NCBI GenBank assembly: GCA_964527555.1
Contig: CAZGOG010000007.1
Location: 1 to 60,378 of the forward strand
DNA length: 60,378 bases
From: an uncultured Planctomycetia bacterium
GTDB lineage: Bacteria > Omnitrophota > Gorgyraeia > Tantalellales > Tantalellaceae
Reading direction: 5' to 3'
Shown here: piece after piece, positions 1 through 60,378 of the stretch
Position numbering within the stretch: the first letter of the stretch is position 1
How the letters are laid out: every line of letters starts with the position of its first letter
The notes under the pieces: model-generated
What the model saw: only the letters and a program-made list of their open reading frames with translations
Database searches by the model: none
Told to the model about the DNA's origin: nothing
Program-made: the position numbers and the translations under genes

Positions 1-210
1 CGGAAGAACAAACTGCTCTCTGTCGGTGCGTGGGATGAGATGCAGGTTGCCGAAGACTATGAACTGGGGCTTGTATTATGGTTTAATGGTCTTAACGTAC
101 CTAATTTTTATACTCTTACTTCAGAGGACCCGGCATCCACTACGTTCCTTACTTTTGAGGTAAGGACGCTTCAGACCTCAAGGTGGAACAAGGGTTATAT
201 AATAGGACTG
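1..210 (+). other. GT2 (cellulose-synthase-like) catalytic C-terminal motifs in G1
   Basis: VGAWDEMQVAEDYELG matches the GxWDxxxxxED motif; QTSRW (172-186) is the QxxRW motif; hydrophobic TM helices follow. Confidence 0.85.
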
Positions 211-3200
211 CTCCAGATTGTTGGTAAAGGGTATATGTGGCGCCTTATCCGTAAAAAAGGAATGATAGGTGCTATTAATTTCCTCGTTCCGACTTTAGCA
301 AGTGCGATATTCCCGTTCTTATTCAGGATATCCAAACTGTTTGCGCTATTCTGGTGGACTTTCTATATACCTGTACAGGCTATAGGCAGCTTGGTGCTTA
401 ACAGCCAGCTTGGCCCGGTTGGCGTATGGTTACAGAATAACCTCGCCATAGGCACTATAGCTACTGATATGCATGAGTTTGTCTCGACGGTAGTACCTAT
501 TGCGCTTAACTTTAACCCCGAGGGATGGGGCTGGGCGGTGGGACCGGTAATTTCACTATCGATGATACTTATACATGCATTTTTCACGGTTGCCTCGATT
601 TTCCAGGGCCCTGATGACGAGTTAGGGCTTGAGACTGCAGACGGTATGTTTGAAGAATTTATTGATAAACTGGAAAATCCGGAACTTGATCGTATCACTG
701 ATATAAGGCAGTGGGCGATGAAAGAATTTGGGTATACGCCTGCAGAAGAAGCAGCGCTTACCGACGAGGAGCGACTTAACATTGTTGTTTCTAATATAGG
801 ACAGTTGTCATTGGTGGAAGGATTCAAAATAACGCAGGAGAAAGTAGATGTCCTTACACCGGGAGAAGAGGACTACCTGAAGTGTGCCGCATGGGGAGCA
901 GCGAATTTGGGATTAAACCCGAGAGAAGCAGTAAGGCGCGTGGATGATATCGGAGGCGCTATGCAATCCGCGATAGAAGAGTTAAAGGAGTCACGCAGGC
1001 ATGTTCAAGCTGGACGCATTAAGAATATAACATTTGTAGGTGGCAGGATCGTTAAGCTTAGCCTGGTTTCGCCTGCTTTGTGGATAGTGTTTGCAGGCCT
1101 TTTCTTGGGTTCTGTTGTGGCGGTGGCCTCAGCATGGAGTTTATTCTCTTTTGGAATGATTACCGCCGCTTTTACAATCGGGTTTACAGTTGTAGCTTTA
1201 GGCTTAGGGCTTGGATATATACATCTTGCTCCGGCAGGATCGATGCAGCGTTCCATAAGGGCAATGCGATTCCGTCTTGCTATGATCAACATGTTCATAC
1301 CGTTCTATCATATGCTGTATCTTTATGGCAACCGTGTCGCCTGGGGCGAAATAGGCCCGAGGATAGGATACTGGCATTTAACACCGCGTGCCGCCGATAT
1401 TCCCGCGGAAATTGCGAAAAAATACCTGGCCAAAGAACCGCAAGCGCCAAAGTTTGATCTCTTTAAAGGCACGACAGCTATAGATAAAGAACTTGAAACT
1501 CCGAGAAAGAGACTGCAGGCGGTACTTAATTATACGTTTCTGGGGGCGATATTTTATGCGATAGCTTATGGACTGAGAGCCGACCTAAGCGATTTTCGTT
1601 TGGGTACTATGATAACAGAATGCTTAAATATAAGCTTTGTCGAACCTGAAGCAGTTCAGATTCTCGGCATGGCCCCTTCAGCATTTTTCCTATGGGGAGT
1701 TGCAATAGGGTTGTTTATTTTAGTGACGGGAGGATTGATCAAGTTTATCAAGAAAGTATGGAGTTTAAGCCGTCCCGAACCGCTTATCCCCTGGGATACA
1801 AATAGACTAGGAAGAGGCTGGGCGGCAGTTTCGCCGACACGGCCGCTGGTGCCGCCTAGAGAGGCTCAGATCAACGGAGAGGCGCCCCACGCATTCCGTA
1901 CGATATCCGTATGGTCATTATTCGGTCTTGGAGGGGGATATGACTGGCTTTTCTACGGCCTGGTTTTCGGTCTTGGAATAATCCCCGCTTACATGATTGC
2001 AAACTGGCAGGGGCTTTCCTATATAGGTACAGGGCTCGGTGTAATGCTTGCTATTATTTCCTTGATATTTGCAGTTACGGGCCGTGACAGGGCAAACGCT
2101 GTTAGAGAAGCTATCCGCCAAGCCCATCCCGAGTTTAACAAACTGGAAGTCTTAACGCATAATATTGGAACCGACGAGGAAGCACTTAAAAAACTCCAAG
2201 AGATCTCTCCTGAAATTTATAAAGACATAAAGGAACACGAATTCTACGAGACGCCTTTTATCGGCCATGTGCTGGGTTTGTGGCCGTTTGTACGGAGAGC
2301 CTTTGTTCTTACCTCGGTGATATCAGCTATAGAAAGTATTTTTATTGCAAAACCACTGCGTCAGACTCCGGTTATTGAAAGAGAAGCCGGTGAGGAAACG
2401 CCTGAAGAGATATTTCGAGTGATAAACGTTACGGTACGCGGTGAAAAGCAGAAGATAGACCAGCCAGTTAAAGCCGCAGTTTTAAGGGTTAAGCCTGCCA
2501 GTACAAATATAACATTAAGCAGAGAGCCGGATTTGAATATCTCATCAGGAGTAAAGCGCGACGGTAGATACGCGTATCGCGTAATCGCCGGAAAACGGGT
2601 TTATGATAACGAACCTCAAGATGCTATGCGCAGGGATATGCCGACTGTTGGCGACCATATCCGCCGGTTTAAAAAGGATCATCCGGATGAAGAGATAATC
2701 GCCATGACGGGGTTTGGGAACCTCTTCATGAATAAATACGTCGTGGCCTGGAAGAACGGCACTTTGTATCATTTAGACGGGGAGGATACCGGCTCCCGCG
2801 AATATTACTGTATAGTACAGCATAAGGAAGATGCCCGCATGTCGCTTGAGAAAGTCAGATTCGCAAGTAACGCTGACGGCACTTATGACATTATAAGAGT
2901 GGATGATAACAGGAACATCTCCGATGATATAGTCTGGGCCGCCAGCGGGCAGCCGGCTATATATAAAGGTGAGATAAAAGGATTCAGCGATACATGGCAG
3001 TACTATTACGACATAAGGCAGCTTGTGAGCCTGCCGTTTATTGCCGGCACGCACCTGGGGATCTCACAGTTCTTTGAGGACAATGAGGCCCAGGATATAA
3101 AGAAAGAGATATTCGAAAAAGTCGCCGCGAAAAAGGTAGTTGAGATCGATATACAGGATCTGGATCTGGCGGAGATAAAAAAGGCCCTTGCGGAGAAAGC

Positions 3201-6195
3201 ATATACCGAAGTGAGCGCGGACACGATTGCCAATCAGGGCGAATATTACATAGAAAACGGGAAGCTTTACATCATCTTTTATTTCGGGGTATACCCGCAT
3301 CATCTCTTGTGTCTGACCGAAAACGGGGAGTATCTGGATGTGGAAATCGACGGTAAATCGAATGTACGCGGCCTGAACACGGAAGAACTCGGCAGGTGGC
3401 TGCGCGAAAACATAGACCCGGCTATAACCGATGCACTTGTCGTGGATAACGGCGCGGATATTTTCATGAGATATAAAGATGAAGAGGTGCTAGGGGCCAG
3501 GGACCGGTTTACCACGATGGTAATATACTCGAGACCGGTTGAGCCGTCTCTTGCACCGCAGCTATTGGAGATGGCGCCGGAAGATCTATTCCTGATGCAT
3601 AACGCTGCGTATGTGGAGAACCATGCAAGAAGAGTTGTCAGGGTATCTGAACTGATAAGCCCCATAGCTATGCGCTTGGCGGAGAAGGAGCTTTCAGAAG
3701 ACCTCGTTAGCAAGATCAGGATTGTTGCTGCAGCTCATGATCTAGGCGGTCCGGCGACGCTTGTTCATCCGTCTGAAGAAGCTGCTATTAGAGAGAGCCT
3801 GGAAAGTAAAGGCATTAAAGTTCCAGAAAAGCCTTCAAGGGATATCGAGGCGTATGAGAGGACAAGACGGGAACTTGAGGAAAGAAGGGGCGAATTTTCC
3901 CTTAAAGAGATAAATTACGCGCTTGACCTTTACCAGGGGCCGTCGAGTTTACGCGCATTGGATGAAAAAGGCATCATGGTACCGGAGAATATACGCACTG
4001 CGATACTTTTCCATCATCACATAGAGGAATTGGAAGGGTACTTGGCTGAGCAGCCCTGGAGCGATGTAGAAAAAGACGAGACTCGGCAAATCCTCGAGGT
4101 ACTTGTCGCTTCCGATATAATCGAAAACGGTATAAACCGTTTTAAACGCATTTATTATAGAGGCAAAAACCAGATCGAAACGCCTAAAAACACTTTAGGT
4201 TTCATGACGAGAGTGTACGGAAAAGTCCTGCCGCAAGAAGTGATAGAAGCTTACAAATCGCTTGTTGACTGGCAGACAGAAGAAGGCGAGTACGAGGACG
4301 AAACCATGCGAAAAATAGTCTCTGACGCTAAACAAATCGATACCGCCGAAAAGAACTGTTTACTTGATGAGAACATAAACCCGAGGAAGAGGTCCATTAT
4401 GGAGGTAGAAGAGGAAGAACTCCTTGGTCTTGCCACAAACGAGCTTAATAGAGAGCATATTCGAAGGATCATCGCGATGTTTGATATCCTGTGGCCGCTG
4501 GGAAGAGAAGCCAAAACAAAGCAACAAAAAGAAGACCTCCAATATTACCGGCGCGTCATGCACAGATTTTTTATAGTCCATGCTATGGACAGCCCTTACG
4601 GGACAGACGCAATGGTCACCGGCATGGACCATGCAGAAGACCCGTACCGCGTGTTAGCGGAAAATAATATCGTCAGCGCCGATGAAATAGACGCACTTCT
4701 CCACGACAGCGCTTTTAGGAATAAGAAAGCAGCATTTAGAAGTATCGACCAGTCAAATCTGGATCCCGTCAAAAAAGAATGGCTGAGAGCCATGTATGTC
4801 TATTCCACTATAGCCGACTCTATAGAGATGGGTTCGGATTATTTAAGGAAAGTTGAAGTAAGAAGGAAAAAGGGAGAAGCTGTACGCGCTTTGGAGACAC
4901 CTCTAGAGGCGTTTACTTTCACAAAGAAGAATTTTAAAGACAACGGTATAGAGGCAGCAGATTATCTGACTAAAGAAGCGATTGCCGTGTTTGAAAATAC
5001 AAATTCCAGCGAATACAAAGCATTGCAGGAAGTGATATCCTTCGGTACGGAAAGCACGGTTACACTAGGCATCCCTGAGAATGTATGGAATGCCCTGACG
5101 GAAGAGCATCTAAGGGTTATTAGCCGGATGCAGGACGTCTTCAGAGTCGTAAAGATAGAGGTAACTGATAAAGAAGTGCAGGAGGCTGGCGGAGATGTAA
5201 GAGAAGCACAGCTTAAGAAACTGGAGAACCTTACCATGCTGCACAGGGGTATAGACGTTCTTCTCGATATAGACGCGGAAGGCATGACAAGCGCGCAAAT
5301 ATTAGCTCAGGCCGGCGATGTTATCGAAAAGGCCAGGGAAAATGTTATTGGGCTTATGCATCCCGAAACCGCTGCATTAACGGAAGAGAACGTCGCAAAG
5401 ATCCAAAATATAGATAAACTCGCGAATATAGCAGGAATACTGGCACGCATGCCGTATTCCGACAACAAAGCTCTTATAGGCGAAAAGAGTTTATACGAGA
5501 TAAGGATAGAGAAGATCCATGCTAAGCTGCTTCCCGGGGAAATGATGGCCCAGGTTCGAAAGACTTTTATGTCGAAGGATACGAATGAGCTTGGCGCAAA
5601 ATACTTCAACGTAACGGCCAGAAGAGTAGCTGACTTAAAACTCATAGCCGATGCTATAGAAGGCATGGGTATGAGCAAGGAAGAAGCGTCAGAGCGCATC
5701 ATGGTGACGGTAATGAACGAAAATATAACGGAAGAGAACCTGGATGAGTATATGAAAGCTATGGCTCTGGATGCTTGCTTGGAGAGAGAGAACATAAAAG
5801 TGCTTACAAAAGATGAGATCGGCAAAGTGACATTTACCAAGCTTATGGAAGTGGTTGAGAACGCCTTCGCGAAGAAGGGGATCAGAGTAGAAAGAAACCA
5901 GATCGCCATAGGCGATACGGCGGAGGATCTAGTAAAACCGGATGAGGAGACAATCTTCACGGATGCTGATGCTCCTCTATACGTCCAGATGCAAGGCGAA
6001 GGCATAGTATCACAGCTATTACTCACGCTGCTTGAGATCGCATCCACCGAGACTATACCGGAAAGCCTGGGTAAGGCTACTGTCAAGGACGGCTATAAGA
6101 GATGGTATATATACATGCCGAATATAGAGAAAATAGACTTTGAGGACTTGAGAGTGGAGCTTGAGAATTATGAACAGGTTCTGATAAGGGCTTAA
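1..6195 (+). CDS. Giant multidomain membrane protein G1, 5'-partial: C-terminal half of a processive GT2, multiple TM helices, NAGPA-like domain, two HD domains, shared C-terminal domain
   Basis: Frame 1 is open from base 1 (RKNKLLSVGAWDEMQVAED...), so the ATG at 40 is internal. Stop TAA at 6193-6195. Domain motifs are listed in separate features. Confidence 0.95.
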   Translation, partial: RKNKLLSVGAWDEMQVAEDYELGLVLWFNGLNVPNFYTLTSEDPASTTFLTFEVRTLQTSRWNKGYIIGLLQIVGKGYMWRLIRKKGMIGAINFLVPTLASAIFPFLFRISKLFALFWWTFYIPVQAIGSLVLNSQLGPVGVWLQNNLAIGTIATDMHEFVSTVVPIALNFNPEGWGWAVGPVISLSMILIHAFFTVASIFQGPDDELGLETADGMFEEFIDKLENPELDRITDIRQWAMKEFGYTPAEEAALTDEERLNIVVSNIGQLSLVEGFKITQEKVDVLTPGEEDYLKCAAWGAANLGLNPREAVRRVDDIGGAMQSAIEELKESRRHVQAGRIKNITFVGGRIVKLSLVSPALWIVFAGLFLGSVVAVASAWSLFSFGMITAAFTIGFTVVALGLGLGYIHLAPAGSMQRSIRAMRFRLAMINMFIPFYHMLYLYGNRVAWGEIGPRIGYWHLTPRAADIPAEIAKKYLAKEPQAPKFDLFKGTTAIDKELETPRKRLQAVLNYTFLGAIFYAIAYGLRADLSDFRLGTMITECLNISFVEPEAVQILGMAPSAFFLWGVAIGLFILVTGGLIKFIKKVWSLSRPEPLIPWDTNRLGRGWAAVSPTRPLVPPREAQINGEAPHAFRTISVWSLFGLGGGYDWLFYGLVFGLGIIPAYMIANWQGLSYIGTGLGVMLAIISLIFAVTGRDRANAVREAIRQAHPEFNKLEVLTHNIGTDEEALKKLQEISPEIYKDIKEHEFYETPFIGHVLGLWPFVRRAFVLTSVISAIESIFIAKPLRQTPVIEREAGEETPEEIFRVINVTVRGEKQKIDQPVKAAVLRVKPASTNITLSREPDLNISSGVKRDGRYAYRVIAGKRVYDNEPQDAMRRDMPTVGDHIRRFKKDHPDEEIIAMTGFGNLFMNKYVVAWKNGTLYHLDGEDTGSREYYCIVQHKEDARMSLEKVRFASNADGTYDIIRVDDNRNISDDIVWAASGQPAIYKGEIKGFSDTWQYYYDIRQLVSLPFIAGTHLGISQFFEDNEAQDIKKEIFEKVAAKKVVEIDIQDLDLAEIKKALAEKAYTEVSADTIANQGEYYIENGKLYIIFYFGVYPHHLLCLTENGEYLDVEIDGKSNVRGLNTEELGRWLRENIDPAITDALVVDNGADIFMRYKDEEVLGARDRFTTMVIYSRPVEPSLAPQLLEMAPEDLFLMHNAAYVENHARRVVRVSELISPIAMRLAEKELSEDLVSKIRIVAAAHDLGGPATLVHPSEEAAIRESLESKGIKVPEKPSRDIEAYERTRRELEERRGEFSLKEINYALDLYQGPSSLRALDEKGIMVPENIRTAILFHHHIEELEGYLAEQPWSDVEKDETRQILEVLVASDIIENGINRFKRIYYRGKNQIETPKNTLGFMTRVYGKVLPQEVIEAYKSLVDWQTEEGEYEDETMRKIVSDAKQIDTAEKNCLLDENINPRKRSIMEVEEEELLGLATNELNREHIRRIIAMFDILWPLGREAKTKQQKEDLQYYRRVMHRFFIVHAMDSPYGTDAMVTGMDHAEDPYRVLAENNIVSADEIDALLHDSAFRNKKAAFRSIDQSNLDPVKKEWLRAMYVYSTIADSIEMGSDYLRKVEVRRKKGEAVRALETPLEAFTFTKKNFKDNGIEAADYLTKEAIAVFENTNSSEYKALQEVISFGTESTVTLGIPENVWNALTEEHLRVISRMQDVFRVVKIEVTDKEVQEAGGDVREAQLKKLENLTMLHRGIDVLLDIDAEGMTSAQILAQAGDVIEKARENVIGLMHPETAALTEENVAKIQNIDKLANIAGILARMPYSDNKALIGEKSLYEIRIEKIHAKLLPGEMMAQVRKTFMSKDTNELGAKYFNVTARRVADLKLIADAIEGMGMSKEEASERIMVTVMNENITEENLDEYMKAMALDACLERENIKVLTKDEIGKVTFTKLMEVVENAFAKKGIRVERNQIAIGDTAEDLVKPDEETIFTDADAPLYVQMQGEGIVSQLLLTLLEIASTETIPESLGKATVKDGYKRWYIYMPNIEKIDFEDLRVELENYEQVLIRA
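2570..3535 (+). other. Divergent phosphodiester glycosidase (NAGPA/DUF2233)-like domain in G1
   Basis: YPHHLLCLTENGEYLDVEIDG...GLNTEELGRWL...DALVVDNGADIFM...RDRFTTMVI parallels the family pattern HPRTAIGxTxDGxxxxVVVDG...GxTLxELAxxL...AxNLDGGGS...RxV. Confidence 0.6.
3600..4900 (+). other. Two tandem HD-superfamily phosphohydrolase domains in G1, the second degenerate
   Basis: Copy 1: NHARRV (3622), AAAHDLG (3736), ILFHHH (4012), VASDIIENG (4114). Copy 2: EHIRRI (4456), IVHAMD (4579), IADSIEMG (4816). Both are followed by ETP. Confidence 0.7.
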
Positions 6196-6296
6196 TTGAT
6201 AGGTGTGGCGAGCAACCGAAAGGAGGGGATAGTAAGAAAAAAACTAGTATGACCTAACCGAAATAAGAGGTGCAAAAACCTTCCTGCATCTCGGAG

Positions 6297-6350
6297 ATGT
6301 CCTCACCGCCTGAGTCGTAACAAGCTTAGGGGTGGGGACATTCTTTTTCT
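6297..6350 (+). terminator. Intrinsic terminator after G1
   Basis: ATGTCCTCACC-G-CCTGAG / CTTAGG-GGTGGGGACAT stem (two G-U pairs) followed by TCTTTTTCT. Confidence 0.8.
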
Positions 6351-6466
6351 GGCAAGCAGCCAGTTTTATATTAATTTACATAACATATTATAAATATTAG
6401 ACTTGAGAATCCAAGGAAAAATTATTTTACAATATGTTAAGATTCAAAAAAGCTTGCAAAGAATTA

Positions 6467-6494
6467 TTGACTAGAATTAAGCATGTGTTATAAT
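6467..6494 (+). promoter_or_regulatory. sigma70-type promoter with extended -10 for G2
   Basis: TTGACT (6467-6472), 16 nt spacer, TGn, TATAAT (6489-6494). Confidence 0.7.
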
Positions 6495-6554
6495 AATGTA
6501 AACTTACAAGTTAAGAAATAAAAAAGTTTAAGCTAGGTTTTTGTTTATTCAATC

Positions 6555-9500
6555 ATGGCGGGGGAATATATAAAACAGGGAATTTGTATGGATATACAAA
6601 ATAATAGAAAAAGTCACTTCCATGAAAAAACTTTTCATTATAAGGAAGTTTGCCCATTCTTCTCAAGCACAAAAGAAGATAATTCCAACTATGGCATAGC
6701 GGACTGGAAAAAGCGCAATGCCTTTTTTATTAAATGCGTAAGTATTTTGTTATCAATCATTTTCTTCCACCAGCAGGCCGGCTGGACCCAGGAAGGCAAA
6801 CCTGTCTGGACAGAGATCAAGAGCTATGACGCCTATCACGAAAAACTCGACAACACCAGTATAGACATTCCTTACGATGTCGCAAATACCCAGGAAGCTC
6901 TCGCTAACGGCGGAGATGAAGTCATAATCAATATCCAGGACGCTCATGCATCATTGGCCGCCCAGTACTCAATTGCCAAACTCTTAGATTCACTTGTCGC
7001 GAATTATGACCTGGAATTTATTGCCATAGAAGGCGGAAGCGGATATATCGACACTTCGCTATTAAAGACGTTCCCGGATAAAAAGGTGAGGGATAAAGCA
7101 GCCAATATTCTTATGGAAGAAGGCCATATGAGCGCAGGTGAGTTTTTTGCTGTGACGCATGACGAAAGCGAGATCGATCTCTATGGAGTCGAAGACGACG
7201 CGCTTTATAATGCCAACGTCGAAAGTTTCAGGGCAGTCGCGGGGGACAGGATAGAGCGCGTTGATAATATCAATAAACTGCTTAAGGAGCTTGAGAATAT
7301 AGAGAGGAAAGTTTCTTCGAACGAGCTTTATACTTTCAGTGAAAACTGTGCCCGGCATAGAGATGGCGAGTTTTCCTTCTCAGACCACTGGAAATATATC
7401 GAAAATCTTGCCGAGAACAAAAAAATCAAGTTTAATCCCGAACCGGAACTGGCAAAACTGGTCGAGGCTATAAGACTCGAAAAAACAATAGATTTCTCCA
7501 AAGCCAATACCGAACGAAAGCGATTAATAGACAGCTTGAGCGATATCATCGGGAAAGCGGAACTTGAAGCGCTTGTCAAGAAGTCGCTTGATTTCAAAGA
7601 AAACAGGATATCGCAGGCAACGTTCCACACTTATATCATAGACCTAGCGGCAAAACACAATATTCCCGCCGACGGATACACTAACCTTATAGCCTTTGCC
7701 GAATACGTGGATATTTATGAATCTGTTGACATCGTAAAATTGTACCGCCAGATGGCGAATCTTGAAAAGACGGTTAAGGAAAAGCTTTACCGCACGGGCG
7801 AAGAAAGAGAGTTTTATGCTCTTAAAAGGATGCTGGAGCTCGCAAAAAAACTTTACAGCTTAGAACTTACGAACGATGAATGCGCCGATATAGAATCAGG
7901 CTACAAGGATTTTACCCCCGCCAGATATGCTTCTTTTATCAAGGATGCCTCTTCAAAGTACAGCCTTGCCATTTCCGGAGATTACGATTTGAGTGAAGTA
8001 TTTAATAGTATTGATGAAGCTCTCAACTTTTACCGGGATGCCGAAGCCAGGAATAGCGCCATTCTTGCCAACACCGTCAAAAGGATGCGTTCCAGCGGCA
8101 AGCGCGTTGCGGCGCTGATTACGGGCGGATATCATACGCAGGGCCTTACGGAACTTATGCGCCAGAAGAAGCTTTCGTACCTGGTAGTCATACCGAAGTT
8201 TGAAGACAAGAGAGAAAGGCCGTATATAGCCATCCTTACCAACAGGAAAAAACCCTACGAAAAGGTGCTTGAGACCGGAAAATATCAGCTCGCCATAGAG
8301 GCAATATTCCGGGATAAGATGGATAGGGAAAGTCAAAAAGCGCTTTTTAGTCTTACTTATGACCTTACCATGCGGGATGCAAGTATCAAGCCTGGCGAAC
8401 GCGAAAGAAAAAGACGGATCTGGATAGAAGCATATGAAGCTCGCTATGACATGCTTGTCGAGCTTAAGGGCAAGAGGGACATGGCGAAAAAAATGACGCC
8501 GAATGAGTTTAGAGCGTTTCTTGCGGGAAAAGCGGCTGAAGAAGACTCCCGGAAAGAAGGGGAGAAAACAGCCGCAGAAAAAACAGAAGAGGAGAAGATA
8601 ACGGAGATAGTAGACTTTGTCATCGCGAATGATCCGGACCTGTATAAGTTAATATCGAGGTTGCTGCCAACTGGGAACGAGACTACCGTAAAAATCAGAG
8701 ACGAAATAAGCGTGCGTTTAAGGAGTAAAGGACTGGAACCCACGGAAGACAATATTCTTAAAGTGATCCGCAGGCTTGAGATCCATTATATAGAGAATAC
8801 GACCACGAGCGAACCTGTTATTGAAGTTAAATTCGGCAGGGAAGAACCGGTTCAGTTATCTATTAGAATGTCCGAACTGGCAGGTGAATTCGCTGATTAT
8901 GTTGCTTTTGTAAAAGGAGGGGGCGAGCTTCAGGATTTAGCGTTTACCAGCGAAGACAGAAAGTTTATTGAAGAGAAACTTACGCTTCTTAAAACAGATC
9001 TTCAGGCGCTGGCCGTTTTTGAGGCGGATGATGAGACAAGACAGCTGATACTCCGGCATACGGATCTGGCAATAGGTGCTTTATACAGCGGACTTAACAC
9101 CTATCCTCCGGATATCAGGGAGGAAGTAGAGGATATAACTTTTACTTACGGGAGCAGCCGGCTTATAAAAGATATCGTTATTTCCTGTGACACGTTCGAA
9201 AAAGCCGAAGATCTTGCCATGAAGATCGGTCTTTATGACGGAAAAACTAAAAGAGAATATTCCCATACTGAGATAATGGCGCTTAAGGGGAGTTTTCAGC
9301 TCGACGAAGAGACGGTAGATGAAGATGACGCAAGGCGCCAGTTTGTTGTAGTAAAAGACTGGCAGGTGTCACGAAGAGATTTTCTGAAAGGCGCGGGACT
9401 TGGGATACTGGCGGGTTCGCTATTGGTATCAGACGAAAATACTGCTCTTGCGGAAAAGCCAAACGGTAATTTGCGTATGGGCCAGCCGGAAGTTTTAGCA

Positions 9501-12500
9501 GGGCGGGCAGGTACGTTCAAATATGTGAAACGACCGCTTTATGATAACGGACATGAGCTGGGCGTAGCTATAATTAGGTATTCAGAAAAAGATCCTAAGG
9601 GAGAACTCATTCTTTATAACTCTTATGAAAAGATGCTTAAGGCGCGGGGAGTAGATATGCGTTATCTTCCGCCCGAGCCGCGGACAAAGGTAAATCCCGG
9701 GGTGCTGAAAGAACCTGTCCAGAGGATACTAAGCCTCTTAGAAAGCGAATACCCCACGGAAATGAAGGGAGATGAAGAAGAAAAAGGCATTAAAGGGCTG
9801 AACAAAGTTATAAAAGCCGAGAGGTGGTGCCAGATCTGGGCGGATATATGCAGCGTCCACAGGATGAACGAAGAGCGGGCCAAAGAGCACTTAGAAGGTA
9901 TGTACGGATTTCTGAAGATGGTCATCAAAGAGACCAAAAAGCGCAATGAAAGGCGCCTGAGCGGCTTGAACAAGCGGCATCCCAGGGAAAGAAAAGTAAA
10001 GATGGAGTTCCCGTCTTTGATGGCGGCTATTATGTACGATGTTTTGCCGTTCAGTGAGACGGGTGAAATGAATAACAGATTTCTGGGGCTTCCGGAGATG
10101 CTGATGCTCGCCGATTACCTGCAGTTGGAATTGGAAAAAGATATATGCAAAAATTATATGTACACTATTGCAGGTGTAGAGGAAGGTAAGGTCGAGATAA
10201 GCGAAGAACGAGTGTGGCAGGGCAGAATTGAAAAAACTAAATTCTTTGACATCATCGAAGACCTTACCGACAAAAGATATTACTGGCATATGAGAGTGGC
10301 CATGAAAACAATAAGCGGAGATATATATAAGGAAGGGTACCAGCATAATGGCGACTGGGAAGATTATATAGGACGCCTTGCCGTGTTGGAAGCGTCCAGG
10401 AAGAGTTTCTTCGGGTATAAGGATTCAGAGTTTTATAAAAGGTGGAGGGCAAAAGCGGGGGAGACTTTGGGTGACTATAATAGGAGGATACTCAGGGATA
10501 ACATTGACGAATTAGATATTGTCTACCGGTTTATGATAACTCAGGATCTTTCCCCCGATGAGATGGAGAAGTTAGCGCCGTTTTTGCATGGGCTTGAACC
10601 GGAGCTGGACAATATATTCGGGTCTTATGAAGACGAAAAAGCTCCGGAGCTCATCAGACCATGGCATGGGTCGTATCTCGCGGTGATACTGGACAACTTA
10701 AAGCGGCTTCCCTATAAACCGGACTACGGGCCAATAGTAGAAAGCGAGGTAAGGGAAGTCCGCGCGCTGCTTCATGTCGGCAGGCTCCTAAATGCGGCAA
10801 AAGGTCTGGAAGTGATCGAATTACTTAAGAAAAAGCTGGGTATCGACGAGATACGCAAGAATCTTAACAAAAAGATGGAATTTCTTTTATGGATGGTCAA
10901 GGAACTGCAGCTTTCACAGGATCAGATGCCTGATATATATACCGCCGCGCATTATGTGAAAATCCTCCAGACAATACCGTCACTTATTAAGGAAGGCCCG
11001 GATAAAGGCAAGTATATAAGCACAAAGTATGATGAAGAGGCCTATTATAAAAGAGGCGAGAAGATTGATAAGGAGATTATAAAATATTACGTCGTATATT
11101 ATCCTCCCGAAGGCAGTGAACCCGTCGGCAAGAAAAAGTACAAGACGTTTACGCCGATTGTGGATCAGGATGGCACGAGAGAAGTCCATGTGACGTACGG
11201 CGAAGATACTTATGCCAGAGAGATATGGCGGGTGAATGACGATGCCGCGGAAAGCTTTGACGTAAAAACCGCTGCGATAAACGGTAAGCTGGTAAATAAG
11301 GTCATATACAAAAACGGGCTTCGCATTATCGAGACCGTCGATGATGTGGACACTCCAAAAGGGGGTGTGACAGTCGATGCAAGGTGGTTATACGATGTTT
11401 TCTCAAAGGTATTCCCAAGGCTTGCTACCGAAAAAGTAAAGAAATTCTATGAAAACATAATCGTACCTTTTATAGAGCTGGTATATCCTTTAGCGGCGCT
11501 TTCACTGCTTGCCAAGGTGCAGGGAGTTCCCCTTATGAGCTTTGATTTAGGTTCTTCCATGGCAGTTGCCGCACTTATGGCGGCAGGCGCCGTTTTTGTG
11601 ACTAGTCATATCATAGGCTTATCTACTATCATCAATAAGCTTACCGGTAGAGCCCCGCCGAAGATCGAAAGAGCCTCTCTTATTATCTCCACTTTGATAT
11701 CTTTAGCGCGTGTTTTTATAATCCTTCCAGTTGCGGTAGTCGTGACGAACCTTTGTTTTGGCCGGCCGGATTTAACTATTTTTGTTTATTTGGCTTTAGA
11801 CTGGCTGTTTCATGCAAAGATAAGTTCTTCTGCACCCGGAATAATGAAATGGATAGAAAGACGAACCCGGAAGGACGTGATAAAAGGTGAAGGTAAGGGC
11901 CAGTTGCGAAGGGATTTCATAAAAGAGGTATTAAGCTTTTTGACCGGTGGCGCTTTGATTCCGGCAGGAGATAAAACTGTAGCCGGCGAGTCTCAAGCGG
12001 AAGGCGAGCTTAAAGTTGCGGAAAAACTGCCGGAACCGCCTGAAGAGGTTTTAGAAGGTCTTAAGATGCCTATGATCGATCCCAAAAAAACAGCAGCGTA
12101 CTATATACCGCCGGACAGTAAAACCGGTCGCGTTCTTTTCAGTTCGGATAAGCATAAAATATACGTGCATTTTTATGATGATCTTAAGGATCCTAATTTT
12201 GTGTATATATCGAGCACGGCTAAAAAAGATATGGTTGTAATTGACGGTGTTTACCACCATATTTGGTCCGTTTACAAAGTGAAGGAGAAAAGTACGGAAG
12301 TCGGAGGCATGGTTCATATAGATAAGATGAAGATAATCGGCAAAGCCATAAAGCTGAAATTCGACGGGCACCAGATTATAGACGAAGCTGATCAGCCGAA
12401 AGAAGGCGGAAAGGAGCCTGAAGAAATACCAGAAAAAGCGCCGGAAGTGTCAGGCGAGATTACATTTTCAAGTAAGGGCGAAACGGCTCTTTTAAAAGGA

Positions 12501-15500
12501 TTAGGCGCCGGAGAGACACTTGGAGAGCCTCAACTTCTTGCGGAAAACACAGTTTTACAGCAAGGATGCATTAAATATCCTATATACAGGGAGGGAGCAG
12601 AGGTCGGAGCGGCCATAGTTGATGTTAGCCCCGTGATGGGCGAGCTTCACGAAAGCGTTATCAGCAAAGTTTATTTCAACGAAACAGATAAGCTTATAGA
12701 TTTACGCAGGACTCCTCCCGAGCCCCGTACAAAGATTGATCCGGAAGCCCTGGAAGGTCCGGTAAAAGATATCCTCGCCCTTTTAGAAAGAGAATACCCC
12801 CAAGAGATGACCGGACAAAGGAAAGACGGGACAAGTGTAGAAGGAGCCAAAGCATTAAACGGCTTTGTAGGCATCCATAGGACGGAGAAGCGTCCCGGCT
12901 GGTGCGAGATCTGGGCGAATATATGCAGCGTTCACAGGATGAGGGAAGAAGTAGCTGTAGAACATTTAAAAGGAGTCCGCGTCTTTTTAGAGATGATCAT
13001 CGGGGAACTTAAAAAACGTAATACAAGAAGGGAAGAAGAAGGCAAGAAAAAGATGGAACTTCCGCCCGTGTTGGGTCAAGGCATGTATGGGCTCTTGCCG
13101 CTTGATGAAACAGGGGAGATCAATAACAGATTCCCGGGCCTGCCGGAGATCCTGATGCTTGCTGACTTTTTACAGGTACAGTTGATTAAACATAGATTTG
13201 AGAACACAGACATCCCTGACTCCTTACCCCATCGTATTGTGAGCCCTGAATCATTATTTGATTTGTGGATCAATAAAAAGTGCGAAGGTATTGACACAGG
13301 GATCTTTAGTATTGTTGAAGATCTCTCAGATGGGAAAGATATCATCAGAGCAAGAGCACAAATGAAGATTAAAGGCGCTTATATCTATGACAATATGTAT
13401 CAGCATTATGCGGGGGCTGATAAGATAGGACGGCTGGCTGTTTTTGACGCCGCCATGGAGTGTTTCCCTGGGTATAAAAGATGGAAAGCGCGACCAGGAG
13501 AGTCGCTCTATGATTATTATTACAGGATATGGATGAGAAACAAAGATGACTTGAATATCTTTTATAGATTTATAGTTAACCAGGATATGTCACCTGAGGA
13601 GTTAAAAAGACTTACACCGTTCCTGCGCGACCTGGATCCGCAGCTTGAAGAAATTTTTGGCAGTTACGAAGAGATGCCGCTGGAAGACCTGGGTAAAGAA
13701 TGGCACGGGGCGACTCTTGCTGATTTTTTAGAACAGCATAAAGGGGAAAGGAAGAAGCTTGACGAAAGTATGATGGTCAAAGTACAGGCGGAGGATATCA
13801 GCGGCTTACTCCATACGGATAGACTTCTCAACGCCGCAAGAGGGCTTGGAATAGCAGATGAGGTAAAAAAAGGAGTATCTCCCGGGAAAATACAAAAAGA
13901 ACTGGACAAGAAAATAGCATTTTTAAAAGAGATAGTAAGAGATTTCCAGAAAGCACAAGGGCAGACACCGAGTATATTCACAGCGTCCCATTATGTGAAA
14001 AACCTCCAGACTGTACCTGCGCTTATCCAGGAAGGGGAGTATAAAGACGATAAATACATAAGCATAAAATATAACGAAAGAGACTATTATGATAAAGACA
14101 TAAAAACGGTACAGTATTATGTCTTGTATAACGATGAACTGGGAAAAGAAAGCTTCAAGACATTTACGCCGATGGTGGACCAGGACGGCAGAAGAGAAAT
14201 CCATGTAACGTATGGCGGAGATAGTTATGCCAGAGAGATATGGCGGGTGGATAAGGATGCCGCGGAAAGCTTTGACGTAAAAACGGGCAGAATAAACGGT
14301 AGGCTGATAGAAAGGCTCGAGAATATAAATGGAGTTCGTATTATTGAGCCCGTCAAGGATACGGAATATGTAAAAGAAGGCGTTACAGTTCATACAAGGT
14401 GGCAAAGGGTAGTTGCGACTATTCTTTTAGGGACATTTGGCGTGACTTTGCCCTACGAGGCCGGGGCAGCGGCGATGAACGCGGCAATATTGGCCGCAGA
14501 GGTGCAGACGCAAAGACAGCTGCAGCTTGAGATCGCCGAAGAACTTCCAAAACCCTCACCGGAGCTTCTAAAGGACTTTGAAGATGCTATAGCCAACCCG
14601 AAATCACCGGCCTCTTACTATATCCCGCCCGGCAGCGAGACAGGCCGCGTTCTCTTTAGTGCATTGGACAGGATATATGCGCATTTCTACGATGATCTTA
14701 AGGACCCGAAGTTTATTTATGAAACAAGCATGGCCGAAGATGACCTGCTCGAGATCAACGGTAAACTCCACCATGTATGGTCTGTATATGAAGTTGTGCG
14801 CAAAAGCACTGATTCCGAAGGTAAAGTCCAGATAGACGAAACCAAACTGATAGGCGAGGTTATCAATCTTAAGTTTGACAAGGACACGCATCAGGCTGCC
14901 AGCAAGGGAGATAGATTCGCAAATATAAACACCAGGGAAGTCACTTATAAAACGCCGGACGGCAAAGAGCACAGTGACTATTACAGGTACGTAAAGTACG
15001 TAGGGGATGCCCCCGAAGGATTGAAGGAGTATATTTTTAAACGCAAAAAACTCGATGACGGTAAATTTCATCTCGTGGCGGCGCTTGACCCGAAGAAAGC
15101 GGACGTCACCACCGATGGCGAACTAATCATAAAAGGCGACGAGAAAGACGCCATAGTCAAAGAGTATAAATATGACAAAGATTATACATGGCAGTATGAC
15201 TGCAATTTAAAAACGAAGAACATTTTCGCATCTCCTTACAACAGGGTCGCCACTAAAGCTACCAGCAATGCGATAGTCAAGTTAAAGAGTCTCAGCGGGT
15301 ATGAAGACGCTGATGGATTCGTCCTTCCCTATGACAGAGGCGCGTTTCTTAAAAATGTCCTTGAGGAATACGGGTATTATCCGGACGGCAGCCTCATGTG
15401 GAAGAAAGACCATGTTAATAAACAGTATACACTTTACACAGAATATACCATGTTAGGCAGACTTTGCCGGCTTTCCGGCACCATATATGATTATACCCCG

Positions 15501-18500
15501 GAGACGGACACGAAAGGCGAGGAGCTTAGGAGCTTTAGCGGGTATTCGGAATATGAAACCGAGACGTTTTTTGCTGTTATTAAGGGGAATCCAGGTGTTT
15601 ATTACAGGACGCTCAAGGGGGCAGAAAGAGCTGACGCGCTTTTAGAGGCCAGCCCAAACCCTCAAGCGGGGCGCATGGATATTACAGGGATATTGAAAGA
15701 GTTCGAATATAATGCTGACGGCAGCCTTGCAAAAGTCTGGGATTATAAGTTAGGCGAAGTCGCGGTTTATAAATGGCATAGAAAATTCGGCACCGAGAAA
15801 AAGCTTACCGATATAGGCGGAGATATATACAAGTTTGACGGCAGGAAAAAAGAGACGAGCGGCGAGCCACTGAGGAGTTTTAACGGCATTACGGACAAAA
15901 CCGGAGCCTTTTTTGAAAGAACGGATGAGCCTGACGTTTATTATTGGACGGAACAAGGCAAGCTGAGAGCTAAAGCTCTTGTAAAAGCAAAACCTGACGA
16001 AGCGCATGACTTGATGCTGGTGGAGAAGGTTATAAAGCATTTCAAGGATAGCCAGATAGAAATAGACGGGAAAAACAGGATATTCGAACTTTCAATCCCG
16101 GGCTCTTTAACTAAAGGTGAACGGTTTATCTGTTACGGCGTCGAAGTAGAGGATCCCAAAAGCGGAAAAAAACTCGAAGATTTTGGTGTAAAAGTCGAGG
16201 CTGTCTGGCAGGGCAAGGATGCCCCCATAAGCGGGATTAAAGTGCTTGAATATTATAAACAGAACATGATTCCCGGAAAAGAGAAATACGCGGGTAATTT
16301 CGGTGTGGACGTCTATGTTTTAGAAGACGGCAAGGTTGCAGAAAAGCCGTTCAAGACTTTCAGGAAACTGGGCCCCAATAGCGCTGAAAGGGACCATATT
16401 TCCAAAGTAGTAAATGATTACGCCGATAAATATCCGGAAAATAATCTGGGCCGCGCCAGTGACGAGGAACTTTTGAATGCATTATTCAACGTAGAAGGAT
16501 ACGAGGAAGGCGACGATGCGTTTCTTAGGGATGTTATAGATAGAGCGCTTGAGATGAGAGGCGTATTAGACGGGATATTCAAGCAGAATAATATTAAAGT
16601 CTTAGAACAAGATAAAACCCTCCAAAATGAGATACTTTCGCACATCTTATACTGGACGGCTGCCGAGGATATAGATTTTGATGAGCTCCTTGAAAAACTG
16701 CCGGAGGCAAGCACCATAAAAGGCCTGATGGAGTACATCCACAGGAAACACAAAGACTTTGACAATCTTCTTAAAGAAGAGAGATACGTAATTGTACTGG
16801 ATACTCTCACCGGCTGTGCCAAGACTATGGTTGAGACGGGAAGATCCAAAAAAGACATGGAAGTCGTACTTAGGGTATGGATACGCTATGAGGACGAATC
16901 TGGAACAGGTGCAATGAATGCCGGTGACGTCTACAAAGAAATAGAGTCGGGTACTTCCGCTATACGCAACAGGGAATATGTATGGGATATTGTTAAAATA
17001 GGTCTTGCAGTTACGGGGATACTCTTCCTGGCGGCAGTATTTTTACGCATTTTAAGATCCCTTAATTCTACTAAAAGAATAAGAGCGTTAGGACCACCGG
17101 CAGCCGGCGCTGGAGATGCGGCTGCCCTTGCGGAAGGAGCAGCAGATGCTGGAGAAGATGCTGCAGGTTCCCCTGAGGAAGCAGGACACGGTTTTGCGCC
17201 AAAGACGGTCAGGGTGCCTATGATTATCGCGGGTGCCGCTCTAGTTTTATCGTGGTTTATGTATACCAACGACTGGTCAATGTGGCTGGTCATACCGCTT
17301 GCGATTATTTCACTATATGTACTGGCCAGATCCTACGCACTTCTTCATAACGGAATCAGGGCCAACATGATGGTCTACGGGATGAGTCCCTGGGAGGCGT
17401 TCAACACAGAGCTTTCATTTTCCGTGAAAAGAGGCGGCAGGTATGATACAGATGCTTTCGAAGTGCTTCCTGCCACTACTAGATTTTTCCCGCCGATGTT
17501 TACCCGCGGTATACTTCAAATACTGGACTACATGCTGGAGGTGTTTGATGTCCTTAAAGATTTTAAAGTATCCCAGCTTAGAGATTATGTGATAGACGAG
17601 TATCGCATCCCTATTTCTAAGAAGGGCAGGGTCGCCAAGACGGGGGATTTTGTGGTGGAAAAAGTACTTGATGTTAAGGAAGATGACACGCCGTCAACAT
17701 TTATTTTGGGTAAAACCACACCCGGCGCGGCGATGCAGGAAATCATAAAACGCCATGAAAGCATAAGAAATCACATTTTGGCTTTACCGGCTTTATATCT
17801 ACCGGCTATTTTCGGATACCATCGAATCCTCGTCTTTCTTGGTCTTGGATCCAAAAGAAGCGGCAAAAAACTTTTTAATAGACCCATAAATCCTCCGAAT
17901 AAATGGGCGGTTAAGCTCAAGGTGAAAACAAGGGATGATATAGAGAAAGAAATCAAAGCGAGGCGCAAAACCAGAGATGATAAAGCTCAAGATTTTGTAG
18001 GGGACATAAGCTTTGACACTGAAAAAGCCTTTAAAAAAGCGCATTACGCGCTTAACCCGAGATTTAAGTGGCCGGGATTTAAAGGTCTTGTGAACGTTGA
18101 CTATAGATGGAATCTGTGGGGGGCAGGATTTCTCCTGACGGGAGCTTTTATTGTTTACCATAATGCCATGAAGGTATGGACTTCCGGTGACTGGGGGGGA
18201 TTTGGCATCTCAGCCTGGGTAGTAGCTGCAGTATTTATGCTGCTAAGCGGCATAATCAACAGAAAGCTTATCTGGGATAAAGCAGGTTTTATCGTTCCTT
18301 TCGTCTCCGGGTTAACCGTGCTTATGGTCAACCTCCTGGCGACAAGTGTCATAGGCGGATGGACCGGATTTGGCCTGCCCATGTGGGGTTTCGGTGCTTT
18401 TTTAGTTATTTCCAGTCTCATAGTCGGTTTTAAGATCAAGCGGGGGGTCTGGTATCCTACCGAAGAGAAACAGACAGAAGCTTTAAAAATCTTAGCAAGA

Positions 18501-21500
18501 CAGCTAGGTGATATCATAGAAAAAGTTAAGGAGAAAATCACATACGGCGATGATGTATTAAAAGCTGAACAGTGGAAAGAAGTCTTTAACTTTCCGGTAA
18601 GAGCTCCCTTTGGTGACCCGGAAGACGCTGTGAATATACAGATGGTGGAGATAGACTTTCTTGGGTATTTAGAATACTGCAGGGACTGGACAACATTTTT
18701 TACCACGAGTCCCAATAAAAACAAATATTACTTTTTCTCAAAGTACCATACCCCGCCTTACGATCCACAGTATTTCTTGCCCACTTTCTGGGTTAAAGGC
18801 CCCGCTTTCACGCAACTTAGGACAAACATGCGCAGAGACGGGTCACCGACAGAGTTTATTTCATATGGTCCGGCTGGGGACCTAACGGTTCAAGAGGGAA
18901 GAGGCCTTCCGTCGATTGATACAAGTATACCGGCACTGACAGCGGCAGTCGAAGGAGAAGAGGGGAACGAAGAAAATCTGGGGATGATCGCTCTTATGCC
19001 GGGAACGGAAGAGGAGACCACTGTACAGTTCGGACCTCAGTATAACCTGGCTTACGAACCCATTACGCATGAGACGCCACATAATGGACAGATAGCTTAC
19101 AGGAACAGTTATCAGACCGCCCCCTGGGACAATATCCTTAAGATGCTTGACCAGGCCAAGGCACGCCTTAAAGATATCAAAGAAGCCGGCGAGAGGCGAT
19201 ATGGAGAAGACTTTGACCCGGATAACATGGCGCAATACCGGCAGGCAAGTCAGGATGACAAGAAAAAGATCCTTTATGCTGAGACCAGATCTGTTGACAG
19301 TTTCAAGGGTTTTGGCGGTCCGGGCCCGGAAAGCTCCAGCTATATCAAGTTCATGAAAAGGCATAAACTGACTATTATCTTTATGAGTGCACTCTTCGTT
19401 CTAGGGACGTATGGCGTATATATAGGCAAAAGTGTGCTGATGTCCTGGAACTGGATACCTGATATGACAGGTATGTCTATTGGTATGCATACAGGCTCAG
19501 TCTTTCTTGCGATGGTGACGATATATATGGTCATGATATCTATTGAGAAGCTGATTCTCTTTTTCTCGAAATTCTTCGGGAATCCCGAGGCGATCACGGA
19601 CGAAGATATACTCAGCGTTCCGCCCAGGATCCTGGTGGAACTCATAAGCGAGATAGAAGTAAAGATGAGAAATGAAGGTAGACCCATACCTTCTTATCTT
19701 GCGAATATTAATCAGCTCAGGGTGAATGTAAATAATGCCGGTCCAGTAGGTGATCAAGCACGGGAACAAGTTCGCAATATAATCATGCAGGCATCCCTGG
19801 AGACCGGTAATTGGGCACAGAGATTTCACCAAAATGTTTCCAATTTTAAATGGGGATACAGAAACTTAAGTTTTTCCAGGAAGGCAGCGTTTTTCGTTCC
19901 GTATCTCCTGGCGCTTTTCATCCTTCAGATCGTACACAGAGTATTCGGATTGTATTATTTCATTGCCCGAAAAGGGAGGATCTTAGCCGAGGAGAAACCC
20001 ACCCTATGGTTTTTGAACCGCCTGAGACTGGAAACGCCTCTATTAAAGGTCATAAGTCTTATAAACAGGCCCAGGCATACGGTTATCGGCATACTGGAAG
20101 AGAGAAGATATCTCACTCCGCAGCAGGCTGCGGATCTTAGAGCTGTAAGAGGCAGGTTCACCAACGAAGACGTCTTGGAACATCTTAATATAAACGCGAT
20201 AAATCATATTCTAAAAGACAATTACATAAGCAGGAGGTATGGCTCGCTTCTAAGGACCGGGATCGTGATGGATACGACGTTTGGAGGTACTACTGGGGAT
20301 AATTTGTGGAGGATGGCAAAAAGTGCCGTTGACAGCTACCCCGGGGGAGTGGACGTTTACCTTATATTTGACGATAATGACGCAGTCGGTCTTAAACAGT
20401 TTGAAGATACAGTACAAAAGATCAGAAACGACCCGACTATGGGGGATCGCGTAGCCGACCGTATTTACCGGCTGACATTTCCGGCACCTTTAGCCAACCT
20501 GGAGCTTACGCAGAGATCTCAGCGCATGAAACCTCCCATGAATGTCGAAGCGGTCATGGCGATACAGCATGATTTTGTTTTAAGGCACAGAGAACCGCCG
20601 GAATTTATGGAACTAGTGGACCAGGAAGACGTTTTGGGAGAGCTTAACCTTGTGACTAAGGCATGTATACGTGACATAAGAGAAAGACATGTCCAGGAGC
20701 AGCTCTATCTCGGTTGTACTACACAGGAGGGCTTGAGGTGGGGGATTGACTACGATAAGGCAGTGTATGGAACAGCTATTAGCCGTTTCTTTGGCCGGAT
20801 TTTTGGTAACACTCCGCTTAGCGGTCTTTTCCCGACAGGGCTTGCCGGGGAATACCACGATATGATAGAGGCTCTTACGAGGGAAGCTAATTATCCGAAT
20901 ACCCTGATAGACCTCATTCGCCTAAAGAACACCCCCGGCGCGACGGCTTTACCATGGGCGACGAGTAATAATGCTGATGAAAGGATCAGGTACATACTTT
21001 GGTGTTTCCTTAAGTCGGCCGGTACAAAAAAAGAGTTTATAGAAAAAGAATTCCGAAGACGCAACATGCCGTCAGTCATACAGTCGGAGCTGAGGCAAGT
21101 TCCGATAAAAGACCCTGAGTGGAGCAAATACTCCTATATGGATTACCTTATCTGGCATAGCACTATACAGACCGGGCAGACGCGTCTCGGATTTCTCTTT
21201 CTCGGCGGGACCGGTAACAATTTCGAGTGGGAAGACTTATCCGGGGTTATTCCCAGATTAGATGCCAACCATAACCTTACAGGGTTTGACTTTATTAACT
21301 GGAGACATTATTTTAATTTCCTCCTGAGGCCCCAGAGAGAAGAGATCCAAAGGGAGGAGACCATTCAGCATAATAGAAAGAAAGAAGAAGGTCTTAGTTT
21401 CAGGCCGGATCTCTTGGTCACAAGGCCTTCTGCTATATATCGAGAATGGGTCAATAAGTACATGCCTACGGGCACATGGGACCTTTTTAATATAATCGAG

Positions 21501-24500
21501 GACTCGGAATTGGGATCTCGTATAGCGCTCAGGGGCCAGAAATCGACCAGGCTTGAAGGTCTTTATACCCAGATACTTGAGGATGAGCTTCCCGCGGAAG
21601 GTATTAAATGGTGGCTGCAGAGATCGCGCTGGATATCCGTACAGACTTTTAGTGCCGTTATAAGTCACCGTCCCGCCGCTTTTATGTTCTTTGGCCAGCA
21701 TATCTTTGCCGCTTTGGCCTGGGGTCTTATAGGCACGAAGTTGACTCTTATACCCGGCATAATCGCCGTTCTCATTGCTTTTTATGCTGGAGGATGGTTT
21801 TCCTATTTCGTAGGTATAGGTGTCAGCCGTCTTTTCCGCAGGATAGGCTGGGAAAGAAACGAGCAGTGGCAGACCGACCCGTTAAAGACCATGGGGGGCT
21901 TCTTCTTGGGCTGGTGGCGCTTCCAGAACATGGCATATCTATCCTCCGCTGCGTTTGCGGGCCTTGCTGCGGGTATTACCTTGCTAGTCACGGCTCTTTA
22001 TTTCGGGATTACCATCTTTTCCACTTCTTTCTTTGTCTGCTTAGATGGCGGTATCTTTCAGCTTCTTAGCTATGTCACCAGCACCAATCTGGGTACGATA
22101 CCGACAATGGAGAACTGGCTTATAACCACAATGTTCGGGATTATATTTTTCTTAAACCCTCAAGTGCAGCAGACTCTCATGGGATGGATCGTAGCTTCTA
22201 TCAACGCTCCTGAAGACGAGGAATCAACGCGCCAGCAACTTTGGGCAAGGATAGAAGACAGGGGATTTAGAAAATTGTTTGGTTTTGATAATGAATGGAT
22301 ATTGGATCCTAACAACCCGCCAGCTGCTGCGGTTATACACGGACCGTATCCGCCGATTAATATCGACAAATATCGGGATGAAGGAGCAATTAACCAGCTT
22401 CTTGCCAGGTACCACAGATTTGCCTTAAACGCAATCGAAAGAAATGCCCAGGAGATACAGGACCTTCTTATAGAGTGGACACCGCTTCTTTTGGGGAAAG
22501 ACACGATCCAGGCAATGCTGACGGAGATAGCCCACGCCACCTCCAGAGGCATTAAAGAAGAAGATTTCGTCAAAGACAAAAAAATATATGCATTTTTATT
22601 GAAAGAATGGAAAACTTTTATTAGCGCCAGAGGTGAACATGATTTTTACGAGTTTATTGAAAGAAGAGCAAAAGCGTCAAGAGACGGGAACATAGACCCC
22701 GCTATTAACACGGCTAATATGTTCCTCTTTAACAGCTGGAAAGAGTTTAACGCGGCCAGAAAGAAACAACCCGTAGACCCTGGTAAGATCGGGAGTATTT
22801 ACGTCTATAAAAACGCCATGATGCAGGCTATTACCGAGAGTAAAAGTCTCTGGGGTTATACTCACGGCAGAGTGACTATCGGGCTAAAAGGGGCCCTGAC
22901 GGGACTTGGCATGTTAGCCTTGACGTGGTGGGTTCTAAGCGCTTTATACCTCATACCGGCATTTGTAACGACTACGTTCATAGTGCTGGGTCTAGTAATG
23001 ATTATAGGCTGGATGGTTTCTTTGTTTGTTTCCATTTTTATCGATAACCCCAACTGGAAAGCCGGAAGGTCCCCCCAATCGAAGATCGGCAGGCTGGCCT
23101 ATCACGGCACTATGTGGTTCCTGAGAATACCGCTTATGCTTATATATTTCAGCGGCATGATCGTAGCGGCCGCTTTTGCGATCTATACGGCCCTTTCCGC
23201 ATGGGTAAACGAAGCGTTCTGGCTAAGGGGCCGGCAGAGGATAAGTGTAACTTTTCTGCCGGGGGACAGGCCCACCCTTGCAAATTATATTGATGTAGCC
23301 ATCCTTAAATCCAGAGCCGAAGGCTGGGCATATTTTCTGATATTAGTAGCATTTTTTGTTATATGTGGTCTTCCGGCAGTCAAGGCGTTGGAACAAGAGA
23401 GGGTGAATGCGATCAGAACCGTTACCATAGAACCTATCTGGCAGGAGTTTATTAAAACCCCCAATGAAAATACTGCTAGAAGATTATATGATTTTGCATA
23501 CTGGGATGCGGTAAAGAGAGACAAGGGCGGTGTGGATCTACGCCTTGACTCCAGCGGTCTTATAATTTCGAAACTTGGTCTACGAGAAGAAAAAAAGATG
23601 ACCCCGGATGAAGCCGACACGGTCTTTAAGGGAGCGCTTATATGGATTCAGGCTTACCGTAAGGCATTATATGATGCGGGGGAAGAGAACTCGCTTAACG
23701 CACAATATGCCTTTGAAAGGGTTATTAACGGGTTTGAGACCTTCTGTCAGAGATATGAGATGATGGACCGGTTCGAGAAATATTTCCCAACGGAGGCAAT
23801 AAGCTTACTGGGTGAAGGTTTCACCGCGACGTGCGATCCAGATCCGGGTGAGGTTGGACTGGACGCCACAAAGAAAGAATTATTAATTAAGCCCGATCTT
23901 GAAAAAGACTATATCTGGATATGGCCTGACAGCAAGGCGGGTAATATTTTGGACGTCTATTTTGATCTGCCGCCCGAGATGGTCACCATCGATATGGAAG
24001 GCAAAGAGTTTGTGTTTGAGTTTTTTGTGCCAGAGGATCAAATGAGCGCTTTTACAGGCCGCAGCATTAAAGCTTTTTATGTGGATACTGAAGGGAGAGA
24101 TTGTGATGTTGGCGGAGAGGAAGAGATTATTCAATATGAACCTCTCCCGGAGCATCAGAGAGAGCAGGGGACTTTGGTGAGGGTAAACGTCGCCCCCGAC
24201 AAGCGGTCACCAAGCGGGTTTAATTTTATGGCTAAAAGATTTTTTATACGGATAGACGGGAACCAAAACCGGCCGGTTTCAGGTGAAAGCATAAGAATAA
24301 TAAGTCCAAGAGTGCAGAGTCGGATTTCTCTGTTAGATAGGCTCAACTATGACTGGCAGAATTTAAATTTATTCGGGACAAAAACCGCACCTCCTAGAGG
24401 ACAGATCACGCCGCCTCCTGCGCAAGAGGTAAAGCCGCCTGCAAAACCAACAATAGGATCAAAAAGAGCGCAGAAAGCGCAAAGAACTTCATGGCTTAAG

Positions 24501-27500
24501 AGGATCTCGCATGAAGCGGCCCAAAGGGTGAAAGAGATAAACCAGATGAGAGCTGCCAAGCCAAAAGTCTCAAGAAGGGGATACTCACATGGCGGCAGAA
24601 AACCGTGGGGTAGAACAAGTCTCGATATTATGTTACCGGAGGTACTTATCACCGCGGTAATCGCAATAGTCGTTGCGATTTTAACGCTTGGTGTGGAGAC
24701 AAACCTGGTCATTTACACAGTAGCAGCTATTTTAGTGTTTTCCGCCGCTTTTATGGGGGCTTTATCGCTTGGAGCGGGTATCAAGTATTTAAGGAACAAA
24801 CATCCGGAGGAATTGACGCCGCTTGAAGAGGGCATAAGAAGAAGCATTAAATATTACGCACCTGATGTAGAACTTCAGGAAGAAGAAGCTGAAGAAGAGC
24901 AGCATTTCCAGGCTCTTATAGATCCAGCTAAAGCGCCCCAGTATTATTCCGAGGAGATAGTCTTTAATGCATCCGGCTATACGGGTAATAGTGTCGATGA
25001 TATTAAGGAATACTTGAGGGAAGAAAATGGAACTGCTGTTTCCGTTGAAGGACCTAAGATAGGAGAGATTACCGTTGTCAAGAATTTCGAGGCAGACGCA
25101 CGTATAGCTGCTCAACTTGTAACGTACGGTATAAATATTAAACAACTTATTCAAAAAGACCTGGCCAAAGCGATAAGGATCCGGGGGCCGAACCTATTCC
25201 AGGGTCTGGAAGATAGAGAAATGTCACTTGTCCTTCTCGATAAATCCCCGTCCATATTCGAAGACCATAAGAAGAATAATTTCATCGGAATAAATAGAGT
25301 TCTCTTTGATAAAATCGCCAAAAACACCTCAAAAGAGGTTCTTGAAATTTTACTTATTACAGGTATACTTCACGAGCTAAGGCATGAAGCAGGCGAGGGG
25401 GATGAGGAGAAAATTACAAAAGAAGACGTTAGTCTTATTATATCCTTGGCAGCTCAGAAGGGCGTAACTATAAGATCAATTATTGATGTAATTAACCTGG
25501 TTTCAGGAGAGAGTCTACTTGTTGAAGAGTTAGAGAAGACTCCGTCTATAAATGTCCTAGCCGTTAAGATGATAACGAATGCAGCCAACCGTGCGATTAA
25601 GAATATAGAAGAGAAAGGCTGGATTACAACAACCCATAAAGATGGAATACTTAACCTTCTAAGACAGATAGCTAGAGGCGATGTCCCGTGTGGAACGGTA
25701 TATGATACTTCTCTTTCTTATACCGAACGAATAATGATAGATAGCCTTGGCAGGACTCGGGTAGAAATCAATACAGCACTTTTCTTTAACCACTCAGATA
25801 TGGAACACGAGGCTGATATTGTGCACGAAGTTGTACATTTCTTGCCACATCAAGTTGCCATGATACCTCTAGTAAACCAGCTTCTTCCGCAAGTAATTGG
25901 AATCCAGAATAGTCTTTCCGAGAGAGCTTTTAGCGAAAGAATTAAGGCTGACATAGATTTGCGTGAAATGAATAAACGGTTGTGGGCAATTAAAGTGCAG
26001 GGTGAAGCCGAGGCTCACTCAATTGGATATGAATACTGTAAAAATGCTTTACACCAAGAGAGTATAAAGTTTAAAGATTATTTACTAGAGAAAGCGGATT
26101 ATTTAGAGCAGGTGGCCGTTCGGGGTGATGTGGCAGCAAGGGCTAACCGTTGGCTGGTCCAGCATTTAACGGAAGAAGGCGCATTGGATTCCCGCTTCAA
26201 GCTATGGGTGATGAAAATTGCGCTTCATGAAAATACTATGAACATAATACGACAAATAGCCGAAGCTGAAGGTGTTGACACCTCAGACGAAACTCAGTAT
26301 GAACAGTGGTTACTTGCGTGGGTGAACAATCCAGAGTACGGTGGGATAGAGCCGGAAGGCGTGAAAACAGAAGCGCCAGAAACAGCTGTTAGCAAAAGAA
26401 TTAAGAAAGTTGCCGGTATTGTTATCCAACATATGGAAAAAGACGGGTGGATCGTTTCAAGCCACAAGGAAGAACTAATTGCACTCTTAAAAGAGATTAC
26501 AGAAGAGGGCAAATTCGAACTATTTAATGATCCCGCTCGTGGGATGGTTATGTGGATCGACGAGAAAAGAGACAATATATTGCAGGTCAATACGGCTCTT
26601 ATAGGCATGTATTCAGATCAAGAGATGGAATCAATACTAATACACGAGATGTTTCATCGACTGCCTCATCAGATTAAACGGCGCCGGAGAATTAACGAAA
26701 TCCTCGAGGAGCTAAAACGAAAGAAACCGGCAGCGGATGTTTTCTTCTGGAGAAATGAGGAGGGAAATGAAGTGCGTGAATTACTTAAGAGACTCATCGC
26801 CCTAAGAATACGAAATGAGGTTGAAGCCTGGTCTATTCAACATGAATATAGAAAACATATCGCTGAAAGCCTTGGATTTACCGATGTGAGGGATTACTAC
26901 CGAAAATGTGCGAGGGAAACTACCAGTCCGGGTATAAGAGAAGACTCTAACATTTTTATTAGAACTACACAAGATGACGGGACTTTAGGAGGAGAATTCA
27001 AGTGGATGCTCTTATCAATAATATTGCTACCATTAGGAGCCTCAGTAGCGAGGGGGCTCAGGGAGATGCTTAAAAACACCGCTACAGCTGAAGGTATTCT
27101 TTCTTCTGATGAAAATCAGTTTAAGGCGTGGCTGTTATCATGGATAGATGATGTAAAATACTGTGAAGTAGAACCAGAGGCCACACCAGTGAAGCCTTTG
27201 CCGGCTGAGACGGTAAAACCAACCCAGGAACCGACAGAAAGCGACGTGCGCAAGAGAATGACCCGGATCGCCAGCGAGGTCATCCGGCATATCGAGAAAG
27301 ACGGGTGGATCACTACGGAGTATGCCGGGGATATCGTTGGGGTTCTGCGCGATATCATAGAGAAAGGCGATTTTGAGATATATAACGAGCCGAATGACCC
27401 TTGGGGGCTTAAGGTCTCTCCGGCGAGCCATGGAGCCGGACACGTATTAAAGGCCAATAGGCCTATAATAGCTATGGATTCGGATGAGGAACTTGAAACG

Positions 27501-30092
27501 GATTTAGTGCATGAAACGGTGCATCTCCTGCCGCATCAAGTTAAGCGTCATCAGCAGCATTTAAGAATGCCGCAGGAGCTAAGGAACGTACGCGACGATC
27601 TTGGCATTTACTTTGAAAGCGGAGATGAAGCCGACAAAGCGCGCGAAGGACTGAAAAAACTCATAGCGCTTATGATAAGGAATGAGTTTGAAGCTTGTAC
27701 CATCCAGCATGAATACCGAAAATTTCAGGCATTGAACCTAGGGTATAGCAATCTAAGAGAATATTTGGAGGCGCAGCTTAAAAAGGCTGATACTGCTGAG
27801 CGTAAAAAGCGGTATTATGGTATTCTTATCAGAGGTACAGGCAGAGACGATAATTTAAACGATGAGTTTATGATAGCTTTGGTTAGGAGGATATTCCCCC
27901 TCCAGATGCAGCAAAGGGTGGACAACATGGCTACATTTGAGGGCGTACTGCATTTTGATGCGACCCAGTTCAACCCATGGATGTTATCATGGCTGAATGA
28001 TCCGCAATATTGCGAGGCAGAAACCGCTAAAGCCGAAGATGTTGAAGAGGACCCGGAGAAAACCGCGCTTGAGATCCGAAACAAAGTGATCAGCGCCGCC
28101 GAAAAAGCGCGAAGGCGTATCACCGAGGAAGGATGGATCACGTCCGAGCAGAAAAATGACATAGCGGAACGCCTGGAGAGTTTTATAGGGAACCCTGTTA
28201 TCGAGCTAACCGGGGATAAGAAGTCTTTCCCGCTGGAAAGCGTATCAGTGTCCCCGGTTAAATGGGCTCTTAAGGTGCATTTTAAAGCGGCCAGCGAGAT
28301 CCCGGAAGAGGATCTTGAATCATATCTGGTGAGAGAGGCTTATCGCGTTCTTCCGCGCCAGGAGGAAAAGCGCAGGAAGATAATCGAGGTATACCGGGAA
28401 TTTGCCGGACCAAAATTCCGTCTTTTCTTAAATACCCTGACGAGGAAGAAGGAGCAAAAAAGTAATATAGCCAGGCGCAGTTCGAAAGCGTTTCTTGCCG
28501 GCGTCATCAACGAGGAGTTCGAAGCCTGTTCCGTCCAGCAGGAATACCGCAGGCGCCTCGCGCAGGAAGGGGGATATGAGGACCTTAAAGAGTATCTCCG
28601 AAACGCCAGGAGCCGGATAACGTCAAATCCGGCGGTGAAGAAGTTTATCGAAAAAATAAGTTTTTACACGGCGGAAGACGGTACATTAAGACCGGAACTC
28701 AGGATAGCACTACTTGAAGAAGAAGCTTCGGTCAACAGTAATGTAAAAGAGATGCGAAACGCGCTTATGAGCTTTGAGAGGATTTTCCGCGGGTGTGCGA
28801 AAGAGAAAAAAGAAAAATGGTTCCTTTCCTGGCTGGCGGATCCCGTATATTATGAGGCGCCTCTCGCCAGGCCCATTCCTTCAGAGAAGAAAGAGACGAA
28901 AGCAAAACAGAAAAAAGGCCGGCGGTCTGAAGCCATAAAAAAGAAGAGCATACAGGAAAGGATCAAGCACCTGCGTTTACTTGTAAGTACGCTTCCACGC
29001 ATCCGTTCGTTCCGCCTTGACCAGAAGAGCATATGCCAGATGAGGATAGCTAACGCTTTTGAAGCTTTCCACGGCAAAAGGATACTGGAGGCTGTCGTAG
29101 CCCTTCCGTCGGAGGTATATGCGAAGCTAAATGCAGATGACCTAAAGAAGCTTTCCGCGATAAAAGGCGTTGCGGAGGTAATCTGCCTAAATTCTTCCGG
29201 TGAAGAGGAGATGATGGGCGAGCTGCAGGCGAGAATAAAGGGAACCAGGCGTATGGGGGCTCTCATAGACGAAAAAGTCCTTGAAGGGGTGCGTGACGAG
29301 AATCTAACGGGTGAACTAGAAGCGATCATAACTGATTTTATAGGAAAAGTAAGTGATGATATTGCCCCAGCGTCAGCAGAAACTGTTGAAGAAGGCACAG
29401 CCAGCTCTTGCGTAGAATATATAAAAGACATAGCTAAGAAGAGAAATGAACATTATCTGGTGCACTTTGCGGACGGAGAGGACCTGCTTTCAGGTAAAGG
29501 CCCCATGATCGTTCCTCCGGGGCTTGAGATCGAGAGGCGTCGCGAAGCAGAGAAGATAGAAGACAAAATAGATCCGAATCACGATAAGTTCTTCATAGTT
29601 GCGCCGGAAGGGACCAGTACTAAAGAAGAAATAAACACCTTTAAAAGAGGCGTTATGGATCTCTGGATGCTTGAAGGCGTGGTGAGTGAGGATGATATTA
29701 TAATACTTCCGAGGAAGAAGGAAGGATACACGACAAGTGACCTCTATAAGTTGCTTGCGGATCATGCCAAGGACGGGATAGAGCCGGCAAGTAGTAACAC
29801 TGGCTTCATGTCGCTTAGCGGAAACTTGCGCTATGACGACAGTGCCGCGGAAAAAGACTTATTGCAGCTTAATATTGCTCCGGAAGCTAAGAGCAATATA
29901 AACCAGTATACAGTTTTCGTAAATCTTGTGCTGTCGCGGGAGGAAAACGAGATAAGCTATAGAATAGAAGGTCTTGAAGAGATCAAGAGCGGACTGTATA
30001 TCTACTTGCCGGAAGCCAGAGCCATTGATCTTGAAAGAGAAGTTAGGAATTATTACTACAGGCATCTTAGAGAGATACTAGTAAAAGCGTAA
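6555..30092 (+). CDS. Giant multidomain membrane protein G2 (7845 aa): signal-like segment, EreA/ChaN/Tiki-like domain, internal Tat-like motifs, large internal duplications, YD-like repeats, processive GT2, CBM-like domain, five zincin modules, shared C-terminal domain
   Basis: Uninterrupted ORF in the track. The start may be the ATG at 6588, which has AGGGA 6 nt upstream. Confidence 0.96.
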   Translation: MAGEYIKQGICMDIQNNRKSHFHEKTFHYKEVCPFFSSTKEDNSNYGIADWKKRNAFFIKCVSILLSIIFFHQQAGWTQEGKPVWTEIKSYDAYHEKLDNTSIDIPYDVANTQEALANGGDEVIINIQDAHASLAAQYSIAKLLDSLVANYDLEFIAIEGGSGYIDTSLLKTFPDKKVRDKAANILMEEGHMSAGEFFAVTHDESEIDLYGVEDDALYNANVESFRAVAGDRIERVDNINKLLKELENIERKVSSNELYTFSENCARHRDGEFSFSDHWKYIENLAENKKIKFNPEPELAKLVEAIRLEKTIDFSKANTERKRLIDSLSDIIGKAELEALVKKSLDFKENRISQATFHTYIIDLAAKHNIPADGYTNLIAFAEYVDIYESVDIVKLYRQMANLEKTVKEKLYRTGEEREFYALKRMLELAKKLYSLELTNDECADIESGYKDFTPARYASFIKDASSKYSLAISGDYDLSEVFNSIDEALNFYRDAEARNSAILANTVKRMRSSGKRVAALITGGYHTQGLTELMRQKKLSYLVVIPKFEDKRERPYIAILTNRKKPYEKVLETGKYQLAIEAIFRDKMDRESQKALFSLTYDLTMRDASIKPGERERKRRIWIEAYEARYDMLVELKGKRDMAKKMTPNEFRAFLAGKAAEEDSRKEGEKTAAEKTEEEKITEIVDFVIANDPDLYKLISRLLPTGNETTVKIRDEISVRLRSKGLEPTEDNILKVIRRLEIHYIENTTTSEPVIEVKFGREEPVQLSIRMSELAGEFADYVAFVKGGGELQDLAFTSEDRKFIEEKLTLLKTDLQALAVFEADDETRQLILRHTDLAIGALYSGLNTYPPDIREEVEDITFTYGSSRLIKDIVISCDTFEKAEDLAMKIGLYDGKTKREYSHTEIMALKGSFQLDEETVDEDDARRQFVVVKDWQVSRRDFLKGAGLGILAGSLLVSDENTALAEKPNGNLRMGQPEVLAGRAGTFKYVKRPLYDNGHELGVAIIRYSEKDPKGELILYNSYEKMLKARGVDMRYLPPEPRTKVNPGVLKEPVQRILSLLESEYPTEMKGDEEEKGIKGLNKVIKAERWCQIWADICSVHRMNEERAKEHLEGMYGFLKMVIKETKKRNERRLSGLNKRHPRERKVKMEFPSLMAAIMYDVLPFSETGEMNNRFLGLPEMLMLADYLQLELEKDICKNYMYTIAGVEEGKVEISEERVWQGRIEKTKFFDIIEDLTDKRYYWHMRVAMKTISGDIYKEGYQHNGDWEDYIGRLAVLEASRKSFFGYKDSEFYKRWRAKAGETLGDYNRRILRDNIDELDIVYRFMITQDLSPDEMEKLAPFLHGLEPELDNIFGSYEDEKAPELIRPWHGSYLAVILDNLKRLPYKPDYGPIVESEVREVRALLHVGRLLNAAKGLEVIELLKKKLGIDEIRKNLNKKMEFLLWMVKELQLSQDQMPDIYTAAHYVKILQTIPSLIKEGPDKGKYISTKYDEEAYYKRGEKIDKEIIKYYVVYYPPEGSEPVGKKKYKTFTPIVDQDGTREVHVTYGEDTYAREIWRVNDDAAESFDVKTAAINGKLVNKVIYKNGLRIIETVDDVDTPKGGVTVDARWLYDVFSKVFPRLATEKVKKFYENIIVPFIELVYPLAALSLLAKVQGVPLMSFDLGSSMAVAALMAAGAVFVTSHIIGLSTIINKLTGRAPPKIERASLIISTLISLARVFIILPVAVVVTNLCFGRPDLTIFVYLALDWLFHAKISSSAPGIMKWIERRTRKDVIKGEGKGQLRRDFIKEVLSFLTGGALIPAGDKTVAGESQAEGELKVAEKLPEPPEEVLEGLKMPMIDPKKTAAYYIPPDSKTGRVLFSSDKHKIYVHFYDDLKDPNFVYISSTAKKDMVVIDGVYHHIWSVYKVKEKSTEVGGMVHIDKMKIIGKAIKLKFDGHQIIDEADQPKEGGKEPEEIPEKAPEVSGEITFSSKGETALLKGLGAGETLGEPQLLAENTVLQQGCIKYPIYREGAEVGAAIVDVSPVMGELHESVISKVYFNETDKLIDLRRTPPEPRTKIDPEALEGPVKDILALLEREYPQEMTGQRKDGTSVEGAKALNGFVGIHRTEKRPGWCEIWANICSVHRMREEVAVEHLKGVRVFLEMIIGELKKRNTRREEEGKKKMELPPVLGQGMYGLLPLDETGEINNRFPGLPEILMLADFLQVQLIKHRFENTDIPDSLPHRIVSPESLFDLWINKKCEGIDTGIFSIVEDLSDGKDIIRARAQMKIKGAYIYDNMYQHYAGADKIGRLAVFDAAMECFPGYKRWKARPGESLYDYYYRIWMRNKDDLNIFYRFIVNQDMSPEELKRLTPFLRDLDPQLEEIFGSYEEMPLEDLGKEWHGATLADFLEQHKGERKKLDESMMVKVQAEDISGLLHTDRLLNAARGLGIADEVKKGVSPGKIQKELDKKIAFLKEIVRDFQKAQGQTPSIFTASHYVKNLQTVPALIQEGEYKDDKYISIKYNERDYYDKDIKTVQYYVLYNDELGKESFKTFTPMVDQDGRREIHVTYGGDSYAREIWRVDKDAAESFDVKTGRINGRLIERLENINGVRIIEPVKDTEYVKEGVTVHTRWQRVVATILLGTFGVTLPYEAGAAAMNAAILAAEVQTQRQLQLEIAEELPKPSPELLKDFEDAIANPKSPASYYIPPGSETGRVLFSALDRIYAHFYDDLKDPKFIYETSMAEDDLLEINGKLHHVWSVYEVVRKSTDSEGKVQIDETKLIGEVINLKFDKDTHQAASKGDRFANINTREVTYKTPDGKEHSDYYRYVKYVGDAPEGLKEYIFKRKKLDDGKFHLVAALDPKKADVTTDGELIIKGDEKDAIVKEYKYDKDYTWQYDCNLKTKNIFASPYNRVATKATSNAIVKLKSLSGYEDADGFVLPYDRGAFLKNVLEEYGYYPDGSLMWKKDHVNKQYTLYTEYTMLGRLCRLSGTIYDYTPETDTKGEELRSFSGYSEYETETFFAVIKGNPGVYYRTLKGAERADALLEASPNPQAGRMDITGILKEFEYNADGSLAKVWDYKLGEVAVYKWHRKFGTEKKLTDIGGDIYKFDGRKKETSGEPLRSFNGITDKTGAFFERTDEPDVYYWTEQGKLRAKALVKAKPDEAHDLMLVEKVIKHFKDSQIEIDGKNRIFELSIPGSLTKGERFICYGVEVEDPKSGKKLEDFGVKVEAVWQGKDAPISGIKVLEYYKQNMIPGKEKYAGNFGVDVYVLEDGKVAEKPFKTFRKLGPNSAERDHISKVVNDYADKYPENNLGRASDEELLNALFNVEGYEEGDDAFLRDVIDRALEMRGVLDGIFKQNNIKVLEQDKTLQNEILSHILYWTAAEDIDFDELLEKLPEASTIKGLMEYIHRKHKDFDNLLKEERYVIVLDTLTGCAKTMVETGRSKKDMEVVLRVWIRYEDESGTGAMNAGDVYKEIESGTSAIRNREYVWDIVKIGLAVTGILFLAAVFLRILRSLNSTKRIRALGPPAAGAGDAAALAEGAADAGEDAAGSPEEAGHGFAPKTVRVPMIIAGAALVLSWFMYTNDWSMWLVIPLAIISLYVLARSYALLHNGIRANMMVYGMSPWEAFNTELSFSVKRGGRYDTDAFEVLPATTRFFPPMFTRGILQILDYMLEVFDVLKDFKVSQLRDYVIDEYRIPISKKGRVAKTGDFVVEKVLDVKEDDTPSTFILGKTTPGAAMQEIIKRHESIRNHILALPALYLPAIFGYHRILVFLGLGSKRSGKKLFNRPINPPNKWAVKLKVKTRDDIEKEIKARRKTRDDKAQDFVGDISFDTEKAFKKAHYALNPRFKWPGFKGLVNVDYRWNLWGAGFLLTGAFIVYHNAMKVWTSGDWGGFGISAWVVAAVFMLLSGIINRKLIWDKAGFIVPFVSGLTVLMVNLLATSVIGGWTGFGLPMWGFGAFLVISSLIVGFKIKRGVWYPTEEKQTEALKILARQLGDIIEKVKEKITYGDDVLKAEQWKEVFNFPVRAPFGDPEDAVNIQMVEIDFLGYLEYCRDWTTFFTTSPNKNKYYFFSKYHTPPYDPQYFLPTFWVKGPAFTQLRTNMRRDGSPTEFISYGPAGDLTVQEGRGLPSIDTSIPALTAAVEGEEGNEENLGMIALMPGTEEETTVQFGPQYNLAYEPITHETPHNGQIAYRNSYQTAPWDNILKMLDQAKARLKDIKEAGERRYGEDFDPDNMAQYRQASQDDKKKILYAETRSVDSFKGFGGPGPESSSYIKFMKRHKLTIIFMSALFVLGTYGVYIGKSVLMSWNWIPDMTGMSIGMHTGSVFLAMVTIYMVMISIEKLILFFSKFFGNPEAITDEDILSVPPRILVELISEIEVKMRNEGRPIPSYLANINQLRVNVNNAGPVGDQAREQVRNIIMQASLETGNWAQRFHQNVSNFKWGYRNLSFSRKAAFFVPYLLALFILQIVHRVFGLYYFIARKGRILAEEKPTLWFLNRLRLETPLLKVISLINRPRHTVIGILEERRYLTPQQAADLRAVRGRFTNEDVLEHLNINAINHILKDNYISRRYGSLLRTGIVMDTTFGGTTGDNLWRMAKSAVDSYPGGVDVYLIFDDNDAVGLKQFEDTVQKIRNDPTMGDRVADRIYRLTFPAPLANLELTQRSQRMKPPMNVEAVMAIQHDFVLRHREPPEFMELVDQEDVLGELNLVTKACIRDIRERHVQEQLYLGCTTQEGLRWGIDYDKAVYGTAISRFFGRIFGNTPLSGLFPTGLAGEYHDMIEALTREANYPNTLIDLIRLKNTPGATALPWATSNNADERIRYILWCFLKSAGTKKEFIEKEFRRRNMPSVIQSELRQVPIKDPEWSKYSYMDYLIWHSTIQTGQTRLGFLFLGGTGNNFEWEDLSGVIPRLDANHNLTGFDFINWRHYFNFLLRPQREEIQREETIQHNRKKEEGLSFRPDLLVTRPSAIYREWVNKYMPTGTWDLFNIIEDSELGSRIALRGQKSTRLEGLYTQILEDELPAEGIKWWLQRSRWISVQTFSAVISHRPAAFMFFGQHIFAALAWGLIGTKLTLIPGIIAVLIAFYAGGWFSYFVGIGVSRLFRRIGWERNEQWQTDPLKTMGGFFLGWWRFQNMAYLSSAAFAGLAAGITLLVTALYFGITIFSTSFFVCLDGGIFQLLSYVTSTNLGTIPTMENWLITTMFGIIFFLNPQVQQTLMGWIVASINAPEDEESTRQQLWARIEDRGFRKLFGFDNEWILDPNNPPAAAVIHGPYPPINIDKYRDEGAINQLLARYHRFALNAIERNAQEIQDLLIEWTPLLLGKDTIQAMLTEIAHATSRGIKEEDFVKDKKIYAFLLKEWKTFISARGEHDFYEFIERRAKASRDGNIDPAINTANMFLFNSWKEFNAARKKQPVDPGKIGSIYVYKNAMMQAITESKSLWGYTHGRVTIGLKGALTGLGMLALTWWVLSALYLIPAFVTTTFIVLGLVMIIGWMVSLFVSIFIDNPNWKAGRSPQSKIGRLAYHGTMWFLRIPLMLIYFSGMIVAAAFAIYTALSAWVNEAFWLRGRQRISVTFLPGDRPTLANYIDVAILKSRAEGWAYFLILVAFFVICGLPAVKALEQERVNAIRTVTIEPIWQEFIKTPNENTARRLYDFAYWDAVKRDKGGVDLRLDSSGLIISKLGLREEKKMTPDEADTVFKGALIWIQAYRKALYDAGEENSLNAQYAFERVINGFETFCQRYEMMDRFEKYFPTEAISLLGEGFTATCDPDPGEVGLDATKKELLIKPDLEKDYIWIWPDSKAGNILDVYFDLPPEMVTIDMEGKEFVFEFFVPEDQMSAFTGRSIKAFYVDTEGRDCDVGGEEEIIQYEPLPEHQREQGTLVRVNVAPDKRSPSGFNFMAKRFFIRIDGNQNRPVSGESIRIISPRVQSRISLLDRLNYDWQNLNLFGTKTAPPRGQITPPPAQEVKPPAKPTIGSKRAQKAQRTSWLKRISHEAAQRVKEINQMRAAKPKVSRRGYSHGGRKPWGRTSLDIMLPEVLITAVIAIVVAILTLGVETNLVIYTVAAILVFSAAFMGALSLGAGIKYLRNKHPEELTPLEEGIRRSIKYYAPDVELQEEEAEEEQHFQALIDPAKAPQYYSEEIVFNASGYTGNSVDDIKEYLREENGTAVSVEGPKIGEITVVKNFEADARIAAQLVTYGINIKQLIQKDLAKAIRIRGPNLFQGLEDREMSLVLLDKSPSIFEDHKKNNFIGINRVLFDKIAKNTSKEVLEILLITGILHELRHEAGEGDEEKITKEDVSLIISLAAQKGVTIRSIIDVINLVSGESLLVEELEKTPSINVLAVKMITNAANRAIKNIEEKGWITTTHKDGILNLLRQIARGDVPCGTVYDTSLSYTERIMIDSLGRTRVEINTALFFNHSDMEHEADIVHEVVHFLPHQVAMIPLVNQLLPQVIGIQNSLSERAFSERIKADIDLREMNKRLWAIKVQGEAEAHSIGYEYCKNALHQESIKFKDYLLEKADYLEQVAVRGDVAARANRWLVQHLTEEGALDSRFKLWVMKIALHENTMNIIRQIAEAEGVDTSDETQYEQWLLAWVNNPEYGGIEPEGVKTEAPETAVSKRIKKVAGIVIQHMEKDGWIVSSHKEELIALLKEITEEGKFELFNDPARGMVMWIDEKRDNILQVNTALIGMYSDQEMESILIHEMFHRLPHQIKRRRRINEILEELKRKKPAADVFFWRNEEGNEVRELLKRLIALRIRNEVEAWSIQHEYRKHIAESLGFTDVRDYYRKCARETTSPGIREDSNIFIRTTQDDGTLGGEFKWMLLSIILLPLGASVARGLREMLKNTATAEGILSSDENQFKAWLLSWIDDVKYCEVEPEATPVKPLPAETVKPTQEPTESDVRKRMTRIASEVIRHIEKDGWITTEYAGDIVGVLRDIIEKGDFEIYNEPNDPWGLKVSPASHGAGHVLKANRPIIAMDSDEELETDLVHETVHLLPHQVKRHQQHLRMPQELRNVRDDLGIYFESGDEADKAREGLKKLIALMIRNEFEACTIQHEYRKFQALNLGYSNLREYLEAQLKKADTAERKKRYYGILIRGTGRDDNLNDEFMIALVRRIFPLQMQQRVDNMATFEGVLHFDATQFNPWMLSWLNDPQYCEAETAKAEDVEEDPEKTALEIRNKVISAAEKARRRITEEGWITSEQKNDIAERLESFIGNPVIELTGDKKSFPLESVSVSPVKWALKVHFKAASEIPEEDLESYLVREAYRVLPRQEEKRRKIIEVYREFAGPKFRLFLNTLTRKKEQKSNIARRSSKAFLAGVINEEFEACSVQQEYRRRLAQEGGYEDLKEYLRNARSRITSNPAVKKFIEKISFYTAEDGTLRPELRIALLEEEASVNSNVKEMRNALMSFERIFRGCAKEKKEKWFLSWLADPVYYEAPLARPIPSEKKETKAKQKKGRRSEAIKKKSIQERIKHLRLLVSTLPRIRSFRLDQKSICQMRIANAFEAFHGKRILEAVVALPSEVYAKLNADDLKKLSAIKGVAEVICLNSSGEEEMMGELQARIKGTRRMGALIDEKVLEGVRDENLTGELEAIITDFIGKVSDDIAPASAETVEEGTASSCVEYIKDIAKKRNEHYLVHFADGEDLLSGKGPMIVPPGLEIERRREAEKIEDKIDPNHDKFFIVAPEGTSTKEEINTFKRGVMDLWMLEGVVSEDDIIILPRKKEGYTTSDLYKLLADHAKDGIEPASSNTGFMSLSGNLRYDDSAAEKDLLQLNIAPEAKSNINQYTVFVNLVLSREENEISYRIEGLEEIKSGLYIYLPEARAIDLEREVRNYYYRHLREILVKA
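6900..8200 (+). other. Conserved N-terminal domain of G2 (EreA/ChaN/Tiki-like pattern), paralogous to G3 30600-31900
   Basis: IQDAH (His 6945), IAIEG (Glu 7029), RNSAILANT (8049), ALITGGYH (His 8133); nearly the same sequence is in G3. Confidence 0.6.
9369..9452 (+). other. Internal twin-arginine (Tat) signal-like sequence 1
   Basis: SRRDFLKGAGLGILAGSLLVSDENTALA|EK: full S-R-R-x-F-L-K consensus, hydrophobic stretch and AxA site, about 940 aa into the ORF. Confidence 0.75.
9520..14402 (+). repeat. About 620-aa internal duplication in G2 (A1 9520-11387; A2 12567-14402)
   Basis: Shared strings include PPEPRTK, W.EIWA.ICSVHRM, NNRF.GLPE.LMLAD, KTFTP.VDQDG.RE.HVTYG and YAREIWRV..DAAESFDVKT; short identical nucleotide stretches are also present. 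Confidence 0.92.
11904..12002 (+). other. Internal twin-arginine signal-like sequence 2
   Basis: LRRDFIKEVLSFLTGGALIPAGDKTVAGESQAE, directly after a four-TM module. Confidence 0.55.
12006..14879 (+). repeat. About 120-aa internal duplication in G2 (B1 12006-12365; B2 14523-14879)
   Basis: YYIPP.S.TGRVLFS...IY.HFYDDLKDP.F.Y...HH.WSVY.V...LKFD in both copies. Confidence 0.9.
20330..21640 (+). other. Processive GT2 glycosyltransferase domain in G2 with all catalytic motifs
   Basis: YP..VDVYLIFDDND (20337-20381), KP (MKPP), DQED (20619), LGGTGNNF (21204), WDLFNIIEDSELG (ED at 21498), QRSRW (21618); flanked by TM bundles. Confidence 0.88.
25371..28860 (+). repeat. Zincin array in G2: one HELRH module plus four tandem repeats of about 275-290 aa
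   Basis: HELRH 25371; HEVVH 25824, HEMFH 26643, HETVH 27510, degenerate REAYR 28332. Each repeat begins ..E..GWI and ends WL.SW...P.Y (AW in repeat 1), with a downstream E.EA helix. Confidence 0.88.
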
Positions 30093-30122
30093 TAAAAAAG
30101 GTTCGGCATAAGATCCCACCAA

Positions 30123-30180
30123 AATCGATTGCCATTTATAAGTCTTTGTAAATAAATGACTTGTAAATGGCGGTACGATT
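30123..30180. repeat. Long imperfect inverted repeat after the G2 stop (terminator-like or REP-like)
   Basis: GCCATTTATAAGTC (30131-30144) / GACTTGTAAATGGC (30158-30171), extended by AATCG/CGATT; no adjacent U-tract. Confidence 0.6.
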
Positions 30181-30268
30181 CCCATCAATTCTTTTTAACT
30201 ATATTTTCAGATAATTAAAAGGAAAAAATACAAACTTTTGTTAAATAAAAAAAAGTAAGATTTGTTGT

Positions 30269-30297
30269 TTGACCATCGATTTTAATTGTGTTATAGT
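30269..30297 (+). promoter_or_regulatory. sigma70-type promoter with extended -10 for G3
   Basis: TTGACC (30269-30274), 17 nt spacer, TGn, TATAGT (30292-30297). Confidence 0.65.
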
Positions 30298-30373
30298 GTT
30301 AATAATTACTTTAGTTAATCATTAAAAAAGCTAGATATAAGTTATTTTTATGTAGTATCAAGATTGTTTTGAT

Positions 30374-33300
30374 ATGGGAAAAATGGATATGTATAGAAAA
30401 CATATAATATATAAAATTATCTCTGTCGTACTTATCCTCGTGTTCATCCACGAACAGATCGGATGGACCCAGGGAGGCAGGCCCGTCTGGGCTGAGGCCA
30501 GAGAATATGTCTCCACATACCGCGATAAACTGGACACTTCGAATATAGACATACCTTACGATATAGCTGAAAAGCAGGATGTTCTTATTAATGGCACCGG
30601 CGAAATAATAATAAACATCCAGGATGCGCACGCCTCGCTTTCGGCGCAGTACTCCATAGCAAATCTCCTGGACTCACTTGCCACTAATTACGATCTTTCG
30701 CTCATCGCGGTGGAAGGCGCTTCAGGGTATGTTGATACGTCCATACTCAAGACATTTCCCGACAAGGAAAAAAGAGATAAAACCGCCAAGGAGCTTATGG
30801 CCGAAGGACGCATGAGCGCGGGTGAGTTCTTTGCGGTAACGCATGACGAGACGGAAGTGAGTCTTTACGGCGTGGAAGAAAGCGAGCTTTACCGGGCGAA
30901 TCTTGACAGTTTCAGAAGCGTTGCCGCTAACAGGGCCGAAAGGATCGCCAATGTAAATGCGCTCTTAAAAGAACTTGATTCCTTAGGGGAGAAGGTCTTT
31001 TCTAAGGACTTCCGTGATCTTAACGAGAAGTGCCTGCTTCACCGGGAAGGGAAACTTACTTTCACAGGTTACTGGGAGTATATCAAAGACTTCGCCGGGA
31101 AAAAGAAAATCGCAAAACCGGAAGGAAAAGAGCTTGCCAAGCTTCTTGAAGCTGTCGGACTTGAAAAATCCATAAATTTCAGCCGCGCAAATGACGAAAG
31201 ACGCATCCTTATCGATGAGCTTAGCGAAAAGATGGATAAAAGCGGTCTTGAGGAGCTTGTCAAGCGGTCAATCGCTTTCAAGGACCAAAAGATCTCACAG
31301 GGCGAGTTTTACTCGTATCTTCTACGCCTGCCGGAAAAGTATGGCATAGGCCCCGAAAAATACACTAATCTCATAGCCTTTGCCAAATACATAGCCCTTT
31401 ATGAGTCGATAGAGATCTTCAGGCTCTATCATGAGATAGAAGCGTTCGAGGATGGTATTCGCCAGGAGCTTTACCGTACAAGCGATGAGATAGAGCTCTA
31501 CCGGATCATCAAGATGGTGCGCCTTGTTAAGCAGCTGTACAGCATGGAGCTTACCAACGGCGAGTACGAGTATATAAAAACGAATCATAACGGGATCAAT
31601 GCTTCCGGCGTTAGTGCTTTTTTAAGAGATAAATGCAATAAGTATAAAATCGCGATAGAAGGGAGCTATGATCTTTCAAGCATATTTGGCGGCATAGATG
31701 AAGCGCTTTCCTTCTACGAGAAAGCCGAGATGAGAAATGCGGCTATGCTTACCAATACCGTCAGAAGAATGCGCGCTGAAGGCAAGCGCGTCGCGGCACT
31801 GATCACGGGAGGATACCATACCAAGGGTCTTGCTTCCCTTATGCGTGAAAAAGGGCTTTCCTATCTTGTAGTTACCCCAAAATTCGAGGACGGTAAGGAA
31901 AGACCTTACATCGCTATCCTTACCAACAAGAAAAAGGCCTATGAAAAGGTGCTTGAAACCGGCAAATACGAGTTGGCTGCGGAACTGTTTTTCCAGGACG
32001 TGCAAGATACCTCGGATGGGGCAAAGAGGATGGATTTTATTCTGAGGCGCCTTTTCCCGGGTGAAGAGAGAATACCAGATGAATCCGCCCGTATATGGAT
32101 AGAAGCGTATAAGAACACGTATCAAAGGCATGTTGATTCTCTTCCGGAAGAAGACATGGCAAAAAAGATGACACCGGAAGAGTTTGAAAAAGAAATAATG
32201 AAAAGAGCGGAAGGTGAGGTTTCCGTGAAGCAAGCGCCTGAAGAAGAGGCGCCAGCCGTATCGACCGGCGAAAAAGAAACAGAAAAAAAGACGCCCGCAG
32301 AAAAAAGGCCCATGGGAATAAAAGGGCTCATGATAGCTTACTGGGTTTCACTCGGCATAATGGGTTTAAGCATAATAGACGTCATTTGCTGGGTGGAAGG
32401 CGCGGCACCCCTTACAGTTTATTGCGCGTTCAGCATAATGAGCGCGGTCTATGTAGCAGCGCAGGTAATCATTGCGCTAGGCATAGACAAGGCTTTTAGA
32501 AAAATAGGCATCAAAATATATGCAGACGAAATAGCCTGGACGGAGAAAAAGAAGATCGTTGTCACTCCCGCGTTTTATGTTCTTTCGAAACCTATCCAAA
32601 AACTCGTTCTTATCCATGAAAAACTTCACACCTCCGGACACGGCGAAACAGCCGCTTATGCTTTGGCGCCGTTTCTTCTGGTCTTATATATCGCCTTTCC
32701 TTCTCTTTCATGGTTCAAAGAAATGGAACCGTCAAAAATCATCTTAAGAGAAGAAGATAAAGAAGAGGAGTGGCAAATAAGAAAACTTAACCCCAGACTT
32801 GACGCCGAGATCCTCAAGAAAACGCCGCCTTTTAAAAAGCGTTATATCACTATAAGCGATCTTCACGGGATCTACCCGGCCGAGCTCAGGCGTATGCTGA
32901 GGAGCGTGGGATTTATAAGCAGCAAGGATGAGATAATCGCCCGTAACACGGTGGTGGTTATCGGGGGGGATACTATCGACAGGGGACCGGTATCACTGGA
33001 GCTCTATAAGTATGTGAGATATCTGCAGGAAGAAGCGCAAAAAACCGGCTGTGAAGTCATACGTCTTCTGGGCAATCATGAGCAGATGTTATATGACGGT
33101 ATGCGGGGCAATGACGAGTCTTTACTTTTATGGGTATACAATTTGTATCGAAGCGGCGACGAATGGGGGATAGACGCTTTTGATTATTTTTACACCCAGA
33201 AGGCATATTATAGCGCAGACACCGGCCAGGGTAAGGCGGACAAAGAAACCAGCGAGAAATTAGCCGTAAGCGGCTTAAGAGAGAAAATCAGAATGAATAC

Positions 33301-36300
33301 CAAGTGGGGAGAAGTCTCCCGTCTTCTTGCGGAAGATATAGAAGAGGGAAAGTTCAAGGCCGCGCACGAATGCAATAATGTACTTTTTGTCCACGGAGGA
33401 ACTACGAATGCGCTTGCTAATTATCTTACTATCGTAAAAAAAGGATATAGCGCTAAGCTGGCCGCGGATGCGCTTAATGAAGAATTCCGCCAGCACGTAG
33501 AAAAAGAGGGCAACTTAAGCCGTCTATCGCGCTTACGCCAGGCTCTCTGGGATAGATTCACGGGTAAACGGCTTCCGTCTCATGACGATCTTAACCCCGC
33601 GGAAAGGAACATAGTAAACGGAAGCGGTATCGACTATCTTATGGTCGTCGGGCATGCGTCCGCCAAGCAGAATGGACGGATCCGCGTTTCACCATACGGT
33701 AACGTTATCAATGTTGATACCGGGCATATCGATGCATGGGGCGCAGATCACGGCTTTCTTGTGATCGAGGGGAATGATTTCTGGGCAGTTGAACTGAAAC
33801 AGCCCCAGGAAGAGACCACCCGGGAGTTCATCACAAGGACTACTGAAAAGCGTCCCGGGATCAAAGAAAAGCTTGAAAAGGTAAGAACAGCCATAAATGA
33901 GAAGAAGTACGGGGAAGCTGGTAGGGAGATAATGAAATTAGTTAGGGAGCTAGAGTTTATCTTAACGTACAGTAATTCAATAAGGGTAAACGAGCTGAAT
34001 GAATTAAGAGAAAAGAGCATGACAATTTCGGAAGAATACTCCGAGCACCTGGAGATATCCCTTATAGAGGATTTTGTTGCGGAGATAAGGGAAGCAACTT
34101 ACAAGTTTATCTCTTCGCATGAGAAGGCGTTTAGCCTGGAGGAGATGAGAGAAATCGAATCTTTTCTCTCGAAAAGGTTTGACGAGCTCAAAGAAAACTG
34201 GGCTGAAGATGCTGAGGCAAGAGAAATACTCCGGGAAATAATCAGCGAAACGATTAGTTTTGTCATAAAACACGATTCACTTTACCCCAACGAACGAAAT
34301 GAGTTCGAGGCCCAACTAAAAGAACTGTTTTCAGGATACAAGGGCAATGATAGCCAGGGCGCTTTAGCGGTAAAAGCTCTAAAGAGCCTCATGGCGAGAA
34401 TAAACCGGGAAGAGGAAAGGATTTTTGACCCTCTCATTTTTCTCAGGGAACAGGCGGAGACCATAAAACGTATCGCTGAAAAGCTTGCGGATCCTAGACT
34501 TGCCATCGATCCCCGCCAGGTGCGACTATTCATGAAAGAAGAGATGTTTCCCGGAGAACGGGCAGAAGATCTTAACGGAAAAGTACGCGAAAGAATTGCG
34601 GGACTCATCATGCCGGAAATCATCCCGACTCAAAAAAAGGACATGATCGTCGGGGTAAGATACCGGGCCTTTCTCGAAGAGATCAAGAAAGAATACGACA
34701 AGATACTCGCCGGAAGAACCGCAAAGTATGAAAAACTCAGGAAAGCCTTCGGCAGCGTGCGCAATGCGCTTAAAAAAACGCGAAAATTCATAAGGCGCAA
34801 TAGGTTCCTTATAGCGATCGGTATTACATTGGCCGCTTCCATTATGCAGGCTCTGGGTATAAACGCTTTGGGTGAAGGTGTTTTTGCAAGCGGCGTGATG
34901 ATGGCCGCGGGCTCTGGCGAAGAAGACAATGGCGAAAAAGAAGCGGATGATGCCAAAAAGCCGAAAGAGAAACCGGAGCTTCCAGTACATGAAGCGGGGC
35001 ACATAGCGCCTTTTTCCCTGGCCGATAAGGCAGAAGAGGCTGTTCCTGTCCCTCACGGATGGATAGCCAAAGCATGGGATGTCATCGGCAGAGCTTTGCC
35101 CGGCGGTAAAACCGAGACGCATAAAGATATCGTCGCCAGGGTAATAAGCAACACCGCCCATCAGGATACCGAAGATTTTGCCATTGATGTTTTAGAGGAA
35201 GGGGAGGAATCGGAACTACTAATATCTACTCGAAAGAGACAGGATATCGACCGGAGAGTAGAAGAGATGATAGAAGAAGTGTGCAGAGCTGCGGACATAA
35301 AAGACATGAATGCGCTCCAGCTCCAGCACGTTTATGAAATCCCGGTGACCGATTATAATGACCGCAGGATTACGGTAAAAGTGTACTGCTATAAGCCGAA
35401 AAATAACTATGTCATAGAAAAAGCTACAGATCGGATCAGGCAAGCTGCCGGAAATTACAGGGGTAAAACAAGTATTCCCAGCTATACGACTTCGGGCCTG
35501 TTTGCCCGGCTCCGTATTAACGGCGGGAACGCTGTTGTCCCTCAGAAGGATTCGCTGAAAAATCTACCCGAGGGTATGACCGGGAGCGACTCATTTCTCC
35601 CCCGGATAGCGTATGCGATAGCAAAAATAGAAAAAAACATCGAAAAAATGGGTGAAGATACGGATCTTGAAACGCCGGGGATGACGGATCTTTATTCAAT
35701 ATTGCAAGAGTTCAGTAAAACTGAAGCACAAGCTGGAGTGGGCGCATATAAACGCCTGGCAGGTATTATCAGAGAAAAACTTGTCGAAGTTCAGAGGAAC
35801 ATAAAAAACGCCGAGGAAGAAATAATCCGGATAAAGAAGACCAGTCAGGAAGGGGTAGATCCCAGGGAAATTGAAAGAAAAATAACTCTTCAGACTAAGA
35901 TCAAAGACGGTGCGGTTATGACGGAGGACAAGCTGCGGCAGCTCTGGTATTACATAAATAATCCTAGAGGCGACTATATGGCTGAAAGCCTCAGAATAGA
36001 GAAGGCCGGTGAGACTCGCGCTCCCTCCAGGACGCCTTTAGTTCTTATTGTTGATAACCTTACGCCTTCACAGCTTGATTACATAGTCAACAACCACTAT
36101 GTTGAGGCATTTGTCACAAAAAAAGCCACAATTACTTCACACTGGGTCATAGCGGCTAAAAATAAGAATATCCCGGTAGCTATCTTGGACATGCCGCCCA
36201 TTTTAGAACAGTACAATAAAGAACCCGCGGACCAGATCACGGTAGAGAAGGATTTCATTCATAAAAGAATGGTGCTGATAAGGTCTGATGCCAATCACAG

Positions 36301-39300
36301 CGCTGAGGTGGTATTTGCGCCTAGCATGGTAGATTGCAGGAGTTTCCGGGATACACTGCTGCAAGAAGAGGCGTTTTGGGAATTTGTACAAGCAGAGATG
36401 GAAGAGATCGTTTCCGGCGGAAATGACCAGCCGTGGCGCGACATAAAGCTGGAAGGGACAGAAGCGGAAATCTCGCTTCTGGTAAATGCCGATACCCCGG
36501 AAGACATCAGAAAAGCCAGAGAAGAGAACCATGCCGGCGGAGTGGGGCTTGTAAGGACGGAATACTTGTTCAGCAGTGACGGGGCAATCGATGAAAACGG
36601 AGAAAGGCCCCTCGTTGATTATCTGGAGAGGTTTTTCGGTGTCAAGAAAAACCCCGAAAAACCCGAAAAAACCCTGAAAGAACTGCGCGAGTCGTCTTTT
36701 TTGTACAAAAAAACACGGGAAGCCCTTAAGGAAAAGATGGTAAAAGACTTTGTCGCGTTAAGCGAAGCCGCGGCAGGGGCGCCCGTTACCATCAGAACGA
36801 TAGATTTTCAGCTTGATGATCCAGGCAAAGAGACTTTAATACACAAATATCTTAAAACTGCTGATTATGCCCGGAAACTCTTCGCCATGTGCGAAGAGGA
36901 AGGTCTGACCCAAAAGGTGGAATCAGGCGTTGATTTCTACAAAAATCCACTGGGAAGAGAAATCCTGCAACTGCAGCTCGAAGCAGCTATGGAAGCGTAT
37001 CTTATAAGCAAAGAGAAGAACATCAAGATAATGTTCCCCATGATAAGCACAATAGCAGGAGTCGATAGGCTTATATCCAACCCGGATAGTGTATTGATGC
37101 ATGCCAAGATGCGGGCGCTTAAGGATACTAAACAGGAAGGTGCTGATGAAACCAGTTTTGACGCTATCCCTATAGGGATAATGGTAGAGACGGATATGGC
37201 CGTAAGGAACATCAGCGAGCTTGTAGCGAGAAAAGAGATAAGTTTTTATTCTATCGGGACAAACGATATATCGCGCTACCTCATGGCCTACGTCAGGATT
37301 ATCGAACAGTATATCGAGCGATATATCGAAAAACTTAAGAGTAAATCTCACAACATCGATAAAAGCAAGATCAGCGATAGAGTAAGGACGGAACTATCCT
37401 TAAACTACGGTGAGTCTGTAAACTATGAAGACTTCTTGATACACCTCATGAATGTCGCCAGATATATTAAAAAATACAAAAGCGAACACGATGATAAAGA
37501 CCCGGAGATAGGCGAGATAGTAAAAGCGTTCAAGGGAAAGCAATATGAATCATTTCCGAAACTCGATGAGGTAGTGGTGGAGCCCCTGAACAGGGACGAC
37601 CCGGATAATGCGAAGTATACGACGACCCTCCAGCAGGCCGTTTTGATCGCCATAACGATTGTTTTAGGCACGATCGCGACATATAACGAAAATAAAGCTC
37701 CCGACGAGAGGAAAGAGCTTTCCATCTGCGGTGAAATGGGAAGCTGGTATAACTTCCAGGTGTTTCTTGTGAAGAAGTTAATGAAGCTCGATATAGTGCC
37801 CGGTCAGGTTCCCTTAAGTCTCAGCATGGCACGCGGCAGGATACCGGCTGTTAACGTTTTCATACGCGGGATTAAAGAGCATCATTTGGAGACTGTCGAC
37901 ACTTTCCTGGAACCGGGAAAAGACATTTTCGGCGCTATACCGGTGGACCAGATGGCGGATGGAGTGGTAGAAAGGGTGTTTGAAGATATTTTTGCGCAAG
38001 AGAACGGCGATAGAATAAGCGTTCCGAAGATGTACGAGAAGTTAAAGCAAGAGCTCGCCACTAAAGGAATAAATGAGCTTAAAACCCCGGATGAGAGAAG
38101 AAAGCGGACGCTTTACACGCTGGAACTATTAACCAGGCTAGGCGGTCCGGAAGCGGTAGGGGAAACACTCCCGACCGATATAAAAGGGGATTTTCCGGTT
38201 TCCAGTAAACTGGATGAAGAAGCGATCGCAAAAAGAGGCCGGGAAATATTGACTGAGCTTGCCAAGAAAAAAGCGCAAAAAACAGAGGATAGCGCCCTTA
38301 AAGCGGCAGAGACTTTCGTCATAAGAAGCAATCAGGGACTGCACCCGAGACCCGCGTGTGCAATCATCGACAAAGCGGAAGAATATGGGGTCCTCCTCAA
38401 GTATATAGCTTATAAGCCGGAAGGGGAGGCGGCTGAGGAAGCCGGAGACATACTTCTTAGGACTTCTGATGATAAATATCCGGACCGATTGTACGGGACA
38501 CGTGCGCTGCTTGAAAAGAGTCTTTTAGAACTGGAAGCTACCGGTGAAAGAGCCCGGGAATTTTTGGATGCGTTAACCAGCGACGACATAGGCGTATATG
38601 ATACAGACCCGCTGACGGATACTGTCATGAAATTCATGGAGGTTTCCGAGGAGAAGCTTTCACCCGAAAGGTATAAAGAAGAGCCGGGTCAGCCGGGAGA
38701 GAAACTGCCCATCAGCACGAGAGGACTCATCCTCTCGGGTCTTTTTTCACTTTTTTGCACTTTAATAGTAACAGTTCTTGCCTGTCTTGTCGCAGAGATA
38801 ATAAAACAGCATTATCTCTGGATTTTTATCATTGCCTCCGGTTTCATATTCCATTTTGCCTATAAATTCGGCAAGGACTGGCAGCTGGCGGATGTAATAA
38901 TAAGGGCTTATGAAACAGCAAAAATAGCGCCTGAAGAGGTTTACCCGGCATGGACTGAGGATGAGACGATACATGTTTTCGTTAATGTTTATGATGAGAT
39001 CAGCAAAGAGTTCCAGGTGAAAATCCACACGCACGAAAAAGCGCATGTATTTTTAAACAGGCTTTTGAAGAAAGTAGGATTGCGTCAAGGCAAAGTCCTT
39101 ACCGCGATAAATCACTTTGCCGCGTATCAGTTTCCATGGCTTGGGCGTTTTGCTAAAGACGTAAAGACCCAGCCGGAATTTTATAGAAGAAAACCGGTTG
39201 CGCCATCCGAAACGAAGACAAACTGGGTTATCGAAGTCATCACCGTTTGTGGGGTTCTTTTGATCTTCGGGGCGGCTTTTATTTACATGGGTTATAAGGC

Positions 39301-42300
39301 CGGCGAGCAGCTTATCCGTAAAGCCTTGTATGCTGTGAGGATAAGAAGGGATCTTGAATCCGATGATGAGAAAAGCGCAGGCTACTATTTAGAAGGACTG
39401 TGGCTGTGCTACCAGAACAGGTTCGCCGAAGCTATTGACTCCTTCGGAAAAGCTTTAAAAACGAGGGATCCAAGCCGGGAATTTGATTTTACCTCCGGCA
39501 CCAGGGAGTATAAGGAAGCATGGATAATGGTAGACCGGATAAAGGCTTATATCGACAGGATAATCGCTTCCGGCAGACACGAAGAGTGTAAGCAGATTTG
39601 GAAGAGGTGCGCCGACAATGATGCCGTCTTTATTATGATAGAACGCATTTATGACCAGGATTACAGCAGGAAAACAATTATTAACAAGATGAGAAAACGC
39701 CTGGTAAAGGGCGAAGTATCCTGGCGGCAAAATATTTTGTTCGCTCCCGGCGAACTTGACCTTGAAGAAGGAGATATTTTGCTGGAAAAAGAAACAGGCG
39801 AAGTATATTGGTGCCATGTGAACGAGACCGACACAGTCACAAACGCTATCAACTTTGCCTCCAGTAGCAGCGAAGGCACTTTGAGAATAACGATAAATAA
39901 GGAACTGCCTATGCTTTTCGAGCCTGACGATGAAAGAGATCTTCGGAATAGAATAAAGAGAGCGTTCGTAAAACTTGCCCCTTCTACAATCGGATCCTCA
40001 CTGAATGTAATAAATATCGATAACGAACAGGAAAGAGCGAAGCTCATAAGCGAACTTGTGGAAAAAGAATCCGAGAAGGGTGATAAGTCTGTAGAAAGCG
40101 TTATTAGGCGCATGGTTCTGGAAGACCTCTTAAACTGTTCAGAGAGTGAGGATTTAAGGCGTACAATAATCGATGCTATAAAAGCACTGGCTAACAGGGA
40201 TAACCCCGGCGATGAAGAGATGAGGGTGCTTCTGGCAGAATATCTTCTTGAAGAGAAAGATATCAACCTTGGCGACATAAGACCGCTTTTTAGCGGGGAT
40301 AAGGCTAGCCCCCACCAGAGAAAGAAAGTAATCTCGACCATAATAGAAAAAGCCACCAAATTTAATCAGGAAGAGGTAAGGGCACTTCTCGCGGGACAGC
40401 TCGTCCATACAGTCGTGACAGGTCTTAAAAAACTCAAGATTCATCATAAGGTCACGATCCGTTCAACGGAAAAAATACTTTCGGCCTTAACAAGACACAC
40501 TTCCGCATCCCAGCCGGAAGAAGTCAGGTCTCTTATAGTAAGAAGCCTTATAGACGACGTTGAGTTTTCCAGCGCCGGCCATATAGAAGCCGAAAGATTC
40601 GCAGAGATCATAGAGATCATCAAGGGTATCGAGGAGAGTTTTCACGCCCTGGCTGTTATTCTAGAGGGGCGCAATCCCGCTTTAAGAAAGACCGCGGTAA
40701 AACTTATCACGGAGCTGGACGATAAGCCGGGCAACAAAGAGATAAAAGAGTTCTTGGAAAGAAAAACGAAAACGGAAAGCAAAATAAAAAGCATATTTAG
40801 GATGATGCGTGGCACAACAAAGAGCTCGCGTTTTATCAAAGTGCTCATATATTTGGCGATAGCTGCTCTTTGCGGCATGGCTCCCATGATGGTGATAATG
40901 CCTTCCGAAGAGATCAGAAGCTTCAAAGACTTTGATAACGAATTTGAAGTCATAGAGATGCTCCATCGACATGTGCCGGATGGTTACGGTATGGATACTG
41001 TAGGCGCCACCATTTTCAAGGTGCGGTACCTGGGCGAGACGGTCGAGCTTGTTACCGGAGGCATTTTAAAGAAAGGCAGCGTCTGTGTTCTTAAGACCGC
41101 TACAGATGATGAGTTTATTGTCCCACAGGGGCAGCTACTTGCAAAGACGCTAAACCCCGGCAATAGAAGCCTACATGTACCAAAACTTTACGGATTGGTA
41201 GAGAAGATAGAAAACACTGCTATCGGAGAAGAAAACGGGCTTAAGGGGACGGGATTACTCCTGGAGTTTATAGAAGGGGAGACTTTGGATAAATATCTGA
41301 AGAAACTACGCCTGGAAGAGCCGCGCGTTAAAGAGGAGAAATCCATCAGGCTCGCTCTTGAACTCTTTGAAAACTATAAACGGATTTATGTCGATAACGG
41401 TTGTGTTAACGGAGATCTTGATCCTACCGGGATAATTATACGCGAAAGCGCTTCTGGGGAGGGAATCGTACCTGTATTCATAGATAACGCTACGGTAATA
41501 AAATTAAGAAAAGCATACACCTCTCAAGAGGCGAAAAGAAGGATGGTGGCAAAGGCCAAATATCTTAATCCTGATAGAAGAAGGAGGATTGAAGACCATT
41601 TTACGGCGGATGAGTTATGTAAAACGCGAGATGATATTTATTCTTTATGTGTGATTCTTCTGTCGAATCTGGCGCCTGCTCCCCTGGACACTCTTTACAG
41701 GGATAAGGGGGCGTATCCTCCAAACGAGGGAAAGTTCAGGCATCTCATAGGAATACTGGCGAAATATATGCAGAAGGCCCAGGACGAAAACCAGTACTTC
41801 ACTGCAGGGGACATTATAGAAGAAATTAAAGGGATTATGCCCGGCGAAGAGAGTGATACCAAAGAAGACTTTCTTGAAAGGATAGAGGCGCAATTGCTTG
41901 ATCTTGGCATGAACACCCTTGAAGTGGGATGGCACCTTACGCGGATAGGCAGTATCCTCGAAGCCGAAGGAGAAGAAGCCGCTACCCTCGAACTGGAAAG
42001 GCTAAAAGACCCATATCGCGTGGGAAGGATAGAAGCCGGGTTTGAAGATGTTGTACGTGATTTTCTGAAAGTCACAGACAAGAAGCTAAGCGAGATGGAT
42101 GATAAAGATCTGAAGCAGCTGATTAAGGAGTTTCTTGCCGCACTCCAGCGTAAAGAAAGAGGGTGGAACGCATCACCCGCCTTCAAGAAACTGTTTGAAA
42201 AAATGCTGAATGAATATCTCAGAAAAGACCAGATCGAGATCTACAAAACATGCTACGGTCATTTTGACGTGAAAGATCTCGTACTTGTGCTGCAGCGCCT

Positions 42301-45300
42301 TCATTCTCTTACGGAAGATATGCCCAGGTACGGGATGCGGGAAGAGGCTTTGCCCGAGTTTACCCTGGTCAAACTTCTTAGCAATATGGCGCTCATCAGC
42401 AAGGCGACATATTACAACGAGATGAAAAAAGCGGGCTTCATGCCCGCTGAATGGGGTACGGTCACAATCGATGAAGATCTTGAAAAGTGGCTTGATGGCC
42501 CCGGAGATAAAACTTTTTACATTAGCGACACTAATGACCGAGAAGAGCACAAGAGATTTGTCAAGACCATAGCCCAGCACTACGGGATAGATCTTTTGAA
42601 ACTGGAAAAAAATTTCATATATGTACACACACTAGCCCAGCAGCAAAAAGAGAAAGACCTTTCCGAAAGATTGGATGACCCATACGGCGTGCACATACAC
42701 CTTTTAGGGCATATGAAACAGGTGCTGGAGAAGGTACTGGAAGTGCGCTACGACCTAAGAAAAGACGGATATGATATAGAAGAGTTCATCGGCAGAGGCT
42801 ATGACGGTATTGTATTCAAAGGTAAGGGCCCCCAAGGCAATAGCGTCACGATCAAGATCAATTTTACCAATGATTATCTGGTTTTTGGAGTAAAGGGGGT
42901 AAGAGATCCCTTTAGCGTTGCCGATAAGTTCATGAAGCTTGCGGAGATAACGGGAGATAACCGTAACTTAGCCAAAATCAAGAAGATAAAGCGCGTTCCG
43001 GTCAGAGATGATGTTGTCGTCGTTGAGATCCGCCAGTATACGCCCGAAGGATATGTGCTTATGGACGGCGTGGCGCGCAGAGATTTCCGCAAGATGGGCC
43101 TGGCTGAATCGCTTGATGCGGCCGTACAGTTTCTGGAGTCCGAGAAGTCGCTGATGGACAGATCCTTTGTAGATACTGATGCGCCGAACCTTGAAAATTA
43201 CATCATGTCGCCGGAAGAGGACCTTACCCGGATAGATTACGGCAACGTCAAAGAGCAATCTGAGCTTGGCGATTTAAGCACGATCCAGGTAGTGCGGTGC
43301 AGGCAGGTGGCGATTCTTACAGCTTTAAGGATATTGACAGGGCAGTTGTGGTTTGAGCTCGCCCCTGGGACTAAGCAGCCCACTCTTGAGATATTTGCCA
43401 ATATCTTCGGCGAAGAATATAAAACTGTAGCAAAGGGGATATTTGAGGACATGGAAGAAGCCTGGGAAAGCGACGATAAAGATATAGCTAAGGTTTTCCA
43501 GCGATTAATCGATAAACTGAAGGCAAGGAAAGAGGCAGTTTTCCCTGGTCAAGACTTGCTAGAAGCGAATGAAGCAACAAGTACACCAAAAATTAATATC
43601 AATAAACCTGGATTGCTTATTACAGGGATCGACAGGTTTCATGAAGAACCCGATGAAGAGTACTACGAGCGATTAAGAAGTGTTTTACGGGATGGACTAA
43701 AGCCGCGTAAAGACATACCCAGAGAACTCTTAAAACGCCATCATCCTCTTTCAGTGCCTGACTTTGTCTCTCTAAGCATGGTCGGTAAAAGCCGTGGGTA
43801 TGCCGGTACCTGGGCTTGCATTAGTATTTATGCGCCAAATCCCAATCTTAGCCGTCCAGACAAAATACCCAAAGAAAAAATCGCTTTTATTATAAACCCT
43901 GATTACGTAAAAGAACACCCAGAAGCGTTTAAAGCAGTAGGGCCTTTCTTTAAAGAAAATTCAGAGCATTTTGCGGATTATACTGACGAAGAAGGAACTA
44001 TTTTTGGCGGTATTCAGTATTCCGAACCGCCATTACGGATGGTAATTTCACCTACAGTCGAGCCTATTGATGCTATGAAGGATGAAGTATGGTCAGAGGC
44101 GATACCCGCTGATGCAATTATTGGTGCAATAGTGTATAAAGAACATGCGGAAGAATTCAGAGACTTGATTGTTGATGGGTTTCCGGGAAAAGTGATACAA
44201 GTATTTGATCCAAACGGTAAGCTGCTTTTTGATACAGGCATAGGGTCTAAAGACTCTGGCGAAGCAGAGGCTTCCCGGAAGGGGCTTGGGATCATCTTAA
44301 GAAACATCTGTAAATACCCATTGATCTTCGTGTTGATGTACGGACTTGTCGACTTTCTTATAGGTGAAACTGCGAGGGGTAACCTAGCTCTTACGATAGT
44401 AAATATATCAATTACATTTTTTGCTACGGGAGTGGCTATGGTAAGGGTTTTTAAAGATTCTGGAGATGACTATATTGACGATGAGCCGGGGTCCAAGGGT
44501 GCGGGATTTGACCTCGCGGAAGAAGAGGAGAGTGTAGAGGAGGAAGATGAGAAGTGGGAATGGGCCATGTCGGAAAACGCCGAAGAAGTCGCGGATTTTT
44601 TCCTGGAACTTTTTAAAAAGAACCCGGCCTTATTGGGGAAAACGATATTAACGAAAGAGCTACACTCCGAATTAAATAATTTTCTGAGAAGAGAATTCTC
44701 TGAGACACGTTTCATGGAGACTTTGGACTGCGTATTTAATACGGTGTACTGTAGCGGTGAGTTTACGGATAAAAAATGCAAAAAAGTTATTATCAATGGC
44801 ATAAAGCCCTACCGCAAGAAAAGACGCGAGGCGCCTGCTGTATCCCCGCTCAGTAAGCCCAGAGCGCCTCTGGGCTCCTATATCCTCAAATTTTCAGATT
44901 ACGAGTGGCAGCTTTACCGAAGATTCGCTCTCAAAACAGGTTTGGACGAATTGATGCCGAATCTGACAGGCGGCAATTGGGACCAGTTTTTTAGGACGCT
45001 GGAGGCAGCTGAGGCGTTGGAGAATATGGGCGCCAGCATTAAAGAATTCGAGGCAAGGATCAGGAATGTCAAAACGGGGGTAGAAGGCCACCCAACAACA
45101 GGTTTAGAGGCGGATATGGTGATAACGGTAGACGAAGGGGATAAAAGGAAAAGATACCTGGTCGAACATAAAGAATCGGGAACGAAAGCTTTAGGCGCAG
45201 TCATAAGCACCTTTTTCAAAGAACCCGAGGGAAAATTCTCGCAGTGGGAAAGATATAAAATAACGGCTAAAAATAAAAAGGGCCCTGACCATAAGAGGAT

Positions 45301-48300
45301 ATACGACGGGGTTATCCTCGCTTGCGAGAGAAGGGAGGCTTCCCGCTTCCCATCGTCAGAGATGATACCGCTATCGGCAATACTTGAAAAAAGCTCTTTA
45401 ACGGCGGATAAAAAAGAAGCTATAAAGAAAAAAGCGGAGATCACAGAAAGCGTTGAGGAAGAGATGTTTCACGTTTTTACTTACCGGACTACCAAGCCCT
45501 CTAAACCCACCGCGACAATAAAAAGCATCAAGGACTGGATGGCGCCCGAGATGAATGATGAGGAGTATTCGCTTCGCATAGCGCCGCGCCTTGAAGAAGC
45601 CATCTTTTTTCTTATACCGATGCTGATAGGACATTTTGCATTTGGTATAGACAGTTTATGGACGGTTTGTTTAATGGCGCTTGCAAGAGGAGTATTTTTC
45701 TTTATGCACGAAGGCGCGCGGGAGCATGCCCCGCCGGAAAAGTACGAAATCCCGCTGGCAGTTTCAGTCTCTGGTTTTACTCTGTCTATTCTTCCGATCT
45801 TTTTTTCGGCACTTCTATTAAACCCCTTTATAGTAATTTTGTTTCTTACTTTTGCAGCCATTACCGGCCATTGGGCGGCCAATAAATTTGCTATTACCCG
45901 ACAGCTGACTCCCGCTGCCATTTCTTTAGAAGGCGACCCAGAGAAAAATTTCCAGGAAGCCTTAATAAAACTGAAAGAAGGCACGACAGAGGAGAAGATA
46001 GACGCCTGTAGTCAACTGGCAGAAATTGGCAGGACGGAGGCAATAAGACACATTATAAAAGCGGGAAGCGGTTACGGCGTAGATTCCAGGCTGAAGATCG
46101 CTGTAATAGACGCTCTGGCGACCCTTAAAAGGGTGCCGCTTAAAAAGCGGGAGACAACCGAAATTGGATCCAGTATCCCCGGTATCATCAATAGCGTTCT
46201 TAGCGAGATGGGGATATCTGAGGATAGCGTGAGGATCTGCGGCCCTTACGAGAAGATAAGGATCAAATTTGATCTTTCAGATTCGCCTAAGAACAAGATA
46301 CACCGCCTGGAAACCTTGCTGCGGGAAAAATTCGGCCTTGCTCACATAAACGCCAACTTTTATATTTGTGATCCCGAAACGCTTGTGATCGAATTCCAGC
46401 TAAGCGTTGAAAACCTGACCGCGTTCTGGCGGGCACTCGGGACTATGGATCTCAAAGTCGATGAGGAAGGCAATTACAGAAAGTTCACCATGGTGGAGCT
46501 TGTCGGCAAAATAAAAGAAAGGACCCAGATGCTGCTTGACGGCATGGAACTGGAGCTTGATATGCTTGATGCGACCCTGCCGGAAGATGCCGGTAAATAT
46601 GAGGATCCGAAACTATACGAGAAATACCGTTCGCTCTACTTCTTTGTCTACGGGGACGGCACCAATACAAATCCCGGTTTGATAAATATTATGCAGGACC
46701 CCGAAAAGATGCGCGCTATAAGCGACAGTGAAGACATGACGCGTTACAAGGGAGAGCGTGAGGCCAGTAAAGTGAAGCAGGTAGACGGGAAGAGGTATGT
46801 TTCATACGGGGATTCCCAGCTTTTAAAAGTGGAATCGGTCAAAGGTCGGATGAACTATTGTTCAGTCAATGACATGATTACGATGGCGGAGTCTAACCCC
46901 TATTTCGTGAACTATCTTGAACATGTGTACGAAGAAAAATACGGCGCTGATGGAATAAAACGATGGATCTACCTGGCCAGGGCCGCCGGAAGCGTCTTCC
47001 AGACAGCCTATACCATGGATATTATCCGCAACCAGGAATCCAGTGACAATATGTTTTTTATCTCGCAGGACACGGTATCTCCTTATGATTTATACGGAGC
47101 AAGGATCGCCAGTTTAGTGGGACACTCCGGTGACGATCCCGATAAAGATTTTCAGTGGCTTGAGAGTATAATCATGAAAGATCTGGATAATAAATATACC
47201 GAAAGAGAAGAAAAATGGCGTGAACTGCTTGATTCTATATGGGGGCAGCTCGAAACTTCCTGTATTCTGGAGGGTGTAAAAGCCGGCGAACATATTATGG
47301 TGGTGGATGAGATCGCTAACGGGACCTACGATTTCATGTTCAAATATATTGTCGAGAAAAAGACACTTGAAAAAGACCAGGAAAGATACCAGAAAGAGCT
47401 GCAGGAGTTGTGCGAAAGAGGAGAGGGCGAAAATGGAGCGGAGAAAGGAAAAATAAGACCGCCCCAGCCGATATACGTGGATATATTTGTCGGAAAACCC
47501 AGAACGGCTGAGATCAGAGGTTATCCGCGGATGGAAGCTGGCAAAATCATGGAAGATTTCGGGTTAACACGGTCTCAGGCTTTTGAAATTATAGAAGCGA
47601 TTTCGACCGTGGCGGATTTTATGCCGCACCCTGTCAAGGTAAGCGACGATATAAAGCCTCCGGTCCTGGATTCGGATTTCCCCATACAATTGGAAGAAAA
47701 CGATGTACTGGTCAGCAGTTACCTCAAGGCATTGCTTGGAGTAAACGGTATCATCGAATATCACGATACGATTTGTTTTAACCCCATAGTAGCTATGCTT
47801 AAAAGTGACAATGATCCTGAAGTCCGCAAGGCGGCAATTTCGGCGCTGGTTAAGTTTGACTATGCCGATATGGCGGAACGAGCGAAAAAAGTACTTATTG
47901 AGATCTCAAGTGAGGAATCCGATCCTTTTGTAAGGGGCGCAGCCGCAAACGCCGTGATAAGTATTATCGTTCGTCAGCTGGGGGATTCCATAAGATTTCA
48001 TGAAAGCGGCATCGTTGAGGTTTTGGACATAAGAGAGCTTATGAAGAGAATAGACGTTATCATGGCGGCAGTAGACAGTCCTTACGCCCCGGCAAGGGAG
48101 TTTGCTCTGCATATGATATCTGTAATCAGTCCGGAATTTTTTAATCTTGTATCAAGTAAGCGCAGTACTTTGCCTGTTTCGTCAAAACCGATCATGGATG
48201 CGGCAAGGAAGAATAACTTCGCAGTTCCGGCGATAAACATAGGGCTTGGTAAGATTTCTCTGCATCTGCAGGCTGAAGCTGTCTTGAAAGCGGCAAGAGA

Positions 48301-51300
48301 TATGAATGCTACCGTTGGATTTAGCATCTTTGCGGAGGATTTCGAGAACTTTGATTATGAAAAAGAACTGCTTCCCGTTGAATGGACGGCGGAGGTGGCT
48401 GAAAACGTGTTCGATGAAACTGACCCTGTATATTTCTATCACTTTGAATACACCGGCGTAACAGAATTTGACAATCAGCAATTTGCCAGGTCTAAAAATC
48501 TTATTACCCGTGCTCTCGAGCAGGGATATACATCTATTTCGATTGACTGTTCGAGTCTTTCTATTGAGGGTAAAGTTTACGCCAAGGGAAAGGACCCCAA
48601 TGCAAAGGGCGCATTTCAGGGGATTTTTAGAAAAGTCGATGCAAAGAAAGAAAGCGGTGCGCTTTATGAAAAATTCGAACTTCTTAAGGAAAACACAGCG
48701 ACTCAAAAGTGGGAGTCAATCGGGACCATTACTATGAAAGACGGTGAAGTAGTAGAAGTTCCACAGTCCATGGAGCACTGGGGCGCTCAGAATATTTTAG
48801 TCGACAGGCAGCTATCCGCCCGAGAGAGGCTGGAGCATGTTATTAAAGCAACTGCTGAACTTTATTATCATACTATCAAAGAGGCCAGGCGCTTGGAAAT
48901 GAGTATCGGAATAGGGGCTGTTTTGGATGAAGCTGGTGCGGGGAGAACATTTTACAGCAAAGAGCAGCGTACATTTAAAAAAACCATTACTCTGCCGGAA
49001 GATGTTTCCGCTTTTCTTAAGGGTGTCACCGAAGCGGTTAACAGAAGATTGCGATTCGAACAAGAAATCGACATTCCTTTCGACACGATTGCTATTGATA
49101 ACGGGCTCAGTTATGGTTATAAATTTGACAGGGATGACAGGCTGGTGCCCCAGGGAGAAAAGGAAGTGGACCTGGAACGCACGGCAATGCTGGCAGAACT
49201 CGCCAAGGTAGGCATAACCCAGCACGGTTTTAGCGGGACAAAACCGGATGTAGCTGGAGCGTTCCCGTCAAAGGGGATTTCGAAAGTCAACGCAAGCCAT
49301 GAATGGAATGCCATTGTATGGCGTGTCCTGGAAGCTTACTGCCCCGATGTCTATCAAAAGGTCTTCAGGGCATCCCGGGAAAGGGCAATAATTGAAAACG
49401 CTCCCTTTGTAACAGGTGATGCCGATGCGGACTTCTGGAAGGCTAAAAACAGAATAGTTTTTGGCTACGCCAACAAAGTCTTCAGCGAAGCCAGCAGAAA
49501 AGGCGATTATGAGCTCATCAATAAAGTAAAAGATTCCCTTCAGAACAGCACCCGCCGAATGAACATAACGGGGGAAATCCCCGAGGATATCCCGGCGACA
49601 TATATTGTTCATGATATGCAGCTTAAAGATGATAACAAGGGACTTTTAGCTGTGGAACTCATCCAGCTTTTAACTTACCGGAAGGCACGACGGATTTTTA
49701 AGATAATGAATTGCGCCCGATCAAGTATGAAGATCGTAGAAGAAGGCGACAGGTTGCTGGGGGCGCAGCTGTCGGACCTTTTTCACAGGGAATATATTTT
49801 CACAAGTATCGGGACAACAAACTTTGAGGAGGCCACAAGTGACGTTTTTGAAAGAATAATCAAAGCCCACGGAAGGAACAAAAATACGGAAAGGCCCACG
49901 ATAAGTCTTTTTCTTGGAGCGCAGGCTTGTGGAAAGCGTTCAGTTCTTCGGGACATAACACAAAGGCTTGCCGACAGCCCCGCAGACGGAAAACCCCGCA
50001 TTCATGATATTTCCATGGAAGATGGATGGCTTGTTGGGCATTCACGCAGGCACGACACGAGCATTTTCGGCAACTATGACCTTACAGGCAGGCTGGGTTT
50101 CAGGGACTTCCTGCGGAACATAAGAGCGGGCGGCGATGGGTATAGGGCCTTTTTTAATAGAAATACCAGAAAAAGATGCCGTCTGGTAAATATGGAAAAG
50201 TTCGTTTCAGGCGACATCGAATATGTAGACGAAACTACGGCAACCCGCGAAATAAGAGAATTAATAAAACGCCTTAAAGAAGCCGGCGCGCAAGAATTCA
50301 GGATACAGGAGGTAACGCTTTTAAAGATCTTCGATGATGCGGGCAATTATCTGATAGAGGATAAAGATCTGTGCGAAGAGCTTGAAGAGAGTCTTAATCC
50401 AGTGCTAAAAGAAAAAGAAGAAGATCCCTATTTTGAAAGAAAGAACCTTTTTATCGATATCACTGAGAGGAAAGACGGCGCGTTTATAACGGGCGATATA
50501 GTCGAGAGGATAACTCCCGCGGAAAACGACATTTTCCTGATAACAAGCCGTGTTGCCGGCAATGACAAAGTATTCCTTCCGGAGGAAAGAGAGGAGCTGT
50601 TTGACGTTGTCATGGGTATATGGGCGCCTCCGGAACTCAGAAAAATAAAACTTATCCAGCAGATGCGCACAGGTCTGATTTACCGTTATGTTCCTGAAAA
50701 CGTTATTCTTTCCATGTTTGATAAGAAGATGATAACTGAGGAGATGACACAGATCGATCCGACGCTTTGGAATGCCGATGTGGTACTGCTTAATACAAGT
50801 ACTTTTGAAGATCTCATTATTAGCGAAGAACTGAGGGAGAAACTTCCAAATGCGCTCTTAAAAAAGGCATATGCAGTTCTTACGGATTATTTGGTTAGAT
50901 CCGGCAAGCCGGAACTCTCTCAGAAAGAGAAACTTAAAATCGGGGCAATACTTTCCGAATATGCGCAAGAAGCGCGGCAGAACGGAATAATAGAAAAAAT
51001 GGCTGCTATGGTTAAAGGATTGCAAGACGAAGTGATCAGACCGGGTCTTATGGAGGCGCGCAAACCCCTAAAAGAAGAAAAACCGATACTGGTTGGTTTA
51101 TCCATGGAGGTTTTCGGGGAACTGAACGAGAAGGATTTGGAGGAGCTGACTGAATTAGCAGTCCAGGTGGCTTTTCCGGAAGGGGCAAGCCGCGCCGAGA
51201 TGCTGGACGATCTTGAAAAAGCCAGAGAAAGGATGTCTTTGGATATAGCGGTGCTTATAGATGTGGATGATGGAGCAGAAAACGTGATGGATCTTATCCG

Positions 51301-52207
51301 GAATTTTGTTAAAACAGCAAGAGAAGAGATGGCTCCGCTTTCAGATCCCGAGGTAACGCCCGTACTTGATGACGACTCTTCAAGGCAGATAGAAGAGCTT
51401 GCTGCCAGGATAAAAAGCATTGAGCCCGAGCTTGGCTCGATAGTGTCAATGGACCTCGCCCTGAGTATTTATCAAAACAGAATACACAAGAGATACAACC
51501 TTTTCTGTGATGAAGGACGCAGGGAAGCGTATATAGAAAATTTAGATGAGATGAAAGAAGAACATTATCTTGTTTCTTATGCTGACGGTGCGGATGTTTT
51601 AAGCGGCAATAGCAATTTAATCGTACCGCCGGGAGTGGAAATAGGAAGAAGGCGTAAGAAGATGAATGTCGGGATGAACACCGATAAGCAGTATGACAAG
51701 TTCTTTGTGGTAGCACCAGAGGAAGGTATGACAGAAGACCAGATGCGTTCATTCAAAAAGATACTTGCTAAATTATGGATGCTTGAAAACATAGTGATAG
51801 ATGACAATATTGTAATACTTCCCAGGAAAGAGAAGGGAGGCAGTTACGCAACCAGCGAATTATTTACGATTCTTTCGGAAAGAACCGGCGGCAGGGCGAA
51901 GAAGGACAACACGGGTTTCAGGTGTATGATTGCAAGGAAGGATGAGAGCGAAGAGCAGCTTCGGTATGATGATAGCGAGATCCTGCAGATCGAGCTTTCA
52001 TATGGCTCCAGGAGCAATGTGCACCAGTACGAGTTTTTTGTCACGCAGCTTATCTCAAAGGCATGGAAAGAGTGGAGGAGGGATAATTCTCTAGAGGAAC
52101 TTGCACCGCTCATTTTTATGCCGGAGACAATTCTGCCCGTGGATTTGGAAGAGGAGATACGTAAATATTATGACAGGATCACAAGAGAGATACTTGTCAG
52201 GGCATAA
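30374..52207 (+). CDS. Giant multidomain membrane protein G3 (7277 aa): shared N-terminal domain, PPP phosphatase, PTS Enzyme I and HPr, TPR/HEAT segments, two kinase folds, ART-like domain, PD-(D/E)xK nuclease, CPBP-like module, PRTase-like domain, class II aldolase-like domain, P-loop kinase-like domain, shared C-terminal domain
   Basis: Uninterrupted ORF in the track; alternative starts at 30383 and 30389; motif coordinates are given in separate features. Confidence 0.96.
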   Translation: MGKMDMYRKHIIYKIISVVLILVFIHEQIGWTQGGRPVWAEAREYVSTYRDKLDTSNIDIPYDIAEKQDVLINGTGEIIINIQDAHASLSAQYSIANLLDSLATNYDLSLIAVEGASGYVDTSILKTFPDKEKRDKTAKELMAEGRMSAGEFFAVTHDETEVSLYGVEESELYRANLDSFRSVAANRAERIANVNALLKELDSLGEKVFSKDFRDLNEKCLLHREGKLTFTGYWEYIKDFAGKKKIAKPEGKELAKLLEAVGLEKSINFSRANDERRILIDELSEKMDKSGLEELVKRSIAFKDQKISQGEFYSYLLRLPEKYGIGPEKYTNLIAFAKYIALYESIEIFRLYHEIEAFEDGIRQELYRTSDEIELYRIIKMVRLVKQLYSMELTNGEYEYIKTNHNGINASGVSAFLRDKCNKYKIAIEGSYDLSSIFGGIDEALSFYEKAEMRNAAMLTNTVRRMRAEGKRVAALITGGYHTKGLASLMREKGLSYLVVTPKFEDGKERPYIAILTNKKKAYEKVLETGKYELAAELFFQDVQDTSDGAKRMDFILRRLFPGEERIPDESARIWIEAYKNTYQRHVDSLPEEDMAKKMTPEEFEKEIMKRAEGEVSVKQAPEEEAPAVSTGEKETEKKTPAEKRPMGIKGLMIAYWVSLGIMGLSIIDVICWVEGAAPLTVYCAFSIMSAVYVAAQVIIALGIDKAFRKIGIKIYADEIAWTEKKKIVVTPAFYVLSKPIQKLVLIHEKLHTSGHGETAAYALAPFLLVLYIAFPSLSWFKEMEPSKIILREEDKEEEWQIRKLNPRLDAEILKKTPPFKKRYITISDLHGIYPAELRRMLRSVGFISSKDEIIARNTVVVIGGDTIDRGPVSLELYKYVRYLQEEAQKTGCEVIRLLGNHEQMLYDGMRGNDESLLLWVYNLYRSGDEWGIDAFDYFYTQKAYYSADTGQGKADKETSEKLAVSGLREKIRMNTKWGEVSRLLAEDIEEGKFKAAHECNNVLFVHGGTTNALANYLTIVKKGYSAKLAADALNEEFRQHVEKEGNLSRLSRLRQALWDRFTGKRLPSHDDLNPAERNIVNGSGIDYLMVVGHASAKQNGRIRVSPYGNVINVDTGHIDAWGADHGFLVIEGNDFWAVELKQPQEETTREFITRTTEKRPGIKEKLEKVRTAINEKKYGEAGREIMKLVRELEFILTYSNSIRVNELNELREKSMTISEEYSEHLEISLIEDFVAEIREATYKFISSHEKAFSLEEMREIESFLSKRFDELKENWAEDAEAREILREIISETISFVIKHDSLYPNERNEFEAQLKELFSGYKGNDSQGALAVKALKSLMARINREEERIFDPLIFLREQAETIKRIAEKLADPRLAIDPRQVRLFMKEEMFPGERAEDLNGKVRERIAGLIMPEIIPTQKKDMIVGVRYRAFLEEIKKEYDKILAGRTAKYEKLRKAFGSVRNALKKTRKFIRRNRFLIAIGITLAASIMQALGINALGEGVFASGVMMAAGSGEEDNGEKEADDAKKPKEKPELPVHEAGHIAPFSLADKAEEAVPVPHGWIAKAWDVIGRALPGGKTETHKDIVARVISNTAHQDTEDFAIDVLEEGEESELLISTRKRQDIDRRVEEMIEEVCRAADIKDMNALQLQHVYEIPVTDYNDRRITVKVYCYKPKNNYVIEKATDRIRQAAGNYRGKTSIPSYTTSGLFARLRINGGNAVVPQKDSLKNLPEGMTGSDSFLPRIAYAIAKIEKNIEKMGEDTDLETPGMTDLYSILQEFSKTEAQAGVGAYKRLAGIIREKLVEVQRNIKNAEEEIIRIKKTSQEGVDPREIERKITLQTKIKDGAVMTEDKLRQLWYYINNPRGDYMAESLRIEKAGETRAPSRTPLVLIVDNLTPSQLDYIVNNHYVEAFVTKKATITSHWVIAAKNKNIPVAILDMPPILEQYNKEPADQITVEKDFIHKRMVLIRSDANHSAEVVFAPSMVDCRSFRDTLLQEEAFWEFVQAEMEEIVSGGNDQPWRDIKLEGTEAEISLLVNADTPEDIRKAREENHAGGVGLVRTEYLFSSDGAIDENGERPLVDYLERFFGVKKNPEKPEKTLKELRESSFLYKKTREALKEKMVKDFVALSEAAAGAPVTIRTIDFQLDDPGKETLIHKYLKTADYARKLFAMCEEEGLTQKVESGVDFYKNPLGREILQLQLEAAMEAYLISKEKNIKIMFPMISTIAGVDRLISNPDSVLMHAKMRALKDTKQEGADETSFDAIPIGIMVETDMAVRNISELVARKEISFYSIGTNDISRYLMAYVRIIEQYIERYIEKLKSKSHNIDKSKISDRVRTELSLNYGESVNYEDFLIHLMNVARYIKKYKSEHDDKDPEIGEIVKAFKGKQYESFPKLDEVVVEPLNRDDPDNAKYTTTLQQAVLIAITIVLGTIATYNENKAPDERKELSICGEMGSWYNFQVFLVKKLMKLDIVPGQVPLSLSMARGRIPAVNVFIRGIKEHHLETVDTFLEPGKDIFGAIPVDQMADGVVERVFEDIFAQENGDRISVPKMYEKLKQELATKGINELKTPDERRKRTLYTLELLTRLGGPEAVGETLPTDIKGDFPVSSKLDEEAIAKRGREILTELAKKKAQKTEDSALKAAETFVIRSNQGLHPRPACAIIDKAEEYGVLLKYIAYKPEGEAAEEAGDILLRTSDDKYPDRLYGTRALLEKSLLELEATGERAREFLDALTSDDIGVYDTDPLTDTVMKFMEVSEEKLSPERYKEEPGQPGEKLPISTRGLILSGLFSLFCTLIVTVLACLVAEIIKQHYLWIFIIASGFIFHFAYKFGKDWQLADVIIRAYETAKIAPEEVYPAWTEDETIHVFVNVYDEISKEFQVKIHTHEKAHVFLNRLLKKVGLRQGKVLTAINHFAAYQFPWLGRFAKDVKTQPEFYRRKPVAPSETKTNWVIEVITVCGVLLIFGAAFIYMGYKAGEQLIRKALYAVRIRRDLESDDEKSAGYYLEGLWLCYQNRFAEAIDSFGKALKTRDPSREFDFTSGTREYKEAWIMVDRIKAYIDRIIASGRHEECKQIWKRCADNDAVFIMIERIYDQDYSRKTIINKMRKRLVKGEVSWRQNILFAPGELDLEEGDILLEKETGEVYWCHVNETDTVTNAINFASSSSEGTLRITINKELPMLFEPDDERDLRNRIKRAFVKLAPSTIGSSLNVINIDNEQERAKLISELVEKESEKGDKSVESVIRRMVLEDLLNCSESEDLRRTIIDAIKALANRDNPGDEEMRVLLAEYLLEEKDINLGDIRPLFSGDKASPHQRKKVISTIIEKATKFNQEEVRALLAGQLVHTVVTGLKKLKIHHKVTIRSTEKILSALTRHTSASQPEEVRSLIVRSLIDDVEFSSAGHIEAERFAEIIEIIKGIEESFHALAVILEGRNPALRKTAVKLITELDDKPGNKEIKEFLERKTKTESKIKSIFRMMRGTTKSSRFIKVLIYLAIAALCGMAPMMVIMPSEEIRSFKDFDNEFEVIEMLHRHVPDGYGMDTVGATIFKVRYLGETVELVTGGILKKGSVCVLKTATDDEFIVPQGQLLAKTLNPGNRSLHVPKLYGLVEKIENTAIGEENGLKGTGLLLEFIEGETLDKYLKKLRLEEPRVKEEKSIRLALELFENYKRIYVDNGCVNGDLDPTGIIIRESASGEGIVPVFIDNATVIKLRKAYTSQEAKRRMVAKAKYLNPDRRRRIEDHFTADELCKTRDDIYSLCVILLSNLAPAPLDTLYRDKGAYPPNEGKFRHLIGILAKYMQKAQDENQYFTAGDIIEEIKGIMPGEESDTKEDFLERIEAQLLDLGMNTLEVGWHLTRIGSILEAEGEEAATLELERLKDPYRVGRIEAGFEDVVRDFLKVTDKKLSEMDDKDLKQLIKEFLAALQRKERGWNASPAFKKLFEKMLNEYLRKDQIEIYKTCYGHFDVKDLVLVLQRLHSLTEDMPRYGMREEALPEFTLVKLLSNMALISKATYYNEMKKAGFMPAEWGTVTIDEDLEKWLDGPGDKTFYISDTNDREEHKRFVKTIAQHYGIDLLKLEKNFIYVHTLAQQQKEKDLSERLDDPYGVHIHLLGHMKQVLEKVLEVRYDLRKDGYDIEEFIGRGYDGIVFKGKGPQGNSVTIKINFTNDYLVFGVKGVRDPFSVADKFMKLAEITGDNRNLAKIKKIKRVPVRDDVVVVEIRQYTPEGYVLMDGVARRDFRKMGLAESLDAAVQFLESEKSLMDRSFVDTDAPNLENYIMSPEEDLTRIDYGNVKEQSELGDLSTIQVVRCRQVAILTALRILTGQLWFELAPGTKQPTLEIFANIFGEEYKTVAKGIFEDMEEAWESDDKDIAKVFQRLIDKLKARKEAVFPGQDLLEANEATSTPKININKPGLLITGIDRFHEEPDEEYYERLRSVLRDGLKPRKDIPRELLKRHHPLSVPDFVSLSMVGKSRGYAGTWACISIYAPNPNLSRPDKIPKEKIAFIINPDYVKEHPEAFKAVGPFFKENSEHFADYTDEEGTIFGGIQYSEPPLRMVISPTVEPIDAMKDEVWSEAIPADAIIGAIVYKEHAEEFRDLIVDGFPGKVIQVFDPNGKLLFDTGIGSKDSGEAEASRKGLGIILRNICKYPLIFVLMYGLVDFLIGETARGNLALTIVNISITFFATGVAMVRVFKDSGDDYIDDEPGSKGAGFDLAEEEESVEEEDEKWEWAMSENAEEVADFFLELFKKNPALLGKTILTKELHSELNNFLRREFSETRFMETLDCVFNTVYCSGEFTDKKCKKVIINGIKPYRKKRREAPAVSPLSKPRAPLGSYILKFSDYEWQLYRRFALKTGLDELMPNLTGGNWDQFFRTLEAAEALENMGASIKEFEARIRNVKTGVEGHPTTGLEADMVITVDEGDKRKRYLVEHKESGTKALGAVISTFFKEPEGKFSQWERYKITAKNKKGPDHKRIYDGVILACERREASRFPSSEMIPLSAILEKSSLTADKKEAIKKKAEITESVEEEMFHVFTYRTTKPSKPTATIKSIKDWMAPEMNDEEYSLRIAPRLEEAIFFLIPMLIGHFAFGIDSLWTVCLMALARGVFFFMHEGAREHAPPEKYEIPLAVSVSGFTLSILPIFFSALLLNPFIVILFLTFAAITGHWAANKFAITRQLTPAAISLEGDPEKNFQEALIKLKEGTTEEKIDACSQLAEIGRTEAIRHIIKAGSGYGVDSRLKIAVIDALATLKRVPLKKRETTEIGSSIPGIINSVLSEMGISEDSVRICGPYEKIRIKFDLSDSPKNKIHRLETLLREKFGLAHINANFYICDPETLVIEFQLSVENLTAFWRALGTMDLKVDEEGNYRKFTMVELVGKIKERTQMLLDGMELELDMLDATLPEDAGKYEDPKLYEKYRSLYFFVYGDGTNTNPGLINIMQDPEKMRAISDSEDMTRYKGEREASKVKQVDGKRYVSYGDSQLLKVESVKGRMNYCSVNDMITMAESNPYFVNYLEHVYEEKYGADGIKRWIYLARAAGSVFQTAYTMDIIRNQESSDNMFFISQDTVSPYDLYGARIASLVGHSGDDPDKDFQWLESIIMKDLDNKYTEREEKWRELLDSIWGQLETSCILEGVKAGEHIMVVDEIANGTYDFMFKYIVEKKTLEKDQERYQKELQELCERGEGENGAEKGKIRPPQPIYVDIFVGKPRTAEIRGYPRMEAGKIMEDFGLTRSQAFEIIEAISTVADFMPHPVKVSDDIKPPVLDSDFPIQLEENDVLVSSYLKALLGVNGIIEYHDTICFNPIVAMLKSDNDPEVRKAAISALVKFDYADMAERAKKVLIEISSEESDPFVRGAAANAVISIIVRQLGDSIRFHESGIVEVLDIRELMKRIDVIMAAVDSPYAPAREFALHMISVISPEFFNLVSSKRSTLPVSSKPIMDAARKNNFAVPAINIGLGKISLHLQAEAVLKAARDMNATVGFSIFAEDFENFDYEKELLPVEWTAEVAENVFDETDPVYFYHFEYTGVTEFDNQQFARSKNLITRALEQGYTSISIDCSSLSIEGKVYAKGKDPNAKGAFQGIFRKVDAKKESGALYEKFELLKENTATQKWESIGTITMKDGEVVEVPQSMEHWGAQNILVDRQLSARERLEHVIKATAELYYHTIKEARRLEMSIGIGAVLDEAGAGRTFYSKEQRTFKKTITLPEDVSAFLKGVTEAVNRRLRFEQEIDIPFDTIAIDNGLSYGYKFDRDDRLVPQGEKEVDLERTAMLAELAKVGITQHGFSGTKPDVAGAFPSKGISKVNASHEWNAIVWRVLEAYCPDVYQKVFRASRERAIIENAPFVTGDADADFWKAKNRIVFGYANKVFSEASRKGDYELINKVKDSLQNSTRRMNITGEIPEDIPATYIVHDMQLKDDNKGLLAVELIQLLTYRKARRIFKIMNCARSSMKIVEEGDRLLGAQLSDLFHREYIFTSIGTTNFEEATSDVFERIIKAHGRNKNTERPTISLFLGAQACGKRSVLRDITQRLADSPADGKPRIHDISMEDGWLVGHSRRHDTSIFGNYDLTGRLGFRDFLRNIRAGGDGYRAFFNRNTRKRCRLVNMEKFVSGDIEYVDETTATREIRELIKRLKEAGAQEFRIQEVTLLKIFDDAGNYLIEDKDLCEELEESLNPVLKEKEEDPYFERKNLFIDITERKDGAFITGDIVERITPAENDIFLITSRVAGNDKVFLPEEREELFDVVMGIWAPPELRKIKLIQQMRTGLIYRYVPENVILSMFDKKMITEEMTQIDPTLWNADVVLLNTSTFEDLIISEELREKLPNALLKKAYAVLTDYLVRSGKPELSQKEKLKIGAILSEYAQEARQNGIIEKMAAMVKGLQDEVIRPGLMEARKPLKEEKPILVGLSMEVFGELNEKDLEELTELAVQVAFPEGASRAEMLDDLEKARERMSLDIAVLIDVDDGAENVMDLIRNFVKTAREEMAPLSDPEVTPVLDDDSSRQIEELAARIKSIEPELGSIVSMDLALSIYQNRIHKRYNLFCDEGRREAYIENLDEMKEEHYLVSYADGADVLSGNSNLIVPPGVEIGRRRKKMNVGMNTDKQYDKFFVVAPEEGMTEDQMRSFKKILAKLWMLENIVIDDNIVILPRKEKGGSYATSELFTILSERTGGRAKKDNTGFRCMIARKDESEEQLRYDDSEILQIELSYGSRSNVHQYEFFVTQLISKAWKEWRRDNSLEELAPLIFMPETILPVDLEEEIRKYYDRITREILVRA
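32840..33800 (+). other. Calcineurin-like metallophosphoesterase (PPP/Shewanella-like) domain
   Basis: SDLHG (32858), GDTIDRG (32966), GNHE (33071), HGG (33392), VVGH (33653), VDTG. Confidence 0.92.
36030..37860 (+). other. PTS Enzyme I (PEP-protein phosphotransferase)-like phospho-His and PEP-binding domains
   Basis: TSHW (His 36140) in the DNLTPS...TSH...A...IP context; GVGLVRTEYLF (36554), VTIRTID, NPLG, IMFPMI, GIMVET, SIGTND, ICGEMG (Cys 37727). Confidence 0.93.
38305..38580 (+). other. HPr-like phosphocarrier domain
   Basis: FVIRSNQGLHPRPACAII (His 38342) and C-terminal LELEATGERAREFLDAL, matching HPr GLHARPA...l.a.G.d...al.al. Confidence 0.8.
40920..41830 (+). other. Degenerate Ser/Thr protein kinase-like fold
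   Basis: VCVLK, LLLEFIEGETL (41264), NGDLDPTG (Asp 41414), FIDNA (41483), YLNPD, DDIYSLCVIL. Confidence 0.75.
42760..43500 (+). other. Protein kinase-like fold with Gly-rich loop
   Basis: IGRGYDGIV (42791), VTIK (Lys 42854), DTDAPNLENYIM (43172-43204), IDYG (43235). Confidence 0.78.
43600..44240 (+). other. Possible ADP-ribosyltransferase-fold domain
   Basis: LRSVLRDGLKPR (43673), FVSLS, IAFIINP, DEV...IPADAIIGAIV (44081). Confidence 0.45.
44930..45340 (+). other. PD-(D/E)xK restriction-endonuclease-fold nuclease domain
   Basis: EAAEAL, EADMV (Asp 45113), LVEHK (45164-45172), QWERY (45242-45256), GVIL. Confidence 0.65.
45570..45890 (+). other. CPBP (CAAX/Abi/Rce1)-like intramembrane protease module
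   Basis: Four hydrophobic segments with IAPRLEE (EE 45593-45598), FFFMH (His 45707) and HWAAN (45869-45883). Confidence 0.55.
45940..48140 (+). repeat. HEAT/PBS-lyase-like repeats flanking a PRTase-like insert
   Basis: EKIDACSQLAEIG...LKIAVIDALATL (about 45990-46125); DPEVRKAAISAL and DPFVRGAAANAV (about 47810-47960); YLARAAG (46970) and HIMVVDEIANGT (47306) lie between. Confidence 0.6.
48180..49700 (+). other. Class II fructose-bisphosphate aldolase-like TIM barrel lacking Zn ligands
   Basis: AARKNNFAVPAIN, GYTSISIDCSSL, TLPEDV..F, QHGFSG (49223) and GISKVN are present; HxDH reads HFEY (48440) and GxxHG reads GLSYG (49103). Confidence 0.85.
49890..50800 (+). other. Degenerate P-loop kinase (uridine kinase/phosphoribulokinase-like)
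   Basis: FLGAQACGKRS (49916-49942), ISMEDGW, and LFDVVMGIWAPPELRKIKLIQQ resembling the family FD..i.v.ap...R..R motif. Confidence 0.55.
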
Positions 52208-52231
52208 CTTCTTTATATATAAGGGATAAGG

Positions 52232-52353
52232 TGAAGCTCCATGGGCTAACGCCCATGACATCCACAGTTTCAGTCTTTCCGTCAAGCGGAACCCTGCACC
52301 GAAGGTCATTCATCCACGCCCTTACGGGCGCGGCCTTCTGGTGCATGGGTAAA
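52232..52353. mobile_element. Non-autonomous palindromic element resembling IS200/IS605 end sequences
   Basis: Hairpin CATGGGC-TAAC-GCCCATG (52240-52257); long stem ACCCTGCACCGAAGGTC / GGCCTTCTGGTGCATGGGT enclosing TTCATCCA-CGCCC-TTAC-GGGCG; no transposase in the window. Confidence 0.5.
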
Positions 52354-52405
52354 TAATTTTTTTTGACCAAAATGTTAAGTTATAAAATAGCTAGAGAGTA
52401 AAAGA

Positions 52406-52435
52406 TTGACAAATTTAGTAAAAAATTGATATACT
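52406..52435 (+). promoter_or_regulatory. sigma70-type promoter with extended -10 for G4
   Basis: TTGACA (52406-52411), 18 nt spacer, TGn, TATACT (52430-52435). Confidence 0.7.
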
Positions 52436-52557
52436 GAGAGATAGTTAAATATATAAAAGGAAGAAAAATCATGGTTTTTAGATTTCTGAAATCTACACTA
52501 TCGTATGGGAGTGCGATAGAAAAGTCAGATTATGTCAAACTAATAGTTTTAAACCCG

Positions 52558-52563
52558 AGGAGG
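52558..52563 (+). promoter_or_regulatory. Ribosome binding site of G4
   Basis: AGGAGG 8 nt upstream of ATG 52572; an in-frame TGA at 52566 fixes this ATG as the first possible start. Confidence 0.85.
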
Positions 52564-52571
52564 GGTGAGTT

Positions 52572-55500
52572 ATGTCTTCATACTGTCCGAAATTGCGTAA
52601 AGTATTTACCTTTGTGATAGCAGGTCTCTTTCTGTTTAATAGCGCCTGTAGTGGCGTGAATCTTTCAAGCAATAACTCCACTCTTGCACCAAGTCCCATC
52701 GTCTTCCAAAACACATTTATTCCGGAAAATTCCACCGAATTCAAAGAATCAGTTTTAGCCGATATTAAATTTATGACAGTCACTTCTTTCGTAGCGTCTT
52801 ATTTTTTAGAAAAGGCTCAGGATATATCGGCGTTTCCAAAGGCGATGCATGATAAATTCAGAAACACCAGAGATTTTCTGGAAGGAATAGACCTAAACGG
52901 TATCCGCGTGGAAGAGGGCATCATTTACATCCCTTTTGGAAGAGACGGCAGACAGTTAGAAGCGGTAGTATGCTCAAAGGAGAAATTCGCTTCGCTTGAC
53001 CTTACTGACTCAATATGGGGTGAGTCTGATAAATTTGGAATACTAGTGGTTGAAAAAGGTAAAGAAAACCCTGATAAAGATATTAAAGATAGCACTGCGT
53101 CTAAATCGAATCCTGTAATACAAAAACTTATAAAAGAAGGTAACATGCTTGAAATTGCTTATTCAAGTGATAAGAATAAGCTTGTAGCGAATAGAATCAT
53201 ATATTTTGAGGGATATGAAGCAGGCACGACAGTCAGGCATACGCAGCAGTATAAAGGACCAGAAACATATAAAGGTGAAGAAGTGCCGCTTGAAGAAATA
53301 TTGAATGAAGGACAAGTGGAAATTCTCATGAATTGGATAAAGAGCGAAAAACATAAAGTAATGGATGAATATGTAAAATTCAGAATTGCACTTGGTATGC
53401 CCGCACTTGGATGGGAAACCCATTCAGGCGGGGCAAAACATATAAATATTACACATGCCGGCAGACGCGATAAAGTAATACATATAGGACAAGAGTTTCT
53501 GCATCATATTTTAAATGAACTTGCGCCAGGCACGACCGAGGAGCAAATTTTAGAACATGAACTTAGACATATAACAGATAAAGATTTCGAATGCACACAG
53601 GATCCGAATTATTCTGATATTTTACAAAAGAGCCGGGGAATAGTTGATACCCTTATACTGAAAGGCGCCAGTCACAGAACAGTTAGGGATTTTGAGAATG
53701 AAGAGGGACTGGCCATGGGCGAAGAGGGCAGGATCCCCGTGGGAACGACAGATCTTGAGATAATAGAGTTAGATCCGGAAGAGGTGGATATAGAGCTTTC
53801 ACTGGCTGATGATATTTCTTTTCTTCCGAATAGATTTAACTGCTGGAATGGTATAGTGCGGGATAAAATGGTCGCAAGAATAATTGTTCCGCGTAACAGA
53901 TTTCATACAAAGCCGGTAGGAGGCATTACCAGACAAGAGCTTGTTCTTCCCGCCGATGACATAGGCGACAGTTTCAGAGAAATGAGAGAAAGCACATATA
54001 CTCCAAGTCGCAATGACCACCTCGACGGTAAAGGTCTTGATTACCAGGACCTGGGCAATGATCCGAATTTTATAGGTTATGTAGGAAACGGAAACCTTCT
54101 CATGAATCCAAGAATTGTAGGATGGAGGGAAGGTGAGTTTATACACCTGGAAGGCGAACCAATCGATAGGCCTTATCCATGTCTGGTTCGGTTTAAGGAT
54201 TTTGAGGATGAACAGATAAAAGCTTTTCCTGAGGATGTACAGAAAATATTAAAAGAAGGTAGAACACAGATCCGGAAATTAAGATTTGATAATGATGGTG
54301 CAACAGTTGTGGATATAGACGTGGAAACAGGCAAAGAGACAGTTATAACGCATATATTAAGCTTTGCCAGTTCCGGAATCGGAATAATGGAAAACGAGCA
54401 AAATAGCAATATCCTGAAATTCATTATCAAAGGAGAAGAATCAGAAGATAACGAGTTATGGCAGGATTATGATATAAGGCATTATCTTGCGCTTCCTTTC
54501 TTGGGTGGTAAGAGAGGTGCTTTTGCAATGGATCAATTTTATCCGGTTGGCGGCAGACCCGATATCGATCTTATAGAAAGAGCCGTAAGGGGTGAAGTTG
54601 TTTCATTGGACTATAAAGATGACTATAAGGATATTTTAATAAGAACAGTCAAGAGGATGGGATATAAAGAAATCTTTGAAGGTACAAAAGATGAAGACTA
54701 CGGGACATTTGATTTTTCGCTTGATGGAAAGAACAAAAAGATCAAGTTTAGACTACAGCCGGCACTTTATCCCAACAACATATGTGTCCAGACGACGGAT
54801 AACAAAATAGTTTTTGTTATAGCCCAAGGTTTTTCGAGTAGTAAAGGGATTGCTTTTATTGATATCCCGAGAATGCTTAAGGAAATTGGAATAAAGGCCA
54901 AAAATGTAATAGTTTTTGATAACGGCGGAGATGCTATGCTGAATTTTAGAGGGGTAAGTGTTGCCCCTTCTTTTAATAACCGCGACAGGATTATGAATAT
55001 GTTTGTTTTCAAGAAGCGTTTTGGTAAAAAAGACCGAGGCATGGGAAAGGCCAAGGATGAGCTTGAGGCAGGCAAAAGAAGGGTTAAATTCTTACGGAGT
55101 CTCCATAGATATGTTTTAGACAAAAAAAGAGAAGATCCTCAAGTATCTTTCAGTCTCATAGAAAGGTTTATATATGAGAATGGCCATTTCATTGCGGATC
55201 AGATAGAAAAAGCTTTGGATGTAATGGAAAGTTATATAAAAGAGGAAGCTTACGGTGGAAATAAGCCGAATGAGGAAAGCCGCGTTAAAGAGAGAGAAGT
55301 TAGACGCAGAGTGAATAACATGGTCCGAGCGATAAACTTTGGTGTAGATAATTTTTCCGGTGTCCAAAGCCAAAATATTGAAGGACTTTTTGAAGATGCA
55401 TTTGACCTGGACGAATTTTTTGTAGAGGTTGTACGGACAATGGAGAATATAGGAAGTTCGGATTTTTCTGATAAAGAGATAGAAGTGTTAAAGGAGATAT

Positions 55501-58500
55501 GGCGCCTTAAAACCGCTTCGATATTTGCAAAATTTCTCGCCGGGGGTGACATTGTTAAATACAAGGATCTTGAAGAAGATACGGGGCTGGAGGAGCGGCT
55601 TAAGATTTACAATGATGACGTTGAGATGCTTTTAGACTTTACACGACAATTGAGAGAGAAAAATATGGCGCTGCGTTATGGGGTAAAGGATAACAAGTGG
55701 AAAGAGGGTCTTGGTATTACTACTGCGAGAGCTAAAGTGGAATATTGTAAACCCAAGGAGGGTTATACTGCATCCGAAATTGAGCAAAAAGCATTATCAG
55801 CCTTAAGAAGGCGTGACTTAAGAGGCACTAATCTTAATCGATCCATAGAAAACCTTCCTGGTTCTGGTGATGTAAAGTCTTTAGCCAAGATGGTTGCGGA
55901 CGGAAAACCATTTTCTCAGGCAGATGATAAGACGATGGAAAAATGGAGCCTGTCCGACTCTACCAGTATTTATACAAATGGCTGGCATGACATATGGGCA
56001 GATGAAAGGATAATATTTACGTCCGACAAAGTGGTTTGTTATCTTACCAAAAATGACGATATCAAAATTGTTATTTGTGGAAACAAAAGCAAAAAAGATA
56101 TATCAGAGATAACCATCATGTTAAATGATGATGACAATGTTATGTCTGTGGATGAGTCTACTCCAACAAAAAATATGGCGCTTTCAAGAACGACCATGGC
56201 TATTCAATTAATGGATTCTGGTATATTCGACCTCTATCCCGAACTTGAAAAAGTTCTCGAAGAGCATTTGGTGTGGGAAAAAGTCAGCACCGAATCGCGG
56301 GAACGAGACCTTATCGATACTTCGGAAATAGATTATGAGCTCATAAGACATGCTTTAGAAAAACCGAATGATGAGTTTTTACCCGAACAGATATTAAAGC
56401 TTATAGATCTTAAATATTGCAAGTCTAGAATAGTGCGCCAGCATGCTCTTCAGGCGATAAAGAAAATATACGATTCCGGAAATCCGTTTTTTACAACAAG
56501 TGTTAAAAACGGAAAAGATGAAAGGCAAAGTGACGACGATGCCATGTTGATGATAATGCTGGAGTTTATGCTGCAGGACATAGAGGAGGATTTTAGGGTA
56601 ATAGAAAGGACAATAAGAAATAACAGGAGTTTCATTAGAGAGACATTTAAAAATATTTTTGATGAAAAAATTTCCATAAAAGATATTGAATCAGTAAAAA
56701 TCGATTATCTGCGCCGGGACGAAAATAGACAGGTTTATATTGCAACATTCATGCTGTCAGAAGAAGCCAGCCAGAAACTAAAAAAAGGAGACGACCAGAG
56801 GATATGCTGTCTGACTCTTACGAGGGATGATAATCTTAGTGAAGGGGGTCTTACCCGTGATGCACTGGGAAAAGCCACTAAGCGTGCACTGGGACTGCTG
56901 GGACGTGGACTTCGTGGCATAATACCCCAGCTAGGCGGGGTATTTGATGAGATTGGGTACAGAATCAAAATTCTTGCTGATTACCACGGCGAGAAAAAAC
57001 CACTTGAAAATAATATACATCTTGAGGCAAGTGAATTTATTGAGGGTTCTACTTTAGCCGAGGTGCTAGCGGATGAAGAAATAAGTGGCGCAGAAAAGAG
57101 AGAAGCTTTAAGGGCATGTATAAAGGCGGCAATAAAATTGTATAACGATTCTAAGAAAGAAACGAGCATTGGACACTACATAAAGCATCCTATCGAATCA
57201 GATTTCGTTTTAAGTAGAGGAGACAGAGAAAGCGAATGGACTGCAACTATCGTCAATATTAGTGAACTTGATGAATGTCATTCTCTTTCTGAACTGCAAA
57301 GATCTTTTAAAGGTTTTTCAAAATCAAAATTTTTCGATGAAAAAATGATAAAAGAGGAGATAAAGCTTGAAGGTCAGTCAGAGTTAAGCTCAAGAATAAG
57401 AGAATTCGTGAGAAAAGGTGAGATGGTAGAAATTGTTTACACCGAAGGAAAACTTCAGGCCCATAAAGTAGTAACGGCCGATAATTATGAACCGGGTAGC
57501 GATAAGCCAGAACTTACTACTCTTGAGGAGAAATGTGCTATGCCCAGGTTTTTAGACTCGGGAAGGCAAAGTACGTTAATTGATTGGATAAAAACGCATC
57601 GTATCGGCGAAAACAAAGAGTTTGTAAAGTTCAGGATCGCTTCTAACAACGTAGATCTTGGATGGCTGGATGATAATGATCATGTTAACGTGGCCTTAAG
57701 CGAATATGCTGATAAATGCATATATATAGGTGATAGTCTTCTAGAAAAACTGCTTGATAGTCCTATAGAGAGAGAATTCATACTTGACAAAGATATTTAT
57801 AAACATCTTAAAAGCCCGGCATCCAAACCGCATGGGGATGATAAAGATTACATAAGACGTCTAGGGATGGTAGCACGTATAGATAAGGAGCTTCTGCCGA
57901 GAAAAAAGCATGCCGAGAAAGATGCAAGTGAAATGGATATAAATGAAAGTGGACTTGACGAAGCTGTTAAGTATGTTGCTAAAAGTAATACTTATGTCTT
58001 TGATCTAGATTACACGTTAAACAAGGCAAGAAGTATGCCTATAACCGAGGAACTGGCAGACATGCTTTATAGCATGATAGTTAACAAAAACAAAAAGGTT
58101 CGTATTGTTTCAGGAAGATCCTTGGGGGATTTTAAAAGGCAAGGTCTTATTGAGCCACTGATAAAGAGGCTTAGAAGAAAAAATAAGGAGTTCGATTTAT
58201 GGATTTACTCCTCAGATGGTGCTGAGAGAAGTAGGGTGGAGAAAGACGGAACAATTATAACTCCGGCAGATGATGAATATAACAAAGACAACCGTTTTAC
58301 AGATTATGAAGCCAAGATTATTATGGAAGTTCTCAATGAAAGCCATGATAGGATAGATGAAGAGCAAGGCTTAAGCAGGATTGGTATAGGCAAGTTTATT
58401 GAAAATGCAGGTAATACAAAATTCGCATATTCTCCTTATGGTAAGTATGACGAATCTCAGTATGATTTCGAGACAAAAACAGAATTAGCACAAGCATATC

Positions 58501-60378
58501 ATCCTGCGAGGCTGACCCGTAAAAAATTGGGAGAAATCTTGCTTGAGAAAATAGAAAGTAAAAATATTACCGACGTAGACGTTATTATAAGCGGCAAAAC
58601 AACGATTGGATTTGTAAAACTAGGAGCCAATAAACGTGCGGCAATGGAAGAAATCATTAAAGAAGATTGTAAGGGCGAGACAGATATAGCTATATATTTT
58701 GGTGATGAAATGGGTAAGATTACAGATTCGTCCGGACATGAAAAAACCGGCAATGATTATAGAATAGCGGAAATGGCAGCTGAAGGGCATGAGAAACTGA
58801 AAGTTGTTTCCTTAAATGATATAAAGAGCCCAGCAAAAATACCGGATGGGGTATTGCAGGTAGGAAGACTTTATCTTGGTACATTGCAGGTTCTTAGGGA
58901 TGCTTACAAGCAGATGCAGAAAAATGACCCCCAGGAGATAAAGATCGTATCTGAAAAAGAAAAGTTATTCGCACTTTCCGCAGTGAAAAGCCCGCCGGAG
59001 ATAATAGAACCTCACGAAGAAGGAGTGGGGATACATGATAAATATTACAAAATAACGACAAAGGATGAAAATAGCTATATTTTTAATTATGCAAATGACT
59101 TTTATTTTCCGGCAGACAGCAGGGTGCCGGAAAGTCTTTTACCAGAAAGACTTTTAAATGTGGCACGACATGAGGTTTGGATGGTGAATAAACTGGAAGA
59201 AGAAGGTATACGTAATGATGTAACACTTGTGAAAAAAGCGAAGCCTCAAGGATGGGAGAAGGAAAAAGAGGACCAGTTTATTTATCTGGTTAAACTTACA
59301 GCAGATGGCGAGGTTCCTGTTGAAGGCGATTTTGATTTTACAGAACCTTATAGAGCCTATGTGCTATATAAATTCATAGAGCCGAATCCAGAACGGGGAA
59401 TCGCTTCTGGAAGCTTTGATAGTCTTACCCCAAAACAGTTCAGGAATATGGTCAGAATGGTAGCAAGGATACATAAGATCTTTTTAAGGGAAAAAAGCCC
59501 GTATACGAGGCCATATTACAGGATGAATATAACAGATATAGTGAACCATCAAGTGACGTTAAGGTATATTAAAGAAAAAGTTGATAAAAAACTGGAAGCG
59601 TTAAAGGAGATTAAAGAGGAGGGTGATCGGGAACGTAGTGAAGAAGATCCAGCGGGTATTACTAGTAGAGGAGAGATTTTTATAAGCGAGAATGTTGATT
59701 TTATTATCTCTCAAATGCAGGAGACAGCACGCAATTTAGATCTTCAAAAACTCAGAAAGATTGATATTCATGGGGATCCTTGCCCATCAAACTTTATTTT
59801 TGAAATGGATAACACGATAGGAATAGTCGATTGGGAACATTCGAGGAAAGAAGCAATGGTGATGGACCTGGCACATCTAATACGTGCGGGGGACCCGAAA
59901 GGCCGATTTGATATAGAAGGCATGAAAGAATTAGTTTTTACGTATAATGAAGAGAATCCTTTGACTGATGAGGAGATCAAAGCCCTGCCGGAAATATTTC
60001 GTGTCAACCTTTTGGAAAGATTGTCAAGAATTGCAACCCCAAGAAGATATTTCGAAAGCATGGGTTTTGAATTTAGCGACAAACAGGACGAAGATACATG
60101 GGCTATCGAACTTATGGATAATGACGAAGATCTTTTTAAATGGCACATAGAACTAGTGGCAGCTTTACATAATCTTCATGACATAATCTCACGTGGTGAT
60201 TTTAAGCGGGAAATAATCGATCCTCTTTTGAAATGGGATGCTAGAAATGGTGACGCTGAATACATATACAAGAAACCGAGAAGGCCCGCCAAGAAATCCC
60301 ATGTAGTAATTAAAGAATGTCTGGATGAGATAAAAAGTGAGGCGGGAAAAGCTGGTGCAGATGTTCTAGAGATAAGAG
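52572..60378 (+). CDS. Giant multidomain protein G4, 3'-partial (>=2602 aa): signal peptide, zincin, NAGPA-like domain, pseudokinase, dead zincin copy, HAD-IIB phosphatase, APH/homoserine-kinase-type-II-like kinase
   Basis: Hand translation of frame 3 from MSSYCPKLRKVFTFVIAGLFLFNSACSG to ...AGKAGADVLEIR shows no stop; it is missing from the ORF track presumably because it has no stop codon in the window. Confidence 0.93.
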   Translation, partial: MSSYCPKLRKVFTFVIAGLFLFNSACSGVNLSSNNSTLAPSPIVFQNTFIPENSTEFKESVLADIKFMTVTSFVASYFLEKAQDISAFPKAMHDKFRNTRDFLEGIDLNGIRVEEGIIYIPFGRDGRQLEAVVCSKEKFASLDLTDSIWGESDKFGILVVEKGKENPDKDIKDSTASKSNPVIQKLIKEGNMLEIAYSSDKNKLVANRIIYFEGYEAGTTVRHTQQYKGPETYKGEEVPLEEILNEGQVEILMNWIKSEKHKVMDEYVKFRIALGMPALGWETHSGGAKHINITHAGRRDKVIHIGQEFLHHILNELAPGTTEEQILEHELRHITDKDFECTQDPNYSDILQKSRGIVDTLILKGASHRTVRDFENEEGLAMGEEGRIPVGTTDLEIIELDPEEVDIELSLADDISFLPNRFNCWNGIVRDKMVARIIVPRNRFHTKPVGGITRQELVLPADDIGDSFREMRESTYTPSRNDHLDGKGLDYQDLGNDPNFIGYVGNGNLLMNPRIVGWREGEFIHLEGEPIDRPYPCLVRFKDFEDEQIKAFPEDVQKILKEGRTQIRKLRFDNDGATVVDIDVETGKETVITHILSFASSGIGIMENEQNSNILKFIIKGEESEDNELWQDYDIRHYLALPFLGGKRGAFAMDQFYPVGGRPDIDLIERAVRGEVVSLDYKDDYKDILIRTVKRMGYKEIFEGTKDEDYGTFDFSLDGKNKKIKFRLQPALYPNNICVQTTDNKIVFVIAQGFSSSKGIAFIDIPRMLKEIGIKAKNVIVFDNGGDAMLNFRGVSVAPSFNNRDRIMNMFVFKKRFGKKDRGMGKAKDELEAGKRRVKFLRSLHRYVLDKKREDPQVSFSLIERFIYENGHFIADQIEKALDVMESYIKEEAYGGNKPNEESRVKEREVRRRVNNMVRAINFGVDNFSGVQSQNIEGLFEDAFDLDEFFVEVVRTMENIGSSDFSDKEIEVLKEIWRLKTASIFAKFLAGGDIVKYKDLEEDTGLEERLKIYNDDVEMLLDFTRQLREKNMALRYGVKDNKWKEGLGITTARAKVEYCKPKEGYTASEIEQKALSALRRRDLRGTNLNRSIENLPGSGDVKSLAKMVADGKPFSQADDKTMEKWSLSDSTSIYTNGWHDIWADERIIFTSDKVVCYLTKNDDIKIVICGNKSKKDISEITIMLNDDDNVMSVDESTPTKNMALSRTTMAIQLMDSGIFDLYPELEKVLEEHLVWEKVSTESRERDLIDTSEIDYELIRHALEKPNDEFLPEQILKLIDLKYCKSRIVRQHALQAIKKIYDSGNPFFTTSVKNGKDERQSDDDAMLMIMLEFMLQDIEEDFRVIERTIRNNRSFIRETFKNIFDEKISIKDIESVKIDYLRRDENRQVYIATFMLSEEASQKLKKGDDQRICCLTLTRDDNLSEGGLTRDALGKATKRALGLLGRGLRGIIPQLGGVFDEIGYRIKILADYHGEKKPLENNIHLEASEFIEGSTLAEVLADEEISGAEKREALRACIKAAIKLYNDSKKETSIGHYIKHPIESDFVLSRGDRESEWTATIVNISELDECHSLSELQRSFKGFSKSKFFDEKMIKEEIKLEGQSELSSRIREFVRKGEMVEIVYTEGKLQAHKVVTADNYEPGSDKPELTTLEEKCAMPRFLDSGRQSTLIDWIKTHRIGENKEFVKFRIASNNVDLGWLDDNDHVNVALSEYADKCIYIGDSLLEKLLDSPIEREFILDKDIYKHLKSPASKPHGDDKDYIRRLGMVARIDKELLPRKKHAEKDASEMDINESGLDEAVKYVAKSNTYVFDLDYTLNKARSMPITEELADMLYSMIVNKNKKVRIVSGRSLGDFKRQGLIEPLIKRLRRKNKEFDLWIYSSDGAERSRVEKDGTIITPADDEYNKDNRFTDYEAKIIMEVLNESHDRIDEEQGLSRIGIGKFIENAGNTKFAYSPYGKYDESQYDFETKTELAQAYHPARLTRKKLGEILLEKIESKNITDVDVIISGKTTIGFVKLGANKRAAMEEIIKEDCKGETDIAIYFGDEMGKITDSSGHEKTGNDYRIAEMAAEGHEKLKVVSLNDIKSPAKIPDGVLQVGRLYLGTLQVLRDAYKQMQKNDPQEIKIVSEKEKLFALSAVKSPPEIIEPHEEGVGIHDKYYKITTKDENSYIFNYANDFYFPADSRVPESLLPERLLNVARHEVWMVNKLEEEGIRNDVTLVKKAKPQGWEKEKEDQFIYLVKLTADGEVPVEGDFDFTEPYRAYVLYKFIEPNPERGIASGSFDSLTPKQFRNMVRMVARIHKIFLREKSPYTRPYYRMNITDIVNHQVTLRYIKEKVDKKLEALKEIKEEGDRERSEEDPAGITSRGEIFISENVDFIISQMQETARNLDLQKLRKIDIHGDPCPSNFIFEMDNTIGIVDWEHSRKEAMVMDLAHLIRAGDPKGRFDIEGMKELVFTYNEENPLTDEEIKALPEIFRVNLLERLSRIATPRRYFESMGFEFSDKQDEDTWAIELMDNDEDLFKWHIELVAALHNLHDIISRGDFKREIIDPLLKWDARNGDAEYIYKKPRRPAKKSHVVIKECLDEIKSEAGKAGADVLEIR
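54060..55020 (+). other. NAGPA-like domain of G4, homologous to G1 2570-3535
   Basis: GNGNLLMNPRIVGWREGEFIHLEGE, YDIRHYLALPFLGG, YPNNICVQTTDN (54768), VFDNGGDAML (54918), RDRIMNM. Confidence 0.6.
57990..58830 (+). other. HAD class IIB (phosphomannomutase-like) phosphatase domain
   Basis: FDLDYTL (58002), IVSGRS, GANK, YFGDE...GNDY. Confidence 0.85.
58990..60050 (+). other. APH/choline kinase/homoserine kinase type II-like phosphotransferase domain
   Basis: HEV.MVNKL, YKFIE, VARIH, IHGDPCPSNFIF (59769), IVDWEHS...DLA, YNEENPLTDEE. Confidence 0.85.

Follow-up and report, generated by a model that had tools for sequence, protein, structure and literature searches.

A small membrane-tethered module resembling zincin metallopeptidases occurs twice within a giant protein of a Candidatus Omnitrophota bacterium, and by sequence comparison the two copies are real and homologous and form a small family together with a copy in MDD5438819.1 (P0002), another Omnitrophota giant protein. 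The module is real, rare and lineage-specific, is best read as a variant of a membrane-tethered mini-zincin, and does not mark the junctions of giant proteins in general. The window (the whole stretch of DNA analysed, 60,378 nucleotides) holds four tandem giant genes (G1–G4), and the ORF bearing both copies, G3 (7277 aa; 30374..52207, plus strand, as are all features below), possesses Pfam domains for Metallophos, PEP-utilizers, class II FBP aldolase and HEAT. Database comparison indicates that G3 is identical to a deposited protein (P0001) apart from a start codon 5 residues earlier, and independent assemblies yield near-identical proteins. The stretch 38000–40000 was found in at least seven metagenome runs, the samples containing this genome being sediment and seawater, and was absent from the RNA runs searched, and Rfam and tRNA scans returned no matches. 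The strain variants (P0003 and P0004) are near-identical and therefore uninformative on selection.

In both copies the HExxH motif lies ~45–50 residues downstream of a hydrophobic helix pair, with AWTE upstream and AAY downstream, and the core (~60–95 residues) comprises the AWTE strand, the I.V strand, the HEKxH helix and then (E/H)xxxY. Copy 1 (32309..32737, G3 aa 646–788; HMM score 179 bits) consists of a TM hairpin, a zincin-like core and a hydrophobic tail. Its hairpin, placed by a hydrophobicity scan at aa 652–674 and 679–704 (32327..32485) around the loop EGAA, is followed by AWTE (aa 721–724; 32534..32545), which parallels the NA[FW]A strand motif of M48 peptidases (NAWA in YcaL), by the candidate zinc-binding and catalytic motif HEKLH (aa 748–752; 32615..32629), and by ETAAY (aa 758–762; 32645..32659), in which the Tyr is invariant and Glu758, at the HExxHxxGxxE spacing, is a candidate third ligand. 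The hydrophobic segment AAYALAPFLLVLYIAFPSLSWF (32651..32722), delimited by hydrophobicity scan and alignment, includes 12 inserted residues that the other copies lack, which leaves its spanning of the membrane uncertain, and no TM segment is present at the corresponding place in P0002. Copy 2 (38699..39166, aa 2776–2931; HMM score 216 bits) consists of the hairpin and the core. The hairpin (aa 2785–2809 and 2813–2835; 38726..38878) is placed by both the hydrophobicity scan and a structural model, in which TM helix 2 continues into the first core helix (model helices 7–34 and 36–74). Downstream are AWTE (aa 2859–2862; 38948..38959), the predicted first strand of a beta hairpin, HEKAH (aa 2887–2891; 39032..39046), in the middle of a long predicted helix, and HFAAY with PWLGRF (aa 2921–2926; 39113..39151 together), which fall on helices 75–87 and 89–94 of the core model and include, on the helix next to that of HEKAH, His2914 of HFAAY as the candidate third ligand.

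Across the three copies, which share an overall identity of 23–31%, the H, E and H of HExxH (HEKLH, HEKAH and HEQTH) are invariant, as are A.T of AWTE, I.V, AY and P.L..F, and the residue four before the invariant Tyr is E, H and E. With 14 of the 81 ungapped core columns invariant, the probability that all three named columns would be invariant by chance is ~0.005, a figure to be read in light of the three sequences known in total, which make the conservation statistics thin and the alignment behind the structure models shallow. In the order of elements read from the copies and the models, a hairpin of two TM helices anchors the module, and TM helix 2 extends into a 'backing' helix. Next come a short beta hairpin (AWTE, then I.V), the HE(K/Q)xH helix and a further helix whose Glu or His, located four positions ahead of the Tyr, is the likely third zinc ligand, and an amphipathic FP(W/S)L..F forms the final element. 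In each of the three copies, lysine and arginine are more frequent in the flanks of the hairpin than in its loop (nine versus zero in copy 1) and, based on the positive-inside rule, would place the domain on the cytoplasmic face; the topology is ambiguous, with a signal-anchor-like helix detected at the G3 N-terminus by the hydrophobicity scan and a third hydrophobic segment in copy 1 that is missing from the ortholog. The domain may bind zinc and work as a peptidase at the membrane surface.

The invariance of both His and of the catalytic Glu at such low identity bears directly on an unlikely alternative, in which the module serves as a membrane anchor or spacer and keeps a zincin-derived fold without protease action, as a pseudo-enzyme or structural metal site tethering cytoplasmic enzyme domains: the Glu would be needless for a structural zinc site. 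Several other features would nevertheless suit such an anchor, including a very small core with only two predicted strands, a linker between HExxH and the E/H position that differs by ~18–22 residues between copies (~20 additional residues precede the third-ligand position in copy 2 and in P0002), and a Lys or Gln after the Glu, where M48 peptidases commonly have a small or hydrophobic residue. Further, the hydrophobicity scan detected many TM hairpins without HExxH in the giant proteins, such that anchoring alone would suffice.

We slightly favor the interpretation that the module is a zincin-type metallopeptidase-like domain, and its layout and sequence signature resemble those of the group formed by M48, M56 and the minigluzincins (HtpX, BlaR1/MecR1 and selecase), cut to ~60–95 residues. 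In PDB profile searches the top three matches were selecase MJ1213 entries (E 0.06–0.13), aligned in register over the strand, the helix and the HExxH; these were the only three matches when the TM helices were included, and the six further matches at E ≤ 10 found with the core alone were noise. Pfam searches matched Peptidase_M56 (E = 0.089) at profile positions 177–227, the HExxH region, far below the family threshold (12.4 bits versus a cut-off of 31), and PhageMetallopep (E = 0.17). Using hhalign, the comparison with selecase-like sequences (Prob 54%, P = 1.3e-4) scored 29.1 versus 12.8 ± 2.4 (max 24.4) for 150 column shuffles with the HExxH fixed, and the comparison with E. coli M48 cores (Prob 12%) scored 23.0 versus 12.8 ± 2.2 (max 20.9) for equivalent shuffles. 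Scores above all HExxH-fixed shuffles point to a likeness to zincins without formal membership, with all zincin matches below curated or conventional thresholds for family profiles. Single-sequence PDB searches returned no zincin.

The AlphaFold2 model of the core (pLDDT 86.7, pTM 0.80) has the order helix, two strands (27–30, AWTE; 33–37, TIHVF), HExxH helix (46–68) and ligand helix, with the E/H/E position on the predicted helix after the HExxH helix. A(W/A)T at the first strand resembles NAFA/NAWA, and a third strand occurs in the C-terminal tail only, where residues 99–103 are confidently modelled as a strand just after PWLGRF. Zincins usually have three or more strands N-terminal to the active-site helix, and only two are predicted at that place in the module. 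Foldseek searches of the PDB and BFVD with both models gave no significant match (best E 0.5–3, TM-score < 0.4) and recovered neither the zincin fold nor the selecase, proabylysin and Ste24-type structures. The missing fold match despite a confident model, the sub-threshold sequence matches and the single-sequence searches without a zincin would all be expected if the core were a new fold unrelated to zincins, with an HExxH that is convergent or otherwise used and selecase and M56 matches that reflect a generic strand–helix pattern. We regard this as improbable, as two independent zincin profiles scored above every HExxH-fixed shuffle, AWT and I.V align in register with the M48 strand region NA[FW]A...v.v, and an E/H is conserved on the helix after the HExxH. 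The M48/M56-type likeness suggested in the original prediction is supported in part, by the sequence profiles (selecase as the top match, M56 as a weak one, and hhalign scores above the shuffles) and not by the fold search.

Among known systems, the minigluzincins (selecase MJ1213, PDB 4QHF–4QHJ; proabylysin; projannalysin) have a catalytic unit of ~100 residues whose plan is like that predicted for the module: a backing helix and a small sheet are followed by the HExxH helix, and the third ligand, a His in these proteins (PMC6925264) and a candidate Glu or His in the module, comes from the element after it. In copy 1 the spacing between HExxH and candidate ligand is short, as in selecase (HELLHLKYGKYH). 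The minigluzincins differ in being free-standing, soluble archaeal or bacterial proteins, whereas the module follows a TM hairpin within a chain of 7277 aa, and they lack both the ~20 extra residues before the candidate third ligand of copy 2 and the P0002 copy and any Foldseek match to the models. The integral-membrane M48B and M56 peptidases (HtpX and BlaR1/MecR1) likewise have TM helices ahead of a membrane-apposed gluzincin core, and the M48 signature NA[FW]A...v.v..gL......E...V..HE..H (E. coli HtpX, LoiP, YcaL and BepA) parallels AWTE..I.V......S......l.HEK.H in the module. In MecR1 an amphipathic re-entrant helix lies between the HExxH and the Glu ligand (PMC6925264), which the LNR...L insert of copy 2 resembles. 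In contrast to HtpX, BlaR1 and MecR1, the module has no sensor domain, is internal and is duplicated within a giant multi-enzyme protein, and the distance from TM2 to the HExxH is ~45 residues versus ~85 in HtpX. The SprT/Wss1/Spartan-type zincins, grouped with the minigluzincins in the literature (PMC4559962), also have small HExxH domains (hhalign versus E. coli YggI/SprT, P = 7e-4), but are soluble DNA–protein-crosslink proteases.

For the homology of the copies themselves, when every window of the four giant proteins is compared, copies 1 and 2 of G3 each find the other as best match, and their local alignment score of 55 compares with 26 ± 4.7 (max 51) for 2000 shuffles; compared only with each other, their likeness is marginal (E = 0.001 by BLASTP, i-E 0.1–0.3 by phmmer). 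The P0002 copy has 29% identity to copy 2 (BLASTP E = 1.8e-10) and, because aa 166–2083 of P0002 are collinear with aa 624–2764 of G3, corresponds in position to copy 1. Matching copy 2 in sequence and copy 1 in position, it links the two G3 copies, and at least six motifs occur in a common order. If short motifs merely recurred by chance downstream of hydrophobic segments, with no true module, this would account for the marginal pairwise likeness, and it does account for the supposed copies in G1 and at an HEAGH motif (below). Chance is very improbable overall and is refuted for the G3 copies by the P0002 copy (BLASTP, collinearity and a profile scan with E = 4e-5 against 1.84e9 proteins); the reciprocal best windows above all 2000 shuffles and the shared motif order also stand against it. 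The pairs of TM helices with HExxH that had been proposed in G3 (His at 32615 and 39032) are present and homologous.

The remaining proposed members were rejected. The 'degenerate copies' suggested in G1 (~1335–1440 and 2236) have no HExxH and were missed by phmmer and by an unfiltered HMM built on the three sequences. A further suggested copy, at HEAGH (34988), lies in a low-complexity insertion missing from the ortholog P0002. The same unfiltered HMM found no copy in G1, G2, G4 or the relatives L001–L004. A HMMER profile scan of 1.84 billion representative proteins recovered G3 (both stretches) and P0002 only. A DNA motif scan for AYxxPWLGRF across 185,579 species genomes gave 36 matches, approximately the chance level, among which the only true module was that of the P0002 contig, from one species. 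Word-index homology searches, whether started from either G3 copy or from the alignment of all three sequences, had no match, not even G3 itself, so the index evidently does not include these giants. No module was found in a scan of GTDB species genomes (alignment A3, with tblastn confirmation by copy 1), a weak negative given that copy 1 is too diverged to confirm even the P0002 contig, and a scan of JGI metagenome contigs (alignment A4) had no match.

Within G3, the N-terminal block common to G3, G2 and L001–L004 ends at ~aa 611–644 and copy 1 begins at aa 646, between this block and the Metallophos domain (aa 825–943), while the collinearity of G3 with P0002 stops at aa 2764 and copy 2 begins at aa 2776. 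Each G3 copy thus falls precisely where a homology block ends, in a sample of only three and in proteins where TM segments separate soluble domains anyway. Of the recurrent junction module of the original prediction, the location at block borders is borne out for the G3 copies; recurrence across giant proteins is not, as the other giants scanned (G1, G2, G4 and L001–L004) have no copy and the module is very rare elsewhere.

Whether the Omnitrophota giants (7,000 to >100,000 aa) act as single chains or as cut pieces is an openly stated unknown, for which only C39 and S8 peptidase domains have so far been candidates for processing (10.1101/2023.11.21.568195). Such a zinc protease module is mentioned neither in that study nor in a 2026 survey (10.64898/2026.06.07.730766). 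As a small, defined and clonable candidate at block borders, the module makes the processing question testable for one protein family and, if the assignment is true, would be smaller than any other membrane-tethered zincin of the M48/M56-like kind, as well as a case of such a domain occurring twice in a single chain. A module so rare has limited reach and cannot explain how giant proteins in general would be processed.

Self-cleavage is established for BlaR1, and the MARTX toxin cysteine protease domain provides internal autoprocessing in a giant multi-domain protein. Self-processing, in which the module would cut the giant polypeptide beside itself, appears unlikely, and the module could equally well act on other membrane proteins in quality control, as HtpX does. 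Also doubtful is a further reading, in which the module is a membrane-tethered zinc protease that acts in cis, cutting its own giant chain right beside itself, and the giant gene is a bacterial 'polyprotein' with built-in processing sites. In G3, such cutting would yield three separate membrane-associated proteins, namely the N-terminal block, the block with Metallophos and PEP-utilizers, and the C-terminal block, and in the model the tail strand (core residues 99–103) could occupy the substrate cleft. The likeness to MARTX would then be one of function only, a built-in protease freeing neighbouring domains, with a catalytic class and fold unlike those of the module.

Pfam searches of two other membrane regions, a TM cluster in G3 (aa 5050–5200) and a TM-embedded HELGH in P0002, returned nothing meaningful. 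Across the 19,775 aa of the four giant proteins, HExxH occurs nine times (0.55 expected) and AW.E four times (1.7 expected). Four further HExxH motifs, not reported in the original prediction though within the range it covered, are present in G2. Three of these (aa 6424, 6697 and 6986) belong to a soluble, tandem-repeat, zincin-like family that is distinct from the TM-anchored module and is the source of a weak Pfam SprT-like match.

The four tandem giant ORFs that fill the window, all on the + strand, are G1 (40-6195; at least 2051 aa, in a frame already open at base 1), G2 (6555-30092; 7845 aa), G3 (30374-52207; 7277 aa), and G4 (52572 to past the window end, 52572-60378 in the window; at least 2602 aa). 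HExxH motifs occur nine times in these 19,775 aa, against 0.55 expected, and, as originally predicted, HEKLH at G3 aa 748 (nt 32615; copy 1) and HEKAH at G3 aa 2887 (nt 39032; copy 2) each lie about 45-50 residues past two hydrophobic TM helices, with AWTE upstream and AAY downstream. Taken alone, the similarity of the two copies is marginal (BLASTP E=0.001 for the pair; phmmer i-E 0.1-0.3); each is nevertheless the other's best match among the windows of the four giants, and none of 2000 shuffles reaches their score of 55 (shuffle mean 26 with sd 4.7, maximum 51). Decisive evidence came from outside the window: when a profile of both copies was run against 1.84 billion representative proteins, the sole matches were the two stretches of G3 and MDD5438819.1 (E=4e-5; here P0002), a partial protein of 6413 aa from an Omnitrophota MAG, whose module copy reads ...FAATTDDITIYVNAPVFDNL...LDHEQTHVLLNR...GEFFAYAAPWLGRFA and shares 29% identity with copy 2 (E=1.8e-10). 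Collinearity of P0002 aa 166-2083 with G3 aa 624-2764 makes the P0002 copy the positional equivalent of copy 1 and, because it also resembles copy 2, the three form one family.

The features common to the three copies are, in order, K.P....GL., the first and second TM helices, A(W/A)T(E/D), I.V, HE(K/Q)xH, (E/H)xxxY, and (F/A)P(W/S)L..F. The residue four before the invariant tyrosine is Glu in copy 1 and P0002 and His in copy 2, the same residue types that serve as third ligand in gluzincins (Glu) and minigluzincins (His) (PMC6925264). Copy 1, which reads HEKLHTSGHGE, is without a segment of roughly 20 residues between HExxH and this position.

Two of the five sites in the original prediction, both in G3, are thus real and have one external relative, while the remaining three fell away. 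The supposed degenerate copies in G1 have no HExxH and were recovered neither by phmmer nor by an unfiltered 3-sequence HMM, which found no copy in G1, G2, or G4, or in four loci of related Omnitrophota giants (L001-L004), across six frames; AW.E itself occurs four times against 1.7 expected. The HEAGH at nt 34988 lies inside an acidic/lysine-rich insertion that P0002 simply does not have in the alignment. No copy outside G3 and P0002 emerged from word-index homology searches (the index evidently lacks these giants), a pattern scan of GTDB species genomes (with tblastn confirmation by copy 1, too diverged for the P0002 contig), or a pattern scan of JGI metagenome contigs, and a DNA motif scan for AYxxPWLGRF gave 36 matches, of which only the P0002 contig was real. 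Rather than recurring as a general device of giant proteins, the module is lineage-specific.

The top three PDB matches of the module profile were three entries of the minigluzincin MJ1213 selecase (E 0.06-0.13), with alignments that cover strand, helix, and HExxH, and with the TM helices included these were the only matches. Pfam similarities were weak: copy 1 matched Peptidase_M56 (BlaR1) at E=0.089 over profile positions 177-227, and the P0002 copy matched PhageMetallopep at E=0.17. Using hhalign, the module core (without TM helices) was compared with the HExxH-containing M48 cores of E. coli HtpX, LoiP, YcaL, and BepA (NC_000913.3; P=0.0025, Prob 12%) and with two selecase-like genes from archaeal MAGs (P=1.3e-4, Prob 54%). 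In 150 rounds in which HExxH was kept in place and all other columns were shuffled, stripping the trivial contribution of the motif, both observed scores (23.0 for M48, 29.1 for selecase-like) exceeded the shuffles (12.8 +/- 2.2, maximum 20.9, and 12.8 +/- 2.4, maximum 24.4, respectively). The M48 signature NA[FW]A...v.v..gL......E...V..HE..H (NAWA in YcaL) parallels AWTE..I.V......S......l.HEK.H of the module.

AlphaFold2 models of copy 2, built from the 3-sequence alignment, predict two long helices forming the TM hairpin, the second continuing into the core (pLDDT 73.7). Modelled alone (pLDDT 86.7, pTM 0.80), the core consists of a helix (residues 2-16), strands AWTE (27-30) and TIHVF (33-37), a long helix (46-68) that carries HEKAH (55-59), a helix (75-87) with His82 and Tyr86, a PWLGRF helix (89-94), and a tail strand (99-103), the order of backing helix, small sheet, HExxH helix, and ligand helix found in minimal zincins. 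Foldseek searches of both models against PDB and BFVD gave nothing significant and PDB searches with single module sequences no zincin, so membership in M48 or M56 is not assigned; the original M48/M56-type reading survives, with moderate confidence, as a zincin-like domain.

Copy 1 starts at aa 646, directly after the end (aa 611-644) of the block that G2 and L001-L004 also have, and is followed by Metallophos (G3 aa 825-943), as in P0002; copy 2 starts at aa 2776, directly after collinearity with P0002 ends at aa 2764. All known copies thus sit at block borders, as expected of the proposed junction module, but as n=3 and TM segments separate soluble domains anyway, this placement is suggestive only, and the module is not a recurrent one. 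Enrichment of K/R in the hairpin flanks over the loop (9/0, 5/1, and 3/1 in the three copies) would place the core on the cytoplasmic side, alongside cytoplasmic-type enzyme domains; a signal-anchor-like helix at the G3 N-terminus and an extra hydrophobic segment in copy 1, due to a 12-residue insertion that P0002 lacks, leave the topology ambiguous.

The most likely reading, held with moderate confidence, is a minimal zinc metallopeptidase-like domain of M48/M56/minigluzincin type, anchored in the membrane. It may work on other substrates, by analogy with HtpX, or may be catalytically dead, while the self-processing originally envisaged, in which the module would cut the giant protein in cis, seems improbable. 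Cleavage of Omnitrophota giants is an open question in their literature, which mentions no peptidase domains for them other than C39 and S8 (10.1101/2023.11.21.568195); a zinc protease module of this kind is not named there (10.1101/2023.11.21.568195; 10.64898/2026.06.07.730766).

G2 and G3 have in common an N-terminal block (about 640 aa, 52% identity), all relatives of which come from Candidatus Omnitrophota MAGs, and a C-terminal block (about 380 aa, 33% identity), with differing middles; G1 and G4 share another (about 400 aa, 24% identity). Such modular paralogy among four tandem giant genes suggests that blocks are shuffled between neighbors. Pfam places central-metabolism-like domains within G3, PEP-utilizers (mobile and PEP-binding domains; aa 1889-2312, window ~36000-37300) and a class II fructose-bisphosphate aldolase (window ~48900-49350), as well as Metallophos and HEAT repeats, and this content fits the class of long Omnitrophota proteins termed 'multi-enzyme metabolic cluster' (10.64898/2026.06.07.730766). 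The G3 ORF, identical to a database protein (P0001), is not an assembly artefact, because several independent assemblies yield near-identical copies and at least seven DNA runs of sediment and seawater metagenomes contain the stretch 38000-40000 with 100% of the words sampled; among the matches listed, the stretch is absent from RNA runs. In the 364-bp G3-G4 gap, a near-consensus sigma-70-type promoter-like site (52406-52435, +; TTGACA, 18-nt spacer, TATACT, extended -10 TG) may give G4 its own promoter; no terminator-like site was found.

Other HExxH units were observed in the giants. P0002 has a second (aa ~4860-4900), GIHELGHV inside a hydrophobic helix, reminiscent of intramembrane metalloproteases, for which Pfam gave no meaningful match. 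Absent from the original prediction are four soluble tandem repeats of about 285 aa in G2 (aa 6343-7470, window 25581-28964), separate from the TM-anchored module and laid out as (E/K)(K/D/E)GWI..., HExxHxLPHQ, NE.EA..IQHEY, and W.LSW; HExxH is intact in three (nt 25824, 26643, and 27510) and degenerate in the fourth (REAYRVLPRQ, nt 28329). They match Pfam SprT-like weakly (E 1e-4 to 6e-4, below cut-off) and the E. coli M48 cores by hhalign at Prob 54%. A third kind of small unit, ...FIGINRVLF...LHELRHE (G2 aa 6273, window 25371-25385), has a counterpart, ...LEINIRVLE...NHEVRHA, at aa ~950 of the L001 giant protein.

Follow-up and report, generated by a model that had tools for sequence, protein, structure and literature searches.

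The window, a stretch of 60,378 nucleotides from an uncultured Omnitrophota bacterium, carries four long genes in tandem on the forward strand (G1 to G4), and all three whose 3′ ends fall inside it finish in the motif (E/Q)(I/V)L(V/I)(R/K)A, directly followed by the stop codon. The giant proteins of this phylum are a current puzzle with respect to their synthesis, location, processing and assembly. A first-pass annotation of the locus had proposed a dedicated C-terminal sorting, secretion or anchoring signal that defines the family. We find that the ending belongs to a previously undescribed domain of about 385 residues, here called the end-cap domain, that is common to very long Omnitrophota proteins, and that no tested feature specifically favours a signal of that kind. 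Only G2 and G3 are complete in the window, G1 being cut on its 5′ side and G4 on its 3′ side (Table 1). The tail of G4 lies outside the window, and complete G4 relatives at other loci finish with a weakly related tail.

Table 1. Genes and conserved elements in the window (aa, residues of the translated gene)
Feature	Positions	Strand	Residues	Description
G1	1..6195	+		3′ portion of a long gene, 2064 codons; truncated at window start
G1 content				GT2-like fragment at first residues, several TM helices, family C-terminal domain
G1 C-terminal domain	5041..6192	+	aa 1681-2064 of window translation	Supported by HMM envelope, hhalign and BLAST bridges
G1 terminal element	6097..6192	+		Strand WYIY, Pro, loop, Asp-capped helix, ...EQVLIRA; stop 6193-6195
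G2	6555..30092	+		Complete gene, 7845 aa
G2 conserved N-terminal domain	6714..8597	+	aa 54-681	Preceded by leader ...FFHQQAGWTQEG
G2 C-terminal domain	28929..30089	+	aa 7459-7845	
G2 terminal element	29994..30089	+		Stop 30090-30092
G3	30374..52207	+		Complete gene, 7277 aa
G3 conserved N-terminal domain	30395..32305	+	aa 8-644	Follows leader MGKMDMYRKHIIYKIISVVLILVFIHEQIGWTQGG
G3 C-terminal domain	51056..52204	+	aa 6895-7277	
G3 terminal element	52109..52204	+		...LIFMPETILPVDLEEEIRKYYDRITREILVRA; stop 52205-52207
G4	52572..60378	+		5′ part of a fourth long gene; N-terminus lipoprotein-like; cut by window end

Translation gave the three endings as first reported: ...WYIYMPNIEKIDFEDLRVELENYEQVLIRA in G1, ...LYIYLPEARAIDLEREVRNYYYRHLREILVKA in G2 and ...LIFMPETILPVDLEEEIRKYYDRITREILVRA in G3, each running into its stop codon. 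By an estimate from amino-acid frequencies, a six-residue ending of this form would be expected about 2e-6 times per protein end, and it occurs at 3/3 ends in the window, with related endings at 14/14 further homologous loci and in about 118 cluster representatives; on that estimate, a chance origin of the shared ending is excluded. The terminal Ala is encoded by GCT, GCG and GCA in the three genes, and the conserved Leu by CTG, CTA and CTT; because these synonymous codons differ, the constraint acts on the protein and not on the DNA. The C-termini of G2 and G3 are homologous (BLASTP, 33% identity over 383 aa, E 3e-45) and share the blocks EHYLV, IVPPG.EI.RRR, DKFF.VAPE, LWMLE and ILPRK that had been pointed out in them. 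G1 had been called a distant version, and it is: a profile built without G1 matched the G1 tail with an hhalign probability of 96.9% (E 1.7e-10, 333 columns), other family tails matched it directly by BLAST at 1e-6 to 3e-13, and one sequence, L014_5542_13293, bridged G1 (6e-17) and G2 (6e-6). The start of the domain in G1, originally placed at position 5050, was essentially right, as the HMM envelope begins at aa 1681 (nt 5041). This copy represents a divergent ‘G1-like’ subfamily, in which the terminal helix is shorter by about two residues.

An exhaustive search with a family profile of the last 240 aa, counted in cluster representatives, recovered 123 sequences at E <= 1e-3 and 96 at E <= 1e-10. 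The matched proteins range from 60 to 7834 aa, with the match running to the final residue, and the long members from 1863 to 7834 aa, with G2 itself at 7845 aa. The end of the chain coincided with the end of the profile in 97/123 representatives and overshot it by more than one residue in 0/123; in informative homologues the domain is always extreme C-terminal, with at most one residue past the conserved Ala, and it occurs as a single copy per protein and nowhere but at the very end. All 12 genome loci come from metagenome-assembled genomes titled Candidatus Omnitrophota (7) or uncultured Planctomycetia (5), and all named cluster members are Ca. Omnitrophota, so the family is apparently restricted to this phylum. 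The original observation of a family-defining domain and terminus is thus confirmed and reaches well past the window, and the motif is conserved in homologues. In practical terms, the end-cap HMM marks true 3′ ends and, together with the N-domain described below, complete genes in fragmented metagenome assemblies, and it gathers otherwise unalignable mosaics into one family.

In an AlphaFold model (AF2, 45 sequences; mean pLDDT 88.5), the domain is predicted to form two alpha/beta lobes with a variable linker between them, and in this model the conserved motif closes the final amphipathic helix of the fold. The terminal layout is a beta-strand [YF]x[YF], a Pro, a five-residue loop, an Asp/Asn cap and a helix of about 19 residues that finishes in Ala-COOH; in the 332-aa model of G2 these are strand LYIY (301-304), P306, the D312 cap, helix 313-331 and A332. 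The distance from the Pro to the end is 24-26 residues in 109/118 representatives. Counting back from the C-terminus, the last residue (-1) is Ala in 108/118 and A/V/L/M in 118/118, position -2 is K/R in 79/118, -3 is V/I/T in 98/118, -4 is Leu in 89/118 and -5 is V/I in 107/118. Endings in the G1-like subfamily also include AV, MA, AA, ML and SV, so the KA/RA dipeptide is not itself essential. Conservation within the domain peaks in the last 30 profile columns (2.2 bits per column), and Ala makes up 100% of the aligned residues in the final column. The helix has an amphipathicity of 1.10, against 0.70 +/- 0.35 in shuffled controls, with its hydrophobic residues in a stripe of 4-3-4-3-4 spacing. 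Such a heptad-like stripe would also be explained by a purely intramolecular, structural role of the helix, and if the domain were merely a structural cap it would still be a new domain family, of modest interest. Among the regular elements of the model, the terminal helix has the lowest confidence (75 and 62 in the last 10-residue blocks, 52 in the final two residues) and yet the best sequence conservation, a pattern that fits an interface element.

Beyond the terminus, R149/R150 are invariant or nearly so across the family, and high conservation extends to D59, D248 and several Tyr. Searches of Pfam, NCBIfam, PDB sequences and Foldseek returned no known relative; Pfam gave nothing at E <= 1 but noise, and the weak Foldseek neighbours (G6PD, MTHFR, glycosyltransferases and the C-terminal domains of the CCC transporters NKCC1 and KCC) all lay at E >= 5e-3 and TM <= 0.28, none of them significant. 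Being small and well folded, the domain lends itself to expression, to structure determination and to studies of interaction and topology, and it offers a target in a phylum that is barely accessible to experiment.

The last 19 residues are hydrophilic and charged (mean hydropathy -0.66), with as many acidic as basic residues, and the tail holds no membrane-spanning segment, hydrophobic anchor or basic stretch. A sortase signal was rejected, with LPxTG absent from all of G1-G4, as were PEP-CTERM/exosortase-type and GlyGly-CTERM-type signals, because the last 60 aa lack a PEP motif and the tail is charge-balanced. The end is predicted to be helical and the last residue is never aromatic (F/W), which does not agree with an autotransporter or OMP beta-signal, and the GGxGxD repeats of T1SS RTX-type substrates are absent from G1-G4. 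The end-cap domain resembles the T9SS CTD in logic, in that cargo of that system pairs an N-terminal Sec signal with a folded C-terminal domain conserved family-wide. The T9SS CTD of Bacteroidota is a compact Ig-like 3+4 beta-sandwich (PMC11285876), unlike the 385 aa, two predicted alpha/beta lobes, 19-residue terminal helix and Omnitrophota host found here, and it was rejected as well. The end-cap domain therefore fails every classical sorting-signal test applied, in agreement with the earlier judgement on T9SS, LPxTG, PEP-CTERM and autotransporter ends, and we infer that it is neither a cleavable sorting peptide nor a membrane or cell-wall anchor of classical type.

At the other end of these proteins, a conserved signal-like (Sec-like) leader followed by a conserved N-domain of about 530 aa is present in 30/30 long representatives with a recognisable true N-terminus, and the N-domains of G2 and G3 are 52% identical. 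The same two terminal domains flank variable middles at 14 related loci. The N-domain is also found with another C-terminal domain, A5, that is non-homologous to the end-cap domain (hhalign probability 0.2%), so the pairing is not obligatory. Contact between the two terminal domains would be possible only if both share one side of the membrane, and here the inferred topology is inconsistent across members. Among 11 multi-TM members with a TM helix directly before the domain, 10 have a K/R-rich flank on the domain side of that helix, which by the positive-inside rule places the domain in the cytoplasm, and P0057 has a self-consistent predicted topology with the domain cytoplasmic. Several complete members have the leader and no other TM segment, and in those the domain would instead be exported.

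The parent proteins are Archaeovorin-like, often multi-enzyme and polytopic, with variable cargo between conserved ends. Pfam matches in the window proteins comprise GT2, Metallophos, PEP-utilizers, F_bP_aldolase, HEAT_2, APH and HAD, and G1, G2 and G3 each have roughly 8-21 hydrophobic TM-like segments depending on the threshold (about 15-21 in G2). An Omnitrophota host and a single ORF that combines many enzyme domains with HEAT repeats and numerous TM helices also characterise the Archaeovorin-type and other multi-enzyme long proteins of two preprints (bioRxiv 10.1101/2023.11.21.568195; 10.64898/2026.06.07.730766). Those proteins share with the window proteins the phylum, very long ORFs, N-terminal signal regions and metabolic or sugar enzyme domains (PEP-utilising, FBP aldolase, HAD, GT, kinase) dispersed along the chain. 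They differ in size, G2 and G3 having 7.3-7.8 kaa and many members 1.9-6 kaa, against at least 10 kaa for the proteins clustered in the 2026 preprint (10.64898/2026.06.07.730766); that bound, above G2 (7845 aa) and G3 (7277 aa), is a size cut-off and not an architectural criterion. Term searches of both preprints for C- and N-terminal wording found neither a conserved C-terminal domain nor a fixed terminal motif described, and no pairing of conserved N- and C-domains. Giant1-5 of Apilactobacillus kunkeei (PMC12863079) are likewise encoded in a tandem array of 3-8 kaa genes, and their C-termini carry positively charged DUF5776/SH3b-like beta-sheet domains without TM helices, for which Gram-positive cell-wall binding has been proposed (PMC12863079). 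An anchor of that type was rejected: the end-cap domain has a predicted alpha/beta fold, is acidic (median pI 5.1, net charge -12), has no Pfam match and is often found in polytopic proteins of a diderm phylum.

A role in export could take another form, in which the folded domain and an exposed terminal helix are recognised together by machinery dedicated to export or surface sorting, such as a T2SS/T4P-like system. We consider this fairly unlikely. The combination of an N-terminal Sec-like leader and a conserved C-terminal domain, a layout known from two-signal cargo, the strictly fixed and conserved terminus, and the leader-only members, whose domain would be extracytoplasmic, are all consistent with it, as is the report that Omnitrophota giant genes adjoin T2SS-like loci, with a conserved secretion locus upstream (bioRxiv 10.1101/2023.11.21.568195). 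Yet a 385-aa alpha/beta domain is unlike any known secretion CTD, the K/R-rich flanks and P0057 point to the cytoplasm, polytopic inner-membrane proteins are unexpected as cargo, and the flanks examined contain no secretion or peptidase gene of the kind whose co-occurrence the annotation had suggested looking for, their content being limited to an ABC permease, a CBM protein and an exonuclease. The absence of a protease gene from these flanks also speaks against a C-terminal degron or quality-control tag, in which Phi-x-Ala-COOH would be read by a Prc/Ctp-type PDZ protease or a ClpX-type unfoldase for the processing or turnover of huge proteins, some of which end in ...AA-COOH. A class II PDZ-ligand pattern (Phi-x-Phi-COOH) would fit the residue counts (98/118 at -3, 118/118 at -1), 19/118 members resemble ssrA ...LAA in having Ala at both -2 and -1, and proteolytic processing of giant proteins has been proposed (West-Roberts et al., bioRxiv 10.1101/2023.11.21.568195). 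Against this, position -2 is K/R in the majority of members, the tail is predicted to be a helix of a folded domain and not a disordered tag, and the 385 conserved residues upstream would not be needed, which together make a degron very improbable.

The lobes might instead be Rossmann-like and bind a small molecule or catalyse a reaction through Arg-Arg and Asp/Tyr, the terminal helix being merely the final structural element of the fold. The family-wide conservation of R149 (invariant), R150, D59, D248 and several Tyr speaks for this, as do parent proteins that are mosaics of metabolic enzyme domains and the weak Foldseek likenesses to Rossmann-like nucleotide or sugar-phosphate binders and CCC C-terminal domains (E >= 5e-3, TM <= 0.28). 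Neither sequence nor fold gives a significant enzyme-family match, however, nucleotide-binding glycine-rich or Walker motifs are absent, and the always-terminal, single, never-extended placement goes unexplained when the other enzyme domains are internal and shuffled; we regard a ligand-binding or catalytic domain as unlikely. Recent tandem duplication of neighbours, with no functional constraint on the shared endings, would suit adjacent paralogues in a tandem array, but identity is just 33% between the domains of G2 and G3 and about 15-20% for that of G1, third codon positions of the tail agree at 41%, and the same terminus persists in about 118 clusters, which come from many metagenomes and are at <= 50% identity. 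This breadth and divergence refute it, and its probability is negligible.

We tentatively favour, at a probability of roughly 0.4, a module for protein-protein docking or assembly whose interface includes the free C-terminus. Candidate partners are the N-domain, a second copy of the same protein and some separate protein, and the Arg-Arg pair of the end-cap domain might participate. Dockerin-cohesin pairs and PKS/NRPS docking domains are terminal modules that order the assembly of multi-enzyme polypeptides, often encoded side by side. By analogy, the end-cap proteins would resemble them in having conserved ends with variable catalytic cargo between, although they share no sequence or fold similarity with these docking domains, which are far smaller. 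The cytoplasmic C-terminal domain of CCC transporters mediates dimerisation, and those of NKCC1 and KCC are likewise two-lobed, Rossmann-like alpha/beta domains at the C-terminus of polytopic membrane proteins, a resemblance of type only, since the Foldseek matches are not significant (E 0.03-0.16, TM ~0.2). With the free C-terminus in the interface, only fully synthesised chains would be competent for assembly, and a testable idea is that a partner may read it for assembly, sorting or quality control. A more specific version of docking, which we think quite unlikely, would have the Ala-COOH helix bound in cis or in trans, with the Arg-Arg pair or the N-domain of the same or a neighbouring gene product as possible receptors. 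Only full-length chains would then join, head-to-tail or as a closed ring, in a multi-protein machine of tandemly encoded giants. If true, it would be a new assembly or quality-control principle for giant bacterial proteins.

The window genes also differ in smaller respects. The database version of G2 (P0007) starts 11 codons further downstream, at MDIQNN, and that of G3 (P0009) starts at MYRKH. The C-terminal domain of G3 has the canonical order of lobe 1, conserved helix and lobe 2; in G2 the conserved ‘S.RL..KS..QMR’ helix lies ahead of lobe 1 and not between the lobes, so the order of its domain is permuted.

Translation of the 3′ ends of the first three giant genes of the array (G1, G2 and G3) reproduced exactly the terminal strings in which the first-pass annotation had seen a shared ending, (E/Q)(I/V)L(V/I)(R/K)A-stop. 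The likeness between G2 and G3 is confined to their ends, the N-terminal ~640 aa (52% identity) and the C-terminal ~330-370 aa (33% identity, E 3e-45), confirming the homology proposed for the two C-termini; their middles are unrelated. The G1 tail gave no BLAST match to G2 or G3. A G1-free profile nevertheless aligned with it end-to-end (hhalign probability 96.9%, E 1.7e-10), G1 is matched directly by other family members (lowest E 6e-17), and one relative, L014_5542_13293, matches both G1 and G2 as a bridge, in keeping with the earlier description of G1 as a distant version.

An exhaustive HMMER search with a profile built from the final 240 aa against 1.84 billion cluster representatives returned 123 proteins at E ≤ 1e-3, of which 96 passed E ≤ 1e-10 and 44 passed E ≤ 1e-30; the longest has 7834 aa and the shortest are fragments. 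Word-indexed protein searches gave three matches each, all short fragments. The profile match runs to the final residue in essentially all representatives. On local recomputation, chain end and profile end coincided in 97 of the 123, about 15 representatives of a G1-like subfamily stop 3-5 residues early relative to the profile end, the few that stop earlier still are fragments cut by contig ends, and none of the 123 extends more than one residue past the profile end. No confident internal or repeated copy occurred among the profile matches. The ~385-residue C-terminal domain (C-domain) and its end thus define the family, as had been suggested, being single-copy and strictly terminal among the 123 representatives. 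The same end point, with ...[KR]A, is shared by the homologous ORFs of all 14 related loci. Scanning GTDB with one genome for each species yielded 12 loci encoding C-domain relatives; seven lie in MAGs titled Candidatus Omnitrophota and five in MAGs titled uncultured Planctomycetia, and the named database members are Candidatus Omnitrophota without exception. The original observation is correct and stronger than stated. The family is too broad and too divergent to be an artefact of recent duplication, which is excluded.

With positions counted back from the last residue (-1), the tails of 118 representatives have Ala at -1 in 108 (otherwise V in 5, L in 3 and M in 2), K/R at -2 in 79 (Ala in 19), V/I/T at -3 in 98, Leu at -4 in 89, V/I at -5 in 107 and Tyr at -12 in 90, and the distance from a conserved Pro to the end is 24-26 residues in 109. 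Hydrophobic residues recur at -19, -15, -12, -8, -5 and -1, a 4-3-4-3-4 spacing that we read from the sequences as one continuous hydrophobic stripe on which the terminal Ala would lie. Over the last 19 residues the hydrophobic moment is 1.10, against 0.70 ± 0.35 in shuffled controls, and the mean hydropathy is -0.66, so this is not a membrane helix. In an alignment of 82 sequences, the last 30 columns are the best conserved stretch of the C-domain (2.2 bits per column) and Ala makes up 100% of the aligned residues in the final column; further near-invariant positions are R149, R150, P306, Y302, Y304, Y320, Y272 and L193 (numbered on a 332-aa model of the G2 C-terminus). The terminal codons of the three genes differ synonymously (Ala GCT/GCG/GCA; Leu CTG/CTA/CTT), indicating that the constraint is on the protein. 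The free end of the C-domain is under strong selection. An RNA- or DNA-level explanation of the shared ending was rejected, as the codons differ and the window holds no Rfam family and no tRNA.

AlphaFold with 5 sequences gave a pLDDT of 62 and left the tail unmodelled; with 45 diverse members, the last 332 aa of G2 reached a mean pLDDT of 88.5, with 239 residues at or above 90. The terminal helix is the least confident regular element, with values of 75 and 62 for the last 10-residue blocks and 52 for the final two residues. Its high conservation together with its low modelling confidence would fit a pattern that interface segments often show. Foldseek found no match at E < 1e-3 in the PDB (best E 5e-3, TM 0.28, to generic Rossmann-like proteins) or in BFVD, and Pfam, NCBIfam and PDB-sequence searches of the C-domain gave nothing above noise. 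As far as these databases show, the C-domain appears to be an undescribed domain family. It is acidic, with a median pI of 5.1. A highly conserved 'S.RL..KS..QMR' helix separates lobe 1 from lobe 2 in G1, G3 and the remaining family, and in G2 it precedes lobe 1. With HMM segments 125-174, 24-119 and 177-391 in that order, G2 shows, judged from its sequence, a local permutation of domain order.

Positions of the giant genes, their features and the modelled elements of the G2 C-terminus (aa, protein residues; model, residues of the 332-aa model)
Feature	Position	Strand	Remark
G1	1-6195	+	long ORF, 5′ end cut by window
G2	6555-30092	+	long ORF, 7845 aa
G3	30374-52207	+	long ORF, 7277 aa
G4	52572 to window end	+	long ORF, 3′ end cut
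Leader and N-domain	G2 6705-8597; G3 30374-32305	+	~530-640 aa
Recognisable domains inside giants	13-363; 32846-33202; 36038-37309; 47774-47953; 48929-49345; 57996-58712; 59226-59894	+	Pfam
Region common to G1 and G4	G1 2479-3534 (aa 827-1178); G4 53760-55016 (aa 397-815)		internal, ~400 aa
'S.RL..KS..QMR' helix of G2	28929-29075 (aa 7459-7507)
Intergenic gaps	before G2; 30092-30374; 52207-52572		AT-rich
Promoter before G2	6467-6494		11/12 consensus matches, extended -10 TG
Further site in the gap before G2	6349-6363
Lobe 1	model 1-90
Linker	model 91-104		poorly modelled
Lobe 2	model 120-332		alternating beta/alpha domain, about seven strands
Shared ending	model 301-332		strand 301-304 (LYIY), P306, five-residue loop, D312 helix N-cap, helix 313-331, A332

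At the other end of the chain, a true N-terminus is recognisable in 30 long representatives, and every one of them has a signal-like leader and a conserved ~530-aa N-terminal domain (N-domain); the regions between N-domain and C-domain are variable. The leader has a basic n-region, a ~12-residue hydrophobic core and the pattern ...F.HQQ(I/V)xWAxG, with conservation far above that of ordinary Sec signal peptides; the N-domain has no Pfam or NCBIfam match. At related loci, the gene 3′ of a family member usually opens with the same N-domain. Four such downstream genes (L003:18555-19754, L009:13628-14827, L012:18948-20147 and L013:19923-21122) pair it with a different conserved C-terminal domain ending ...MPIRPFDP.D.LRQR.KVMWSA-stop, revealing that the N-domain is not exclusive to the C-domain. 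A wider 'P...D...helix...A-stop' superfamily including these superficially similar tails was rejected, homology having an hhalign probability of 0.2%.

We assessed the membrane side of the C-domain by a crude Kyte-Doolittle and positive-inside analysis, and the answers conflict between multi-TM and leader-only members. Eleven members have a strong TM helix immediately N-terminal to the C-domain, 370-480 residues before the chain end, with K/R enriched on the C-domain side in 10 of the 11; in G1 and G2, too, the last strong TM helix has basic residues on its C-terminal side. For the representative P0057, a complete topology fitting all K/R-rich short loops places the C-domain in the cytoplasm. 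In contrast, the leader is the sole hydrophobic segment of the complete proteins P0035, P0101 and L014_5542; complete P0103 adds two weak sub-threshold segments to its leader, and in P0033/L007_3461 (complete, 1863-1867 aa) no segment passed the hydrophobicity threshold applied. Should the leader be a Sec signal, the entire protein, C-domain included, would be exported. The family member P0071, encoded outside the window, carries a TM module three times (aa 1344-1541, 1912-2126 and 2548-2701), each with a TM hairpin (loop of 3-7 aa), a loop of ~85 aa, another TM helix and a stretch rich in K/R. The last of the three copies lies immediately before the C-domain, and analogy with the first two suggests that the C-domain of P0071 is cytoplasmic.

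The C-domain is single-copy, strictly terminal, folded and acidic, and always accompanies a conserved N-terminal module on mosaic proteins encoded in arrays. The best-supported reading, to which we give a probability of roughly 0.4, is that it is a docking or assembly module. The terminal helix and the free carboxylate would then form part of an interface and, as we propose, only complete chains would be competent, since the C-domain is synthesised last. Dockerin/cohesin modules and PKS docking domains offer functional analogies only.

The first-pass annotation had instead read the ending as a sorting, secretion or anchoring signal, while recognising in it no T9SS CTD, LPXTG, PEP-CTERM or autotransporter end. 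That exclusion stands: the beta-sandwich of a T9SS CTD is absent from the C-domain and the LPXTG signal from the giants, and there are no features of PEP-CTERM-type signals, no beta-barrel or terminal aromatic residue of autotransporter/OMP ends and no RTX/T1SS repeats. The classical forms are thus contradicted and the signal role itself is unproven. We consider a recognition domain for secretion or sorting rather unlikely; the leader-only members and a T2SS-like neighbourhood, as reported in the literature, speak for it, and the neighbouring genes of the related loci include no secretion or peptidase gene, nor a candidate partner gene. A ligand-binding or enzymatic C-domain, whose last helix would be merely structural, seems to us more doubtful still, and we regard a C-terminal degron or PDZ ligand as highly improbable.

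The giants of the window match the class of 'Archaeovorin' or multi-enzyme giant proteins described in Omnitrophota (bioRxiv 10.1101/2023.11.21.568195; 10.64898/2026.06.07.730766), but are shorter, and the passages of these two preprints on C- and N-termini make no mention of a conserved C-terminal domain. Closest in logic is Giant1-5, a tandem array of Apilactobacillus kunkeei (PMC12863079) in which a signal peptide and a shared C-terminal segment flank an interior that varies; this segment is a basic, wall-binding beta domain of SH3b-like type and is not homologous to the C-domain. Terminal modules conserved among giant bacterial proteins are a known kind, and the C-domain itself appears undescribed.

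Pfam searches found scattered enzyme and repeat domains inside the giants: a GT2 fragment in G1; Metallophos, PEP-utilising mobile and PEP-binding domains, HEAT_2 repeats and a class II FBP aldolase in G3; and a HAD-like hydrolase and an APH kinase in G4. G2 is nearly without Pfam matches along its whole length, with a weak SprT-like match only, and hydropathy indicates many TM-like segments in G1-G3. The internal region common to G1 and G4 (24% identity, E 6e-20) is, on this alignment, an example of neighbouring giants sharing a module. In G4, whose end lies beyond the window, a lipoprotein-like N-terminus (...LFLFNSAC) replaces the family leader. Its weak relatives L006:1165-7671 and L008:868-5100 are complete, end ...FLP.(A/I)EP(L/V).YE.LK..Y.MRKLALQ(A/S)A and match only the last ~120 columns of the C-domain profile (E 1.4e-5 and 0.015). 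G+C falls from 0.43-0.48 over G1-G3 to 0.38-0.40 over G4 (52001-60000), which may reflect a different origin or age of the fourth gene. Each intergenic gap has a terminator-like hairpin 3′ of the stop and a near-consensus sigma-70 promoter preceding the next gene, so the giants look like separate transcription units.

Follow-up and report, generated by a model that had tools for sequence, protein, structure and literature searches.

A probable hydrolase-type head domain of the EreA/ChaN/TIKI fold on giant proteins of Omnitrophota

Our findings point to a conserved, enzyme-like module at the very front of the giant proteins encoded by Omnitrophota. The module, referred to here as the head, opens two giant genes, G2 (head at aa ~103-652) and G3 (aa ~58-604), and most likely represents a family of the known EreA/ChaN/TIKI fold that is new and specific to Omnitrophota. 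Judged from predicted structures and from the residues that are held constant, we consider it probable that the head adopts the fold of this superfamily (EreA/ChaN/HopBA1/TIKI) with a hydrolase site that is probably active, and catalysis by a full catalytic set appears fairly likely. The head would thereby add a highly divergent branch, with a very large helical insertion, to the EreA/ChaN/TIKI superfamily.

Genes, layout and conservation of the head

The window, by which we mean the whole 60,378-nucleotide stretch of contig CAZGOG010000007.1 that was analysed, holds the following features, with positions counted from its first letter.

6555 to 30092, plus strand: G2, a giant ORF of 7845 aa with the head at its N-terminus
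6720 to 6770, plus strand: N-terminal hydrophobic helix of G2, aa 56-72, AFFIKCVSILLSIIFFH
6771 to 6809, plus strand: conserved juxtamembrane motif QQAGWTQEGKPVW, family consensus QQI.WAQGG.P.W, of low confidence in the model (pLDDT 32-46) and probably disordered there
6861 to 7238, plus strand: N-terminal half of the alpha/beta head core, aa 103-228, with strand ends QDAH, IAIEG and LYGVED, drawn from predicted secondary structure and conservation
6936 to 6947, plus strand: Q128-D129-A130-H131 of the motif NIQDAH, with H131 as the proposed general base
7029 to 7031, plus strand: E159 of the motif FIAIEG, where the next strand ends, 28 residues past H131
7239 to 8009, plus strand: all-helical insertion, aa ~229-485, with invariant E309, R321 and Y384 of its own, topologically equivalent in position to the Ere minor lobe
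8010 to 8309, plus strand: C-terminal half of the head core, aa 486-585, comprising the R-bearing helix, strand VAALI, GGYH, strand SYLVVIP and an RPY motif
8049 to 8054, plus strand: R499-N500 of the motif ARNSAILANT, aligned with the Ere '(R/K)D..MA' motif
8124 to 8135, plus strand: G524-G525-Y526-H527 of the motif ALITGGYH, with H527 (8133 to 8135), 28 residues past R499, as the proposed second catalytic His
8310 to 8510, plus strand: weakly conserved helices that extend the head at its C-terminus, aa 586-652, with an E/K-rich linker after them
30374 to 52207, plus strand: G3, a giant ORF, 7277 aa long, sharing the head of G2
30401 to 30451, plus strand: N-terminal hydrophobic helix of G3, aa 10-26
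30545 to 32185, plus strand: head domain of G3, aa 58-604

G2 and G3 are neighbouring genes of an Omnitrophota bacterium, and a database protein of 7834 aa (P0052) is 100% identical over the G2 query with a start 11 codons later. The first-pass annotation had described IQDAH, IA(I/V)EG, RN.A(I/M)L.NT and ALITGGYH as common to both genes, and all four were found where it had placed them, with the codons it named (His6945, Glu7029 and His8133) exact to the base. Its span of 6900-8200 does enclose these motifs, but the conserved domain is wider, at ~nt 6861-8510. The counterparts in G3 are NIQDAH (QDAH at nt 30620-30631, H86 at nt 30629-30631), LIAVEG (E114 at nt 30713-30715), MRNAAMLTNT (R454 at nt 31733-31735, R454/N455 at nt 31733-31738) and ALITGGYH (H482 at nt 31817-31819). 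Residues 54-681 of G2 align with residues 8-644 of G3 in a 643-residue block at 52% identity (E = 0). The four motifs co-occur in the two proteins because all of them lie within this one homologous block, which makes conservation throughout the family the test that matters.

The family is large, numbering 7,825 clusters at 50% identity, all in Omnitrophota, and 229 loci among species-representative genomes; its members come from metagenome-assembled genomes labelled Omnitrophota, Candidatus genera or the generic 'uncultured Planctomycetia'. The head is nearly always the N-terminal start of a very long ORF, the middles (the cargo) of the proteins that bear it are mutually unrelated, and a constant C-terminal tail motif accompanies the constant head. 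Conservation was assessed on 130 representatives, one per 50%-identity cluster, 127 of which cover the D/H/E/R/H region. All 127 complete representatives keep D129, H131, E159, R499 and H527 unchanged, together with the 28-residue spacing from H to E (127/127), and the spacing from R to H is 28 in 130 of 130. This domain of ~600 residues, which ranks with the most widespread modules of Omnitrophota giant proteins, is absent from Pfam and NCBIfam and goes unmentioned in the two giant-protein preprints that were consulted.

Lysine and arginine are unevenly distributed around the N-terminal hydrophobic helix, with a mean of 3.2 before it and 0.65 after it in 96 representatives, a bias that predicts an N-in orientation; the membrane side of the head itself is ambiguous. 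Because the head lies ~55 residues past this single helix, the enzyme would be tethered to the membrane. A cleavable signal peptide was rejected as a reading of the helix, which is not followed by an A-x-A-type site.

Fold and candidate active site

Structural comparison drew on two AlphaFold2 models built on shared homologue sequences: a full-domain model of the head (pLDDT 84.6, pTM 0.80) and a core-only model (pLDDT 82.6), the latter from an artificial, insertion-deleted G2 query with aligned natural homologues. For the full-domain model, the best Foldseek matches in the PDB were EreC 6xcs (E 0.017, prob 0.90), 6xcq, BcR135 3b55 and 2rad. The core-only model was topped by HopBA1 5t09 (E 9.8e-4, prob 1.00, TM 0.39/0.42, identity 15%), with 3b55 (prob 0.93), 2rad (0.87) and 6xcs (0.94, TMq 0.44) as the next matches, and other folds reached a probability of at most 0.66 among its best 50. 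Over the two models, and among the matches listed, only EreC, BcR135/2rad and HopBA1 attained a probability of at least 0.87, with TM-scores of 0.39-0.44, and the literature places these proteins, together with ChaN, in one fold and one superfamily. The Foldseek check proposed in the first-pass annotation thus returned members of the superfamily as the only high-probability PDB matches, a related fold, and such comparison gives moderate support to a predicted alpha/beta fold of this kind. RRSP and PMT were absent from the best 50 matches of either model, ChaN 2G5G was absent among the matches listed, and a fold search of BFVD with the head returned only unnamed or generic nucleotide-binding folds.

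The assignment to EreA/ChaN/Tiki made in that annotation is upheld by these fold matches, by the mapping of catalytic residues and by their spacing, whereas sequence and profile methods gave nothing significant. Pfam returned no superfamily match for the G2 and G3 heads, PF05139 and PF01963 included, and nothing useful for 47 aligned members or for ten insertion-deleted cores; NCBIfam and sequence searches of the PDB (phmmer, hmmsearch) were likewise negative for the head. Weak matches to troponin C (E 0.007) and to a short-chain dehydrogenase (E 0.014) look spurious and were set aside. PF04187 ('Tiki superfamily, ChaN') appeared in 3 of the 47 members, with a best E of 0.068 and every match below the gathering score. 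Weak matches to DUF5682 recurred (3/47 members, 4/10 cores), and DUF5694 appeared once; both may be relatives of the Tiki clan, though our literature search found no mention of them and YbaP gave no cross-match to them. Comparison of the head by hhalign with an Ere profile of 120 sequences (seeded with an EreB sequence that matches a PF05139 cluster at 99% and EreC/BcR in the PDB) was not significant (P 0.05-0.25), nor was that with a low-diversity TraB/YbaP profile (P 0.005-0.03), which falls on the second pseudo-repeat of YbaP. The unconstrained path of the core along the Ere profile nevertheless runs in the expected register, pairing E159 with E74, LYGVED with FLGIDIP and RN with (R/K)D.

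The positions of the invariant residues are in accordance with a catalytic role. In the models H131, E159, E213 and H527 each sit just past a beta-strand, H131 (in Q128-D129-x-H131) directly after the predicted first core strand VIINI, and R499 sits on the helix before the last of these strands; from these strand-end positions and from homology, D129, H131, E159, R499 and H527 are predicted to converge in one pocket. The spacing of 28 from H to E recurs in 120 of 120 Ere proteins (PF05139) and in EreC, BcR135 and RRSP, and that from R to H equals the spacing of R261 and H289 in EreC, with 27-29 in EreB-like proteins. Residue by residue, H131 corresponds to the general base of EreC (H50) and EreB (H46), E159 to E78 of EreC, E113 of BcR135 and E3930 of RRSP, R499 to R261 of EreC, a proposed oxyanion stabiliser, and H527 to H289 of EreC. 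Q128 stands in place of E47 of EreC and D129 in place of E3900 of RRSP, so that the acid two residues ahead of the first His in RRSP (E3900-x-H3902) has its match in D129-x-H131. The Ere motif (R/K)(D/N)..(M/L)A lies, as in the head, on the helix preceding the strand of the last His. The head differs in having IQDAH for GE..H and GG.H for AHN.H, with the classical Gly and Glu replaced. The best reading is therefore the one that the motifs had first suggested, a catalytic domain conserved throughout the family, given that its residues map onto published catalytic ones with the same spacing.

If the head works as EreC and RRSP do, a water molecule would be activated jointly by E159 and by H131, the latter positioned by Q128/D129, and kept in place with the help of H527. 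As the carbonyl of an ester or peptide came under attack, R499 would stabilise the oxyanion. The helical insertion with E309, R321 and Y384 would probably form the substrate pocket or a lid. It and the Ere minor lobe are both helical, and each follows the third core strand and precedes the R-helix, but the insertion is larger, at ~260-340 aa against ~110-180 aa for the four-helix bundle of Ere. Structures of the Ere family, which spans EreA-D, are available for EreC (6XCQ/6XCS) and for BcR135/BcR136 (3B55/2RAD, 2QGM). Ere proteins are soluble and have ~410 aa; in contrast, the head is predicted to be membrane-tethered and is fused to proteins of several thousand residues.

Other members of the superfamily resemble the head in different respects. 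HopBA1, a type III effector of Pseudomonas syringae, is a minimal core of the fold that lacks the minor lobe, but no enzymatic activity has been demonstrated for this secreted protein of 217 residues, and its TM-score to the head core is ~0.4. RRSP (DUF5, from Vibrio MARTX) and PMT C1/C2 belong with the TIKI-fold hydrolases, whose 2His/2Glu site is also a candidate for the head, and both reside, as the head does, within a very large multidomain protein beside a membrane-localising element. RRSP, however, is an internal effector that is freed by a separate cysteine protease domain and cuts host Ras, whereas the head is an invariant N-terminal module. The TIKI/TraB/PrgY/GumN family (PF01963), including E. 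coli YbaP, has the same motif order (G..H, E, RN..(M/W), G..H) and membrane-tethered members, as predicted for the head, but YbaP has spacings of 26 and 24 where the head has 28 and 28. Tiki and PrgY act on secreted peptides or proteins by shortening them at the N-terminus.

Alternative readings

A first rival explanation accepts the same fold and catalysis but casts the head as an esterase- or lipase-like enzyme that acts in trans on a substrate other than protein, such as an envelope ester or an acylated polymer belonging to the cell or to its prey, with no role in processing; we regard it as possible, if unlikely. It differs from our best explanation in substrate only, and the probability given to the one overlaps that given to the other. 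The nearest structural matches with known chemistry are esterases, namely EreC and BcR135/136, the latter hydrolysing p-nitrophenyl butyrate, and the H to E spacing of the head is that of the Ere proteins and not that of the TraB-type YbaP. Degradation of prey cell walls has moreover been proposed for Omnitrophota giant proteins in a preprint. Such an enzyme would nonetheless make it hard to explain why the head is kept at the extreme N-terminus by an anchor helix in thousands of proteins with unrelated cargo, and it leaves the signal-like segment after the head unexplained.

Among the solved relatives in the superfamily are enzymes, namely esterases and a metal-independent endopeptidase, but also a haem binder and inactive scaffolds. 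Since non-enzymes are included, fold alone is no proof of catalysis. A non-catalytic head of the same fold, whether a ChaN-like ligand or haem module or a module for anchoring or secretion targeting, with conserved residues that bind a cofactor or a partner, would fit the pairing of a constant head with a constant tail motif, which resembles targeting modules. ChaN (PF04187; 2G5G), a small haem-binding lipoprotein, shares the fold with the inactive PMT C1/C2 scaffold, and PF04187 is the sole recurrent Pfam hint from the superfamily and the only one of its families touched by head members in hmmscan. These matches are, however, sub-threshold, and the residues proven by mutagenesis in Ere and RRSP are invariant in the head but lost in inactive PMT, which leaves this reading quite improbable.

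We assign a similarly low likelihood to a chance resemblance, in which an unrelated Rossmann-like or P-loop-like alpha/beta domain would carry H, E, R and H residues that mimic the motif. The HMM and HH comparisons are all non-significant, the TM-scores are low enough and the BFVD search uninformative enough to admit this, and KaiC, thymidylate-kinase and cyclodipeptide-synthase structures are also among the Foldseek matches. Against it, a family named beforehand from the motif topped two fold searches (prob 0.87-1.00 against at most 0.66), 120 of 120 Ere proteins share the H-28-E spacing of the head, and the free hhalign path holds the expected register at three landmarks. A P-loop in particular was rejected on low Foldseek probability and on the lack of a Walker A in the motifs or in the G2 and G3 head sequences.

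Processing and the giant-protein setting

Omnitrophota giant proteins range from 7,000 to >100,000 aa and are mostly without annotation; according to one preprint, their N-terminal regions generally have no identifiable domains, and whether they act whole or cleaved was raised there as a question. If the head is placed among hydrolases whose superfamily includes esterases as well as site-specific endopeptidases, and its candidate catalytic residues are named, this question of cleavage becomes open to a simple experiment. Within our best explanation, the self-processing protease that the first-pass annotation had offered as an example is a speculative option: the head may, with rather low probability, be a maturation protease that parts the head from its cargo, its substrate being the giant polypeptide itself or its neighbours.

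The first hydrophobic segment past the head often resembles a fresh Sec, Tat or lipoprotein signal. Several of these segments are Tat- or lipoprotein-signal-like, including G2 aa 938-967 (SRRDFLKGAGLGILAGSLLVSDENTALA), and the first segments show an N-in bias (48 vs 13), whereas later segments are balanced (171 vs 159). We read these signal-like segments as an indirect hint of self-processing. A still more doubtful extension is that head and conserved tail form a constant chassis around exchangeable cargo, in which a cis-acting cut after the head would bare a Sec-, Tat- or lipoprotein-type signal, and that the giant ORF would encode a polyprotein exported in separate pieces. If true, this would explain the N-in look of both the N-terminal helix and the first segment after the head.

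G2 carries 20 hydrophobic segments and G3 carries 14; the domains of G3 include PEP-utilizers, F_bP_aldolase, Metallophos and HEAT, and no SecA or C39 domains were found in either protein. West-Roberts et al. described, in a preprint, giant membrane proteins of Omnitrophota with glycolysis-type domains ('Archaeovorin'-like). G2 and G3 share these traits, both being very long ORFs of Omnitrophota origin with many predicted TM helices, and G3 having domains of glycolysis and pyruvate-phosphate-dikinase type.

Giant ORFs with a shared N-terminal head

The window contains four giant ORFs arranged in tandem on the plus strand.

Giant ORFs
1-6192, plus strand, G1, 5' end cut
6555-30092, plus strand, G2, 7845 aa
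30374-52207, plus strand, G3, 7277 aa
52569 to window end, plus strand, G4, 3' end cut

Similarity between G2 and G3 is confined to two places, an N-terminal block (G2 aa 54-681 and G3 aa 8-644, 52% identity, E = 0) and the last ~350 residues (33% identity), and no match joins the two proteins across the ~6,500 residues between. G3 carries an HExxH-type motif, LIHEKLHTSGHGE (aa ~740-750, window ~32590-32620), between hydrophobic segments just past the head, the N-terminal domain it shares with G2. C-terminal to this motif lies a calcineurin-like phosphoesterase domain (aa 825-943, window 32846-33202), and further downstream are PEP-utilizers (aa 1889-2312), HEAT repeats and a class-II fructose-bisphosphate aldolase domain (aa ~6186-6324). 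Across the 7845 residues of G2 there is no Pfam signal apart from a sub-threshold SprT-like (zinc metalloprotease) match at aa ~6613-6711 (window ~26391-26687; E 4e-4, 20.6 bits, cut-off 25.6). G4 (52569-60377) lacks the head and opens with a lipoprotein-like signal, VFTFVIAGLFLFNSAC; its residues 398-816 align with G1 aa 827-1178 at 24% identity over 426 columns.

At their extreme C-terminus, the giant proteins that carry the head share a conserved motif, which comes in two types.

C-terminal tails
30030-30089 (G2) and 52145-52204 (G3), plus strand, ...LE.E(V/I)R.YY.R...E(I/V)L(V/I)(K/R)A-stop
6133-6192 (G1), plus strand, ...(E/D)LR.E(I/L)E.YE.(V/I)LI.A-stop

In ~20 of 55 related loci (noted in L007, L019, L021, L026, L035, L036, L040-L042, L046, L053 and L066) the ORF upstream closes with one of these tails, as do most of the longest database representatives; variable cargo is thus framed by two constant ends, head and tail.

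Predicted fold and candidate active site of the head

The first-pass annotation read four head motifs as an EreA/ChaN/Tiki residue pattern; all four are found in both G2 and G3, and the codon positions it assigned to the key His, Glu and His (6945, 7029 and 8133) are exact. This co-occurrence is unsurprising in itself because all the motifs lie within one homologous block, and family-wide conservation is therefore the better test. In G2 numbering, D129, H131, E159, R499 and H527 are invariant in 127/127 representatives covering the region (130 in total), with fixed H-28-E and R-28-H spacings. Q128, Q137, D166, E196, E213, Y218, E309, R321, Y384, Y493, T507, M511, G524/G525 and R555-P556-Y557 are among the further residues that are invariant or nearly so. 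Domain conservation covers G2 aa ~103-585 and continues more weakly to ~652, where an E/K-rich linker follows.

Sequence and profile searches of the head against Pfam, NCBIfam and the PDB returned nothing significant; PF04187 ("Tiki superfamily, ChaN") was matched below threshold by 3 of 47 members, and hhalign gave no significant match to either the TraB/YbaP (P 0.005-0.03) or the Ere profile (P 0.05-0.25). A full-head AlphaFold2 model built with 47 homologues (pLDDT 84.6, pTM 0.80) displays an alpha/beta core that is interrupted by a long insertion made up entirely of helices (nt 7239-8009). Foldseek against the PDB placed the erythromycin esterase EreC first (6xcs, E 0.017, prob 0.90), then 6xcq, with BcR135 (3b55) and 2rad near the top; the bulk of the other listed matches have low probability and are long helical or coiled-coil proteins, probably picked up through the insertion. 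Removing its effect, a core-only model (aa 100-228 fused to aa 478-585, pLDDT 82.6), aligned from natural full-length homologues, matched HopBA1 best (5t09, E 9.8e-4, prob 1.00, TM 0.39/0.42), then 3b55 (prob 0.93), 2rad (0.87) and EreC (0.94, TMq 0.44); KaiC, kinases and cyclodipeptide synthases reached at most 0.66 among the matches listed. EreC, BcR135/136, ChaN, HopBA1, PMT and RRSP form one fold and superfamily in published work, so both searches were headed by the superfamily proposed from motif alone, with modest TM-scores and an artificial construct as the second model. Within the insertion, family profile positions 184-246 (consensus LH..G...F..YW) weakly match the troponin C EF-hand pair (E 0.007); the stretch lacks the canonical ladder of Ca-binding Asp residues, and the match probably arises by coincidence from a helix-loop-helix shape.

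EreC uses H50 as the base, with E47 orienting it, E78 and H289 holding the water and R261 stabilising the transition state; the corresponding sites are H85/E113 in BcR135 and E3900/H3902/E3930/H4030 in RRSP.

Spacing of the conserved residues
Head (G2): H to E 28, R to H 28
EreC: H to E 28, R to H 28
BcR135: H to E 28
RRSP: H to E 28
120 Pfam-verified Ere proteins (EreB-like): H to E 28 in 120/120, R to H 27-29 in 119/120 and 26 in one
YbaP (TraB family): H to E 26, R to H 24

The head thus shares its H-to-E spacing with EreC, BcR135, RRSP and the Ere proteins, whereas YbaP differs. Local sequence is also alike, with EreC ...YLVERHDFNAIGLECG resembling G2 ...SLVANYDLEFIAIEGG and EreC RDSYMAGVVDRM resembling G2 RNSAILANTVKRM; the free hhalign path of the head core against Ere, in an alignment that is not significant, falls in the expected register at E159/E74, LYGVED/FLGIDIP and RN/(R/K)D. 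In the predicted models H131, E159, E213 and H527 each lie directly C-terminal to a beta-strand, R499 lies on the helix preceding the H527 strand, the last of the four, and we infer that the conserved residues cluster in space. Most likely, the head represents a divergent family with the EreA/ChaN/TIKI fold. It is probably catalytic, though we hold this with somewhat less assurance, and its activity may be that of a protease or an esterase.

Membrane topology and possible processing

A hydrophobic helix lies ~55 residues N-terminal to the head, and its flanks average 3.2 K+R before and 0.65 after (96 representatives); it is therefore predicted to be an N-in anchor, which would place the head outside the cytoplasm. 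The conserved motif QQI.WAQGG.P.W directly after the helix is modelled with low confidence, which suggests disorder. Among representatives P0052-P0180, the first hydrophobic segment past the head has more K+R on its N-terminal side in 48 proteins versus 13, and later segments are balanced (171 versus 159). This N-in bias is unexpected given the N-in N-terminal helix.

Segments past the head
9366-9455 (G2 aa 938-967), plus strand, first post-head segment, Tat-like signal SRRDFLKGAGLGILAGSLLVSDENTALA/EKP with A-x-A site
G2 aa ~1785-1810, plus strand, second internal Tat-like sequence LRRDFIKEVLSFLTGGALIPAG
32333-32390 (G3), plus strand, first post-head hydrophobic segment region

Several first segments look like genuine signals: P0124 has a Tat-like motif with a lipobox directly after the head (aa 657, SRRSFLKG...LLGC), and P0055, P0071 and P0155 carry a lipobox there. 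Two successive N-in signals sit awkwardly together in one chain, unless cleavage occurs between them or the head stays in the cytoplasm; they lend a processing role indirect support and no more. We regard self-processing by the head as speculative and less likely than not.

Distribution of the head family

Close relatives of the head, with zero Pfam domains in this region, are nearly all annotated as Omnitrophota, the exceptions being unnamed entries and one Candidatus Vogelbacteria label. The head is without description in Pfam, NCBIfam or two giant-protein preprints, one of which reports that N-terminal regions generally lack identifiable domains, and our literature search found nothing linking Omnitrophota to erythromycin esterases. 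When 1.84 billion cluster representatives were scanned exhaustively with HMMER, 7,825 proteins matched the head at E <= 1e-3, of which 2,298 reached E <= 1e-30. Nearly all of the 150 matches listed, N-terminally truncated fragments excepted, begin ~25-135 residues from the N-terminus, and the matched proteins are as long as ~7,800 aa. Scanning one genome per species gave 229 head loci, all in Omnitrophota MAGs (part of them labelled generically "uncultured Planctomycetia"), with two or more on several contigs; the head ORF extends beyond the 4-kb flank in 72 of 78 such loci.

In L033 (3501-9479) a 598-aa head ORF ends at a single in-frame TAA, beyond which the same frame stays open for at least 1394 aa; in L019, L027 and L046 the continuation occupies an overlapping frame. 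Natural splitting, recoding or errors in MAG assembly could account for these cases. A 1023-aa "mini" member in L053 (346-3414) has ~400 residues and then the tail motif (...LEREINRYREILMAV-stop) behind its N-terminal helix and head, and the head is therefore not limited to giant proteins. Immediately downstream of this member lies another head-bearing ORF, a long one.

Follow-up and report, generated by a model that had tools for sequence, protein, structure and literature searches.

Internal twin-arginine motifs in a very large membrane protein of an uncultured Omnitrophota bacterium: candidate Tat signals ahead of soluble blocks

Ordinary twin-arginine (Tat) signals, as modelled in PF10518 and TIGR01409, are N-terminal, and their substrates include Tat lipoproteins and proteins of the HybO/FdnH type with a C-terminal anchor helix. 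The polyproteins of enveloped animal viruses are cut by host signal peptidase at internal signals that alternate with stop-transfer helices; we know of no bacterial polyprotein that is cut by signal peptidase and carries internal signals. Polytopic membrane proteins targeted by both Sec and Tat include the actinobacterial Rieske proteins (Sco2149, QcrA), the haem-molybdenum protein Sco3746, the archaeal and bacterial polyferredoxin PFD and the YkuE-type metallophosphoesterases (Keller 2012, PMC3471235; Tooke 2017, PMC5449189), and weak hydrophobicity is the property that passes a helix from Sec to Tat (PMC5449189). The archaeovorins are giant membrane proteins of Omnitrophota (West-Roberts 2023, bioRxiv 10.1101/2023.11.21.568195; Nielsen & Lui 2026, bioRxiv 10.64898/2026.06.07.730766). 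Both accounts leave their topology and possible cleavage open and mention neither twin-arginine motifs nor internal signal peptides; internal signal-peptide calls were dismissed as chunking artefacts in the second (Nielsen & Lui 2026). The literature that we searched contained no report of Tat in Omnitrophota.

Two internal twin-arginine motifs and their surroundings

The window, i.e. the whole stretch of 60,378 nt that was analysed, comes from an uncultured Omnitrophota bacterium, has four very large ORFs as its whole gene content and contains neither tatA nor tatC. One of these, G2, is a continuous ORF of 7845 aa (6555..30092, + strand, as are all features below; residue n begins at nucleotide 6555+(n-1)×3) encoding a membrane protein built of several blocks, in which over 25 hydrophobic segments occur, and it gives no compositional sign of internal starts. 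Near its N-terminus lies a signal or anchor, SP0 (aa 56-72, 6720..6770), of the form KKRN-AFFIKCVSILLSIIFFH, with a basic N-flank; its counterparts in relatives are cleavable Sec-type signals ending in ..VWA↓QGG, and the N-flank of this region is more basic than the C-flank in 102 of 114 relatives. A conserved module with the motif IINIQDAH follows (aa 76-681, 6780..8597). It is shared with the neighbouring G3 (52% identity) and is present at at least 117 loci of the genome collection, most of the 89 listed loci being titled Omnitrophota; no significant relative of its fold was found among solved structures. G3 additionally contains PEP-utilising, class-II aldolase and HEAT domains, and no SecA_DEAD, C39 or S8 domain was detected in G2.

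Motif 1 (aa 939-966, 9369..9452) reads S939-RRDFLK-GAGLGILAGSLLVS-DENTALA966 and displays the full consensus of a Tat signal: SRRDFLK matches (S/T)-R-R-x-F-L-K exactly, a Gly-rich hydrophobic stretch of 14 residues comes next, and a small-x-small site, ALA↓EK, follows the h-region. The initial annotation had proposed such a signal at about residue 940, and its coordinates proved exact. As a piece of 60-62 aa the motif scores 25.2 bits with PF10518 (gathering score 22.7) and 23.7 bits with TIGR01409 (cut-off 16.7); within a 4000-aa query the respective scores are 16.1 and 15.8, just under both cut-offs. AlphaFold renders it as an unpacked helix (pLDDT 31-39). The 15 residues past it hold 2 K/R with a net charge of -1. 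No hydrophobic segment lies between SP0 and motif 1, the N-terminal signal alone preceding it, which makes the count of hydrophobic elements ahead of the motif odd.

Motif 2 (aa 1784-1805, 11904..11969), L1784-RRDFIK-E-VLSFLTGGALIPAG1805, is a near-consensus Tat motif (LRRDFIK, with L for S/T and I for L) with a weakly hydrophobic stretch of 14 residues; no Tat model matches it, and no clear cleavage site was seen past it. As previously noted, it stands behind a set of four hydrophobic segments, a-d (aa 1634-1754, 11454..11816), of which b and c are strong and a and d weaker, so that either 3 or 4 helices could precede the RR. Between these and the motif lies a strongly basic loop (aa 1755-1783, 11817..11903), cytoplasmic by the positive-inside rule, which together with RRDFIKE holds 12 K/R against 5 D/E. 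The 15 residues past motif 2 contain 2 K/R and have a net charge of -2. There is no real hydrophobic segment within aa 1806-3481, after which comes a strong helix, TM-A (aa 3482-3497, 16998..17045), and then RILRSLNSTKRIR, with 5 K/R in 15 aa. The topology around motif 2 is thus self-consistent, and TM-A is likely to be the stop-transfer helix closing the block that motif 2 opens.

The pattern RR[DE]F[LI]K was observed twice against 0.005 expected in the 17.2 kaa of three large ORFs; none of 5000 shuffles contained two, and a six-frame search of the window gave no further instance. Exactly 14 uncharged residues follow the hexapeptide in both motifs. Their best 12-residue Kyte-Doolittle means, 2.12 for motif 1 and 1.73 for motif 2, compare with 2.3-3.3 for most other helices of G2. 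Insertion sums, rough ones on the Hessa scale with no position term, amount to +9.3 and +9.7 for motifs 1 and 2 (+6.6 to +9.7 over the RR helices); the strong helices and most neighbouring ones lie between -0.9 and +3.9, and segment d (+7.3) and the SP0 of G2 (+5.8) are exceptions.

Duplicated domains, decayed copies and distant relatives

The earlier description of a soluble repeated domain after each motif was borne out by alignment of two pairs of duplicates. Domain X (aa 967-1625, 9453..11429) consists of an N-terminal beta part, a large all-alpha core and a C-terminal beta part, and carries the anchor motif WCQIWADICSVHR at aa 1091; its paralogue X' spans aa 1965-2616 (12447..14402). Domain Y (aa 1806-1964, 11970..12446), beta-rich by eye, has its paralogue Y' at aa 2651-2805 (14505..14969). 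X (952-1611) and X' (1965-2616) are 43-53% identical over BLAST segments and 47-49% over the whole alignment, and Y (1812-1964) and Y' (2651-2802) are 46-49% identical. X and Y gave no Pfam, NCBIfam, PDB-sequence or fold match, X having no PDB relative by sequence or fold search, and no relative of Y was found outside G2. As X has neither a recognisable cofactor site nor a fold relative, nothing demands that it be exported folded.

The second duplicate unit retains neither signal, with its domains still 47% identical. Ahead of X' a decayed copy of motif 1, LKGLGAGETLGEPQLLAENTVLQQ (aa 1980-2003, 12492..12563), has lost both the RR and the hydrophobicity; its local alignment score is 39, against 20.7 ± 4.0 for shuffles, of which 1 in 2000 equalled it. 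The initial annotation had counted a third signal-like segment at 14397-14505. This segment, motif 3 (aa 2615-2650, 14397..14504; R2615-WQRVVATILLGTFGVTLPYEAGAAAMNAAILAA), consists of two short hydrophobic halves split by an E, lacks RR and matches no Tat-signal model. It aligns with the helix of motif 2, of which it is a decayed duplicate; we reject it as a twin-arginine signal, and it probably does not span the membrane. Decay in the second unit would be expected if a signal is needed only at the edge of an exported block.

An X/X' profile search against 1.84 billion representatives recovered about 10 distant relatives besides G2; the two that could be traced to a genome are both from Omnitrophota. 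Loss of the RR in homologs would have spoken against these signals. Instead, of the 12 X copies preceded by 150 aa or more of sequence, five carry RR-x-(F/L)-L followed by 12-17 uncharged residues, in every case at an internal position and 132-157 aa upstream of the anchor W..IWAD.C.VHR. Besides G2 these are four copies in three relatives, namely P0008 (LTRRDLLKG..MSKA), P0004 (twice: IGRREFLGG..GTA and LRRRTFLG..) and P0009 (VSRRGFLS..GSA). In five of 12 copies the motif thus falls into one span of 26 residues; its background frequency is 0.32 per 1000 aa. X is only 21-31% identical among the motif-bearing copies, and the linkers that precede the motif in G2 and P0008 cannot be aligned with each other. 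The P0008 element passes TIGR01409 at 17.2 bits, and the other three of these four motifs match no Tat model. P0009 has basic residues after its RR helix, and shares with motif 1 of G2 the conflict of parity discussed below. The X copies of P0002, P0006-2 and L004 are devoid of the signal, and P0011 has RM in place of RR.

The wider set of proteins with the same N-terminal module supplies two independent cases from Omnitrophota in favour of Tat-type signals, L015 with ..PSRRTFLAAMLGIGVAAALTGC, a Tat motif plus lipobox, and L046 with ..TDRRGFFGTSFK..VKA↓QE. Across all proteins with this module, RR precedes a hydrophobic stretch 4 times, against 4 for KK, 5 for RK and 3 for KR, and second signals after the module are more commonly of Sec type and lipoprotein type than of RR type. 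The conserved F-L-(K/G) exceeds the needs of a basic topogenic flank and, since distant relatives keep them, motifs 1 and 2 look selected rather than accidental.

Tentative Tat export of folded blocks and its rivals

As the best reading we tentatively propose, with somewhat less than even confidence, that motifs 1 and 2 are working export-initiation signals of twin-arginine type for folded blocks, on the pattern of the dual Sec/Tat proteins. Within this proposal, a polyprotein cut into Tat substrates and a Sec/Tat hybrid, the two readings of the initial annotation, are both candidates. Both motifs would have the polarity of signal peptides, with the basic end cytoplasmic and the C-terminal end outside, and each would mark the N-terminal boundary of a block destined for the far side of the cytoplasmic membrane. 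The strongly hydrophobic helices of G2 would be inserted by Sec/YidC during synthesis of the chain, and the RR helices would be too weakly hydrophobic for Sec, leaving the block that follows to be made and folded in the cytoplasm: X after motif 1, and Y-X'-Y' plus about 700 further residues after motif 2. TatC might then recognise RR-D-F-(L/I)-K, with Tat carrying the folded block across until the next strong helix closes it; X would be closed by the a-d cluster and the second block by TM-A. ALA↓EK is a possible signal peptidase cut. What the sequences show is the motifs themselves, with their non-random occurrence, low hydrophobicity, in-register conservation and decay in the duplicate, together with the charge pattern around motif 2 and TM-A; recognition by Tat, folding ahead of export, cleavage at any site and the side of the membrane on which X lies are inferred. 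Two observations weaken the simple form of this reading. With SP0 of Sec type and no further segment up to motif 1, the region before that motif should already be outside, and in one continuous chain the RR would then face outwards, beyond the reach of TatC. The other is the absence of basic residues past the two helices. Furthermore, if a-d were four spanning helices, the charges of their flanks would place X inside the cell, unlike X', and the lack of a Tat-model match for motif 2 and for three of the four motifs in relatives also counts against this reading.

In a rival that we consider unlikely, yet deserving of serious weight, Tat plays no part: the RR elements would be start-transfer helices of marginal hydrophobicity, or linkers between domains, which SecYEG/YidC treats like other weak helices of polytopic proteins, and their RR-x-F-L-K would be inherited from a Tat-exported ancestor of X and kept only as a topology-fixing basic flank. 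Marginal helices aided by their neighbours are common, and the strong helices and very basic loop ahead of motif 2 would suffice for orientation. The missing basic residues past the helices, the absence of a cofactor signature in X, the lack of enrichment of RR over KK, KR and RK in the wider family and the lower frequency there of RR-type second signals than of Sec and lipoprotein types all suit this account. However, a topogenic flank requires neither R-R nor the subsequent F-L-K, a stretch of 14 uncharged, Gly-rich residues is poorly suited as a Sec helix, motif 1 has no upstream helix to assist it, and RR-x-(F/L)-L has been kept in the five divergent copies and has decayed in the paralogue away from the block edge. 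The same pattern argues against the signals being functionless, drifting leftovers of once separate Tat substrates, which we regard as improbable. Decay of two of G2's four signal copies, and the relatives with no signal or with RM, fit such a history; the intact copies nonetheless remain in register across highly diverged domains, G2 and P0008 have the same architecture despite the unalignable linker, and at 47% identity a copy that is not needed can no longer be recognised as a signal. Retention of RR in register among relatives along with its loss in the paralogous copy thus points to selection rather than the pure fossil fusion earlier offered as an alternative.

The conflict of parity would disappear if the ORF were an in-frame fusion of once distinct genes, with its blocks produced also, or chiefly, from internal start codons as individual precursors in which the RR is N-terminal, a possibility to which we likewise assign a low probability. 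Candidate starts are GTG at 9366 (M-SRRDFLK..) and TTG at 11904 or ATG at 11844 (M-KWIERRTRKDVIKGEGKGQLRRDFIK..). Start-type codons stand 1-2 codons ahead of both RR pairs, as against 8.9% of RR dipeptides in the background, and P0004 (..GMPLRRRTFLG), P0009 (..GMGPVSRRGFLS) and L036 (..AMKWLKNPKVLLLLSLALLPGC) resemble complete precursor N-termini with Met. A promoter-like site matching at 11 of 12 positions lies at 11694-11722, upstream of ATG 11844, but such sites (8, versus 5.1 ± 2.1 in shuffles) are not above expectation. The DNA ahead of the internal candidates has a GC content of 0.47-0.50, compared with 0.20-0.27 ahead of the true G2 and G3 starts. By hand count of the listed flanks, about 10 of 34 second signals have a Met among the 12 residues that precede them; about 25% would be expected. 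That many genomes keep these frames open for tens of kilobases speaks, moreover, for translation of the fusion. A chance resemblance, which only the shortness of the motif favours, has a negligible probability in view of the shuffles and of the clustering in one short span ahead of X.

Comparison with known systems

Several features set G2 apart from the systems that it recalls. In the dual Sec/Tat families no helix comes after the Tat-dependent one, and the domain that is exported has a cofactor bound to it, whereas G2 has no cofactor motif, carries two signals in one chain and goes on for over 20 further helices and some 6000 residues; what precedes its motif 1 is a Sec-exported module and not an even number of helices. 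Proven Sec/Tat proteins have basic residues past the Tat-dependent helix (PMC5449189), which motifs 1 and 2 of G2 lack. Like an ordinary Tat signal, motif 1 combines S-RR-x-F-L-K, a short Gly/Ala-rich h-region and AxA, but the motifs of G2 begin at aa 939 and 1784 of 7845. Several signal-type segments with AxA-like ends in one long chain recall the viral polyproteins, unlike which G2 has two signals of the same polarity in succession with nothing between them, and its cleavage is putative. With the archaeovorins the locus shares the phylum (judged by relatives), the tandem arrangement of very large, helix-rich ORFs and, in G3, the PEP-utilising, class-II aldolase and HEAT domains, whereas G2, at 7.8 kaa, is under the 'giant' classes and has no SecA_DEAD, C39, S8 or glycolytic-type marker domain.

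As in tail-anchored Tat substrates, a signal, an exported block and a closing helix with a basic cytoplasmic flank would follow one another in G2. With the dual Sec/Tat proteins it shares the internal RR consensus in a basic loop, probably cytoplasmic, after Sec-type helices, and a helix too weakly hydrophobic for Sec with a large soluble domain behind it. The 5-helix layout of Sco3746 and PFD is echoed by motif 2 and the four hydrophobic segments upstream of it.

Twin-arginine elements and a tandem duplication within G2

G2, a continuous ORF of 7845 aa on the + strand (6555-30092), contains two internal twin-arginine elements: motif 1, S939-RRDFLK-GAGLGILAGSLLVS-DENTALA966 (9369-9452, +), and motif 2, L1784-RRDFIK-E-VLSFLTGGALIPAG1805 (from 11904, +). 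The pattern RR[DE]F[LI]K is seen twice in the 17.2 kaa of G1-G3, the first three very large ORFs of the window, against an expectation of 0.005; two copies were reached in 0 of 5000 shuffles, and the pattern is absent from all other frames of the window. In both motifs exactly 14 uncharged residues follow the RR motif. Motif 1, scanned within a piece of 60-62 aa, reaches 23.7 bits with TIGR01409 (cut-off 16.7) and 25.2 bits with PF10518 (gathering score 22.7), and scores lower within a 4000-aa query (15.8 and 16.1, respectively). The Tat models gave no match to motif 2, nor to motif 3 (RWQRVVATILLGTF...AAILAA; 14397-14504, +), which the initial annotation had taken as a third, signal-like element.

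Both motifs lie in the first unit of a tandem duplication. In unit 1, motif 1 is followed by the domain X (aa 952-1611), the four hydrophobic segments a-d, a strongly basic loop, motif 2 and finally the domain Y (aa 1812-1964); unit 2 consists of a relic, X' (aa 1965-2616), motif 3 and Y' (aa 2651-2802). Identity is 47-49% between X and X' over the full alignment and 46-49% between Y and Y'. A gapless alignment pairs the stretch LKGLGAGETLGEPQLLAENTVLQQ before X' (aa 1980-2003) with LKGAGLGILAGSLLVSDENTALAE of motif 1; its score of 39 compares with 20.7 +/- 4.0 for shuffles, of which 1 in 2000 reached it, and the stretch before X' has lost both the RR and the hydrophobicity. Motif 3 aligns likewise to the motif 2 helix (LPYEAGAAAMNAA vs LSFLTGGALIPAG) and has no RR. 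With both signals preserved in unit 1 and both degraded in unit 2, the ancestral unit had two of them. Judged by these alignments, motif 3 is a relic, and a fourth relic, missed by the initial annotation, precedes X'. The coordinates of the three proposed elements proved exact and the first two hold up as real, far above chance and conserved, while the third falls away as a relic lacking the RR.

Relatives of X and retention of the RR element

A profile of X/X' compared with 1.84 billion representative proteins recovered G2 itself and only ten others, all long or fragmentary. Word-indexed protein searches with X plus motif 1, with a 10-copy alignment, and with the TM cluster plus motif 2 and Y returned nothing and missed even G2, which we take as an index limit for such proteins and not as absence. 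Related-locus scans of genome contigs with X and with an alignment of the N-module, the conserved IINIQDAH module of G2 and G3, gave no matches, and metagenome scans by alignment and by DNA pattern gave chance matches only. An exact-match query with G1 found no record. In the genome collection, the DNA pattern of the X anchor, W..IWAD.C..HR, recovered two true loci, both from 'Candidatus Omnitrophota' assemblies.

Of the X copies, 12 are preceded by 150 aa or more, and five of these display RR-x-(F/L)-L followed by 12-17 uncharged residues, 132-157 aa upstream of the anchor: G2 (VSRRDFLKGAGLGILAGSLLV..ALA), P0008 (LTRRDLLKGILAAAAAQILPGANMSKA), the first (IGRREFLGGIIGAGLGMGTA) and second (LRRRTFLGVVIGATVGMLYSGEPA) copies of P0004, and P0009 (VSRRGFLSTLAVSLFA..FGSA). 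The element is internal in all five, the background rate of the pattern is 0.32 per 1000 aa, and the P0008 element passes TIGR01409 with 17.2 bits. Among G2, P0008, P0004 and P0009 the X domains are only 21-31% identical. The layout of G2 and P0008 is the same, running from a signal and the N-module through a linker to the RR element and X; their N-modules are 41% identical and their X domains 25%, and the linkers cannot be aligned. Since the motif was lost before X' at 47% identity, in an unneeded copy, its retention at 25% indicates selection. The proposal that internal Tat signals are present in G2 therefore survives examination of its homologs, the RR being kept in register in 5 of 12 X copies, and motifs 1 and 2 are real, far beyond chance and conserved.

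No relatives of Y were found among the family proteins, so the conservation of motif 2 can be judged only through the analogous arrangement of X, helices, RR and X in P0004. This protein (1596 aa) repeats a unit of RR element, X, hydrophobic helix pair, RR element, X and helix pair. If all three of its hydrophobic parts were spanning, successive X copies would alternate sides; hence, one part per unit cannot be a permanent span.

The N-module family and its second signals

The N-module (about 600 aa; 6780-8597 in G2 and 30455-32300 in G3) heads large proteins at at least 117 loci; the titles of the 89 listed loci mostly read Omnitrophota or Omnitrophica, with many of the remainder reading 'uncultured Planctomycetia'. 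It has no match in Pfam or PDB. In its AlphaFold model (pLDDT 65) the alpha/beta core is split and there is a long helical insert. Foldseek comparisons of the X and N-module models with PDB gave no match with E < 0.05, so that the folds offer no clue to sidedness; weak matches of the N-module to an erythromycin-esterase-like fold were not significant.

G2 starts with a hydrophobic segment with a basic N-flank, and in its relatives the N-terminal signal is of textbook Sec type, with a K/R-rich n-region, a 13-residue h-region and a conserved end, ..D(I/L)VWA|QGG.P.W. Of 114 cases, 102 have a more basic flank on the N- than on the C-terminal side. A Tat-type N-terminal signal was considered, as P0008 and P0011 read RRR.A.F.K, and rejected, there being no model support and G2 and G3 having KKR and RK, respectively. 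Given the Sec-type signal, the N-module should be outside, and with no helix between it and motif 1 the RR of this motif would face outward in a continuous chain.

The same conflict recurs in the family. The first hydrophobic segment of single-helix size beyond the N-module was compared in 34 related proteins: 23 have signal polarity, 5 the opposite one and 6 are neutral, and such segments often end in AxA or a lipobox, as in L036 (PLNN01000019.1; ..AMKWLKNPKVLLLLSLALLPGC), L015 (CAYHAE010000026.1; ..PSRRTFLAAMLGIGVAAALTGC), L046 (..TDRRGFFGTSFK..VKA|QE) and L020 (..SLKKWLIPGLTGVLALLAPSVASA). At L036, L015, L020, L065, L095 and L068/L097, ORFs whose N-terminus is already a signal peptide contain, in frame and 650-1000 aa from the start, complete-looking Sec, lipoprotein or Tat-lipoprotein signals. 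Standard topology models have no place for two consecutive signals of the same polarity; the conflict would disappear with cleavage, with internal initiation or with a kinetic two-translocon route. One conceivable, if unlikely, reading sees the large ORFs of this Omnitrophota family as true bacterial polyproteins, in which inner Sec, lipoprotein or Tat signals after a Sec-exported N-module would each start a separate export and be cut by signal peptidase I or II, yielding several exported proteins per ORF. The same-polarity signals lacking a stop-transfer helix between them (23 vs 5 of 34) are compatible with this, as are the intact AxA or lipobox ends of inner signals such as ..MKWLKNPKVLLLLSLALLPGC and ..SRRTFLAAMLGIGVAAALTGC.

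One strand of the window carries every large ORF, with GC and AT skew positive throughout and a purine-rich coding strand. G1 (40-6195, +, 2051 aa) has at about aa 750-775 (2290-2360), after a helix cluster, the sequence ..FVRRAFVLTSVISAIESIFIA.., in which RR-x-F-V opens a weak hydrophobic segment. The fourth large ORF (52572-60378, +, at least 2602 aa) reaches beyond the window end, has a GC content of 0.38-0.40 vs about 0.45 upstream, and begins with MSSYCPKLRKVFTFVIAGLFLFNSAC.., a signal possibly of lipoprotein type. G2 also contains four tandem repeats of about 280 aa (aa 6318-7440; 25506-28874) that are 21-35% identical; the last three have one HExxH-type motif each (HEVVH, HEMFH and HETVH), HELRHE lies just N-terminal of the first, and one repeat has a SprT-like match below threshold (20.1 bits vs a gathering score of 25.6). 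A GT2-like QRSRW motif near aa 5000, a hoped-for cytoplasmic landmark, was dropped for lack of Pfam support. A C-terminal module of about 330 aa, ending in ..REILV(K/R)A*, is common to G2 (29094-30092) and G3 (51089-52207) with 32-41% identity, and P0011 ends similarly in ..REVLMAA. As G2 and G3 share both terminal modules, conserved ends enclose variable middles. G3 (30374-52207, +, 7277 aa) combines Metallophos, PEP-utilising (mobile and PEP-binding) and class-II fructose-bisphosphate aldolase domains with HEAT repeats and many helices, a set resembling that of the published archaeovorins. Together with the titles of the X-anchor and N-module loci, this places the window in an Omnitrophota bacterium.

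Readings of the RR motifs and known dual-targeted proteins

The likeliest reading, which we favor tentatively, is that motifs 1 and 2 function as Tat-type signals that start the export of internal blocks, a variation on Sec/Tat dual targeting. Sec passes over the Tat-dependent helix of Rieske, Sco3746, PFD and YkuE proteins because of its weak hydrophobicity (PMC5449189). For the RR helices, rough insertion sums on the Hessa scale, calculated with no term for position, come to +6.6 to +9.7, as compared with -0.9 to +3.9 for most neighbouring helices, with segment d (+7.3) and the G2 N-terminal signal (+5.8) as exceptions. In the AlphaFold model from an 11-sequence alignment the motif 1 helix is unpacked (pLDDT 31-39), the mean pLDDT of X being 72. 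The loop before motif 2 has 12 K/R vs 5 D/E, and aa 1806-3481 contain no real hydrophobic segment besides the relic until TM-A (aa 3482-3497), which is followed by RILRSLNSTKRIR. By the positive-inside rule it can be argued that a single outside block, which motif 2 would open and TM-A would close, takes in Y, X', Y' and some 700 residues more (aa 1806-3481). With X' on the outside, the same should hold for its paralogue X, making motif 1 likewise a putative opening signal.

Against Tat count the net charges of -1 and -2 after the helices of motifs 1 and 2, where basic residues are missing, the four helices a-d, which if spanning would place X inside, the lack in X of a cofactor motif or a PDB relative by sequence or fold, and the fact that in the wider family RR before hydrophobic stretches is not enriched over KK, KR or RK. 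No report of Tat in Omnitrophota was found in the literature searched, and twin-arginine motifs are unmentioned in both papers on the giant proteins of this phylum. That Sec alone handles these helices is somewhat less likely than the Tat reading. Nested precursors from internal starts are distinctly less probable: GTG at 9366 and TTG at 11904 lie two codons and one codon before the RR pairs (background 8.9%) and a promoter-like site matching 11/12 occurs at 11694-11722, but such sites are no more frequent than in shuffles, and the upstream GC is 0.47-0.50 vs 0.20-0.27 at the true starts. The very AT-rich leaders of G2 and G3 (GC 0.20-0.27) have no Shine-Dalgarno-like sequence, and as the true starts of G1-G3 all lack such sites, their use as a test of internal starts is uninformative. 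Equally improbable is that the motifs are fossil signals, with decay seen in unit 2 and retention before X in distant relatives.

For the Omnitrophota giants, it is an open question how proteins with a length from thousands to over 100,000 residues pass through the membrane, and their topology and possible cleavage were left open by West-Roberts 2023 (10.1101/2023.11.21.568195) and Nielsen & Lui 2026 (10.64898/2026.06.07.730766). Conserved internal Tat, Sec or lipoprotein signals would mark export restarts, possible cuts and blocks outside the cell, and the RR motifs are short and hence directly testable by reporter fusion. Should Tat act on them, the Sec/Tat hand-over, known for a final cofactor domain, would also apply to internal blocks that are repeated and reach up to about 1700 residues. 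In the known dual-targeted families (PMC5449189) the Tat-dependent helix comes last and is followed by basic residues, whereas in G2 it is not last and no basic residues follow it. With these two defining features failing, G2 may work like those proteins, and is not a member of their families.
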